Source of the DNA: Torpedo marmorata
Lineage: Eukaryota
NCBI GenBank assembly: GCA_977017645.1
Contig: OZ360230.1
Coordinates: 32,798,001-32,862,000 of the forward strand
Length of the DNA stretch: 64,000 nt
Reading direction: 5' to 3'
Shown: one piece after another, positions 1-64,000 of the stretch
Layout: the number at the start of each line of letters is the position of its first letter
How positions within the stretch are numbered: position 1 is the first letter of the stretch
The notes under the pieces: model-generated
What the model saw: only the letters and a program-made list of their open reading frames with translations
Told to the model about the DNA's origin: nothing
Database searches by the model: none
Position numbers and translations under genes: made by a program

Positions 1-511
1 AACTGTAAATTTGTCTTGTCGTGTCTCTACATAAACTAACGTAATGATTCAACAACAATACCTTTGCCATGTGTGTGACGAATTCAAATGTCAAAAGGGG
101 CTTCACAACAAGAACTAAACATCAGACTGCAGTGATTGGTGCCAAATACACAATCATTTACACGCTCTATTTTATATTTTCAAAATCCTTGCAGTCAGCT
201 GAAGTAATGTTGCCATTAAAATCTATTCAATGGTTTAGCAAGGACTGATGCACAAGTAAGTAACAGTGAAAAGTTCACAATTTTGCCCAACTATTCACTC
301 ATCACTTGCTGTGACATGGAACCTTCCTCACTTCGAAAATAATCAACAGTCACAAGGTATCCCTTGCAACATTGCTATTACACAAACTATTTGTCATAAG
401 AAAGGAAATAAAATTAATTCACTGTTACATCGTCTGTTTAAACCATGTATTAGAGCAGCTTGAACATACTCTGATGTATTTTAACTAAATGCAATGTGTA
501 TCAATTTAAAG

Positions 512-604
512 GAACACTATCTACAACGACAGAAGGAAGTACCTCGTCAGTGGAAAGTACAACTTTCAGCTCTTCAACAACAGAGCCAACATCAACGTCA
601 ACAG
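512..604 (+). CDS. PTS exon A, unit 1
   Basis: tttaaag|GAACA...ACAG|gtaaca; 93 nt, phase 1-1, open. Confidence 0.8.
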
Positions 605-3600
605 GTAACATCAATGGGCACCGAGGCTTTGTATGTTGGCAGGGATGAGTTACAAATTGTAAAAATATACCTCAAATCAAATATGTGCTTGGTGTATTGT
701 CCAAACTGCATGTCATCAGAAAGGTTAAACTGTTCAAGGTCATTCCCGTATGGAAATTCTGTGGTGTGAAATGTTCTGATCAATATAAATTATGTACATA
801 TTAATGCTCAGGGGGGCATAGGTTGCATCCCTACGTGATGAATTCCATGTTAAGTCGTATACTTCAGAGCAGTCACTTCAACAGGATGGAATGAATTGAG
901 GGATTAACGATAAACATTCATTGTACAAGTACGAGAAAATATTCCAATCAATCTTAAAAACTAGCAATCATCTGGATGATGACTCCTATTTGACAGGATG
1001 TCACACTTTATTTTCAATTATTGGTATCCATTTCTTCTTCTCAGTATCATTTCCCCTTCAAAAATGTAATGCTCTGTTGTATAATAAGCTGTTTCATTAC
1101 ATCCAGAGAGTCAACTTGACTTTAACATCAGCACGTTTTGTCTTCATTTTCAGTATCAGAACAAAGCACGATCACTCTGGCTCCTTCAACTACCTCTGCT
1201 ACAAGTAGTGAAACAACAGGTAGATTTATACATCAAAAGTATCAATACAATACATTGCAGATATGACAGTGGCTTTTAAGGGGCTGCCAGATAGACGCGT
1301 GAATATACGGGGAACAACGGGTTAAGTAACAATGAAAACACGAGAGAATTTGTAAATTTAGGCATCAGGTAAATTGCTGACATAATGAGACCTTGGGCCG
1401 ATTCCGGTGCAGTTCTGTTCTATTGTCCAGGTTCCCCACAGTCATGTATTCTCTCAATTCAATTGATGATTGGAGATGCTTGATAAATTTCTCTTCAGAT
1501 TTCTGAACTGCTGAAGAAAATCATTTTCACTTTATAGTTCCATGCAATGAATCAGTGAACTATTGCGTAGATATGGCATATTTGAGAAAAAAAAATTCTT
1601 AAAAATAACCATTGGTCTTGCAAGACGAGACCACGTGTGAATTTGCATTTTTTATGCCTCCACATTATAAAATCTAACTATTAAAATAAAAATGGCTTTG
1701 CCGTCACAGTAAAGCGTTCAAATAACTAAATTGCCCAGCTCACTCAAATAACCAAGCAGAATTTCAACCTAATCAAATGAATATTAAGCTGTAGTCACTG
1801 CTGTCATATATGCATTCACTTTCTGGCTGTAATATCCTTTTCAAACATTTTCTACTCTTTTTTTTTTTAAATAATTTTATTTAAATTTTAAAATCACAAA
1901 ATACATAAATCAAAAATACTATATCATTCCAAATACATGTGATATATTTCCCCCCCTCCCACCCTCCGCTCCCCAACCCCCCAGCACTATTCAAAAAAAA
2001 AAAAAAAAAAAAAAAATAGTTATAAAGAAAAAAAAAGAAAAGAATTGAATAATAAAGAATTAAAGTGAGGAGAAAACAAATTACAAGCTAATTCTATTTA
2101 TATATTGGAGGTTAGTTTTGCCAGCGGCACCAACTTCTAGAGAATGAATTTATACCCATAATTCTCATATATGGGCTCCAAATTTTCAAAAAGAAATGGT
2201 ATTTATTACGTAAATTATATGTAATTTTTTCCAATGGTATACAAGAACGTAATTCTGCATGTAATCTATCTAAATTCAAATCTAAATCTGATTTCCAAGT
2301 AATAGCAATACATTTTTTTGAAACCGCTAAAACAATTCGCAAAAATTCTTGAAACCGCTAAAACTATTCGCAAAAATTCTTGAAACCGCTAAAGCAATTC
2401 GCAAAATTTCAAACACATTCTACTCTTGTAAGATCCAGATAGTTTTGAAATCTAACAAATAATTCAATAATGGTTAACCAACAAATAAATATCTATGCCA
2501 AATCTACAACTTTTAACTTCAACTATTCGTTGATATTTCATGGAGGTTTCTTCAAGATAAATAAACATGCAGTTCCATGACATCAGTTGACAACTACGTT
2601 ATTGCATTCTGAAATACTTGGCATCAGAAAGGAAATGAAAGTAATTTGAATAGAGATCTGACTTCCAGGATCATTGAAACAATGTCTAGAACATAGAACG
2701 AGAACATAGAACAATTCAGCACAGTACAGGCCCTTCGGCCTTTGATGTTGTGCCGACCCACATAATCCTTCATAAAAAAAAAGTACTAAATCCTCGCTAA
2801 CCTATAACCATCTATTTCTCTTTCATCCATGTGTCTCTCTAAGTGTCTTTTAAATTTCCCCAATGTTTCAACATCCACCACCATCCCTGGCAATGCATTC
2901 CAGGCACCCACAACTCTCTGTGTAAAAAACCTACCCCTGATGTTTACCCTAAACTTTCCTCCATTAACTTTGTACATATGTCCTATGGTGTTTGCAGATC
3001 CTGCCCTGGGAAACAGGTGCTGGCTGTCCACCCTATCTATGCCTCTCATAATCTTGTAGATCTCCATTAAGTCTCCTCTCATCCTTCTGCACTCCAAAGA
3101 GAAAGGTCCCAGCTCTGCTAACCTTGCCTCAACAGACTTGTTTCCCAATCCAGCCAACATCCTGGTAAATTTCCGCTGCACCCTCTCCATAGCTTCCACA
3201 TATTTCCTATAATCAGGTGACCAGAACTGAACACAATACTTACAAAAGATTTGTGGAGTTGCAACATGACCTCTCTTCTACTGAATTCAATCCCCCTAAT
3301 AGTGAATCCCAGCATCACATATGCCTTTTTAAATATCCTGTCAACCTGTGTGGCGACCTTGAGGGATGTATGGATTTGTACCGCATGGTCCAAATGTTCA
3401 TCCACACTCTTAAATATCCAACCATTAACCCTGTATTCAGCATTCTGGTTTGTCCTTCCAAAATGCATCACCTCACACTTATCCGGATTGAAATCCATCT
3501 GCCACTTTTCTGCCCAACTCAGCATCCTTTCAAAATCCTCTTGTAAACTTCGACAACCTTCAGCTCCATCTACAACTCCTCCAACCTTCGTGTCATCTGC

Positions 3601-6600
3601 AAACTTACTGACCCATCCGTCCGCCTCTTCATCCAGGTCATTTATAAAAATCACAAAGAGCAGGGGTCCCAGAACAGATCTAATAGCAGCTTTCCATGCC
3701 TCTATGTATTTTAACAATCATTTTTCACATATTTCAAGGAACTACATCTGTGACAACAGAACCAAGCACCTCCACCGAGCAAATTACATCTTTGACAACT
3801 TCTACAACAGAGTCAACATCATTTGTCACAGGTAACCAATCATAACCTGCTACTCCAATTGTTGGCATGGAATACATTGTAAGAGTAAAAGTATTGTCTC
3901 GTTCACGTAATCTCTTGTGGAGCTATGCAAGGCGAGAGACCTGACTGTCATCAGAAAGGATCATCAAGTCAGGCTCATGCCCCGATGAAATGACAGTTGC
4001 ATCCAAGTTTTGATTGAAGGAAATTACTGGCAAAAATTAATCCTCAAGTGTCAGTTTGGAAAATCAGTGTTTAATAAATACATATTTCAACTTCAAAAAC
4101 CAAAAGTTGATTGAAATGATCATGCAGATTTCTTCGCGTTCACTTCAAACTGTTGCCATTTTTTGCTGAGGCAAAATGAGTAAGCTTTTGGTGCATATTA
4201 CTAAGAACAAATTTCAACCATTGCTCGAGGCTGACAGTTATCCACCTCATGTTGATCCTGACTCTAATTTGTCAGGATGCTACATATAATGTTCAATACT
4301 GGCTTAGATTTTATTTTCCTTAATTTCATGCTTGCCTCTGTAATTTAACTGCATTATCATATAATAAGAAATTTTATTGTATCCAGATAATTGTTGCCTT
4401 TAACATCCATGCATGCCTGAATTTATTTTCAGTCTCAGAAACAAGCACGGCCACCACTGCCCCTTCTACCACTCCAGGCACAAGCAGCGAGACAACAGGT
4501 AAATCATGCACCATATACGTATCCACCGTTCGGTCTTCTCTCCCAGTCAATATTTCCTCTTGATGCAAATTAAAAACAGTAGCGATGGCTGATGTTTAAA
4601 GCTTGAAAGATTCTTCATCATGGCTAAACACAGTTCCATTCTGTGATTCAATGAAAAATTTCACAGATTAAGCATATTTGCGACAGCAGATTTAAGAAAA
4701 ATAATCAGATGCCCAGCAAGATGAAAATCTAACTGTAAATTTGTCTTGTCGTGTCTCTACATAAACTAACGTAATGATTCAACAACAATACCTTTGCCAT
4801 GTGTGTGACGAATTCAAATGTCAAAAGGGGCTTCACAACAAGAACTAAACATCAGACTGCAGTGATTGGTGCCAAATACACAATCATTTACACGCTCTAT
4901 TTTTTATTTTCAAATTCCTTGCAGTCAGCTAAAGTAATGTTGCCATTAAAATCTATTCAATGGTTTATCAAGGACTGACGCACAAGTAGGTAACGGTGAA
5001 AAGTTCACAATTTTGCCCAACTATTCACTCATCACTTGCTGTGACATGGAACCTTCTTCACTTCGAAAATAATCAACAGTCACAAGGTATCCCTTGCTAC
5101 ATTGCTATTACACAAACTATTTGTCATAAGAAAGGAAATAAAATTAATTCACTGTTACATCGTCTGTTTAAACCATGTATTAGAGCAGCTTGAACATACT
5201 CTGATGTATTTTAACTAAATGTAATGTGTATCAATTTAAAGGAACTCTATCTACAACGACAGAAGGAAGTACCTCGTCAGTGGAAAGTACAACTTTCAGC
5301 TCTTCAACAACAGAGCCAACATCAACGTCAACAGGTAACATCAATGGGCACCGAGGCTTTGTATGTTGGCAGGGATGTGTTACAAATTGTAAAAATATAC
5401 CTCCAATCAAATATGTGCTTGGTGTATTGTCCAAGGCTGCATGTCATCAGAAAGGTTAAACTGTTCAACGTCATTCCCGTATGGAAATTCTGTGGTGTGA
5501 AATGTTCTGATCAATATAAATTATGTACATATTAATGCTCAGGGAGGCATAGGTTGCATCCCTGCGTGATGAATTCCATGTGAAGTCGTATACTTCAGAG
5601 CAGTCACTTCAACAGGATGGAATGAATTGAGGGATTAACGATAAACATTCATTGTACAAGTACGAGAAAATATTCCAATCAATCTTAAAAACTAGCAATC
5701 ATCTGAATGGTGACTCGTATTTGACAGGATGTCACACTTTATTTTCAATTATTGGTAACCATTTCTTTTCTCAGTTTCATTTCCCCTTCAAAAATGTAAG
5801 TGCTCTGTTGTATAATAAGCTGTTTCATTACATCCAGAGAGTCAACTTGACTTTAACATCAGCACGTTTTGTCTTCATTTTCAGTATCAGAACAAAGCAC
5901 GACCATCTTGGCTCCTTCAACCACCTCTGCTACAAGTAGTGAAACAACAGGTAGATTTATACATCAAAAGTATCAATACAATACATTGCAGATATGACAG
6001 TGGCTTTTTAGTGGCTTCCAGATAGAAGCGTGAATATACGGGGAAAAACGGGCTGAGTAACATTAAAAGCACGAGAAATTTTGGAAATGTTGGCATCAGG
6101 TAAATCTTTGACATAATGAGATCTTGGGCCGATTTCGGTGCAGTTCTGTTCTATTGTCCAGGTTCACCACAGTCATGTATTCTCTCAATTCAAGTGATGA
6201 TTGGAGATGCTTGATAAATTTCTCTTCAGATTTCTGAACTGCTGAAGAAAATCATGTTCACTTTATAGTTCCATGCACTGAATCTGTGAACTATTCCGTA
6301 GATATGGCATATTTGAGATTAAAAATACTTAAGAATAACCATTGGTCTTGCAAGACGAGAACACGTGTGAATTTGCATTTTTTATGCCTCCACATTATAA
6401 AATCTAACTATTAAAATAAAAATGGCTTTGCCGTCACTGTAAAGCGTTCAAATAACAAAATTGCCCAGCTCACTTAAATAACCAAGCAGAATTCAACCTA
6501 ATCAAATGAATATTAAGCTGTAGTCACTGCTGTCATATATGCATTCACTTTCTGGCTCTTACATCCTTTTCAAACACATTCAACTCATGTAAAATCCAGA

Positions 6601-9600
6601 TAATTTTGAAATCTAACAAATAATTCATCAATGGACAACCAAAAAATAAATATCGATGCCAATTCTACAACATTTACCTTTAACTATTCATTGATATTTC
6701 ATGGAGGTTCCCTTCAAGATAAACATGCAGTTCCATGACATCAGTTGCCAACTATGTTATTGCATTCTGAAATACTTAGCATCAGAAAGGAAATGAAAGT
6801 AATTTGAATAGAGATCTGACTTCCAGGATCGTTGAATCTAAGTCTAGAACAGAGAAGCTAGAACATGGAACAATTCAGCACAGTACAGGCCCTTCGGCCT
6901 TTGATGTTGTGTCGACCCACATGTTCCTTCCTAAAAAAAAGTACTAAACCATCCGTACCCTATAACCCTCTATTTCTCTTTCATCCATGTGTCTGTCCAA
7001 GTGTCTTTTAAATTCCCCCAATGTTTCAACATCCACCACCACCCCCGGCAATGCATTCCAGGCACTCACAACTCTCTGTGCAAACAACATACCCCTGATG
7101 TCTCCCCTAAACTTCACTCCATTAAATTTGTACATATGTCCTCTGGTGTTTGCAGATCCTGCCCTGGGAAACAGGTGCTGGCTGTCCACCCTATCTATGC
7201 CTCTCATAATCTTATAGACCTCCATCAAGTCTCCTTTCATCCTTCTGCACTCCAAAGAGAAAGGTCCCAGCTCTGCTAACCTTGCCTCAACAGACTTGTT
7301 TCCCAATCCAGCCAACATCTTGGTAAATTTCCGCTGCACCCTCTCCATAGCTTCCACATATTTCCTATAATCAGGTGACCAGAACTGAACACAATACTTA
7401 CAAAAGATTTGTGGAGTTGCAACATGACCTCTCTTCTCCTGAATTCAATCCCCCTAATAATGAATCCCAGCATCACATATGCCTTTTTAAATATCCTGTC
7501 AACCTGTGCGGCGACCTTGAGGGATGTATGGATTTGTACCGCATGGTCCAAATGTTCATCCACACTCTTAAATATCCAACCATTAACCCTGTATTCAGCA
7601 TTCTGGTTTGTCCTTCCAAAATGCATCACCTCACACTTATCCGGATTGAAATCCATCTGCCACTTTTCTGCCCAACTCAGCATCCTTTCAAAATCCTCTT
7701 GTAAACTTCGACAACCTTCAGCTCCATCTACAACTCCTCCAACCTTCGTGTCATCCGCAAACTTACTGACCCATCCTTCCCCCTCTTCATCCAGGTCATT
7801 TATAAAAATCACAAAGAGCAGGGGTCCCAGAACAGATCTAATAGCAGCTTTCCGTGCCTCTATGTATTTTAACAATCATTTTCACATATTTCAAGGAACA
7901 ACATCTGTGACAACAGAACCAAGCACCTCCACCGAGCAAATTACATCTTTGACAACTTCTACAACAGAGTCAACATCATTTGTCACAGGTAATTTCAATA
8001 ATAACCTGCTACTCCAAATATTGGCATGGAATACATTGTAAGAGTAAAAATATTGTCTCGTTCACGTAATCTCTTGTGGAGCTATGCAAGGCGAGAGACC
8101 TGACTGTCATCAGAAAGGATCATCGAGTCAGGCTCATGCCCCGATGAAATGACAGTTGCATCCAAGTTTTGATTGAAGGAAATTACTGGGAAATTAATCC
8201 TCAAGTGTTAGTTTGGAAAATCAGTGTTTAATAAGTACATATTTTCAACGTCAAAAACCAAAATTTGATTGAAATGATCATGCAGATTTCTTCGCGTTCA
8301 CTTCAAACTGTTGTCATTTTTTGCTGAGGCAAAATGGGTAAGCTTTTGGTGCATTTTACTAAGAAAAATTTTCAACCATTGCTCGAGGCTGACAGTTCTC
8401 AACATCATGTTGATCCTGACTCTAATTTGTCAGGATGCAACATATAATGTTCAATACTGGGTTAGAATTTATTTTCCTTAATTTCATGCTTGCCTCTGTA
8501 ATTTAACTGCATTATCGTATATTAAGAAATTTTATTGTATCCAGATAATTGTTGCCTTTAACATCAACGCCTGCCTGAATTTATTTTCAGTCTCAGAAAC
8601 AAGCACGGCCACCACTGCCCCTTCTACCACTCCAGGCACAAGCAGCGAGACAACAGGTACAATCATGCACCATATACGTATCGACCGTTCGGTCTTCTCT
8701 CCCAGTCAATATTTCCTCTTGATGCAAATTAAAAACAGTAGCGATGCCTGATGTTTAAAGCTGAAAAGATTCTTCATCATTGTTAAACATAGTTCCATTC
8801 TGTGATTCAATGAAAAATTGCAATGATAAAGCATATTTGCAACAGCAGATTTAAGAAAAATAATCAGATGCCCAGCAAGATGAAAATCTAACTGTAAATT
8901 TGTCTTGTCGTGTCTCTACATAAACAAACGTAATGATTCGACAACAATACCTTTGCCATGTCTGTGACGAATTCAAATGTCAAAAGGGGCTTCACATCAA
9001 GCACTAAACATCAGACTGCAGTGATTGGGGCCAGATACACAATCATTTACACACTCTATTTTTTATTTTCAAAATCCTTGCAGTCAGCTAAAGTAATGTT
9101 GCCATTAAAATCTATTCAATGGTTTATCAAGGACTGACGCACAAGTAGGTAACGGTGAAAAGTTCACAATTTTGCCCAACTATTCACTCATCACTTGCTG
9201 TGACATGGAACCTTCTTCACTTCGAAAATAATCAACAGTCACAAGGTATCCCTTGCAACATTGCTATTACACGAGCTATTTGTCCTAAGAAAGGAAATAA
9301 AATTAATTCACTGTTACATCGTCTGTTTAAACCATGTATTAGAGCAGCTTGAACATACTCTGATGTATTTTAACTAAATGTAATGTGTATCAATTTAAAG
9401 GAACTCTATCTACAACGACAGAAGGAAGTACCTCGTCAGTGGAAAGTACAACTTTCAGCTCTTCAACAACAGAGCCAACATCAACGTCAACAGGTAACAT
9501 CAATGGGCACCGAGGCTTTGTATGTTGGCAGGGATGTGTTACAAATTGTAAAAATATACCTCCAATCAAATATGTGCTTGGTGTATTGTCCAAGGCTGCA

Positions 9601-12600
9601 TGTCATCAGAAAGGTTAAACTGTTCAAGGTCATTCCCGTATGGAAATTCTGTGGTGTGAAATGTTCTGATCAATATAAATTATGTACATATTAATGCTCA
9701 GGGAGGCATAGGTTGCATCCCTGCGTGATGAATTGCATGTGAAGTCGTATACTTCAGAGCAGTCACTTCAACAGGATGGAATGAATTGAGGGATTAACGA
9801 TAAACATTCATTGTACAAGTACGAGAAAATATTCCAATCAATCTTAAAAACTAGCAATCATCTGAATGGTGACTCGTATTTGACAGGATGTCACACTTTA
9901 TTTTCAATTATTGGTAACCATTTCTTTTCTCAGTTTCATTTCCCCTTCAAAAATGTAAGTGCTCTGTTGTATAATAAGCTGTTTCATTACATCCAGAGAG
10001 TCAACTTGACTTTAACATCAGCACGTTTTGTCTTCATTTTCAGTATCAGAACAAAGCACGACCACCTTGGCTCCTTCAACCACCTCTGCTACAAGTAGTG
10101 AAACAACAGGTAGATTTATACATCAAAAGTATCAATACAATACATTGCAGATATGACAGTGGCTTTTTAGTGGCTTCCAGATAGAAGCGTGAATATACGG
10201 GGAAAAACGGGCTGAGTAACATTAAAAGCACGAGAAATTTTGGAAATGTTGGCATCAGGTAAATCTTTGACATAATGAGATCTTGGGCCGATTCCGGTGC
10301 AGTTCTGTTCTATTGTCCAGGTTCACCACAGTCATGTATTCTCTCAATTCAAGTGATGATTGGAGATGCTTGATAAATTTCTCTTCAGATTTCTGAACTG
10401 CTGAAGAAAATCATGTTCACTTTATAGTTCCATGCACTGAATCTGTGAACTATTCCGTAGATATGGCATATTTGAGATTAAAAATACTTAAGAATAACCA
10501 TTGGTCTTGCAAGACGAGAACACGTGTGAATTTGCATTTTTTATGCCTCCACATTATAAAATCTAACTATTAAAATAAAAATGGCTTTGCCGTCACTGTA
10601 AAGCATTCAAATAACAAAATTGCCCAGCTCACTTAAATAACCAAGCAGAATTCAACCTAATCAAATGAATATTAAGCTGTAGTCACTGCTGTCATATATG
10701 CATTCACTTTCTGGCTCTTACATCCTTTTCAAACACATTCAACTCATGTAAAATCCAGATAATTTTGAAATCTAACAAATAATTCATCAATGGACAACCA
10801 AAAAATAAATATCGATGCCAATTCTACAACATTTACCTTTAACTATTCATTGATATTTCATGGAGGTTCCCTTCAAGATAAACATGCAGTTCCATGACAT
10901 CAGTTGCCAACTATGTTATTGCATTCTGAAATACTTGGCATCAGAAAGGAAATGAAAGTAATTTGAATAGAGATCTGACTTCCAGGATCGTTGAATCTAA
11001 GTCTAGAACAGAGAAGCTAGAACATGGAACAATTCAGCACAGTACAGGCCCTTCGGCCTTTGATGTTGTGTCGACCCACATGTTCCTTCCTAAAAAAAAG
11101 TACTAAACCATCCGTACCCTATAACCCTCTATTTCTCTTTCATCCATGTGTCTGTCCAAGTGTCTTTTAAATTCCCCCAATGTTTCAACATCCACCACCA
11201 TCCCCGGCAATGCATTCCAGGCACTCACAACTCTCTGTGTAAAAAACCTACCCTGATGTCTCCCCTAAACGTCCCTCCATTAAATTTGTACATATGTCCT
11301 CTGGTGTTTGCAGATCCTGCCCTGGGAAACAGGTGCTGGCTGTCCACCCTATCTATGCCTCTCATAATCTTATAGACCTCCATCAAGTCTCCTTTCATCC
11401 TTCTGCACTCCAAAGAGAAAGGTCCCAGCTCTGCTAACCTTGCCTCAACAGACTTGTTTCCCAATCCAGCCAACATCTTGGTAAATTTCCGCTGCACCCT
11501 CTCCATAGCTTCCACATATTTCCTATAATCAGGTGACCAGAACTGAACACAATACTTACAAAAGATTTGTGGAGTTGCAACATGACCTCTCTTCTCCTGA
11601 ATTCAATCCCCCTAATAATGAATCCCAGCATCACATATGCCTTTTTAAATATCCTGTCAACCTGTGCGGCGACCTTGAGGGATGTATGGATTTGTACCGC
11701 ATGGTCCAAATGTTCATCCACACTCTTAAATATCCAACCATTAACCCTGTATTCAGCATTCTGGTTTGTCCTTCCAAAATGCATCACCTCACACTTATCC
11801 GGATTGAAATCCATCTGCCACTTTTCTGCCCAACTCAGCATCCTTTCAAAATCCTCTTGTAAACTTCGACAACCTTCAGCTCCATCTACAACTCCTCCAA
11901 CCTTCGTGTCATCCGCAAACTTACTGACCCATCCTTCCCCCTCTTCATCCAGGTCATTTATAAAAATCACAAAGAGCAGGGGTCCCAGAACAGATCTAAT
12001 AGCAGCTTTCCGTGCCTCTATGTATTTTAACAATCATTTTCACATATTTCAAGGAACAACATCTGTGACAACAGAACCAAGCACCTCCACCGAGCAAATT
12101 ACATCTTTGACAACTTCTACAACAGAGTCAACATCATTTGTCACAGGTAATTTCAATAATAACCTGCTACTCCAAATATTGGCATGGAATACATTGTAAG
12201 AGTAAAAATATTGTCTCGTTCACGTAATCTCTTGTGGAGCTATGCAAGGCGAGAGACCTGACTGTCATCAGAAAGGATCATCGAGTCAGGCTCATGCCCC
12301 GATGAAATGACAGTTGCATCCAAGTTTTGATTGAAGGAAATTACTGGGAAATTAATCCTCAAGTGTTAGTTTGGAAAATCAGTGTTTAATAAGTACATAT
12401 TTTCAACGTCAAAAACCAAAATTTGATTGAAATGATCATGCAGATTTCTTCGCGTTCACTTCAAACTGTTGTCATTTTTTGCTGAGGCAAAATGGGTAAG
12501 CTTTTGGTGCATTTTACTAAGAAAAATTTTCAACCATTGCTCGAGGCTGACAGTTCTCAACATCATGTTGATCCTGACTCTAATTTGTCAGGATGCAACA

Positions 12601-15600
12601 TATAATGTTCAATACTGGGTTAGAATTTATTTTCCTTAATTTCATGCTTGCCTCTGTAATTTAACTGCATTATCGTATATTAAGAAATTTTATTGTATCC
12701 AGATAATTGTTGCCTTTAACATCAACGCCTGCCTGAATTCATTTTCAGTCTCAGAAACAAGCACGGCCACCACTGCCCCTTCTACCACTCCAGGCACAAG
12801 CAGCGAGACAACAGGTACAATCATGCACCATATACATATCGACCGTTCGGTCTTCTCTCCCAGTCAATATTTCCTCTTGATGCAAATTAAAAACAGTAGC
12901 GATGCCTGATGTTTAAAGCTGAAAAGATTCTTCATCATTGTTAAACACAGTTCCATTCTGTGATTCAATGAAAAATTGCAATGATAAAGCATATTTGCAA
13001 CAGCAGATTTAAGAAAAATAATCAGATGCCCAGCAAGATGAAAATCTAACTGTAAATTTGTCTTGTCGTGTCTCTACATAAACTAACGTAATGATTCGAC
13101 AACAATACCTTTGCCATGTCTGTGACGAATTCAAATGTCAAAAGGGGCTTCACATCAAGCACTAAACATCAGACTGCAGTGATTGGGGCCAGATACACAA
13201 TCATTTACACACTCTATTTTTTATTTTCAAAATCCTTGCAGTCAGCTAAAGTAATGTTGCCATTAAAATCTATTCAATGGTTTATCAAGGACTGATGCAC
13301 AAGTAGGTAACGGTGAAAAGTTCACAATTTTGCCCAACTATTCACTCATCACTTGCTGTGACATGGAACCTTCTTCACTTCGAAAATAATCAACAGTCAC
13401 AAGGTATCCCTTGCAACATTGCTATTACACGAGCTATTTGTCCTAAGAAAGGAAATAAAATTAATTCACTGTTACATCATCTGTTTAAACCATGTATTAG
13501 AGCAGCTTGAACATACTCTGTTGTATTTTAATTAAATGCAATGTGTATCAATTTAAAGGATCTCTATCTTCAACGACAGAAGGAAGTACCTCCTCAGTGG
13601 AAAGTACAACTTTCAGCTCTTCAACAACAGAGCCAACATCAACGTCAAAAGGTAACATCAATGGGCACCGAGGCTTTGTATGTTGGCAGGGATGAGTTAC
13701 AAATTGTAAAAATATACCTCCAATCAAATATGTGCTTCGTGTATTGTCCAAGGCTGCATGTCATCAGAAAGGTTAAACTGTTCAAAGTCATTCCCGTATG
13801 GAAATTCTGTGGTGTGAAATGTTCTGATCAATATAAATTATGTACATATTAATGCTCAGGGGGGCATAGGTTGCATCCCTGCGTGATGAATTCCATGTTA
13901 AGTCGTAAACTTCAGAGCAGTTGCTTCAACAGGATGGAATGAATTGAGGGATTAACGATAATCATTCATTGTACAAGTACGAGAAAATATTCCAATCAAT
14001 CTTGAAAACTAGCAATCATCTGAATGGTGACTCGTATTTGACAGGATGTCACACTTTATTTTCAATTATTGGTAACCATTTCTTCTTCTCAGTTTCATTT
14101 CCCCTTCAAAAATGTAGGTGCTCTGTTGTATAATAAGCTGTTTCATTACATCCAGAGAGTCAACTTGACTTTAACATCAGCACGTTTTGTCCCCATTTTC
14201 AGTATCAGAACAAAGCACGACCACCCTGGCTCCTTCAACTACCTCTGCTACAAGTAGTGAAACAACAGGTAGATTCATACATCAAGAGTATCAATACAAT
14301 ACATTGCAGATATGACAGTGGCTTTTTAGGGGCTTCCAGATAGACTCGTGAATATACGGGGAAAAACGTGTTAAGTAACAATGAAAGCACGAGAGATTTT
14401 TTAAATTTAGGCATCAGGTAAATTGCTGACATAATGAGACCTTGGGCTGATTCCGGTGCAGTTCTGTTCTATTGTCCAGGTTCCCCACAGTCATGTATTC
14501 TCTCAATTCAAGTGATGATTGGAGATGCTTGATAAATTTCTCTTCAGATTTCTGAACTGCTGAAGAAAATCATGTTCACTTTATAGTTCCATGCACTGAA
14601 TCAGTGAACTATTCCGTAGATATGGCATATTTGAGAAAAAAAAATTCTTAAAAATAACCATTGGTCTTGCAAGACGAGACCACGTGTGAATTTGCATTTT
14701 TTATGCCTCCACGTTATAAAATCTAACTATTAAAATAAAAATGGCTTTGCCGTCACTGAAAAGCGTTCAAATAACAAAATTGCCCAGCTCACTCAAATAA
14801 CAAAGCAGAATTTCAACCTAACAAATGAATATTAAGCTGTAGTCACTGCTGTCATATATGCATTCACTTTCTGGCTCTAACATCCTTTTCAAACACATTC
14901 AACTCATGTAAAATCCAGATAATTTTGAAATCTAACAAATAATTCATCAATGGACAACCAACAAATAAATATCAATGCCAATTCTTCAACTTTTACCATT
15001 AACATTTCATTGATATTTCATGGAGGTTCCCTTCAAGATAAACATGCAGTTGACTGATATGGTAGGAAGATATGTTTTGATATATTGTCAAATTTATTCA
15101 GACTTTTGGACTCTCATGAATTTATATGTGTCAAATCCAGATGATGAACAATTTATTCAAGATGCTTTTTTACATTTATCAGATGCTGAGGAAAATATTC
15201 TAATTGGTGGAGATTTTAATTGTTGTTTAAATCCAGTAATGGATAAAACTTCTAAGTCATCTGTTCGACCTAAAATAGTTAAAAAGATTATTAATTTGAT
15301 GGAGGATTTAAATTTGGTAGATATTTGGAGAAAATTGAATCCTAGAGAGAAAGATTACTCATTTTATTCATTCAGACATAATTCATTTTCTAGGATAGAT
15401 TTATTCTTATTATCTTCACAAATTCAGGATAGAATAACACAAGTATCTTATAAAGCAAGAATAATTTCAGATCATTCACCTTTATTAATGACATGTATAA
15501 TCCCGGAGAAGGAAAAAACTATATACAATTGGAGATTTGACACTTCTTTATTGAAAAGGAAGGATTTTTGTGAATATATGAGAAAAGAAATTCAGGAATT

Positions 15601-18600
15601 TTTAAGAACAAATAATAATTTGATTAATGATAAATTTATGATATGGGAAGCTTTGAAAGCTTATTTAAGAGGTTTAATAATAAGTTTTTCAGCAAAGTTT
15701 AAGAAAGATTATTTGAAAGAAGAAGAAAAATTAGAGAGGGAGATTGAATTCATGGAAAAGGATTTACAAAGAAATAAGTCAATTTTTAAGAGAAATCGTT
15801 TAGTTAGGAGGAAATTACATTATAATTTATTACAAACTCGTAAGACTGAAAAATTAATTGAAAGAACGAAGCAAAGATATTATGAATTAGGGGAAAAAGC
15901 TCATAAGGTTTTATCATGGCAATTAAAAAAAGAGAAAGTTTCTAAAACTATTAATGCTATAAGGAAAAGAAATACTGGGGAAATAACTTATAAGCCACAA
16001 GAAATAAATGAATCTTTTAAAGATTATTATCAGAATTTATATAGATCTGAGATCGATCATGATGATATGAAGATTAATAGATTTTTATCTAAAATTACTC
16101 TACCTAAATTGAATGTTCAGAATAAATATTCTTTGGACTTACCTTTTACGATGAGAGAAGTTACTGAGGCAATATCGACGTTGAAAAGTAGTAAATCTCC
16201 GGGTGACAATGGGTTTCCAGTAGAATTTTATAAAGAATTTAAAGACTTATTGATACCTTTATATATGGAGGTATTGAATCAAGTTACTGAAACTCACTTA
16301 TTACCGAAGACATTTTTAAATGCTATCATTACAGTTATACCAAAGAAAGATAGAGATGTGTTGAAAACTGAGTCTTATAGACCTATTTCATTGTTAAATG
16401 TAGATTATAAAATAATGGCCAAAATTTTAGCAAATAGATTAGCTAAATATTTACCAAACTTGATACATTCAGATCAAGCTGGATTTATTAAGAATAGATA
16501 TTCGAAAGATAATATAGCTAGATTGATAAGTTTGATTAATTTACATAAGAAGAAACAAGATTTACCATTGGTGGTAACATTGGATGCAGAGAAGGCTTTT
16601 GATAGGTTAGAGTTGAACTTTTTATTTAAGGTTTTAGAAAAATTTGGTTTTGGAAATATTTTTATAAATTGGATTAAAACTATATACAAAAAGCCTACAG
16701 CTAAAGTAGTGTTATGGATGTGTTAATGTTAATATTAATATTTAAAGTTAAGTTATAGAATTAGATATCTTAGTAAGGTTAGTTGTGGGCTGGTACAGGG
16801 TTACACACAGGTCACAGCACATTTGCAGAAAAAAACTATTACTGAGAGAAAGAAATTGCAGCTGGGAGTCTTTCGGAGTCGACACGTCTGAAAGACAAAA
16901 GCCATAAAACCTGAAGTGGTTGCTTAAGAGCATTTGAGTGATTTAAAAACTGAAGTGGTTTTTAAAAGCCTTATGATAGCAGCTGTTGCAAACTCAAGTG
17001 CCATTTGAGTTGACATATGCCAGACTATTCGGAGTCGTAATCACTTAAACCTCTTGGAACTGAGATGAGGTCAGATGTAAGTGATTTTGAAGAAAGGCAT
17101 GAGGTAATGCTTTCTGAAAATGAAACTAAAGTTGTGGTGATGTAATGTCACATGATGTCAGAAATATATAATGAAAGCAGAGAGACATTAAGAGGCAGAT
17201 GGAACCAGACTGGAGAAGGCTCTGACGCTTCGGAAAGACGAAGATATAAAGTTTGAAGAACTTTAATTATTCTGGAAAGGCAGAATTGAGTCTGAACAGT
17301 GAATCTCTGAATGAATGGAGGTGCTGTTCTGTGTATTATCCTTATCATAGGAGATACACCAGATGTGGCTTTTAAAATAAGTAAGACCACTTTGTAAATT
17401 GTTTCTAAGAAAAGAGGACATCAGCGTATGTTACTCCTGATTAAGAAATCATTTTGAAGATTACTGTTCCGTAACCCTAACAAGATAGGGGGAACCTTGT
17501 GAACATTCGTATGAAGACTATCTCTGAAAGACAACTCATCAGAAGATGTGTGAGTTTGAAAGAAATTGAATATTCCATTCTTGCTTTATGATAATTTCTG
17601 AATCACAGTTTGGAGGGATCCTGAAGTTCAACGGAGGAGGTTCGAAACTGGACTTTGAAAATTGACTTTTTCAGAATTAAGTTTAAACTGAACTGGTTTG
17701 GACTTTAACACACACACATTTACATTTGCGCATAGTGGGGTTTAAGTTAGAGTTAAGTTTAGAGATAAGTAAGATATGTTATGTTATTAATAGTTTAAAT
17801 AAAAACTATTTTTGAATTTACCATTGTCTAGTGCATATTCCATTGCTGTTTCTTTGTTAGTACTAGCAAGGTTTGTTAGTTCGTAACAGTAGTTACAAAT
17901 GGACAAGTATCGTCAAAATTTTTATTATCACGATCAACAAGACAGGGATGTCCCCTGTCACCTGCTTTATTTGTTTTGGCAATAGAACCTTTAGCTGAAT
18001 TGATTAGAGAAGATAGAAATATAATGGGTATAAACGTTGGTAGGGAAGAACATAAGATTAGCCTGTTTGCAGATGATGTATTAATATATATGACAAAATC
18101 TGTTACATCACTTCAGCAATTGGCTACTATATTGACAGAATATGGTGAGATATCTGGATATAAAATTAATTCAGATAAAAGTGAGATTCTGGCTTTATCT
18201 CAAGGTGATTATACTAGATTTAGAGAGGTTACGGAGTTTAAATGGGCTTGTTATGGACCATGACTGACCATTTGGACTGCGGACGGTCAGCAGGAAGGAT
18301 GAATTCTTTGGAGTATACACTGGGGCCAAGTACTGAAAGAGTTAACTTCCCCAGCTACTTGGTGTACCCAGACAAGATACATTGTTGCACTTTTGGTGTA
18401 CCCAGACAGAGAGAGACAGAGAGAGACCAGAGAGAGAGCCGACAAGATACATTTGTTTCACTTCTGCAAAAAGCAGGGGCAGATCTCTGCAAAGCAGACA
18501 GTTGTGAGTTGCAAGGCTACAGAACACAGCCAGATCCAGGTTTGTGTGCAAAAGTCAGAGAAAGACTGACAGAATAGCACATGGCCTCCTGTCTCAGAGA

Positions 18601-21600
18601 AATTCTGAGAAAAAGCCACTTCTGTGGAGAACAGGCGTGAGATCAGCGAGACTAGCTGTGAGATTCAAGCATACGCCTAAATCAGTGATATACTGATCTG
18701 GAACTTGCAATCCTTATGAACCTACAAGAAGGGGACGTCATCAGAGAAGAAAACAAGTATTTGTAAGCATAACAGTCATTGTCTCTCTCCAACGTTCATT
18801 CAGAAGTACTTCTACCAGACTCCGAGCTGTATTGAAGCCTGAACTTAGAGAGTAGATTTTGTGGACTGTATCTTTTGTTTTTTTGACTGACTTGTTTTTT
18901 TATGACTGACCTGGGGTTTTTGGGGAAAGTTTTTCCATTTTTACATAAGGGTTGGGCACAGACTGTAATGGTCTGGGCTTTACACACACACACATACAAC
19001 TTTTAGATAAGAATAGAGTTTATAGACGTTTATAGTGGGGTTAATTGTTGTGAAATTATATGTTTACTTGTGTTTAATAAATAATAATTTCAGTTTTATC
19101 CCTTTTGCATTGCGTCTTCTGTCGTTGCTGGTTTGATTTTGTAACAGGCTAAAGAAAGTATTAAATATTTGGGAGTTAAAGTGGATACAAAGTTGGAAAA
19201 TTTGTATAAATTAAATTATATACCTTTATTCATGAAAATAAAAAAAGATTTAGAACTTTGGAAAGACTTACCTATAACTTTGATGGGAAGAGTAAATTGT
19301 ATCAAAATGAATGTTTTTCCAAGAATTCAATATCTTTTTCAATCGATTCCTTTTGGAATCCCAAATAAATTTTTTAAGGATTTAAAATTTGTTATTAGGA
19401 AATTTTTATGGAAAGGAAAGTTGGCAAGAGTAAGTATAGATAAATTAACATGGAATTATGAGATGGGAGGATTGCAACTTCCTAATTTTCAGTATTACTA
19501 TAAAGCATCTCAATTAAAATTTATTAATGAATTTTTTGATTCAACTAAATCTTCTGCTTGGATTAATATAGAATTGAATAATATAGGAGAAATACATAAA
19601 GAAGAGATTATTTATAAGTGGAACTCTAAATTATTATTAGCTAAAAAGAAAAATTCACCAATTATTAAACATTTGTTGGAAATTTGGTCACAAGTAGATA
19701 AAGAAATAGGTCGGAAAGGATCAATTTCTTTAAATACACCAATATACCAAAATCTGCTTATACCATTCTCTATTGATAATCAGTTACTTAAATTATGGTT
19801 TCAAAAGGGAATTAAGACCTTGAAAGATTGTTTTGAAGCTGGTAGATTTGTTACTTTTCAAAGGTTAAAAGAAAAATTTAATATACTAGATAATACAATG
19901 TTAGTTTATTTTCAAGTTAAAGCCTTTTTGACTGAGATATTAGGGAATGAATTAGTAGCACCAAGACAAAATGAATTGGAATTGTTAATTACTAAAGTTA
20001 ATATTAATAAGTTTATATCACAAATGTATAAATTATTTCAGAGAAAGATGTCTAAAGTAGGGTTACATAAATCTAGATTAAAATGGAACTAGACTTAAAT
20101 GTTAATATAGATGAAAATCATTGGAGAGACTTATGTAAATTAAGTATGACTAAAGTTTTGAATGTTAGATATAGACTAGTACAATATAATTTCTTTCATC
20201 AATTATATTTAACACCTAAAAAATTAAAGAAATTTAATCCAGCATTATCAGATATGTGTTTTAGATGTAAGAGTGAAATAGGCTCTTTTGTTCACTGTAC
20301 ATGGTTATGTTCAAAAATTCAAGACTTTTGGTTGAAAGTTAAGAATTTTTTAGAGAGAATTTTTAATGTTGTGTTTATGATGGATCCTATGTTATTTTTA
20401 TTTGGAGATATTAGAAAATTTAGTATTAGAAATAGATTAAATATGTATCAGGTAGAATTTTTAAGTATAGTTTTAGCAGTTTCGAAAAAGTGTATAGCTA
20501 TTACTTGGAAGTCAGATGTAGATTTAAATTTAGAAAGATGGCATGCAGAATTACGTTCCTGTATACCATTAGAAAAAATTACCTATAATTTGAGTAATAA
20601 ATATCATTTTTTCTTGAAAATCTGGGGCCCATATATGAGAATTATAGGTTTAACAATTTAAATTCTCTGGATATCGGATCCACTGGCGAAAATAACCTCT
20701 ATGGTAGAATTAGTTTGAAGCTTGTTTCCTCCTCACTCTATTTTTCTATCTTACTTTTTTCTTTTTCTCTTTTACTATATTTTTTTTAGAGTAGTGGGGA
20801 TGTAGGGGTTAGGGAGGGGAGGGTGGGAAGGGGGGGAGAAAATGTATATCACATGTATTTTCAAATGTATGCATTTTATTCTATGTATTTTGTGATTTAA
20901 AAATTTAAATAAAATAAAAAAAAAGATAAACATGCAGTTCCATGACATCAGTTGCCAACTACGTTATTGCATTCTGAAATACTTGGCATCAGAAAGGAAA
21001 TGAAAGTAATTTGAATAGAGATCTGACTTCCAGGATCGTTGAAACAATGTCTAGAACATAGAAGCAAGAACATAGAACAATTCAGCACAGTACAGGCCAT
21101 TCGGCCTTTGATGTTGTGTCGACCCACATACTCCTTCCTAAAAAAAAGTACTAAACCCTCCCTACCCTATAACCCTCTATTTCTCTTTCATCCATGTGTC
21201 TGTCTAAGTGTCTTTTAAATTCCCCCAATGATTCAACATCCACCACTATCCCCGGCAATGCATTCCAGGCACCCACAGCTCTCTGTGTAAAAAACATACC
21301 CCTGATGTCTTCCCTAAACTTCCCTCCATTAACTTTGTACATATGTCCTCTGGTGTTTGCAGATCCTGCCCTGGGAAACAGGTGCTGGCTGTCCACCCTA
21401 TCTATGCTTCTCATAATCTTGTAGACCTCCATCAAGTCTCCTCTCATTCTTCTGCACTTCAAAGAGAAAGGTCCCAGCTCTGCTAACCTTGCCTCAACAG
21501 ACTTGTTTCCCAATCCAGCAAACATCCTGGTAAATTTCCGCTGCACCCTCTCCATAGCTTCCACATATTTCCTATAATCAGGTGACCAGAACTGAACACA

Positions 21601-24600
21601 ATACTTACCAAAGATTTGTGGAGTTGTAACATGACTTCTCTACTGAATTCAATCCCCCTAATAATGAATCCCAGCATCACATATGCCTTTTTAAATATCC
21701 TGTCAACCTTTGCGGCGACCTTGAGGGATGTATGGATTTGTACCGCATGGTCCAAATGTTCATCCACACTCTTAAATATCCGACCATTAACCCTGTACTC
21801 AGCCTTCTGGTTTGGCCTTCCAAAATGCATCACCTCACACTTATCCGGATTGAAATCCATCTGCCACTTTTCTGCCCAACTCTGCATCCTGTCAATATCC
21901 TCTTGTAAACTTCGTCAACCTTCAGCTCCATCTACAACTCCTCCAACCTTCGTGTCATCAGCAAACTTACTGACCCATCCTTCCGCCTCTTCATCCAGGT
22001 TATTTATAAAAATCACAAAGAGCAGGGGTCCCAGAACAGATCTAATCGCAGCTTTCCATGCCCGTATGTATTTTAACAATCATTTTCACATATTTCAACG
22101 AACTACATCAGTGACAACTTCACCGAGCAAATTACATCTTTGACCACTTCTACAACAGAGTCAACATTATTTTTCACAGGTAACATCAATAATAATCTGC
22201 CACTCCAATTGGTGGCATGGAATACATTGGAAGAATAAAAATATTTTCTCGTTCACGTAATCTCTTGTGGAGTTATGCAAGGCGAGAGACCTGACTGTCA
22301 TCAGAAAGGATCATCGATTAAGGCTCATGCCCCGATGAAATGACAGTTGCATCCAAGTTTTGATTGAAGGAAATTACTAGCAAATATTAATCCTCAAGTG
22401 TCAGTTTGGAAAATCAGTGTTTAATAAATACATTTTTCAACTTCAAAAACCAATAGTTGATTGAAATGATCATGCAGATTTCTTCGCGTTCACTTCAACC
22501 TGTTGCCATTTTTTGCTGAGGCAAAATGGGTAAGCTTTTGGTGCATATTACTAAGAACAAATTTCAACCATTGCTCGAGGCTGACAGTTATCAACCTCAT
22601 GTTGATCCTGACTCTAATTTGTCAGGATGCAACATATAATGTTCTTTACTGGCTTAGAATTTATTTTCCTTAATTTCATGCTTACCTCTGTAATTTAACT
22701 GCATTATCATATAATAAGAAATTTTATTGTATCCAGATAATTGTTGCCTTTAACATGAACGCATGCCTGAATTTATTTTCAGTCTCAGAAACAAGCACGG
22801 CCACCACTGCCCCTTCTACCACTCCAGGCACAAGCAGCGAGACAACAGGTACAATCATGCACCATATACGTATCCACCGTTCGGTCTTCTCTCCCAGTCA
22901 ATATTTCCTCTTGATGCAAATTAAAAACAGTAGGGATGCCTGATGTTTAAAGCTGAAAAGATTCTTCATCATGGTTAAACACAGTTCCATTCTGTGATTC
23001 AATGAAAAATTGCAATGATAAAGCATATTTGCAACAGCAGATTTAAGAAAAATAATCTGATGCCAGTGCAAGATGAAAATCTAACTGTAAATTTGTCTTG
23101 TCGTGTCTCTACATAAACTAACGTAATGATTCGACAACAATACCTTTGCCATGTCTGTGACGAATTCAAATGTCAAATGGGGCTTCACATCAAGCACTAA
23201 ACATCAGACTGCAGTGATTGGTGCCAAATACACAATCATTTACACACTCTATTTTTTATTTTCAAAATCCTTGCAGTCAGCTAAAGTAATGTTGCCATTA
23301 AAATCTATTCAATGGTTTATCAAGGACAGACGCACAAGTAGGTAACGGTGAAAAGTTCACAATTTTGCCCAACTATTCACTCACCACTTGCTGTGACATG
23401 GAACCTTCTTCACTTCGAAAATAATCAACAGTCACAAGGTATCCCTTGCAACATTGCTATTACACAAACTATTTGTCATAAGAAAGGAAATAAAATTAAT
23501 TCACTGTTACATCATCTGTTTAAACCATGTATTAGAGCAGCTTGAACATACTCTGATGTATTTTAACTAAATGCAATGTGTATCAATTTAAAGGAACACT
23601 ATCTACAACGACAGAAGGAAGTACCTCGTCAGTGGAAAGTACAACTTTCAGCTCTTCAACAACAGAGCCAACATCAACGTCAATAGGTAACATCAATGGG
23701 CACAGAGGCTTTGTATGTTGGCAGGGATGAGTTACAAATTGTAAAAATATACCTCCAATCAAATATGTGCTTGGTGTATTGTCCAAGGCTGCATGTCATC
23801 AGAAAGGTTAAACTGTTGAAGGTCATTCCCGTATGGAAATTCTGTGGTGTGAAATGTTCTGATCAATATAAATTATGTACATATTAATGATCAGGGGGGC
23901 ATAGGTTGCATCCCTGCGTGATGAATTCCATGTTAAGTCGTATACTTCAGAGCAGTCACTTCAACAGGATGGAATGAATTGAGGGATTAACGATAAACAT
24001 TCATTGTGCAAGTACGAGAAAATATTCCAATCAATCTTAAAAACCAGCAATCATCTGAATGGTGACTCCTATTTGACAGGATGTTACACTTTATTGTCAA
24101 TTATTGGTAACCATTTCTTCTTCTCACTTTCATTTCCCTTTCAAAAATGTAAGTGCTCTGTTGTATAATAAGCTGTTTCATTACATCCAGAGAGTCAACT
24201 TGACTTTAACATCAGCACGTTTTGTCTTCATTTTCAGTATCAGAGCAAAGCACGACCACCCCGGCTCCTTCAACTACCTCTGCTACAAGTAGTGAAACAA
24301 CAGGTAGATTTATACATCAAAAGTATCAATACAATACATTGCAGATATGACAGTGGCTTTTTAGGGGCTTCCAGATAGAAGCGTGAATATACGGGGAACA
24401 ACGGGTTATGTAACATTGAAAACACGAGAGATTTTGTAAATTTAGGCATCAGGTAAATTGCTGACATAATGAGACCTTGGGCCGATTCCGGTGCAGTTCT
24501 GTTCTATTGTCCAGGTTCCCCACAGTCATGTATTCTCTCAATTCAAGTGATGATTGGAGATGCTTGATAAATTTCTCTTCAGATTTCTGAACTGCTGAAG

Positions 24601-27600
24601 AAAATCATTTTCACTTTATAGTTCCATGCACTGAATCAGTGAACTATTCCGTAGATATGGCATATTTGAGAAAAAAAAATTCTTAAAAATAACCATTGGT
24701 CTTGCAAGACGAGACCACGTGTGAATTTGCATTTTTTATGCCTCCACATTATAAAATCTAACTATTAAAATAAAAATGGCTTTGCCATCACTGTAAAGCG
24801 TTCAAATAACAAAATTGCCCAGCTCACTCTAATAACCAAGCAGAATTTCAACCTAATCAAATGAATATTAAGCTGTAGTCACTGCTGTCATATATGCATT
24901 CACTTTCTGGCTCTAATATCCTTTTCAAACACATTCTACTCTTGTAAGATCCAGATACTTTTGAACTGTAACAAATAATTCAATAATGGATAACCAACAA
25001 ATAAATATCTATGCCAATTCTACAACTTTTACCTTTAACTATTGATTGATATTTCATGGAGGTTTCTTCAAGATAAATAAACATGCAGTTCCATGACATC
25101 AGTTGCCAAATAGGTTATTGCATTCTGAAATACTTGGCATCAGAAAGGAAATGAAAGTAATTTGAATAGAGATCTGACTTCCAGGATCGTTGAATCTAAG
25201 TCTAGAACATAGAAGCTAGTACATAGAACAATTCAGCACAGTACAGGCCCTTCGGCCTTTGATGTTGTGCCGAACCACATATTCCTTCCTAAAAGAAAAG
25301 TACTAAATCCTCCCTAACCTATAACCCTCTATTTCTCTTTCATCCATGTGTCTCTCTAAGTGTCTTTTAAATTCCCCCAATGTTTCAACATCCACCACCA
25401 CCCCCAGCAATGCATTCCAGGCACCCACAACTCTCTGTGTAAAAAACCTACCCCTGATGTTTCCCCTATACTTCCCTCCATTAACTTTGTACATATGTCC
25501 TCTGGTGTTTGCAGATCCTGCCCTGGGAAACAGGTGCTGGCTGTCCACCCTATCTATTCCTCTCATAATCTTGTAGACCTCCACCAAGTCTCCTTTCATC
25601 CTTCTGCACTCCAAAGAGAAAGGTCCCAGCTCTGCTAACCTTGACTCAACAGACTTGTTTCCCAATCCAGCCAACATCCTGGTAAATTTCCGCTGCACCC
25701 TCTCCATAGCTTCCACATATTTTCTATAATCAGGTGACCAGAACTGAACACAATACTTACAAAAGATTTGTGGAGTTGCAACATGACCTCTCTTCTCCTG
25801 AATTCAATCCCCCTAATAATGAATCCCAGCATCACATATGCCTTTTTAAATATCCTGTCAACCTGTGCGGCGACTTTGAGGGATGTATGGATTTGTACCG
25901 CATGGTCCAAATGTTCATCCACACTCTTAAATATCCAACCATTAACCCTGTACTCAGCATTTTGGTTTGTCCTTCCAAAATGCATCACCTCACACTTATC
26001 CGGATTGAAATCCATCTGCCACTTTTCTGCCCAACTCAGCATCCTGTCAAAATCCTCTTGTAAACTTCGACAACCTTCAGCTCCATCTACAACTCCTCCA
26101 ACCTTCGTGTCATCCGCAAACTTACTGACCCATCCTTCCGCCTCTTCATCCAGGTCATTTATAAAAATCACAAAGAGCAGGGGTCCCAGAACAGATCTAA
26201 TAGCAGCTTTCCATGCCTCTATGTATTTTAACAATAATTTTTCACATATTTCAAGGAACTACATCTGTGACAACAGAACCAAGCACCTCCACCGAGCAAA
26301 TTACATCTTTGACCACTTCTACAACAGAGTCAACATCATTTGTCACAGGTAACATCAATCATAACCTGCTACTCCAATTGTTGGCATGGAATACATTGTA
26401 AGAGTAAAAATATTGTCTCGTTCACGTAATCTCTTGTGGAGCTATGCAAGGCGAGATACCTGACTGTCATCAGAAAGGATCATCGAGTCAGGCTCATGCC
26501 CCGATGAAATGACAGTTGCATCCAAGTTTTGATTGAAGGAAATTACTGGCAAAAATTAATCCTCAAGTATCAGTTTGGAAAATCAGTGTTTAATAAATAC
26601 ATATTTCAACGTCAAAAACCAAAAGTTGATTGAAATGATCATGCAGATTTCTTCGCATTCACTTCAAACTGTTGTCATTTTTTGCTGAGGCAAAATGGGT
26701 AAGCTTTTGGTGCATATTACTAAGAACAAATTTCAACCATTGCTCGAGGCTGACAGTTATCAACCTCATGTTGATCCTGACTCTAATTTTTCAGGATGCA
26801 ACATATAATGTTCAATATTGGCTTAGAATTTATTTTCCTTAATTTCATGCTTGCCTCTGTAATTTAACTGCATTATCATATATTAAGAAATTTTATTGTA
26901 TCCAGATAATTGTTGCCTTTAACATCAACGCATGCCTGAATTTAATTTCAGTCTCAGAAACAAGCACGGCCACCACTGGCCCTTCTACCACTCCAGGCAC
27001 AAGCAGCGAGACAACAGGTACAATCATGCACCATATACGTATCCACCGTTCGGTCTTCTCTCCCAGTCAATATTTCCTCTTGATGCAAATTAAAAACAGT
27101 AGGGATGCCTGATGTTTAAAGCTGAAAAGATTCTTCATCATGGTTAAACACAGTTCCATTCTGTGATTCAATGAAAAATTGCAATGATAAAGCATATTTG
27201 CAACAGCAGATTTAAGAAAAATAATCTGATGCCAGTGCAAGATGAAAATCTAACTGTAAATTTGTCTTGTCGTGTCTCTACATAAACTAACGTAATGATT
27301 CGACAACAATACCTTTGCCATGTCTGTGACGAATTCAGATGTCAAAAGGGGCTTCACATCAAGAACTAAACATCAGACTGCAGTGATTGGTGCCAAATAC
27401 ACAATCATTTACACGCTCTATTTTTTATTTTCAAAATCCTTGCAGTCAGCTTAAGTAATGTTGCCATTAAAATCTATTCAATGGTTTATCAAGGACTGGT
27501 GCACAAGTAAGTAACGGTGAAAAGTTCACAATTTTGCCCAACTATTCACTCATCACTTGCTGTGACATGGAACCTTCTTCACTTCGAAAATAATCAACAG

Positions 27601-30600
27601 TCACAAGGTATCCCTTGCAACATTGCTATTACACAAACTATTTGTCATAAGAAAGGAAATAAAATTAATTCACTGTTACATCGTCTGTTTAAACCATGTA
27701 TTAGAGCAGCTTGAACATACTCTGATGTATTTTAACTAAATGTAATGTGTATCTATTTAAAGGAACTCTATCTACAACGACAGTAGGAAGTACATCGTCA
27801 GTGGAAAGTACAACTTTCAGCTCTTCAACAACAGAGCCAACATCAACGTCAACAGGTAACATCAATGGGCACCGAGGCTTTGTATGTTGGCAGGGATGAG
27901 TTACAAATTGTAAAAATATACCACCAATCAAATATGTGCTTGGTGTATTGTCCAAGGCTGCATGTCATCAGAAAGGTTAAACTGTTCAAGGTCATTCCCG
28001 TATGGAAATTCTGTAGTATGAAATGTTCTGATCAATATAAATTATGTACATATTAATGCTCAGGGGGGCATAGGTTGCATCCCTGCGTGATGAATTCCAT
28101 GTTAAGTCATATACTTCAGAGAAGTTAATTCAACAGGATGGAATGAATTGAGGGATTAACGATAAACATTCATTGTACAAGTACGAGAAAATATTCCAAT
28201 CAATCTTAAAAACTAGGAATCATCTGAATGGTGGCTCGTATTTGACAGGATGTCACACTTTATTTTCAATTATTGGTAACCATTCCTTCTTCTCAGTTTC
28301 ATTTCCCCTTCAAAAATGTAAGTGCTCTGTTGTATAATAAGCTGTTTCATTACATCAAGAGAGTCAACTTGACTTTAACATCAGCACGTTTTGTCTTCAT
28401 TTTCAGTATCAGAACAAAGCACGACCACCTTGGCTCCTTCAACCACCTCTGCTACAAGTAGTGAAACAACAGGTAGATTTATACATCAAAAGTATCAATA
28501 CAATACATTGCAGATATGACAGTGGCTTTTTAGGGGCTTCCAGATAGAAGCGTGAATATACGGGGAAAAATGGGCTGAGTAACATTAAAAGCACGAGAAA
28601 TTTTGGAAATTTTGGCATATGGTAAATCTTTGACATAATGAGACCTTGGGCCGATTCCGGTGCAGTTCTGTTCTATTGTCCAGGTTCCCCACAGTCATGT
28701 ATTCTCTCAATTCAAGTGATGATTGGAGATGCTTGATAAATTTCTCTTCAGATTTCTGAACTGCTGAAGAAACTCATGTTCACTTTATAGTTCCATGCAC
28801 TGAATCAGTGAACTATTCCGTAGATATGGCATATTTGAGAAAAAAAATACTTAAAAATAACCATTGGTCTTGCAAGACGAGAACACGTGTGAATTTGCAT
28901 TTTTTATGCCTCCACATTATAAAATCTAACAATTAAAATAAAAATGGCTTTGCCGTCACTGTAAAGCGTTCAAATAACAAAATTGCCCAGCTCACTGAAA
29001 TAACCAAGCAGAATTCAACCTAATCAAATGAATATTAAGCTGTAGTCACTGCTGTCATATATGCATTCACTTTCTGGCTCTAACATCCTTTTCAAACACA
29101 TTCAACTCATGTAAAATCCAGATAATTTTGAAATCTAAAAAATAATTCATCAATGGACAACCAACAAATAAATATCGATGCCAATTCTACAACATTTACC
29201 TTTAACTATTCATTGATATTTCATGGAGGTTCCCTTCAAGATAAACATGCAGTTCCATGACATCAGTTGCCAACTATGTTATTGCATTCTGAAATACTTG
29301 GCATCAGAAAGGAAATGAAAGTAATTTGAAAAGAGATCTGATGTCCAGGATCGTTGAATCTAAGTCTAGAACAGAGAAGCTAGAACATGTAACAATTCAG
29401 CACAGTACAGGCCCTTCGGCCCTCGATGTTGTGCCGACCCACATATTCCTTCCTAAAATAAAAGTACTAAACACTCCCTACCCTATAACCCTCTATTTCT
29501 CTTTCATCCATGTGTCTGTCTAAGTGTCTCTTAAATTCCCCCAATGTTTCAGCCTCCACCACTACCCCCGGCAATGCATTCCAGGCACCCACAACTCTCT
29601 GTGTAAAAAACCTACCCCTGATGTCTCCCCTAAACTTCGCTCCATTAACTTTGTACATATGTCCTCTGGTGTTTGCAGGTCCTGCCCTATCTATTCCTCT
29701 CATAATCTTGTAGACCTCCATCAAGTCTCCTTTCATCCTTCTGCACTCCAAAGAGAAAGGTCCCAGCTTTGCTAACCTTGCCTCAACAGACTTGTTTCCC
29801 AATCCAGCCAACATCCTGGTAAATTTCCGCTGCACCCTCTCCATAGCTTCCACATATTTCCTATAATCAGGTGACCAGAACTGAACACAATACTTACAAA
29901 AGATTTGTGGAGTTGCAACATGACCTCTCTTCTGAATTCAATCCCCCTAATAATGAATCCCAGCATCACATATGCCTTTTTAAATATCCTGTCAACCTGT
30001 GCGGTGACCTTGAGGGATGTATGGATTTGTACCCCCTGGTCCAAATGTTCATCCACACTCTTAAATATCCAACCATTAACCCTGTACTCAGCATTCTGGT
30101 TTGTCCTTCCAAAATGCATCACCTCACACTTATCCGGATTGAAATCCATCTGCCACTTTTCTGCCCAACTCAGCATCCTGTCAAAATCCTCTTGTAAACT
30201 TCGACAACCTTCAGCTCCATCTACAACTCCTCCAACCTTCGTGTCATCCGCAAACTTACTGACCCATCCTTCCGCCTCTTCATCCAGGTCATTTATAAAA
30301 ATCACAAAGAGCAGGGGTCACAGAACAGATCTAATAGCAGTTTTCCATGCCTCTATGTATTTTAACAATCATTTTCACATATTTCAAGGAACAACATCTG
30401 TGACAACAGAACCAAGCACCTCCACCGAGCAAATTACATCTTTGACCACTTCTACAACAGAGTCAACATCATTTGTCACAGGTAACATCAATCATAACCT
30501 GCTACTCCAATTGTTGGCATGGAATACATTGTAAGAGTAAAAATATTGTCTCGTTCACGTAATCTCTTGTGGAGCTATGCAAGGCGAGAGACCTGACTGT

Positions 30601-33600
30601 CATCAGAAATGATCATCGAGTCAGGCTCATGCTCCGATGAAATGACAGTTGCATGCAAGTTTTGATTGAAGGAAATTACTGGCAAAAATTAATCCTCAAG
30701 TGTCAGTTTGGAAAATCAGTGTTTAATAAATACATATTTCAACGTCAAAAACCAAAAGTTGATTGAAATGATCATGCAGATTTCTTCGCGTTCACTTCAA
30801 ACTGTTGTCATTTTTTGCTGAGGCAAAATGGGTAAGCTTTTGGTGCATATTACTAAGAACAAATTTCAACCATTGCTCGAGGCTGACAGTTATCAACCTC
30901 TTGTTGATCCTGACTCTAATTTGTCAGGATGCAACATATAATGTTCAATATTGGCTTAGAATTTATTTTCCTTCATTTCATGCTTGTTTCTGTAATTTAA
31001 CTGCATTATCATATATTAAGAAATTTTATTGTATCCAGATAATTGTTGCCTTTAACATCAACGCATGCCTGAATTTAATTTCATTCTCAGAAACAAGCAC
31101 GGCCACCACTGGCCCTTCTACCACTCCAGGCACAAGCAGCGAGACAACAGGTACAATCATGCACCATATACGTATCCACCGTTCGGTCTTCTCTCCCAGT
31201 CAATATTTCCTCTTGATGCAGTAGGGATGCCTGATGTTTAAAGCTGAAAAGATTCTTCATCATGGCTAAACACAGTTCCATTCTGTGATTCAATGAAAAA
31301 TTGCACAGATAAAGCATATTTGCAACAGCAGATTTAAGAAAAATAATCTGATGCCCAGCATGATGAAAATCTAACTGTAAATTTGTCTTGTCGTGTCTCT
31401 ACATAAACTAACGTAATGATTCGACAACAATACCTTTGCCATGTCTGTGACGAATTCAAATGTCAAAAGGGGCTTCACATCAAGCACTAAACATCAGACT
31501 GCAGTGATTGGTGCCAAATACACAATCATTTACACACTCTATTTTTTATTTTCAAAATCCTTGCAGTCAGCTAAAGTAATGTTGCCATTAAAATCTATTC
31601 AATGGTTTAGCAAGGACTGACGCACAAGTAGGTAACGGTGAAAAGTTCACAATATTGCCCAACTATTCACTCATCACTTGCTGTGACATGGAACCTTCTT
31701 CACTTCGAAAATAATCAACAGTCACAAGGTATCCCTTGCAACATTGCTATTACACAAACTATTTGTCATAAGAAAGGAAATAAAATTAATTCACTGTTAC
31801 ATCGTCTGTTTAAACCATGTATTAGAGCAGCTTGAACATACTCTGATGTATTTTAACTAAATTCAATGTGTATCAATTTAAAGGATCTCTATCTACAACG
31901 ACAGAAGGAAGTACCTCCTCAGTGGAAAGTACGACTTTCAGCTCATCAACAACAGAGCCAACATCAACGTCAATAGGTAACATCAATGGGCACCGAGGCG
32001 TTGTATATTGGCAGGGATGAGTTACAAATTGTAAAAATATACCTCCAATCAAATATGTGCTTCGTGTATTGTCCAAGGCTGCATGTCAACAGAAAGGTTA
32101 AACTGTTTAAAGTCATTCACGTATGGAAATTCTGTGGTGTGAAATGTTCTGATCAATATAAATTATGTACATATTAATGCTCAGGGGGGCATAGGTTGCA
32201 TCCCTGCGTGATGAATTCCATGTTAAGTCGTATACTTCAGAGCAGTCACTTCAACAGGATGGAATGAATTGAGGGATTAACGATAAACATTCATTGTACA
32301 AGTACGAGAAAATATTCCAATCAATCTTAAAAACTAGCAATTATCTGAATGGTGACTCGTATTGGACAGGATGTCACACTTTATTTTCAAATATTGGTTA
32401 CCATTTCTTCTTCTCAGTGTCATTTCGCCTTCAAAAATGTAAGTGCTCTGTTGTATAATAAGCTGTTTCATTACATCAAGAGAGTCAACTTGACTTTAAC
32501 ATCAGCACGTTTTGTCTTCATTTTCAGTATCAGAACAAAGCACGTAGTGAAACAACAGGTAGATTTATACATCAAAAGTATCAATACAATACATTGCAGA
32601 TATGACAGTGGCTTTTTAGGGGCTTCCAGATAGAAGCGTGAATATACGGGGAAAAACGGGCTGAGTAACATTAAAAGCACGAGAGATTTTGGAAATTTTG
32701 GCATCAGGTAAATCTTTGACATAATGAGACCTTGGGCCGATTCCGGTGCAGTTCTGTTCTATTGTCCAGGTTCCCCACAGTCATGTATTCTCTCAATTCA
32801 AGTGATGATCGGAAATGCTTGATAAATTTCTCTTCAGATTTCTGAACTGCTGAAGAAAATCATGTTCACTTTATAGTTCCATGCACTGAATCAGTGAACT
32901 ATTCCGTAGATATGGCATATTTGAGAAAAAAAGTACCTAAAAATAACCATTGGTCTTGCAAGACGAGAACACGTGTGAATTTGCATTTTTTATGCCTCCA
33001 CATTATAAAATCTAACTATTAAAATAAAAATGGCTTTGCCGTCACTGTAAAGCTTCAAATATCAAAATTGCCCAGCTCACTTAAATAACCAAGCAGAATT
33101 CAACCTGATCAAATGAATATTAAGCTGTAGTCACTGCTGTCATATATGCATTCACCTTCTGGCTCTAACATCCTTTTCAAACACATTCAACTCATGTAAA
33201 ATCCAGATAATTTTGAAATCTAACAAATAATTCATCAATGGACAACCAACAAATAAATATCGATGCCAATTCTACAACATTTACCTTAAACTATTCACTG
33301 ATATTTCATGGAGGTTCCCTTCAAGATAAACATGCAGTTCCATGACATCAGTTGCCAAATAGGTTATTGCATTCTGAAATACTTGGCATCAGAAAGGAAA
33401 TGAAAGTAATTTGAATAGAGATCTGACTTCCAGGATCGTTGAATCTAAGTCTAGAACATAGAAGCTAGAACATAGAACAATTCAGCCCTTCGGCCTTTGA
33501 TGTTGTGCCGACCCACATATTCCTTCCTAAAAAAAAAGTACTAAATCCTCCCTACCCTATAACCCTCTATTTCTCTTTCATCCATGTGTCTGTCTAAGTG

Positions 33601-36600
33601 TCTTTTAAATTCCCCCAATGTTTCAACATCCACCACCACCCCCGGCAATGCATTCCAGGCACCCACAACTCTCTGTGTAAAAAACCTACCCCTGATGTCT
33701 CCCCTAAACTTCACTCCATTAACATTGTATATATGTCCTCTGGTGTTTGCAGATCCTGCCCTGGGAAAAAGGTGCTGGCTGTCCACCCTATCTATACCTC
33801 TCATAATCTTGTAGACCTCCATCAAGTCTCCTCTCATCCTTCTGCACTCCAAAGAGAAAGGTCCCAGCTCTGCTAACCTTGCCTCAACAGACTTGTTCCC
33901 CAATCCAGTCAATATCCTGGTAAATTTCCGCTGCACCCTCTCCATAGCTTCCACATATTTCCTATAATCAGGTGACCAGAACTGAACACAATATTTACAA
34001 AAGATTTGTGGAGTTGCAACATGACCTCTCTTCTCCTGAATTCAATCCCCCTAATAATGAATCCCAGCATCACATATGCCTTTTTAAATATCCTGTCAAC
34101 CTGTGCGGCGACCTTGAGGGATGTATGGATTTGTACCGCATGGTCCAAATGTTCATCCACACTCTTAAATATCCAACAATTAACCCTGTATTCAGCATTC
34201 TGGTTTGTCCTTCCAAAATGCATCACCTCACACTTATCCGGATTGAAATCCATCTGCCACTTTTCTGCCCAACTCAGCATCCTGTCAAAATCCTCTTGTA
34301 AACTTCGACAACCTTCAGCTCCATCTACAACTCCTCCAACCTTCGTGTCATCCGCAAACTTACTGACCCATCCTTCCGCCTCTTCATCCAGGTCATTTAT
34401 AAAATTCACAAAGAGCAGGGGTCCCAGAACAGATCTAATAGCAGCTTTCCATGCCTCTATGTATTTTAACAATCATTTTCACATATTTCAAGGAACTACA
34501 TCTGTGACAACAGAACCAAGCACCTCCACCGAGCAAATTACATCTTTGACAACTTCTACAACAGAGTCAACATCATTTGTCACAGGTAACATCAATCATA
34601 ACCTGCTACTCCAATTGTTGGCATTGAATACATTGTAAGAGTAAAAATATTGTCTCGTTCACGTAATCTCCTGTGGAGCTATGCAAGGCGAGAGACCTGA
34701 CTGTCATCAGAAAGGATCATCGAGTCAGGCTCATGCCCCGATGAAATGACAGTTGCATCCAAGTTTTGATTGAAGGAAATTACTGGCAAAAATTAATCCT
34801 CAAGTGTCAGTTTGGAAAATCAGTGTTTAATAAATACATATTTCAACGTCAAAAACCAAAAGTTGATTGAAATGATCATGCAGTTATCTTCGCGTTCACT
34901 TCAAACTGTTGTCATTTTTTGCCGAGGCAAAATGGGTAAGCTTTTGGTGCATATTACTAAGAACAAATTTCAACCATTTCTCGAGGCTGACAGTTATTAA
35001 CCTCATGTTGATCCTGACTCTAATTTGTCAGGATGTAGCATATATTGTTCAATACTGGCTTAAATTTATTTTCCTTAATTTCATGCTTGCCTCTGTAATT
35101 TAACTGCATTATCATATATTAAGAAATTTTATTGTATCCAGATAATTGTTGCCTTTAACATCAACGCATGCCTGACTTATTTTCAGTCTCAGAAACGAGC
35201 ACGTCCACCACTGCCCCTTCTACCACTCCAGGCACAAGCAGCGAGACAACAGGTACAATCATGCACCATATACGTATCCACCGTTCGGTCTTCTCTCCCA
35301 GTCAATATTTCCTCTTGATGCAAATTAAAAACAGTCGGGATGCCTGATGTTTAAAGCTGAAAAGATTCTTCATCATGGTTAAACACAGTTCCATTCTGTG
35401 ATTCAATGAAAAATTGCAATGATAAAGCATACTTGCAACAGCAGATTTAAGAAAAATAATCTGATGCCAGTGCAAGATGAAAATCTAACTGTAAATTTGT
35501 CTTGTCGTGTCTCTACATAAACTAACGTAATGATTCGACAACAATACCTTTGCCATGTCTGTGACGAATTCAGATGTCAAAAGGGGCTTCACATCAAGCA
35601 CTAAACATCAGACTGCAGTGATTGGTGCCAAATACACAATCATTTACACGCTCTATTTTTTATTTTCAAAATCCTTGCAGTCAGCTTAAGTAATGTTGCC
35701 ATTAAAATCTATTCAATGGTTTATCAAGGACTGACGCACAAGTAAGTAACGGTGAAAAGTTCACAATTTTGCCCAACTATTCACTCATCACTTGCTGTGA
35801 CATGGAACCTTCCTCACTTCGAAAATAATCAACAGTCACAAGGTATCCCTTGCAACATTGCTATTACACAAACTATTTGTCATAAGAAAGGAAATAAAAT
35901 GAATTCACTGTTACATCGTCTGTTTAAACCATGTATTAGAGCAGCTTGAACATACTCTGATGTATTTTACCTAAATGTAATGTGTATCTATTTAAAGGAA
36001 CTCTATCTTCAACGACAGAAGGAAGTACCTCGTCAGTGGAAAGTACAACTTTCAGCTCTTCAACAACAGAGCCAACATCAACGTCAACAGGTAACATCAA
36101 TGGGCACCGAGACTTTGTATGTTGGCAGGGATGAGTTACAAATTGTAAAAATATACCTCCAATCAAATATGTGCTTGGTGTATTGTCCAAGGCTGCATGT
36201 CAACAGAAAGGTTAAACTGTTCAAAGTCATTCCCGTATGGAAATTCTGTGGTGTGAAATGTTCTGATCAATATAAATTATGTACATATTAATGCTCAGGG
36301 GGGCATAGGTTGCATCCCTGCGTGATGAATTCCATGTTAAGTCGTGTACTTCAGAGCAGTCACTTCAACAGGATGGAATGAATTGAGGGATTAACGATAA
36401 ACATTCAGAATCAGAATCAGAATCAGAATTTATTGTCATGAACAAGTCATGAAATTCGGTGCTTTGCGGCAGCATCATAGTGCAATTAACATTCATATTA
36501 ACCATTCTAACGACATTACTATATAAAAATTATAAACAATAGTGCACTAGTGTCTTTGGTTCATTGATTGTTCAGGAATCTGATGGCAGCGGGGAAGAAG

Positions 36601-39600
36601 CTGACCTTGTGCCGTTGAGTGCTCGTCTTTAGGCTCCTGTACCTTTTCCCCGATGGAAGCAGCGTGAAGAGGGCATGGCCTGGGTGGTGGGGGTCCTTGA
36701 GGATAGAGGCTGCTTTATTAAGACATCGCCTCATGTATATGTCCTCGATGGAGTGAAGTTTGGTGCCCGTGATGTCACAAGCCGAGGTAACAACCTTCTG
36801 GAGTTTGCACTTGTCCTGGGAGTTGGCACCACCATACCAGGCAGTGATGCAACCAGCTAGAATGCTCTCCACGGTACACCTGTAGAAGTTCACAAGAGTC
36901 TTTGGCGACATACCGAATCTCCGCAATCGCCTCACAAAGTATAGCCGCTGACGAGCCTTCTTTGTGATTGCATCCACGTGGATGCTCCAGGACAGATCCT
37001 CGGAGATGTTGACACCCAGGAATTTGAAGTTCTTGACCCTCTCCACGACTGAGCCCTCGATGAGGACTGGGTTGTGTTCCCCTGACTTCCTCCTGAAGTC
37101 CACAATCATCTCCTTGGTTTTACTGACGTTGAGCTCGAGGTTGTTGTCATTACACCATTCAATGAGCTGATCTATCTCCCTCCTGTACGCTTCCTCATTG
37201 CCGTTTGTGATTCTGCCGACAACTGTGGTGTCATCGGCAAACTTGTATATGGCATTGGAATTGTGCCTGGCCTCACAGTCATGAGTGTATAGCGAGTAGA
37301 GCAGTGGGCTAAGCACACATCCTTGGGGTGCGCCTGTGTTGATAATCAGTGAGGAGGAGACGTTGTTTCCAATTCGTACTGACTGTGGTCTTCCGATGAG
37401 AAAGTCAAGGATCCAGTTGCAGAGTGGGGTACAGAGGCCTAGAGTTTGTAGCTTCTTGACCAGCACTGAGGGAATAATGGTATTGAAGGCCGAGCTGTAG
37501 TCTATGAAGAGCAGCCGTATGTATGAATTGCTGTTTTCGAGGTGATCCAGAGCTGAGTGGAGAGCCAGCGATATTGCATCTGCTGTGGAGCGATTGTGAC
37601 GATAGGCGAATTGCAGTGGGTCCAGATCTTTGCTTAGGTATGTGTTAATTCTGGCCATGACCAGCCTCGCAAAACATTTAATCACCGTAGAAGTTAGTGC
37701 TACTGGGCGATAGTCGTTGAGGCAGCTCACACTACTCTTCTTGGGCACCGGGATGATTGATGCCCTTTTGAAGCAGGTGGGAACCTCTGACTGCCGCAAT
37801 GAGAGGTTGAAAATGTCCGTGAACACTCCGGCTAGTTGGTTGGCGCAGATTTTCAATACCCTGCCAGGTACGCCGTCAGGGCCTGACGCCTTGCGAGGGT
37901 TCACCCTCTTGAATGATGTTCTGACGTCGCCCTCAGAGACAGATATCACAGGGTCCTCTGCCCTCTCAGGGATTCTATTAGGCACCGTTTTGTTCTTCTT
38001 CTCAAAGCGGGCATAGAAGGTGTTCAGCTCATCGGGTAGTGAAGCATCACAGCCGTCTATAGTGTTCCCCCTCGTTTTGTAGGCTGTAATGGCCTGCACT
38101 CCCTGCCATAGCTGCCGTGTATCTGTCTCTGTCTCTAGCTTCCTTCAGAATTGTACAAGTACGAGAAAATATTCCAATCTTAAAAACTAGCAATTATCTG
38201 AATGGTGACTCGTATTGGACAGGATGTCACACTTTATTTTCAAATATTGGTTACCATTTCTTCTTCTCAGTTTCATTTCCCCTTCAAAAATGTAAGTGCT
38301 CTGTTGTATAATAAGCTGTTTCATTACATCCAGAGAGTCAACTTGACTTTAACATCAGCACGTTTTGTCTTCATTTTCAGTATCAGAACAAAGCACGACC
38401 ACCCCGGCTCCTTCAACCACCTCTGCTGCAAGTAGTGAAACAACAGGTAGATTTATACATCAAAAGAATCAATACAATATATTGCAGATATGACAGTGGC
38501 TTTTTAGGGGCTTCCAGATAGAAGCGTGAATATACGGGGAAAAACGGGCTGATTAACATTAAAAGCACGAGAGATTTTGGAAATTTTGGCATCAGGTAAA
38601 TCTTTGACATAATGAGACCTTGGGCCGATTCCGGTGCAGTTCTGTTCTATTGTCCAGGTTCCCCACAGTCATGTATTCTCTCAAATCAAGTGATGATCGG
38701 AGATGCTTGATAAATTTCTTTTCAGATTTCTGAACTGCTGAAGAAAATCATGTTCACTTTATAGTTCCATGCACTGAATCAGTGAACTATTCCGTAGATA
38801 TGGCATATTTGAGAAAAAAAGTTCCTAAAAATAACCATTGGTTTTGCAAGACGAGAACACGTGTGAATTTGCATTTTTTATGCCTCCACATTATAAAATT
38901 TAACTATTAAAATAAAAATGGCTTTGCCGTCACTGTAAAGCTTCAAATAACAAAATTGCCCAGCTCACTTAAATAACCAAGCAGAATTCAACCTAATCAA
39001 ATGAATATTAAGCTGTTGTCACTGCTGTCATTTTTGCATTCACTTTCTGGCTCTGACATCCTTTTCAAACACATTCAACTCATGTAAAATCCAGATAATT
39101 TTGAAATCTAACAAATAATTCATCAATGGACAACCAACAAATAAATATCGATGCCAATTCTACAACATTTACCTTTAACTATTCACTGATATTTCATGGA
39201 GGTTCCCTTCAAGATAAACATGCAGTTCCATGACATCAGTTGCCAAATAGGTTATTGCATTCTGAAATACTTGGCATCCGAAAGGAAATGTAAGTAATTT
39301 GAATAGAGATCTGACTTCCAGGATCGTTGAATCTAAGTCTAGAACATAGAAGCTAGAACATAGAACAATTCAGCCCTTCGGCCTTTGATGTTGTGCCGAC
39401 CCACATATTCCTTCCTAAAAAAAAAGTACTAAATCCTCCCTACCCTATAACCCTCTATTTCTCTTTCATCCATGTGTCTGTCTAAGTGTCTTTTAAATTC
39501 CCCCAATGTTTCAACATCCACCACCACCCCCGGCAATGCATTCCAGACACCCACAACTCTCTGTGTAAAAAACCAACCCCTGATGTCTCCCCTAAACATC

Positions 39601-42600
39601 GCTCCATTATCTTTGTATATATGTCCTCTGGTGTTTGCAGATCCTGCCCTGGGAAACAGGTGCTGGCTGTCCACCCTATCTATACCTCTCATAATCTTGT
39701 AGACCTCCATCAAGTCTCCTCTCATCCTTCTGCACTCCAAAGAGATAGGTCCCAGCTCTGCTAACCTTGCCTCAACAGACTTGTTTCCCAATCCAGTCAA
39801 CATCCTGGTAAATTTCCGCTGCACCCTCTCCATAGCTTCCACATATTTCCTATAATCAGGTGACCAGAACTGAACACAATACTTACAAAAGATTTGTGGA
39901 GTTGCAACATGACCTCTCTTCTCCTGAATTCAATCCCCCTAATAACGAATCCCAGCATCACATATGCCTTTTTAAATATCCTGTCAACTTGTGCGTCGAC
40001 CTTGAGGGATGTATGGATTTGTACCGCATGGTCCAAATGTTCATCCACACTCTTAAATATCCAACCATTAACCCTGTATTCAGCATTCTGGTTTGTCCTT
40101 CCAAAATGCATCACCTCACACTTATCCGGATTGAAATCCATCTGCCACTTTTCTGCCCAACTCAGCATCCTGTCAAAATCCTCTTGTAAACTTCGACAAC
40201 CTTCAGCTCCATCTACAACTCCTCCAACCTTCGTGTCATCCGCAAACTTACTGACCCATCCTTCCGACTCTTCATCCAGGCCATTTATAAAAATCACAAA
40301 GAGCAGGGGTCCCAGAACAGATCTAATAGCAGCTTTCCATGCCTCTATGTATTTTAACAATCATTTTCACATATTTCAAGGAACTACATCTGTGACAACA
40401 GAACCAAGCACCTCCACCGAGCAAATTACATCTTTGACAACTTCTACAACAGAGTCAACATCATTTGTCACAGGTAACATCAATCATAACCTGCTACTCC
40501 AATTGTTGGCATTGAATACATTGTAAGAGTAAAAATATTGTCTCGTTCACGTAATCTCTTGTGGAGCTATGCAAGGCGAGAGACCTGACTGTCATCAGAA
40601 AGGATCATCGAGTCAGGCTCATGCCCCGATGAACTGACAGTTGCATCCAAGTTTTGATTGAAGGAAATTACTGGCAAAAATTAATCCTCAAGTGTCAGTT
40701 TGGAAAATCAGTGTTTAATAAATACATATTTCAACGTCAAAAACCAAAAGTTGATTGAAATGATCATGCAGATTTCTTCGCATTCACTTCAAACTGTTGT
40801 CATTTTTTGCTGAGGCAAAATGGGTAAGCCTTTGGTGCATATTACTAAGAAAAAATTTCAACCATTGCTCGAGGCTGACAGTTATCAACCTCATGTTGAT
40901 CCTGACTCTAATTTGTCAGAATGCAACATATAATGTTCAATACTGGCTTAGAATTTATTTTCCTTAATTTCATGCTTGCCTCTGTAATTTAACTGCATTA
41001 TCATATATTAAGAAATTTTATTGTATCCAGATAATTGTTGCCTTTAACATCAACGCATGCCTGAATTTAATTTCAGTCTCAGGAATAAGCACGGCCACCA
41101 CTGGCCCTTCTACCACTCCAGGCATAAGCAGCGAGACAACAGGTACAATCATGCACCATATACGTATCCACCGTTCGGTCTTCTCTCCCAGTCAATATTT
41201 CCTCTTGATGCAAATTAAAAACAGTAGGGATGCCTGATGTTTAAAGCTGAAAAGATTCTTCATCATGGTTAAACACAGTTCCATTCAGTGATTCAATGAA
41301 AAATTGCACAGATAAAGCATATTTACAACAGCAGATTTAAGAAAAATAATCTGATGCCCAGCAAGATGAAAATCTAACTGTAAATTTGTCTTGTCGTGTC
41401 TCAACATAAACTAACGTAATGATTCGACAACAATACCTTTGCCATGTCTGTGACGAATTCAAATGTCAAATGGGGCTTCACAACAAGCACTAAACATCAG
41501 ACTGCAGTGATTGGTGCCAAATACACAATCATTTACACACTCTATTTTTTATTTTCAAAATCCTTGCAGTCAGCTAAAGTAATGTTCCATTAAAATCTAT
41601 TCAATGGTTTATCAAGGACTGACGTACAAGTAGGTAACGGTGAAAAGTTCACAATTTTCCCCAACTATTCACTCATCACTTGCTGTGACATGGAACCTTC
41701 TTCACTTCGAAAATAATCAATAGTCACAAGGTATCCCTTGTAACATTGCTATTACACAAACTATTTGTCATAAGAAAGGAAATAAAATTAATTCACTGTT
41801 ACATCGTCTGTTTAAACCATGTATTAGAGCAGCTTGAACATACTCTGATGTATTTTAACTAAATTCAATGTGTATCAATTTAAAGGAACTCTATCTCCAA
41901 CGAAAGAAGGAAGTACCTCCTCAGTGGAAAGTACGACTTTCAGTTCATCAACAACAGAGCCAACTTCAACGTCAATAGGTAACATCAATGGGCACCGAGG
42001 CGTTGTATGTTGGCAGGGATGAGTTACAAATTGTAAAAATATACCTCCAATCAAATATATGCTTGGTGTATTGTCCAAGGCTGCATGTCATCAGAAAAGT
42101 TAAACTGTTCAATGTCATTCCCGTATGGAAATTCTGTGGTGTGAAATGTTCTGATCAATATAAATTATGTACATATTAATGCTCAGGGGGGCATAGGTTG
42201 CATCCCTGCGTGATGAATTCCATGTTAAGTCGTATACTTCAGAGCAGTCACTTCAACAGGATGGAATGAATTGAGGGATTAACGATAAACATTCATTGTA
42301 CAAGTACGAGAAAATATTCCAATCAATCTTAAAAACTAGCAATTATCTGAATGGTGACTCGTATTGCACAGGATGTCACACTTTATTTTCAAATATTGGT
42401 TACCATTTCTTCTTCTCAGTTTCATTTCCCCTTCAGAAATGTAAGTGCTCCGTTGTATAATAAGCTGTTTCATTACATCCAGAGAGTCAACTTGACTTTA
42501 ACATCAGCACGTTTTGTCTTCATTTTCAGTATTAGAACAAAGCACGACCACCTTGGCTCCTTCAACCACCTCTGCTACAAGTAGTGAAACAACAGGTAGA

Positions 42601-45600
42601 TTTATACATCAAAAGTATCAATACAATACATTGCAGATATGACAGTGGCTTTTTAGGGGCTTCCAGATAGAAGCGTGAATATACGGGGAATAACGGGCTG
42701 AGTAACATTAAAAGCACGAGAGATTTTGGAAATTTTGGCATCAGGTAAATCTTTGACATAATGAGACCTTGGGCCGATTCCGGTGCAGTTCTGTTCTATT
42801 GTCCAGGTTCCCCACAGTCATGTATTCTCTCAATTCAAGTGATGATTGGAGATGCTTGATAAATTTCTCTTCAGATTTCTGAACTGCTGAAGAAAATCAT
42901 GTTCACTTTATAGTTCCATGCACTGAATCAGTGAACTATTCCGTAGATATGGCATATTTGAGAAAAAAATACTTAAAAATAACCATTGGTCTTGCAAGAC
43001 GAGAACACGTGTGAATTTGCATTTTTCATGCCTCCACATTATAAAATCTAACTATTAAAATAAAAATGGCTTTGCCGTCACTGTAAAGCGTTCAAATAAC
43101 AAAATTGCCCAGCTCACTGAAATAACCAAGCAGAATTCAACCTAATCAAATGAATATTAAGCTGTAGTCACTGCTGTCATATATGCATTCACTTTCTGGC
43201 TCTAACATCCTTTTCAAACACATTCAACTCATGTAAAATCCAGATAATTTTGAAATCTAACAAATAATTCATCAATGGACAACCAACAAATAAATATCGA
43301 TGCCAATTCTACAACATTTACCTTTAACTATTCATTGATATTTCATGGAGGTTCCCTTCAAGATAAACATGCAGTTCCATGACATCAGTTGCCAACTATG
43401 TTATTGCATTCTGAAATACTTGGCATCAGAAAGGAAATGAAAGTAATTTGAATAGAGATCTGACTTCCAGGATCGTTGAATCTAAGTCTAGAACAGAGAA
43501 GCTAGAACATGGAACAATTCAGCACAGTACAGGCCCTTCGGCCCTCGATGTTGTGCCGACCCACATATTCCTTCCTAAAATAAAAGTACTAAACCCTCCC
43601 TACCCTATAAACCTCTATTTCTCTTTCATCCATGTGTCTGTCTAAGTGTCTCTTAAATTCCCCCAATGTTTCAGCCTCCACCACCATCCCCGGCAATGCA
43701 TTCCAGGCACCCACAACTCTCTGTGTAAAAAACCTACCCCTGATGTCTCCCCTAAACTTCGCTCCATTAACTTTGTACATATGTCCTCTGGTGTTTGCAG
43801 GTCCTGCCCTATCTATTCCTCTCATAATCTTTTAGACCTCCATCAAGTCTCCTCTCATCCTTCTGCACTCCAAAGAGAAAGGTCCGAGCTCTGCTAACCT
43901 TTCCTCAACAGACTTGTTTCCCAATCCAGCCAACATCCTGGTAAATTTCCGCTGCACCCTCTGCATAGTTTCCACATAGTTCCTATAATCAGGTGACCAG
44001 AACTGAACACAATACTTATAAAAGATTTGTGGAGTTGCAACATGACCTCTTTTCTCCTGAATTCAATCCCCCTAATAATGAATCCCAGCATCCCATATGC
44101 CTTTTTAAATATCCTGTCAACCTGTGCGGTGATCTTGAGGGATGTATGGATTTGTACCGCCTGGTCCAAATGTTCATCCACACTCTTAAATATCCAACCA
44201 TTAACCCTGTACTCAGCATTCTGGTTTGTCCTTCCAAAATGCATCACCTCACACTTATCCGGATTGAAATCCATCTGTCACTTTTCTGCCCAACTCAGCA
44301 TCCTGTCAAAATCCTCTTGTAAATTTCGACAACCTTCAGCTCCATCTCCAAATCCTCCAACCTTCGTGTCATCCGCAAACTTACTGACCCATCCTTCCGC
44401 CTCTTCATCCAGGTCATTTATAAAAATCACAAAGAGCAGGGGTCCCAGAACAGATCTAATAGCAGCTTTCCATGCCTCTATGTATTTTAACAATCATTTT
44501 CACATATTTCAAGGAACTACATCTGTGACAACAGAACCAAGCACCTCCACCGAGCAAATTACATCTTTGACCACTTCTACAACAGAGTCAACATCATTTG
44601 TCACAGGTAACATCAATCATAACCTGCTACTCCAATTGTTGGCATGGAATACATTGTAAGAGTAAAAATATTGTCTCGTTCACGTAATCTCTTGTGGAGC
44701 TATGCAAGGCGAGAGACCTGACTGTCATCAGAAATGATCATCGAGTCAGGCTCATGCCCCGATGAAATGACAGTTGCATCCAAGTTTTGATTGAAGGAAA
44801 TTACTGGCAAAAATTAATCCTCAAGTGTCAGTTTGGAAAATCAGTGTTTAATAAATACATATTTCAACGTCAAAAACCAAAAGTTGATTGAAATGATCAT
44901 GCAGATTTCTTCGCGTTCACTTCAAACTGTTTTCATTTTTTTCTGAGGCAAAATGGGTAAGCCTTTGGTGCATATTACTAAGAACAAATTTCAACCATTG
45001 CTCGAGGCTGACAGTTATCAACCTCATGTTGATCCTGACTCTAATTTGTGAGGATGTAACATATATTGTTCAATACTGGCTTAGAATTTATTTTCCTTAA
45101 TTTCATGCTTGCCTCTGTAATTTAACTGCATTATCATATATTAAGAAATTTTATTGTATCCAGATAATTGTTGCCTTTAACATCAACGCATGCCTGACTT
45201 ATTTTCAGTCTCAGAAACTAGCACGTCCACCACTGCCCCTTCTACCACTCCAGGCACAAGCAGCGAGACAACAGGTACAATCATGCACCATATACGTATC
45301 CACCGTTCGGTCTTCTCTCCCAGTCAATATTTCCTCTTGATGCAAATTAAAAACAGTAGCGATGCCTGATGTTTAAATCTGAAAAGATTCTTCATCATGG
45401 TTAAACACAGTTCCATTCAGTGATTCAATGAAAAATTGCACAGATAAAGCATATTTGCAACAGCAGATTTAAGAAAAATAATCTGATGCCCAGCAAGATG
45501 AAAATCTAACTGTAAATTTGTCTTGTCGTGTCTCTACATAAACTAACGTAATGATTCGACAACAATACCTTTGCCATGTCTGTGACGAATTCAAATGTCA

Positions 45601-48600
45601 AAAGGGGCTTCACATCAAGCACTAAACATCAGACTGCAGTGATTGGGGCCAAATACACAATCATTTACACACTCTATTTTTTATTTTCAAAATCCTTGCA
45701 GTCAGCTTAAGTAATGTTGCCATTAAAATCTATTCAATGGTTTATCAATGACTGACGCACAAGTAGGTAACGGTGAAAAGTTCACAATTTTGCCCAACTA
45801 TTCACTCATCACTTGCTGTGACATGGAACCTTCTTCACTTCGAAAATAATCAACAGTCACAAGTTATCCCTTGCAACATTGTTATTACACAAACTATTTG
45901 TCATAAGAAAGGAAATAAAATTAATTCACTGTTACATCGTCTGTTTAAACCATGTATTAGAGCAGCTTGAACATACTCTGATGTATTTTAACTAAATTCA
46001 ATGTGTATCAATTTAAAGGATCTCTATCTACAACGACAGAGGGAAGTACCTCCTCAGTGGAAAGTACGACTTTCAGCTCATCAACAACAGAGCCAACTTC
46101 AACGTCAATAGGTAACATCAATGGGCACCGAGCCGTTGTATGTTGGCAGGGATGAGTTACAAATTGTAAAAATATACCTCCAATCAAATATGTGCTTGGT
46201 GTATTGTCCAAGGCTGCATGTCATCAGAAAGGTTAAACTGTTCAAAGTCATTCCCGTATGGAAATTCTGTGGTGTGAAATGTTCTGATCAATATTAATTA
46301 TGTACATATTAATGCTCAGGGGGGCATAGGTTGCATCCCTGCGTGATGAATTCCATGTTAAGTCGTATACTTCAGAGCAGTCACTTCAACAGGATGGAAT
46401 GAATTGAGGGATTAACGATAAACATTCATTGTACAAGTACGAGAAAATATTCCAATCAATCTTAAAAACTAGCAATTATCTGAATGGTGACTCGTATTGG
46501 ACAGGATGTCACACTTTATTTTCAAATATTGGTTACCATTTCTTCTTCTCAGTTTCATTTCCCCTTCAAAAATGTAAGTGCTCCGTTGTATAATAAGCTG
46601 TTTCATTACATCCAGAGAGTCAACTTGACTTTAACATCAGCACGTTTTGTCTTCATTTTCAGTATCAGAACAAAGCACGACCACCTTGGCTCCTTCAACC
46701 ACCTCTGCTACAAGTAGTGAAACAACAGGTAGATTTATACATCAAAAGTATCAATACAATACATTGCAGATATGACAGTGGCTTTTTAGGGCCTTCCAGA
46801 TAGAAGCGTGAATATACGGGGAAGAACGGGCTGAGTAACATTAAAAGCACGAGAGATTTTGGAAATTTTGGCATCAGGTAAATCTTTGACATAATGAGAC
46901 CTTGGGCCGATTCCGGTGCAGTTCTGTTCTATTGTCCAGGTTCCCCACAGTCATGTATTCTCTCAATTCAAGTGATGATTGGAGATGCTTGATAAATTTC
47001 TCTTCAGATTTCTGAACTGCTGAAGAAAATCATGTTCACTTTATAGTTCCATGCACTGAATCAGTGAACTATTCCGTAGATATGGCATATTTGAGAAAAA
47101 AATACTTAAAAATAACCATTGGTCTTGCAAGACGAGAACACGTGTGAATTTGCATTTTTTATGCCTCCACATTATAAAATCTAACTATTAAAATAAAAAT
47201 GGCTTTGCCGTCACTGTAAAGCGTTCAAATAACAAAATTGCCCAGCTCACTCAAATAACCAAGCAGAATTCAACCGAATCAAATGAATATTAAGCTGTAG
47301 TCACTGCTGTCATATGTGCATTCACTTTCTGGCTCTAACATCCTTTTCAAACACATTCAACTCATGTAAAATCCAGATAATTTTGAAATCTAACAAATAA
47401 TTCATCAATGGACAACCAACAAATAAATATCGATGCCAATTCTACAACATTTACCTTTAACTATTCATTGATATTTCATGGAGGTTCCCTTCAAGATAAA
47501 CATGCAGTTCCATGACATCAGTTGCCAACTATTTTATTGCATTCTGAAATACTTGGCATCAGAAAGGAAATAAAAGTAATTTGAATAGAGATCTGATGTC
47601 CAGGATCGTTGAATCTAAGTCTAGAACAGAGAAGCTAGAACATGGAACAATTCAGCACAGTACAGGCCCTTCGGCCCTCGATGTTGTGCCGACCCACATA
47701 TTCCTTCCTAAAATAAAAGTACTAAACCCTCCCTACCCTATAAACCTCTATTTCTCTTTCATCCATGTGTCTGTCTAAGTGTCTCTTAAATTCCCCCAAT
47801 GTTTCAGCCTCCACCACCATCCCCGGCAATGCATTCCAGGCACCCACAACTCTCTGTGTAAAAAACCTACCCCTGATGTCTCCCCTAAACTTCGCTCCAT
47901 TAACTTTGTACATATGTCCTCTGGTGTTTGCAGGTCCTGCCCTATCTATTCCTCTCATAATCTTGTAGACCTCCATCAAGTCTCCTTTCATCCTTCTGCA
48001 CTCCAAAGAGAAAGGTCCCAGCTCTGCTAACCTTGCCTCAACAGACTTGTTTCCCAATCCAGCCAACATCCTGGTAAATTTCCGCTGCACCCTCTCCATA
48101 GCTTCCACATATTTCCTATAATCAGGTGACCAGAACTGAACACAATACTTACAAAAGATTTGTGGAGTTGCAACATGACCTCCCTTCTCCTGAATTCAAT
48201 CCCCCTAATAATGAATCCCAGCATCACATATGCCTATTTAAATATCCTGTCAACCTGTGCAGCGACCTTGAGGGATGTATAGATTTATACCGCATGGTCC
48301 AAATGTTCATCCACACTCTTAAATATCCAACCATTAACCCTGTATTCAGCATTCTGGTTTGTCCTTCCAAAATGCATCACCTCACACTTAACCGGATTGA
48401 AATCCATCTGCCACTTTTCTGCCCAACTCTGCATCCTGTCAAAATCCTCTTGTAAATTTCGATAACCTTCAGCTCCATCTACAACTCCTCCAACCTTCGT
48501 GTCATCCGCAAACTTACTGACCCATCCTTCCGCCTCTTCATCCAGGTCATTTATAAAAATCACAAAGAGCAGGGGTCCCAGAACAGATCTAATAGCAGCT

Positions 48601-51600
48601 TTCCATGCCTCTATGTATTTTAACAATCATTTTTTTACATATTTCAAGGAACTACATCTGTGACAACAGAACCAAGCACCTCCACCGAGCAAATTACATC
48701 TTTGACCACTTCTACAACAGAGTCAACATCATTTGTCACAGGTAACATCAATCATAACCTGCTACTCCAATTGTTGGCATGGAATACATTGTAAGAGTAA
48801 AAATATTGTCTCGTTCACGTAATCTCTTGTGGAGCTATGCAAGGCGAGAGACCTGACTGTCATCAGAAAGGATCATCGAGTCAGGCTCATGCCCCGATGA
48901 AATGACAGTTGCATCCAAGTTTTGATTGAAGGAAATTACTGGCAAAAATTAATCCTCAAGTGTCAGTTTGGAAAATCAGTGTTTAATAAATACATATTTC
49001 AACGTCAAAAACCAAAAGTTGATTGAAATTATCATGCAGATTTCTTCGCGTTCACTTCAAACTCTTCCCATTTTTTGCTGAGGCAAAATGGGTAAGCCTT
49101 TGGTGCATGTTACTAAGAAAAAATTTCAACCATTGCTCGAGGCTGACAGTAATCAACCTCATGTTGATCCTGACTCTAATTTGTCAGGATGCAACATATA
49201 ATGATCAATACTGGCTTAGAATTTATTTTCCTTAATTTCATGCTTGCCTCTGTAATTTAACTGCATTATCATATATTAAGAAATTTTATTGTATCCAGAT
49301 AATTGTTGCCTTTAACATCAACGCATGCCTGAATTTATTTTCAGTCTCAGAAACAAGCACGGCCACCACTGCCCCTTTTACCACTCCAGGCACAAGCAGC
49401 GAGACAACAGGTACAATCATGCACCATATACGTATCCACCGTTCGGTCTTCTCTCCCAGTCAATATTTCCTCTTGATGCAAATTAAAAACAGTAGCGATG
49501 CCTGATGTTTAAAGCTGAAAAGATTCTTCATCATGGTTAAACACAGTTCCATTCTGTGATTCAATGAAAAATTGCAATGATAAAGCATATTTGCGACAGC
49601 AGATTTAAGAAAAATAATCAGATGCCCAGCAAGATGAAAATCAAACTGTAAATTTGTCTTGTCGTGTCTCTACGTAAACTAACGTAATGATTCGACAACA
49701 ATACCTTTGCCATGTCTGTGACGAATTCAAATGTCAAAAGGGGCTTCACATCCAGCACTAAACATCAGACTGCAGTGATTGGTGCCAAATACACAATCAT
49801 TTACACGCTCTATTTTTTATTTTCAAAATACTTGCAGTCAGCTAAAGTAATGTTGCCATTAAAATCTATTCAATGGTTTATCAAGGACTGATGCACAAGT
49901 AGGTAACGGTGAAAAGTTCACAATTTTGCCCAACTATTCACTCATCACTTGCTGTGACATGGAACCTTCTTCACTTCGAAAATAATCAACAGCCACAAGG
50001 TATCCCTTGCAACATTGCTATTACACGAGCTATTTGTCATAAGAAAGGAAATAAAATTAATTCACTGTTACATCATCTGTTTAAACCATGTATTAGAGCA
50101 GCTTGAACATACTCTGATGTATTTTAACTAAATGTAATGTGTATCAATTTAAAGGAACTTTATCTACGACAGAAGGAAGTACCTCGTCAGTGGAAAGTAC
50201 ATCTTTCAGCTCTTCAACAACAGAGCCAACATCAACGTCAACAGGTAACATCAATGGGCACCGAGGCTTTGTATGTGGGCAGGGATGAGTTACAAATTGT
50301 AAAAATATACCACCAATCAAATATGTGCTTTGTGTATTATCCAAGGCTGCATGTCATCAGATAGGTTAAACTATTCAAAGTCATTCCCGTATGGAAATTC
50401 TGTGGTGTGAAATGTTCTGATCAATATAAATTATGTACATATTAATGCTCAGGGGGGCATAGGTTGCATCCCTGCGTGATGAATTCCATGTTAAGTCGTA
50501 TACTTCAGAGCAGTCACTTCAACAGGATGGAATGAATTGAGGGATTAACGATAAACATTCATTTTACAAGTACGAGAAAATATTCCAGTCAATCTTAAAA
50601 ACTAACAATCATCTGAAAGGTGACTCCTATTTGACAGGATGTCACACTTTATTTTCAATTATTGGTAACCATTTCTTCTTCTCAGTTTCATTTCCCCTTC
50701 AAAAATGTAAGTGATGAATGGAATAAAGAAGATAGAAGACTGCAATGAAGGAAACCAATTGATGTCATTTATACAACTTCCGAATAAATATGGAATACCT
50801 AATAATACTCTTTTTTGCTATTTTCAATTAAGAGGTTATTTAAGAGAAAAATTAGGTCCAGATATGTTGCTACGAGATTGTAGTGAGGTAGAAACCCTTA
50901 TTAGGAAGGAAATATTAAGAAATTTACTTCTATAGTGTATTCTTTGCTACAAAAGGAACTTTAAAACGAGGACTTCATAAGTCTAGAAAAAGATGGGAAC
51001 AAGATCTTAATGTTACAATTGATGAAAAAAGATGGTCGGATTTATGTTTAGATAGTATGACTAATACTGTTAATGTAAGATACAGATTGGTACAATATAA
51101 TTTTTTACATCAATTATATCTTACACCACAAAAATTGAATAAGATCAAACTTACGTTATCTAAAAGATGTTTTAGATGTGGCGAAGAAGAGGGAACCTTT
51201 TTTACACTCAACGTGGTTATGTCCAAAAGTTAAAGGTTTTTGGATAGAGTTAGGAAACCGGCTAAAACATATTACAGGTGTTACATTTCCACAGAATCCT
51301 GACTTATTTTTATTGGGAAATGTGGAAGGAACTAGACCAAAATTGAAATTATCTACATGGCAATTGAAATTTGTAAAAATTGCATTAGCAGTAGCAAGGA
51401 AATGTATAGCAGTAACTTGGAAATCAGATATAAATTTAAGTATGGACAGATGGAATTCAGAGATGCAGAGTTGTATTCCATTGGAAAGAATAACATATAA
51501 TATGAGGAATAAATATGGGATATTTTTGCAAATTTGGCGTCCATTTATCCAATTATTAGGTATGAATATTTAAATGTGTTGCTCTACAACCGAGACCCTG

Positions 51601-54600
51601 CTGACTCTCTTAAATTTAAAGAATAAATATTGTTGAATGTCTCGCACCGAGCCGTGGACCCGTACGGATGTTTTCGATAAATATCAATGTCTTCTCCTCT
51701 TTTTTCTTTTCTTTTCTTTATTTTTAGTAAGGGGAGCGAGTTAGGGACGGGAAGGGTGGAGGGTGGGTTGTTTTAGTGAGGGTGGGTTGAGATGGGGTTA
51801 GAACCACTGTAATACAAATTTTATCTGTATTGGATTTGTTAATATTTACTATATATTTAGTATTATTTTGTATTATTGTGAAAAATTGGAAAATTTAAAA
51901 TAAAATATTTAAAAAAATGTAAGTGCTCTGTTGTATAATAAGCTGTTTCATTACATCCAGAGAGTCAACTTGACTTTAACATCAGCACGTTTTGTCTTCA
52001 TTTTCAGTATCAGAACAAAGCACGACCACCCTGGCTCCTTCAACCACCTCTGCTACAAGTCGTGAAACAACAGGTAGATTTATACATCAAAAGTATCAAT
52101 ACATTGCAGATATGACAGTGGCTTTTTAGGGGCTTCCAGATAGACGGGTGAATATACGGGGAAAAACGGGCTGAGTAACATTAAAAGCACGAGAGATTTT
52201 GGAAATTTAGCTATCAGTTAAATCGTTGACATAATGAGACCTTGGGCCGATTCCGGTGCAGTTCTGTTCTATTGTCCAGGTTCCCCACAGTCATGTATTC
52301 TCTCAATTCAAGTGATGATTGGAGATGCTTGATAAATTTATCTTCAGATTTCTGAACTGCTGAAGAAAATCATGTTCACTTTATAGTTCCATGCACTGAA
52401 TCAGTGAACTATTCCGTAGATATGGCATATTTGAGAAAAAAAAATTCTTAAAAATAACCATTGGTCTTGCAAGACGAGAACACGTGTGAATTTGCATTTT
52501 TTATGCCTCCACATTATAAAATCTAACTATTAAAATAAAAATGGCTTTGCTGTCACTATAAAGCGTTCAAATAACAAAATTGCCCAGCTCACTCAAATAA
52601 CCAAGCAGAATTCCAACCTAATCAAATGAATATTAAGCTGTAGTCACTGCTGTCATATATGCATTCACTTTCTGGCTCTAACATCCTTTTCAAATACATT
52701 CAACTCATGTAAAATCCAGATACTATTGAAATCTAACAATTAATTCTTCAATGGACAACCAACAAATAAATATCGATGCCAATTCTACAACTTTTACCTT
52801 TAACTATTCATTGATATTTCATGGAGGTCCCCTTCAAGATAAACATGCAGTTCCATGACATCAGTTGCCAACTATGTTATTGCATTCTGAAATACTTGGC
52901 ATCAGAAAGGAAATGAAAGTAATTTGAATAGAGATCTGACTTCCAGGATCGTTGAATCTAAGTCTAGAACATAGAGGCTAGAACATAGAACAATTCAGCA
53001 CAGTACAGGCCCTTCGGCCCTTGATGTTGTGCCAACCCACATATTCCTTCCTAAAATAAAAGTACTAAACCCTCCCTACCCTATAACCCTCTATTTCTCT
53101 TTCATCCATGTGTCTGTCTAAATGTCTCTTAAATCCCCCCAATGTTTCAGCATTCACCACCATCCCCGGCAATGCATTCCAGGCACCCACAACTCTCTGT
53201 GTAAAAAACCTACCCCAGATGTCTCCCCTAAACTTCGCTCCATTAACTTTGTACATATGTCCTCTGGTGTTTGCAGGTCCTGCCCTGGGAAACAGGTGCT
53301 GGCTGTCCACCCTATCTATTCCTCTCATAATGTTGTAGACCTCCATCAAGTCTCCTCTCATCCTTCTGCACTCCAAAGAGAAAGGTCCCAGCTCTGCTAA
53401 CCTTGCCTTAACAAACTTGTTTCCCAATCCAGCCAACATCATGGTAAATTTCCGCTGCACCCTCTCCATAGCTTCCACATATTTCCTATAATCATGTGAC
53501 CAGAACTGAACACAATACTTACCAAAGTTTTGTTGAGTTGCAACATGACCTCTCTACTCCTGAACTCAACACCCCTAATAATAAATCCCAGCATCACATA
53601 TGCCTTTTTAAATATCCTGTCAACCTGTGCGGCGACCTTGGGGGATGTATGGATTTGCACCGCATGGTCCAAATGTTCATCCACACTCTTAAATATCCGA
53701 CCATTAACCCTGTACTCAGCCTTCTGGTTTGTCCTTCCAAAATGCATCACCTCACACTTATCCGGATTGAAATCCATCTGCCACTTTTCTGCCCAACTCT
53801 GCATCCTGTCAATATCCTGTTGTAAACTTCGACAACCATCAGCTCCATCTACAACTCCTCCAACCTTCGTGTCATCCGCAAACTTACTGACCCATTCTTC
53901 CACCTCTTCATCCAGGTCATTTATAAAAATCACAAAGAGCAGGGGTCCCAGAACAGATCTAATAGCAGCTTTCCATGCCTCTATGTATTTTAACAATCTT
54001 TTTCACATATTTCAAGGAACTACATCTGTGACAACAGAACCAAGCACCTCCACCGAGCAAATTACATCTTTGACAACTTCTACAACAGAGTCAACATCAT
54101 TTGTCACAGGTAACATCAATAATAACCTGCTACTCCAATTGTTGGCATGGAATACATTGTAAGAGTAAAAATATTGTCTCGTTCACGTAATCCCTTGTGG
54201 AGCTATGCAAGGCGAGAGACCTGACTGTCATCAGAAAGGATCATCGAGTCAGGCTCATGCCCCGATGAAATGACAGTTGCATCCAAGTTTTGATTGAAGG
54301 AAATTACTGGCAAAAATTAATCCTCAAGTGTCAGTTTGGAAAATCAGTGTTTAATAAATACATATTTCAACTTCAAAAACCAAAAGTTGATTGAAATGAT
54401 CATGCAGATTTCTTCGCATTCACTTCAAACTGTTGTCATTTTTTCTGAGGCAAAATGGGTAAGCTTTTGGTGCATATTACTAAGAAAAAATTTCAACCAT
54501 TGCAAGAGGCAGACAGTTTTCAACCTCATGTTGATCCTGACTCTAATTTGTCAGGATGCAACATATCATGTTCAACACTGGCTTAGAATTTATTTTCCTT

Positions 54601-57600
54601 AATTTAATGCTTGCCTCTGTAATTTAACTGCAATATCATATATTAAGAAATTTTATTGTATCCAGATAATTGTTGCCTTTAACATCAACGCATGCCTGAA
54701 TTTATTTTCAGTATCAGAAACAAGCACAGCCACCACTGCCCCTTCTACCACTCCAGGCACAAGCAGCGAGACAACAGGTACAATCATGCACCATATACGT
54801 ATCCACCGTTCGGTCTTCTCTCCCAGTCAATATTTCCTCATGATGCAAATTAAAAACAGTAGCGATGCCTGATGTTTAAAGCTGAAAAGATTGTTCATCA
54901 TGGCTAAACACAGTTCCATTCAGTGATTCAATGAAAAATTGCACAGATAAAGCATATTTGCGACAGCAGATTTAAGAAAAATAATCAGATGCCCAGCAAG
55001 ATGAAAATCTAACTGTAAATTTGTCTTGTCGTGTCTCTACATAAACTAACGTAATGATTCGACAACAATACCTTTGCCATGTCTGTGACGAATTCAAATG
55101 TCAAAAGGGGCTTCACATCAAGCACTAAACATCAGACTGCAGTGATTGGTGTCAAATACACAATCATTTACACGCTCTATTTTTTATTTTCAAATTCCTT
55201 GCAGTCAGCTAAAGTAATGTTGCCATTAAAATCTATTCAATGGTTTATCAACGACGGACGCACAAGTAGGTAATGGTGAAATGTTCACAATTTTGCCCAA
55301 CTATTTACTCATCACTTGCTGTGACATGGAACCTTCTTCACTTCGAAAATAATCAACAGTCACAAGGTATCCCTTGCAACATTGCTATTACACAAACTAT
55401 TTGTCATAAGAAAGGAAATAAAATTAATTCACTGTTACATCATCTGTTTAAACCATGTATTAGAGCAGCTTGAACATACTCTGATGTATTTTAACTAAAT
55501 GTAATGTGTATCAATTTAAAGGAACTCTATCTACAACGACAGAAGGAAGTACCTCGTCAGTGGAAAGTACAACTTTCAGCTCTTCAACAACAGAGCCAAC
55601 ATCAACGTCAACAGGTAACATCAATGGGCACCGAGGCTTTGTATGTTGGCAGGGATGAGTTACAAATTGTAAAAATATACCTCCAATCAAATATGTGCTT
55701 GGTGTATTGTCCAAGGCTGCATGTCATCAGAAAGGTTAAACTGTTCAAAGTCATTCCCGTATGGAAATTCTGTGGTGTGAAATGTTCTGATCAATATAGG
55801 TTATGTACATATTAATGCTCAGGGGGGCATAGGTTGCATCCCTGCGTGATGAATTCCATGTTAAGTCGTATACTTCAGAGCAGTCACTTCAACAGGATGG
55901 AATGAATTGAGGGATTAACGATAAATAATGAGACCTTGGGCCGATTCCGGTGCAGTTCTGTTCTATTGTCCAGGTTCCCCACAGTCATATATTCTCTCAA
56001 TTCAAGTGATGATTGGAGATGCTTGATAAATTTCTGTTCGGATTTCTGAACTGCTGAAGAAAATCATGTTCACTTTATAGTTCCATGCACTGAATCAGTG
56101 AACTATTCCGTAGATATGGCATATTTGAGAAAAGAAAATTCTTAAAAATAACCATTGGTATTGCAAGACGAGAACACGTGTGAATTTGCATTTTTTATGC
56201 CTCCACATTATAAAATCTAACTATTAAAATAAAAATGGCTTTGCCGTCACTGTAAAGCGTTCAAATAACAAAATTGCCCAGCTCACTCAAATAACCAAGC
56301 AGAATTCAACCTAATCAAATGAATATTAGGCTGTAGTCACTGCTGTCATATATGCATTCACTTTCTGGCTCTAATATCCTTTTCAAACACATTCTACTCT
56401 TGTAAGATCCAGATACTTTTGAAATCTAACATATAATTCAATAATGGATAACCAACAAATAAATATCTATGCCAATTCTACAACTTTTACCTTTAACTAT
56501 TCATTGATATTTCATGGAGGTTTCTTCAAGATAATTAAACATGCAGTTCCATGACATCAGTTGCCAACTACGTTATTGCATTCTGAAATACTTGGCATCG
56601 GAAAGGAAATGAAAGTAATTTGAATAGAGATCTGACTTCCAGGATCGTTGAATCTATGTCTAGATCATAGAAGCTAGAACATAGAAAAATTCAGCACAGT
56701 ACAGGCCCTTCAGCCCTCGATGTTGCGCCGATCCACATATTCCTTCCTAAAAAAAAGTACTAAATCCTCCCTACCCTATAACCCTCTATTTCTCTTTCAT
56801 CCATGTGTCTCTCTAAGTGTCTTTTAAATTAACCCAATGTTTCAACGTCCACCACCATCCCCGGCAATGCATTCCAGGCACCCACAACTCTCTGTGTAAA
56901 AAACCTACCCCTGATGTCTCCCCTAAACGTCCCTCCATTAACTTTGTACATATGTCCTCTGGTGTTTGCAGATCCTGCCCTGGGAAACAGGTGCTGGCTG
57001 TCCACCCTATCTATGCCTCTCATAATCTTGTAGACCTCCATCAAGTCTCCTCTCATCCTTCTGCACTCCAAAGAGAAAGGTCCCAGCTCTGCTAACCTTG
57101 CCTCAACAGACTTGTTTCCCAATCCAGCCAACATCATGGTAAATTTCCGTTGCACCCTCTCCATAGCTTCCACATATTTCCTATAATCAGGTGACCAGAA
57201 CTGAACACAATACTTATCAAAGATTTGTGGAGTTGCAACATGACCTCTCTACTCCTGAATTCAATCCCCCTAATAATGAATCCCAGCATCACATATGCCT
57301 TTTTAAATATCCTGTCAACCTGTGCAGCGACGTTGAGGGATGTATGGATTTGCACCGCATGGTCCAAATGTTCATCCACACTCTTAAATATCCGACCATT
57401 AACCCTGTACTCAGCATTCTGGTTTGTCCTTCCAAAATGCATCACCTCACACTTATTCGGATTGAAATCCATCTGCCACTTTTCTGCCCAACTCTGCATC
57501 CTGTCAAAATCCTCTTGTAAACTTCGACAACCATCAGCTCCATCTACAACTCCTCCAACCATCGTGTCATCCGCAAACCTACTGACCCATTCTTCCACCT

Positions 57601-60600
57601 CTTCATCCAGGTCATTTATAAAAATCACAAAGAGCAGGGGTCCCAGAACAGATCTAATAGCAGCTTTCCATGCCTCTATGTATTTTAACAATAATTTTCA
57701 CATATTTCAAGGAACAACATCTGTGACAACAGAACCAAGCACCTCCACCGAGCAAATTACATCTTTGACCACTTCTACAACAGAGTCAACATCATTTGTC
57801 ACAGGTAACATCAATAATAACCTGCTACTCCAAATGTTGGCATGGAATACATTGTAAGAGTAAAAATATTGTCTCGTTCACGTAATCTCTTGTGGAGCTA
57901 TGCAAGGCGAGAGACCTGACTGTCATCAGAAAGGATCATCGAGTCAGGCTCATGCCCCGATGAAATGACAGTTGCATCCAAGTTTTGATTGAAGGAAATT
58001 ACTGGCAAAAATTAATCCTCAAGTGTCAGTTTGGAAAATCAGTGTTTAATAAATACATATTTCAACTTCAAAAACCAAAAGTTGATTGAAATGATCATGC
58101 AGATTTCTTCGCGTTCAGTTCAAACTGTTGTCATTTTTTCTGAGGCAAAATGGGTAAGCTTTTGGTGCATATTACTAAGAAAAAATTTCAACCATTGCTC
58201 GGCGCTGACAGTTATCAACCTCATGTTGATCCTGACTCTAATTTGTCAGGATGCAACATATAATGTTCAATACTGGCTTAGAATTTATTTTCCTTAATTT
58301 AATGCTTGCCTCTGTAATTTAACTGCATTATCATATATTAAGAAATTTTACTGTATCCAGATAATTGTTGCCTTTAACATCAACGCATGCCTGAATTTAA
58401 TTTCAGTCTCAGAAACAAGCACGGCCACCACTGCCCCTTCTACCACTCCAGGCACAAGCAGCGAGACAACAGGTACAATCATGCACCATATACGTATCCA
58501 CTGTTCGGTCTTCTCTCCCAGTCAATATTTCCTCTTGATGCAAATTAAAAACAGTAGCGATGCCTGATGTTTAAAGCTGAAAAGATTCTTCATCATGGCT
58601 AAACACAGTTCCATTCTGTGATTCAATGAAAAATTGCACAGATAAAGCATATACGACAGCAGATTTAAGAAAAATAATCAGATGCCCAGCAAGATGAAAA
58701 TCTAACTGTAAATTTGTCTTGTCGTGTCTCTACGTAAACTAACGTAATGATTCGACAACAATACCTTTGCCATGTCTGTGACGAATTCAAATGTCAAAAG
58801 GGGCTTCACATCAAGAACTAAACATCAGACTGCAGTGATTGGTGCCAAATACACAATCATTTACACGCTCTATTTTTTATTTTCAAAATCCTTGCAGTCA
58901 GCTGAAGTAATGTTCCATTAAAATCTATTCAATGGTTTATCAAGGACTGACGCACAAGTAGGTAACGGTGAAAAGTTCACAATTTTGCCCAACTATTCAC
59001 TCACCACTTGCTGTGACATGGAACCTTCTTCACTTCGAAAATAATCAACAGTCACAAGGTATCCCTTGCAACATTGCTATTACACAAACTATTTGTCATA
59101 AGAAAGGAAATAAAATTAATTCACTGTTACATCATCTGTTTAAACCATGTATTAGAGCAGCTTGAACATACTCTGATGTATTTTAACTAAATGTAATGTG
59201 TATCAATTTAAAGGAACTCTGTCTACAACGACAGAAGGAAGTACCTCGTCAGTGGAAAGTACAACTTTCAGCTCTTCAACAACAGAGCCAACATCAACGT
59301 CAACAGGTAACATCAATGGGCACCGAGGCTTTGTATGTTGGCAGGGATGAGTTACAAATTGTAAAAATATACCTCCAATCAAATATGTTCTTGGTGTATT
59401 GTCCAAGGCTGCATGTCATCAGAAAGGTTAAAGTGTTCAAAGTCATTCCCGTATGGAAATTCTGTGGTGTGAAATATTCTGATCAATATAGGTTATGTAC
59501 ATATTAATGCTCAGGGGGGCATAGGTTGCATCCCTGCGTGATGAATTCCATGTTAAGTCGTATACTTCAGAGCAGTCACTTCAACAGGATGGAATGAATT
59601 GAGGGATTAACGATAAATAATGAGACCTTGGGCCGATTCCGGTGCAGTTCTGTTCTATTGTCCAGGTTCCCCACAGTCATATATTCTCTCAATTCAAGTG
59701 ATGATTGGAGATGCTTGATAAATTTCTCTTCGGATTTCTGAACTGCTGAAGAAAATCATGTTCACTTTATAGTTCCATGCACTGAATCAGTGAACTATTC
59801 CGTAGATATGGCATATTTGAGAAAAGAAAATTCTTAAAAATAACCATTGGTATTGCAAGACGAGAACACGTGTGAATTTGCATTTTTTATGCCTCCACAT
59901 TATAAAATCTAACTATTAAAATAAAAATGGCTTTGCCGTCACTGTAAAGCGTTCAAATAACAAAATTGCCCAGCTCACTCAAATAACCAAGCAGAATTCA
60001 ACCTAATCAAATGAATATTAAGCTGTAGTCACTGCTGTCATATATGCATTCACTTTCTGGCTCTAATATCCTTTACAAACACATTCTACTCTTGTAAGAT
60101 CCAGATACTTTTGAAATCTAACATATAATTCAATAATGGATAACCAACAAATAAATATCTATGCCAATTCTACAACTTTTACCTTTAACTATTCATTGAT
60201 ATTTCATGGAGGTTTCTTCAAGATAATTAAACATGCAGTTCCATGACATCAGTTGCCAACTACGTTATTGCATTCTGAAATACTTGGCATCAGAAAGGAA
60301 ATGAAAGTAATTTGAATAGAGATCTGACTTCCAGGATCGTTGAATCTATGTCTAGATCATAGAAGCTAGAACATAGAAAAATTCAGCACAGTACAGGCCC
60401 TTCAGCCCTCGATGTTGCGCCGATCCACATATTCCTTCCTAAAAAAAAGAACTAAATCCTCCCTACCCTATAACCCTCTATTTCTCTTTCATCCATGTGT
60501 CTCTCTAAGTGTCTTTTAAATTAACCCAATGTTTCAACATCCACCACCATCCCCGGCAATGCATTCCAGGCACACACAACTCTCTGTGTAAAAAACCTAC

Positions 60601-63000
60601 CCCTGATGTCTCCCCTAAACCTCCCTCCATTAACTTTGTACATATGTCCTCTGGTGTTTGCAGATCCTGCCCTGGGAAACAGGTGCTGGCTGTCCACCCT
60701 ATCTATTCCTCTCATAATCTTGTAGACCTCCATCAAGTCTCCTCTCATCCTTCTGCACTCCAAAGAGAAAGGTCCCAGCTCTGCTAACCTTGCCTCAACA
60801 GACTTGTTTCCCAATCCAGCCAACATCATGGTAAATTTCCGTTGCACCCTCTCCATAGCTTCCACATATTTCCTATAATCAGGTGACCAGAACTGAACAC
60901 AATACTTATCAAAGATTTGTGGAGTTGCAACATGACCTCTCTACTCCTGAATTCAATCCCCCTAATAATGAATCCCAGCATCACATATGCCTTTTTAAAT
61001 ATCCTGTCAACCTGTGCAGCGACGTTGAGGGATGTATGGATTTGCACCGCATGGTCCAAATATTCATCCACACTCTTAAATATCCGACCATTAACCCTGT
61101 ACTCAGCATTCTGGATTGTCCTTCCAAAATGCATCACCTCACACTTATCCGGATTGAAATCCATCTGCCACTTTTCTGCCCAACTCTGCATCCTGTCAAT
61201 ATCCTCTTGTAAACTTCGACAACCTTCAGCTCCATCTCCAACTCCTCCAACCTTCGTGTCATCCGCAAACTTACTGACCCATCCTTCCGCCTCTTCATCC
61301 AGGTTATTTATAAAAATCACAAAGAGCAGGGGTCCCAGAACAGATCTAATAGCAGCTTTCCATGCCTCTATGTATTTTAACAATCATTTTTCACATAATT
61401 CAAGGAACTACATCTGTGACAACAGAACCAAGCACCTCCACAGAGCAAATTACATCTTTGACAACTTCTACAACAGAGTCAACATCATTTGTCACAGGTA
61501 ACATCAATCATAACCTGCTACTCCAAATGTTGGCATGGAATACATTGTAAGAGTAAAAATATTGTCTCTTTCACGTAATCTCTTGTGGAGCTATGCAAGG
61601 CGAGAGACCTGACTGTCATCAGAAAGGATCATCGAGTCAGGCTCATGCCCCGATGAAATGACAGTTGCATCCAAGTTTTGATTGAAGGAAATTACTGGCA
61701 AAAATTAATCCTCAAGTGTCAGTTTGGAAAATCAGTGTTTAATAAATACATATTTCAACTTCAAAAACCAAAAGTTGATTGAAATGATCATGCAGATTTC
61801 TTCGCGTTCAGTTCAAACTGTTGTCATTTTTTCTGAGGCAAAATGGGTAAGCTTTTGGTGCATATTACTAAGAAAAAATTTCAACCATTGCTCGGCGCTG
61901 ACAGTTATCAACCTCATGTTGATCCTGACTCTAATTTGTCAGGATGCAACATATAATGTTCAATACTGGCTTAGAATTTATTTTCCTTAATTTAATGCTT
62001 GCCTCTGTAATTTAACTGCATTATCATATATTAAGAAATTTTACTGTATCCAGATAATTGTTGCCTTTAACATCAACGCATGCCTGAATTTAATTTCAGT
62101 CTCAGAAACAAGCACGGCCACCACTGCCCCTTCTACCACTCCAGGCACAAGCAGCGAGACAACAGGTACAATCATGCACCATATACGTATCCACTGTTCG
62201 GTCTTCTCTCCCAGTCAATATTTCCTCTTGATGCAAATTAAAAACAGTAGCGATGCCTGATGTTTAAAGCTGAAAAGATTCTTCATCATGGCTAAACACA
62301 GTTCCATTCTGTGATTCAATGAAAAATTGCACAGATAAAGCATATACGACAGCAGATTTAAGAAAAATAATCAGATGCCCAGCAAGATGAAAATCTAACT
62401 GTAAATTTGTCTTGTCGTGTCTCTACGTAAACTAACGTAATGATTCGACAACAATACCTTTGCCATGTCTGTGACGAATTCAAATGTCAAAAGGGGCTTC
62501 ACATCAAGCACTAAACATCAGACTGCAGTGATTGATGCCAAATACACAATCATTTACACGCTCTATTTTTTATTTTCAAAATCCTTGCAGTCAGCTAAAG
62601 TAATGTTGCCATTAAAATCTATTCAATGGTTTAGCAAGGACTGACGCACAAGTAGGTAACGGTGAAAAGTTCACAATTTTGCCCAACTATTCACTCACCA
62701 CTTGCTGTGACATGGAACCTTCCTCACTTCGAAAATAATCAACAGTCACAAGGTATCCCTTGCAACATTGCTATTACACAAACTATTTGTCATAAGAAAG
62801 GAAATAAAATTAATTCACTGTTACATCATCTGTTTAAACCATGTATTAGAGCAGCTTGAACATACTCTGATGTATTTTAACTAAATGCAATGTGTATCAA
62901 TTTAAAGGAACTCTATCTACAACGACAGAAGGAAGTACCTCGTCAGTGGAAAGTACAACTTTCAGCTCTTCAACAACAGAGCCAACATCAACGTCAATAG
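512..63000 (+). CDS. Internal portion of a multi-exon mucin-like (PTS, Ser/Thr-rich) glycoprotein gene: 51 cassette-exon copies (14 A, 11 B, 13 C, 13 D); likely extends beyond both window ends
   Basis: Each unit has four AG..GT-bounded segments of 93/66/93/66 nt, all phase 1-1 and open in one frame: [31 protein letters not shown] / [22 protein letters not shown] / [31 protein letters not shown] / [22 protein letters not shown]. The Ser/Thr codon bias is confined to these segments. No transcript evidence is available. Confidence 0.85.
1154..1219 (+). CDS. PTS exon B, unit 1
   Basis: ttttcag|TATCAG...ACAG|gtagat; 66 nt, phase 1-1, open. Confidence 0.8.
1860..2406 (-). mobile_element. 5'-truncated L1 LINE (ORF2 C-terminus, 3' UTR, poly(A))
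   Basis: Poly(T) at ~1858-1868. ORF 2112-2342 ([14 protein letters not shown]...CIPLEKITY) matches the ORF2 end at 20083-20661. Imperfect 21-bp TSD tttcaaaca(tt/ca)ttctactctt at 1839-1859 and 2407-2427. Absent from the other units. Confidence 0.92.
2687..3680 (-). mobile_element. 5'-truncated CR1-clade LINE (HER1-like), unit 1 copy
   Basis: RT motifs SVLGPLLF and [26 protein letters not shown]1 C-terminus [14 protein letters not shown], degenerate (TTCTATG)n tail; frameshifted. Confidence 0.93.
3739..3831 (+). CDS. PTS exon C, unit 1
   Basis: tttcaag|GAACT...ACAG|gtaacc; 93 nt, phase 1-1, open. Confidence 0.8.
4433..4498 (+). CDS. PTS exon D, unit 1
   Basis: ttttcag|TCTCAG...ACAG|gtaaat; 66 nt, phase 1-1, open. 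Confidence 0.8.
5242..5334 (+). CDS. PTS exon A, unit 2
   Basis: AG/GT intact, 93 nt, open. Confidence 0.8.
5885..5950 (+). CDS. PTS exon B, unit 2
   Basis: AG/GT intact, 66 nt, open. Confidence 0.8.
6845..7838 (-). mobile_element. CR1 LINE fragment, unit 2 copy
   Basis: Same truncation point and frameshift as the unit 1 copy. Confidence 0.93.
7896..7988 (+). CDS. PTS exon C, unit 2
   Basis: AG/GT intact, 93 nt, open. Confidence 0.8.
8591..8656 (+). CDS. PTS exon D, unit 2
   Basis: AG/GT intact, 66 nt, open. Confidence 0.8.
9401..9493 (+). CDS. PTS exon A, unit 3
   Basis: AG/GT intact, 93 nt, open. Confidence 0.8.
10044..10109 (+). CDS. PTS exon B, unit 3
   Basis: AG/GT intact, 66 nt, open. 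Confidence 0.8.
11004..11996 (-). mobile_element. CR1 LINE fragment, unit 3 copy
   Basis: Same truncation point and frameshift as the unit 1 copy. Confidence 0.93.
12054..12146 (+). CDS. PTS exon C, unit 3
   Basis: AG/GT intact, 93 nt, open. Confidence 0.8.
12749..12814 (+). CDS. PTS exon D, unit 3
   Basis: AG/GT intact, 66 nt, open. Confidence 0.8.
13559..13651 (+). CDS. PTS exon A, unit 4
   Basis: AG/GT intact, 93 nt, open (ends ...STSK). Confidence 0.78.
14203..14268 (+). CDS. PTS exon B, unit 4
   Basis: AG/GT intact, 66 nt, open. Confidence 0.8.
16710..17888 (+). mobile_element. Solo LTR 1 (1179 bp; probably Ty3/Gypsy-type) nested in L1 ORF2
   Basis: TGTTATG...CGTAACA termini, 4-bp TSD gtag (16706-16709, 17889-17892), AATAAA at 17798, no internal coding domains. 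Superfamily is inferred from the termini and TSD length only. Confidence 0.88.
18249..19146 (+). mobile_element. Solo LTR 2 (898 bp; related but distinct family) nested in L1 ORF2
   Basis: TGTTATG...TGTAACA termini, 4-bp TSD ggct (18245-18248, 19147-19150), AATAAA at 19076. Confidence 0.88.
21052..22042 (-). mobile_element. CR1 LINE fragment, unit 4 copy
   Basis: Same truncation point and frameshift as the other copies. Confidence 0.93.
22100..22179 (+). pseudogene. Dead exon C, unit 4 (pseudo-exon)
   Basis: Acceptor caag mutated to caac (22099), plus a 13-nt internal deletion (80 nt instead of 93). Confidence 0.85.
22783..22848 (+). CDS. PTS exon D, unit 4
   Basis: AG/GT intact, 66 nt, open. 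Confidence 0.8.
23594..23686 (+). CDS. PTS exon A, unit 5
   Basis: AG/GT intact, 93 nt, open. Confidence 0.8.
   Translation, partial: EHYLQRQKEVPRQWKVQLSALQQQSQHQRQ
24238..24303 (+). CDS. PTS exon B, unit 5
   Basis: AG/GT intact, 66 nt, open. Confidence 0.8.
25203..26197 (-). mobile_element. CR1 LINE fragment, unit 5 copy
   Basis: Same truncation point and frameshift as the other copies. Confidence 0.93.
26256..26348 (+). CDS. PTS exon C, unit 5
   Basis: AG/GT intact, 93 nt, open. Confidence 0.8.
26952..27017 (+). CDS. PTS exon D, unit 5
   Basis: AG/GT intact, 66 nt, open. Confidence 0.8.
27763..27855 (+). CDS. PTS exon A, unit 6
   Basis: AG/GT intact, 93 nt, open. Confidence 0.8.
28407..28472 (+). 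CDS. PTS exon B, unit 6
   Basis: AG/GT intact, 66 nt, open. Confidence 0.8.
29367..30331 (-). mobile_element. CR1 LINE fragment, unit 6 copy (27-bp deletion variant)
   Basis: Same boundaries; lacks the VDSQHLFPR codons. Confidence 0.93.
30389..30481 (+). CDS. PTS exon C, unit 6
   Basis: AG/GT intact, 93 nt, open. Confidence 0.8.
31091..31150 (+). CDS. PTS exon D, unit 6, with shifted acceptor (60 nt) or skipped
   Basis: Normal acceptor ttcag is now ttcat (31084). The next AG (ttctcag, 31089-31090) is 6 nt downstream and keeps the frame. Confidence 0.55.
31884..31976 (+). CDS. PTS exon A, unit 7
   Basis: AG/GT intact, 93 nt, open. Confidence 0.8.
   Translation, partial: DLYLQRQKEVPPQWKVRLSAHQQQSQHQRQ
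32528..32558 (+). pseudogene. Broken exon B, unit 7 (31 nt, in-frame TAG)
   Basis: 35-nt internal deletion gives ...AGC ACG TAG TGA; the AG and GT splice sites are unchanged. Confidence 0.8.
33452..34435 (-). mobile_element. CR1 LINE fragment, unit 7 copy
   Basis: Same boundaries; 11-bp deletion near the tail. Confidence 0.93.
34493..34585 (+). CDS. PTS exon C, unit 7
   Basis: AG/GT intact, 93 nt, open. Confidence 0.8.
35187..35252 (+). CDS. PTS exon D, unit 7
   Basis: AG/GT intact, 66 nt, open. Confidence 0.8.
35998..36090 (+). CDS. PTS exon A, unit 8
   Basis: AG/GT intact, 93 nt, open. Confidence 0.8.
36408..38150 (-). mobile_element. 5'-truncated Rex1/Babar-clade LINE
   Basis: Interrupts the unit sequence acattca|ttgtacaag. 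(TTCTGA)n 3' tail, seen as (tcagaa)4 at ~36405-36428. RT ORF with [50 protein letters not shown] and KFADD, typical of Rex1/Babar. Confidence 0.9.
36561..38099 (-). CDS. Rex1/Babar reverse transcriptase ORF (N-terminally truncated, uninterrupted for 512 codons)
   Basis: ORF track; full set of RT motifs; endonuclease domain missing because of 5' truncation. Confidence 0.85.
38381..38446 (+). CDS. PTS exon B, unit 8
   Basis: AG/GT intact, 66 nt, open. Confidence 0.8.
39340..40323 (-). mobile_element. CR1 LINE fragment, unit 8 copy
   Basis: Same boundaries; shares the 11-bp tail deletion with unit 7. Confidence 0.93.
40381..40473 (+). CDS. PTS exon C, unit 8
   Basis: AG/GT intact, 93 nt, open. 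Confidence 0.8.
41077..41142 (+). CDS. PTS exon D, unit 8
   Basis: AG/GT intact, 66 nt, open ([22 protein letters not shown]). Confidence 0.78.
41886..41978 (+). CDS. PTS exon A, unit 9
   Basis: AG/GT intact, 93 nt, open. Confidence 0.8.
   Translation, partial: ELYLQRKKEVPPQWKVRLSVHQQQSQLQRQ
42530..42595 (+). CDS. PTS exon B, unit 9
   Basis: AG/GT intact, 66 nt, open. Confidence 0.8.
43489..44456 (-). mobile_element. CR1 LINE fragment, unit 9 copy (27-bp deletion variant)
   Basis: Same boundaries; shares the deletion with units 6 and 10. Confidence 0.93.
44514..44606 (+). CDS. PTS exon C, unit 9
   Basis: AG/GT intact, 93 nt, open. Confidence 0.8.
45209..45274 (+). CDS. PTS exon D, unit 9
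   Basis: AG/GT intact, 66 nt, open. Confidence 0.8.
46019..46111 (+). CDS. PTS exon A, unit 10
   Basis: AG/GT intact, 93 nt, open. Confidence 0.8.
   Translation, partial: DLYLQRQREVPPQWKVRLSAHQQQSQLQRQ
46663..46728 (+). CDS. PTS exon B, unit 10
   Basis: AG/GT intact, 66 nt, open. Confidence 0.8.
47622..48589 (-). mobile_element. CR1 LINE fragment, unit 10 copy (27-bp deletion variant)
   Basis: Same boundaries; shares the deletion with units 6 and 9. Confidence 0.93.
48649..48741 (+). CDS. PTS exon C, unit 10
   Basis: AG/GT intact, 93 nt, open. Confidence 0.8.
49345..49410 (+). CDS. PTS exon D, unit 10
   Basis: AG/GT intact, 66 nt, open. Confidence 0.8.
50155..50244 (+). CDS. PTS exon A, unit 11 (one Thr codon deleted)
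   Basis: AG/GT intact, 90 nt, in-frame 3-nt deletion. Confidence 0.8.
50714..51912 (+). mobile_element. 5'-truncated L1 LINE of a second subfamily
   Basis: 13-bp TSD aaaaatgtaagtg (50701-50713, 51913-51925). Frameshifted ORF2 C-terminus (HSTWLCPKV...[14 protein letters not shown]...CIPLERITY), G-rich 3' UTR, A-rich tail. Confidence 0.94.
52008..52073 (+). CDS. PTS exon B, unit 11
   Basis: AG/GT intact, 66 nt, open. Confidence 0.8.
52965..53959 (-). mobile_element. CR1 LINE fragment, unit 11 copy
   Basis: Same truncation point and frameshift as the other copies. Confidence 0.93.
54017..54109 (+). CDS. PTS exon C, unit 11
   Basis: AG/GT intact, 93 nt, open. Confidence 0.8.
54712..54777 (+). 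CDS. PTS exon D, unit 11
   Basis: AG/GT intact, 66 nt, open. Confidence 0.8.
55522..55614 (+). CDS. PTS exon A, unit 12
   Basis: AG/GT intact, 93 nt, open; exon B is deleted in this unit. Confidence 0.8.
56661..57654 (-). mobile_element. CR1 LINE fragment, unit 12 copy
   Basis: Same truncation point and frameshift as the other copies. Confidence 0.93.
57712..57804 (+). CDS. PTS exon C, unit 12
   Basis: AG/GT intact, 93 nt, open. Confidence 0.8.
58407..58472 (+). CDS. PTS exon D, unit 12
   Basis: AG/GT intact, 66 nt, open. Confidence 0.8.
59214..59306 (+). CDS. PTS exon A, unit 13
   Basis: AG/GT intact, 93 nt, open; exon B is deleted in this unit. Confidence 0.8.
60353..61346 (-). mobile_element. 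CR1 LINE fragment, unit 13 copy
   Basis: Same truncation point and frameshift as the other copies. Confidence 0.93.
61405..61497 (+). CDS. PTS exon C, unit 13
   Basis: AG/GT intact, 93 nt, open. Confidence 0.8.
62100..62165 (+). CDS. PTS exon D, unit 13
   Basis: AG/GT intact, 66 nt, open. Confidence 0.8.
62908..63000 (+). CDS. PTS exon A, unit 14 (partial unit)
   Basis: AG/GT intact, 93 nt, open. Confidence 0.8.
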   Translation, partial: ELYLQRQKEVPRQWKVQLSALQQQSQHQRQ

Positions 63001-63143
63001 GTAACATCAATGCGCACCGAGGCTTTGTATGTTGGCAGGGATGAGTTACAAATTGTAAAAATATACCTCCAATCAAATATGTGCTTGGTGTATTGTCCAA
63101 GGCTGCATGTCATCAGAAAGGTTAAACTGTTCAAAGTCATTCC

Positions 63144-63887
63144 TTTTTTTTATTTATTTTTTATTATTTTATTTAAATATTTTAAATCACTTAATACATA
63201 ATTCAAAATATATAGTTTCAAAAAATACAGTGATATAAGTTTCCTCCCCCCACACCCTCCCACCCCTCCCCAACCCCCCCAACCCCACTATTCTAAAAAT
63301 AGAAATAGATTTAAAAAAAAGGAAAAAAAAGAGATTAATAGAGATTAATAATGAGGAGAGAACCATCTGAAAATCATTTTTAATCTGGAGGTTAACCTCG
63401 CCAATAGATCTGATTTCTAAAAAATTTCAAATCCTCAAACCCATAACTCTCATATATGGGCTCCAAATTTTTAAAAAAGAATGATATTTATTACGTAAAT
63501 TATAAGTAATTTTTTCCAGAGGAATACACGAACGAAGTTCTGCATGCCATCTATCTAAATTCAAATCTAAATCTGATTTCCAAGTAATAGCAATACATTT
63601 TTTTGAAACAGCTAAAACAATACGTAAAAATTCTACCTGATACATATTCAATCTATTCCTAATACTAAATTTTCTAATATCTCCAAATAAAAATAACATA
63701 GGATCCATTGGAAACATAACATTAAAAACTCTCTCTAAAAAATTCTTAACTTTAAGCCAAAAATCTTGAATCTTTGGACATAACCATGTAGAATGAACAA
63801 AAGAACCTACTTCATTCTTACATCTAAAGCACAAATCCGACAATGCCGGATTAAATTTCTTTAGTTTTTTTGGTGTTAAGTATAATT
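63144..63887 (-). mobile_element. L1 LINE 3' end (ORF2 C-terminus, 3' UTR, poly(A))
   Basis: Unit sequence breaks at gtcattcc|tttt. ORF 63427-63843 (CFRCKNEVGSFVHSTWLC...) is closely similar to 20083-20661. The second TSD is outside the window. Confidence 0.92.
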
Positions 63888-64000
63888 TTTTTTTTTTAAA
63901 ATATTTTATTTAAAATTTTTAAATCACACAATACACAGTTTAAAACGCAAATTCCTCAAATTACATGTGATACATTTTCACCCCCCCCTCACCCCCCACC
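63886..64000 (-). mobile_element. Second L1 3' tail nested in or abutting the previous L1; runs off the window
   Basis: A new poly(T) followed by aaatattttatttaaaatttttaaatcaca...catgtgata...C-rich tract, closely matching the L1 tail at 1860-1980. Confidence 0.85.

Follow-up and report, generated by a model that had tools for sequence, protein, structure and literature searches.

Mammalian MUC4, a transmembrane mucin, is described with the order signal peptide, tandem-repeat PTS region, NIDO, VWD with a GDPH motif, EGF, transmembrane segment and short tail (PMC8660890). Human mucins carry the repeat in one large exon, and MUC4 repeat alleles in humans range up to 27,843 bp (PMC13345508). Another layout was reported for chicken Muc13, a membrane mucin with one PTS exon for each 20-aa repeat (at least 12 repeats are known) and, in agreement with the precedent named when the DNA studied here was first read, an exon-per-repeat gene; zebrafish Muc13 is built in the same way, and the authors suggested that the layout may be ancestral and that splicing could control length (PMC1552070). 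The SmPoMuc genes of Schistosoma contain a short mucin-repeat exon that is repeated with its introns as ~1-kb blocks, which are >93% identical and undergo concerted evolution (PMC2576457). According to a 2016 paper that cites work of 2007, no animal branching more deeply than Xenopus had an identified Muc4 (PMC4948705), and a predicted zebrafish Muc4 orthologue has since been used (PMC10153415). Our literature search, with most subscription journals outside its coverage, returned no account of a shark or ray MUC4 gene structure, and the terms mucin-4 and muc4 are absent from the accessible text of a shark skin proteomics paper (PMC10707392).

We analyzed a stretch of 64,000 nt (hereafter the window) of the 6.2-Gb genome of Torpedo marmorata (contig OZ360230.1:32,798,001-32,862,000, forward strand). 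The original prediction for this DNA had interpreted a satellite-like array as the exons of a mucin-type domain. Judged from the sequence, the array exons are probably spliced into the O-glycosylated stalk of a predicted MUC4-family membrane mucin, between a signal-peptide-like exon and exons for EGF, NIDO, VWD and transmembrane regions.

A Tandem Array of Short Ser/Thr Exons

The window is occupied by tandem units with k-mer periods of 4,133-4,169 bp and shorter variants of 3,692-3,695 bp, which are ~96% identical and differ from one another by 4.2% on average (Table 1). This array extends past both window edges, by ~72 kb upstream and ~70 kb downstream, and a reverse transcriptase (RT) fragment is present in each unit, as had been proposed for an array that contains a retrotransposon piece and encloses both edges. 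Each unit has four open exons bounded by AG/GT, A (93 nt), B (66 nt), C (93 nt) and D (66 nt), all multiples of three and all in phase 1-1, which reproduces the predicted arrangement exactly. Copy-by-copy counting identified 51 exon copies in the window, 48 of which are intact at canonical sites (3,867 nt), including an A copy at 50155-50244 with an in-frame 3-nt deletion. If the D copy with a rescued acceptor is included, 49 exons with a sum of 3,927 nt are usable, the same figures as in the original prediction. The last units in the window lack exon B. Translation of one actual unit gave 106 aa (T42, S28, E10, P5) with no Cys, Asn, Lys, Arg or Asp, matching the expected repeat with 70/106 Ser+Thr, 10 Glu and 5 Pro, and the coding share of the unit, anticipated at ~8%, was 318/4,159 nt (7.6%). 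A search with the 30-aa A peptide against 1.84 billion representative proteins gave no match at E values up to 0.001, which is uninformative for such a short, low-complexity query. Addition of the 31-nt B copy (Table 1) to the gene model described below resulted in a stop at codon 2330; this copy shifts the frame and thus needs to be skipped if the protein is full-length.

Table 1. Repeat exons, intronic elements and arrays at the locus (window positions, except for the two arrays, which are given in contig positions).
Feature	Position	Strand	Observation
Exon family A, 93 nt, phase 1-1	first 512..604, last 62908..63000	+	14 copies, 14 intact
Exon family B, 66 nt, phase 1-1	first 1154..1219	+	11 copies, 10 intact; none in units past 55522
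Exon family C, 93 nt, phase 1-1	first 3739..3831	+	13 copies, 12 intact
Exon family D, 66 nt, phase 1-1	first 4433..4498	+	13 copies, 12 intact, 1 with shifted acceptor
D copy, normal acceptor lost (canonical start 31085)	31091..31150	+	in-frame AG 6 nt inside would give 60-nt exon
Dead C copy	22100..22179	+	13-nt deletion, AC in place of acceptor AG; skipping expected
B copy with 35-nt deletion, AG/GT kept	32528..32558	+	31-nt frameshifting exon
~1-kb RT (LINE-type) fragment, B-C intron, every unit	2690..3690 (limits approximate)	-	RVT_1, 3.6e-08
Unit-specific insertion, 549 bp	1858..2406		78% like element at 63148-63634
Unit-specific insertion, 5.9-kb LINE	15052..20922	+	endonuclease and RT, frames broken
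Unit-specific insertion, 1.7-kb LINE RT fragment	36408..38149	-	RT match
Unit-specific insertion, 1.2 kb	50714..51912		array comparison
Start of 6.3-kb intronic insertion	63144..64000	-	related to 15052-20922 element, opposite orientation
Main ~4.15-kb exon-intron tandem array	~32,725,800-32,932,000	+	window 1..64000 is its middle
Second array, 3.66-kb period, 60-nt exon	after main array to ~32,993,700	+	copies at 32,948,600-32,992,400

With 92% of each unit non-coding, the array resembles a non-coding satellite with a LINE fragment, whose exons would be chance open stretches. About a quarter of the unit is this fragment, which may be CR1-like; it ends ~50 nt before exon C and was amplified along with each unit. 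However, under a rule that required AG..GT borders, an open frame, at least 20 aa and at least 55% Ser+Thr, each unit contained four exons on the plus strand and none on the minus strand, and none of 100 first-order Markov controls contained such an exon; the rule matched twice in 280 kb of flanking DNA. The exons also show selection signals (see below), and the array occupies exactly the position of the MUC4 tandem repeat, a gene context that largely refutes the satellite interpretation and leaves it a negligible likelihood.

Nearest-neighbor unit pairs were found at fixed spacing, with differences of 0.4% at 8.3 kb and 0-0.1% at 11.4 kb, and an 11.4-kb block is doubled with a difference of 0-0.1% (32,869,904 versus 32,881,289). 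Units at both array ends are more divergent. Near-identical pairs at fixed distances and divergent end units would fit unequal crossing-over, and the proposal that length changes by whole exon-intron blocks is supported in the form of unit gain and loss. The five unit-specific insertions in the window are all located in introns. In the second array, the old acceptor has disappeared from 11 of 11 copies, and an in-frame AG located 6 nt inside the old B/D exon would serve instead, with the frame kept. This acceptor shift is also present in three D copies of the main array.

Selection on the Repeat Exons

Distinct variants were counted against the commonest base of each column in ~34 aligned units, with rates derived from 3,658 intron columns; the repeat copies are related and not independent, so all P values given here are approximate. 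In the main array, synonymous variants were as frequent as expected (33 observed, 33.8 expected), whereas nonsynonymous variants were depleted (55 versus 81.8, P=0.001) and stop variants were absent (0 versus 5.0, P=0.007). For stops in the window alone, the difference (0 versus 2.1) was not significant. Two of the four exon indels are in frame, compared to 6 of 108 in introns (P=0.025), and frameshifting exon indels numbered 2 versus 8.4 expected (P=0.01). In addition, 2 of 3 frameshifted copies had lost the acceptor as well, which was the case for 0 of 149 other copies that lack a rescue AG (P=0.0003). Splice-dinucleotide variants (3 observed, 5.9 expected) did not deviate significantly (P=0.16), and direct comparison of nonsynonymous with synonymous variants gave P values of 0.04 for the main array, 0.45 for an upstream duplicate of the gene (see below) and 0.42 for the pooled data. 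These patterns suggest moderate purifying selection on the repeat exons, a signal of the strength expected of a compositionally constrained mucin repeat.

Exon C appears to be an older duplicate of A, and exon D an older duplicate of B. Length, frame, splice sites and 69% identity have been kept between A and C, whose flanks are near the shuffled level, and pN (0.32) and pS (0.34) show no gap. For B and D, which also share length, frame and sites and are 74% identical, pN was 0.16 and pS 0.50; the intron before these two exons is still ~70% alike.

The variant data bear on an alternative in which the locus is a MUC4-family gene that as a rule skips the majority of its repeat exons or has recently ceased to work, such that the array would be mostly passenger DNA kept intact by recent homogenization. 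Raw divergence is nearly equal in exons (2.3%) and introns (2.5%), the A and C acceptors score weakly under a crude splice-site model, and the frameshifting B copy has both splice sites intact, as would be expected in this case. However, among the same recent variants, depletion affects nonsynonymous, stop and frameshift changes and not synonymous ones. Several downstream EGF exons have acceptor scores as weak as those of A and C, and the 63 of 63 downstream exons used form a chain without an internal stop. Even when the near-neutral ratio between the two young gene copies is considered (see below), we view skipping or recent death of the locus as improbable; the cassettes are likely translated.

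The Predicted Gene Surrounding the Array

The only signal-peptide-like first exon in 308 kb of upstream DNA was found at 32,706,189-252, 92 kb before the window. It contains an ATG, a hydrophobic core and a phase-1 donor; the call was made by a simple hydrophobicity rule, and a counterpart is kept in the upstream duplicate. Downstream, the last Ser/Thr exon (32,993,586-669) is followed 3.1 kb on by the first EGF exon (32,996,795) in a matching phase. Nine phase 1-1 EGF exons separate the Ser/Thr exons from NIDO (PF06119), which was matched in three consecutive exons (E values 5e-06, 1.5e-03 and 4e-06). A Cys/Trp-rich region of three exons, conserved in relatives, lies between NIDO and VWD; neither this region nor two whole relatives matched Pfam AMOP at E values up to 10. 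We further detected a single VWD (PF00094, 2.3e-06) with a GDPH motif at 33,059,68x and a MUC4-type C8 domain (C8-3_MUC4, PF23263, 1.2e-12), followed by a long calcium-binding EGF array (about 30 EGF-type exons past VWD), part of which is itself a tandem exon array. EGF_CA was also among the Pfam matches of the downstream exons, and 39 of these 63 exons match the EGF pattern. Juxtamembrane exons, a transmembrane exon (33,231,464-652) and a last exon with the stop complete the chain. Pfam SEA had no match in the juxtamembrane exons or in the tail of little skate. Neither a second NIDO-VWD module nor a second PTS block was found between the EGF array and the tail, an FN3 exon like that of catshark was not found at the locus, and tblastn searches with relatives did not detect VWD upstream of the array.

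Within the EGF region, ~25 near-identical 120-nt phase 1-1 exons form a tandem exon-intron array at 33,107,000-33,185,700. Thus, the same block amplification occurred on two domain types in one gene.

Joining of the exons in silico resulted in a model of 228 exons over 527,675 bp that encodes 7,168 aa in one frame, with a single terminal stop and with AG/GT at all borders, a perfect record that is partly by construction because the exons were chosen by hand. Five of 168 repeat copies (four frameshifted and one lacking a donor) were left out, as was one EGF copy that also lacks a donor; the model is thus evidence that a full frame can be built and not that this frame is in use. The model includes 164 Ser/Thr exons of 57-96 nt each, which amount to 12,870 nt (4,290 aa) over 272 kb, or 4.7% coding. 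The composition of the stalk is 38% Thr, 26% Ser, 9% Glu and 5% Pro, with 64% Ser/Thr. Flanking exons that provide a start and a stop in the same frame had been set as a test of the original prediction, and a signal-peptide-like exon, EGF, VWD, a transmembrane exon and a stop were found in frame. Between the two options that had been left, a gel protein and a membrane stalk, the transmembrane exon and stop favor the stalk and speak against the gel protein. The stalk of an adhesion GPCR was dropped as a candidate because the chain has a single transmembrane exon at its end, before the stop.

Relatives, Family Identity and Synteny

Searches with the transmembrane exon identified 11 proteins with 63-77% identity, eight of which were named "mucin-4-like"; all named matches were chondrichthyan. 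Among 28 proteins compared, the closest was a "mucin-like protein" of Leucoraja erinacea (XP_055501503.1, 70% over 1,438 aa), which has the order PTS-EGF-NIDO-VWD-EGF-...-TM and an N-terminal PTS period of 20 aa. Two RefSeq isoforms of this skate model differ by 40 aa, or two 20-aa PTS units, which would fit cassette exons. A probably unannotated O-glycoprotein had been proposed, and this needs correction with respect to the gene family: skate and shark relatives are already present among RefSeq predictions under the names "mucin-4-like" or "mucin-like protein". The mucin-type domain of an elasmobranch glycoprotein, on the other hand, is supported by the MUC4-type gene context, with glycosylation presumed. 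Other searches were less specific. The sole match of the first EGF exon was an unrelated nematode protein, the ESM Atlas contained only EGF-transmembrane look-alikes below 0.9, and a PDB search with a relative returned generic EGF matches.

Another possibility is that a separate secreted mucin, which has an end of its own and is unjoined to the EGF-NIDO-VWD-TM gene, includes the Ser/Thr exons. Catshark and sevengill relatives, whose PTS repeats are unrelated to those described here (periods of 34 and 38 aa), would be compatible with such a split; however, in these two models, as in that of skate, a PTS region precedes NIDO. Moreover, the Ser/Thr exons end just 3.1 kb ahead of the first EGF exon, with matching phase, no start or terminal exon was seen when this gap was read by eye, and the Ser/Thr-to-EGF linkage is also present in the upstream duplicate. 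We consider two unjoined genes extremely unlikely, and retain the reading of a single predicted membrane mucin.

TFRC is a neighbor of MUC4. TFR_dimer matches, at most putative TFRC, were detected on another contig only. For the Cdc42-binding domain of ACK1/TNK2 (PF09027), the best match in the whole genome was at 33,513,780, on the same contig and 280 kb past the mucin stop, and a kinase exon at this TNK2 locus matched ACK1 structures (2e-49). At human 3q29, TNK2 is named together with MUC4 and MUC20 (PMC10153415). By domain order and synteny, the predicted gene is a member of the MUC4 family, with human MUC4 compared by description only. Two transmembrane-bearing paralogues lie in tandem at the locus, which makes co-orthology likelier than one-to-one orthology to human MUC4.

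Two other mucin types were considered and rejected. Gel-forming mucins (MUC2/5AC/5B/6), defined by three N-terminal VWD-C8-TIL units, a C-terminal cystine knot and the lack of a transmembrane segment, do not agree with a single VWD after the repeats, a transmembrane exon and the absence of upstream VWD matches in the tblastn searches with relatives. A membrane mucin of the MUC13/SEA type does not agree with the presence of NIDO and VWD and the unmatched Pfam SEA.

A Recent Duplicate and an Older Paralogue

A duplicate of the 5' part of the gene, 97-99% identical, is located ~800 kb upstream (~31,800,000-32,418,000 in the region examined). It possesses its own first exon, its own array (84 copies, 71 intact), 33 of 33 open downstream exons, a different EGF array (~40 EGF exons) and its own insertions. 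A transmembrane tail was not found in the 288 kb that follow it; the duplicate may be a secreted form or a pseudogene, or its transcript may be spliced on to the gene that follows. A tandem duplication of ~59 kb with 99.6-99.8% identity was observed at 32,467,400-32,585,800, in the interval that separates the mucin copies.

In the folded-domain exons, 33 nonsynonymous and 10 synonymous changes separate the two young copies (pN/pS 0.83). Among the 30 residues that changed, 13 changes are assigned to the duplicate and 9 to the present gene, and 8 are unpolarized. This ratio is the main result against full function, and with 9 polarized changes on the present copy, it counts in favor of a skipped or recently dead locus. 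It would fit relaxed or diversifying selection after duplication as well as early decay.

An array length or an 800-kb duplicate that is partly an assembly artefact should also be considered, as the 11.4-kb block is repeated almost without difference and the two gene copies are so similar. Against this, the average difference of 4.2% between units is accompanied by private insertions, 1.66 Mb of the sequence is free of N runs, and the duplicate carries insertions and an EGF array of its own. An artefact of this kind is thus very unlikely.

In the whole genome, the transmembrane exon has just two copies, one in this gene and one in a third paralogue. The latter, which is older, has a NIDO-VWD-EGF-tail organization at 33,375,666-33,437,045 and is 55-63% identical in two tested exons. 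A PTS region or first exon of this paralogue was not found in the 140 kb before it.

Proposed Origin and Function of the Stalk

We propose that an ancestral exon pair (93+66 nt) would have doubled to give A-B-C-D, that a LINE fragment would then have been captured in one intron of the four-exon unit, and that the resulting 4.15-kb block would have been amplified and homogenized by unequal crossing-over or conversion. As all exons are in phase 1-1 and are multiples of three, gain, loss or skipping of any block leaves the frame intact. By analogy with MUC4 biology, the product would be secreted as a type I membrane protein with a densely O-glycosylated stalk, would cleave itself at GDPH, and would be displayed as an O-glycosylated rod in the glycocalyx on the epithelial surface. 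An extended mucin stalk measures ~0.25 nm per residue, and the full stalk of 4,290 aa would therefore reach ~1 micrometre.

A further idea, which is speculative and rather doubtful, is that splicing sets the height of the MUC4 glycocalyx. With ~160 frame-neutral cassettes, one allele could yield stalks from near nothing to ~1 micrometre, depending on tissue or stage. The last EGF exon of the duplicate might also join the cassettes, giving a double-module mucin of >10,000 residues. In this scenario, the split layout would date back to the ancestral MUC4 gene and be the source of the single mammalian repeat exon. Splicing-tuned mucin length within one animal, an idea raised for chicken Muc13 (PMC1552070), can now be tested directly.

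If the stretch of ~270 kb that has the appearance of a retrotransposon satellite is coding, as is likely, shark and ray annotations of this family may miss most of the stalk.

Comparison with Known Mucin Genes

With this locus, a MUC4-family gene is predicted over its full length in a cartilaginous fish, and synteny with TNK2 is retained. Considering the zebrafish orthologue and the "mucin-4-like" names of shark proteins in RefSeq, this is added support and not a first. New features are the exon-per-repeat layout in the MUC4 type and its scale, the four-exon unit that has captured a LINE, and a model of the complete gene.

Mammalian MUC4 is alike in domain order, in the presence of TNK2 nearby and in PTS length, which is in the same range. 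The domain had been predicted to be giant, and it is indeed larger (4,290 aa) than the window shows; for MUC4 it is not giant, as the human allele of 27,843 bp compared to 12,870 coding nt here makes the protein size ordinary. However, the mammalian repeat lies in one exon, whereas here it is distributed over 164 exons and 272 kb, and the one-large-exon layout is a trait of gene layout that does not define the MUC4 protein family. Human MUC4 has three EGF domains, in contrast to nine EGF exons between PTS and NIDO and about 30 EGF-type exons after VWD in this gene. AMOP is unmatched here by Pfam, and the repeat is poor in Pro (5%) and rich in Glu (9%).

Chondrichthyan RefSeq models (Leucoraja erinacea, and the "mucin-4-like" proteins of Mustelus, Cetorhinus, Rhincodon, Hypanus and Heptranchias) belong to the same family and have the same tail. 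The skate model XP_055501503.1 differs in having just ~120 aa of N-terminal PTS, no clear signal peptide and an additional PTS block ahead of the tail; in several shark models, NIDO-VWD occurs again as a second module. Neither the additional block nor the second module was found at this locus. In the Mustelus, Cetorhinus and Hemiscyllium "mucin-4-like" models, an EGF array at the start, like that of this gene, is followed by PTS and a second, divergent NIDO-VWD. These three models may represent the 3' halves of a double-module gene, the second module of which may be missing in skate and in this genome.

SmPoMuc resembles the present locus in the multiplication of a short repeat exon with its introns as genomic blocks. 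It differs in that these are secreted mucins of a flatworm with a 27-bp exon and at most ~20 copies per gene, and MUC4 domains are unmentioned in the accessible text (PMC2576457). Chicken Muc13 is likewise a membrane mucin with one exon per PTS repeat. It is of the SEA type and uses one exon type, in contrast to the MUC4 type and four exon types described here; the design is thus extended from Muc13 to MUC4-type mucins, with >10 times the number of exons reported for chicken Muc13.
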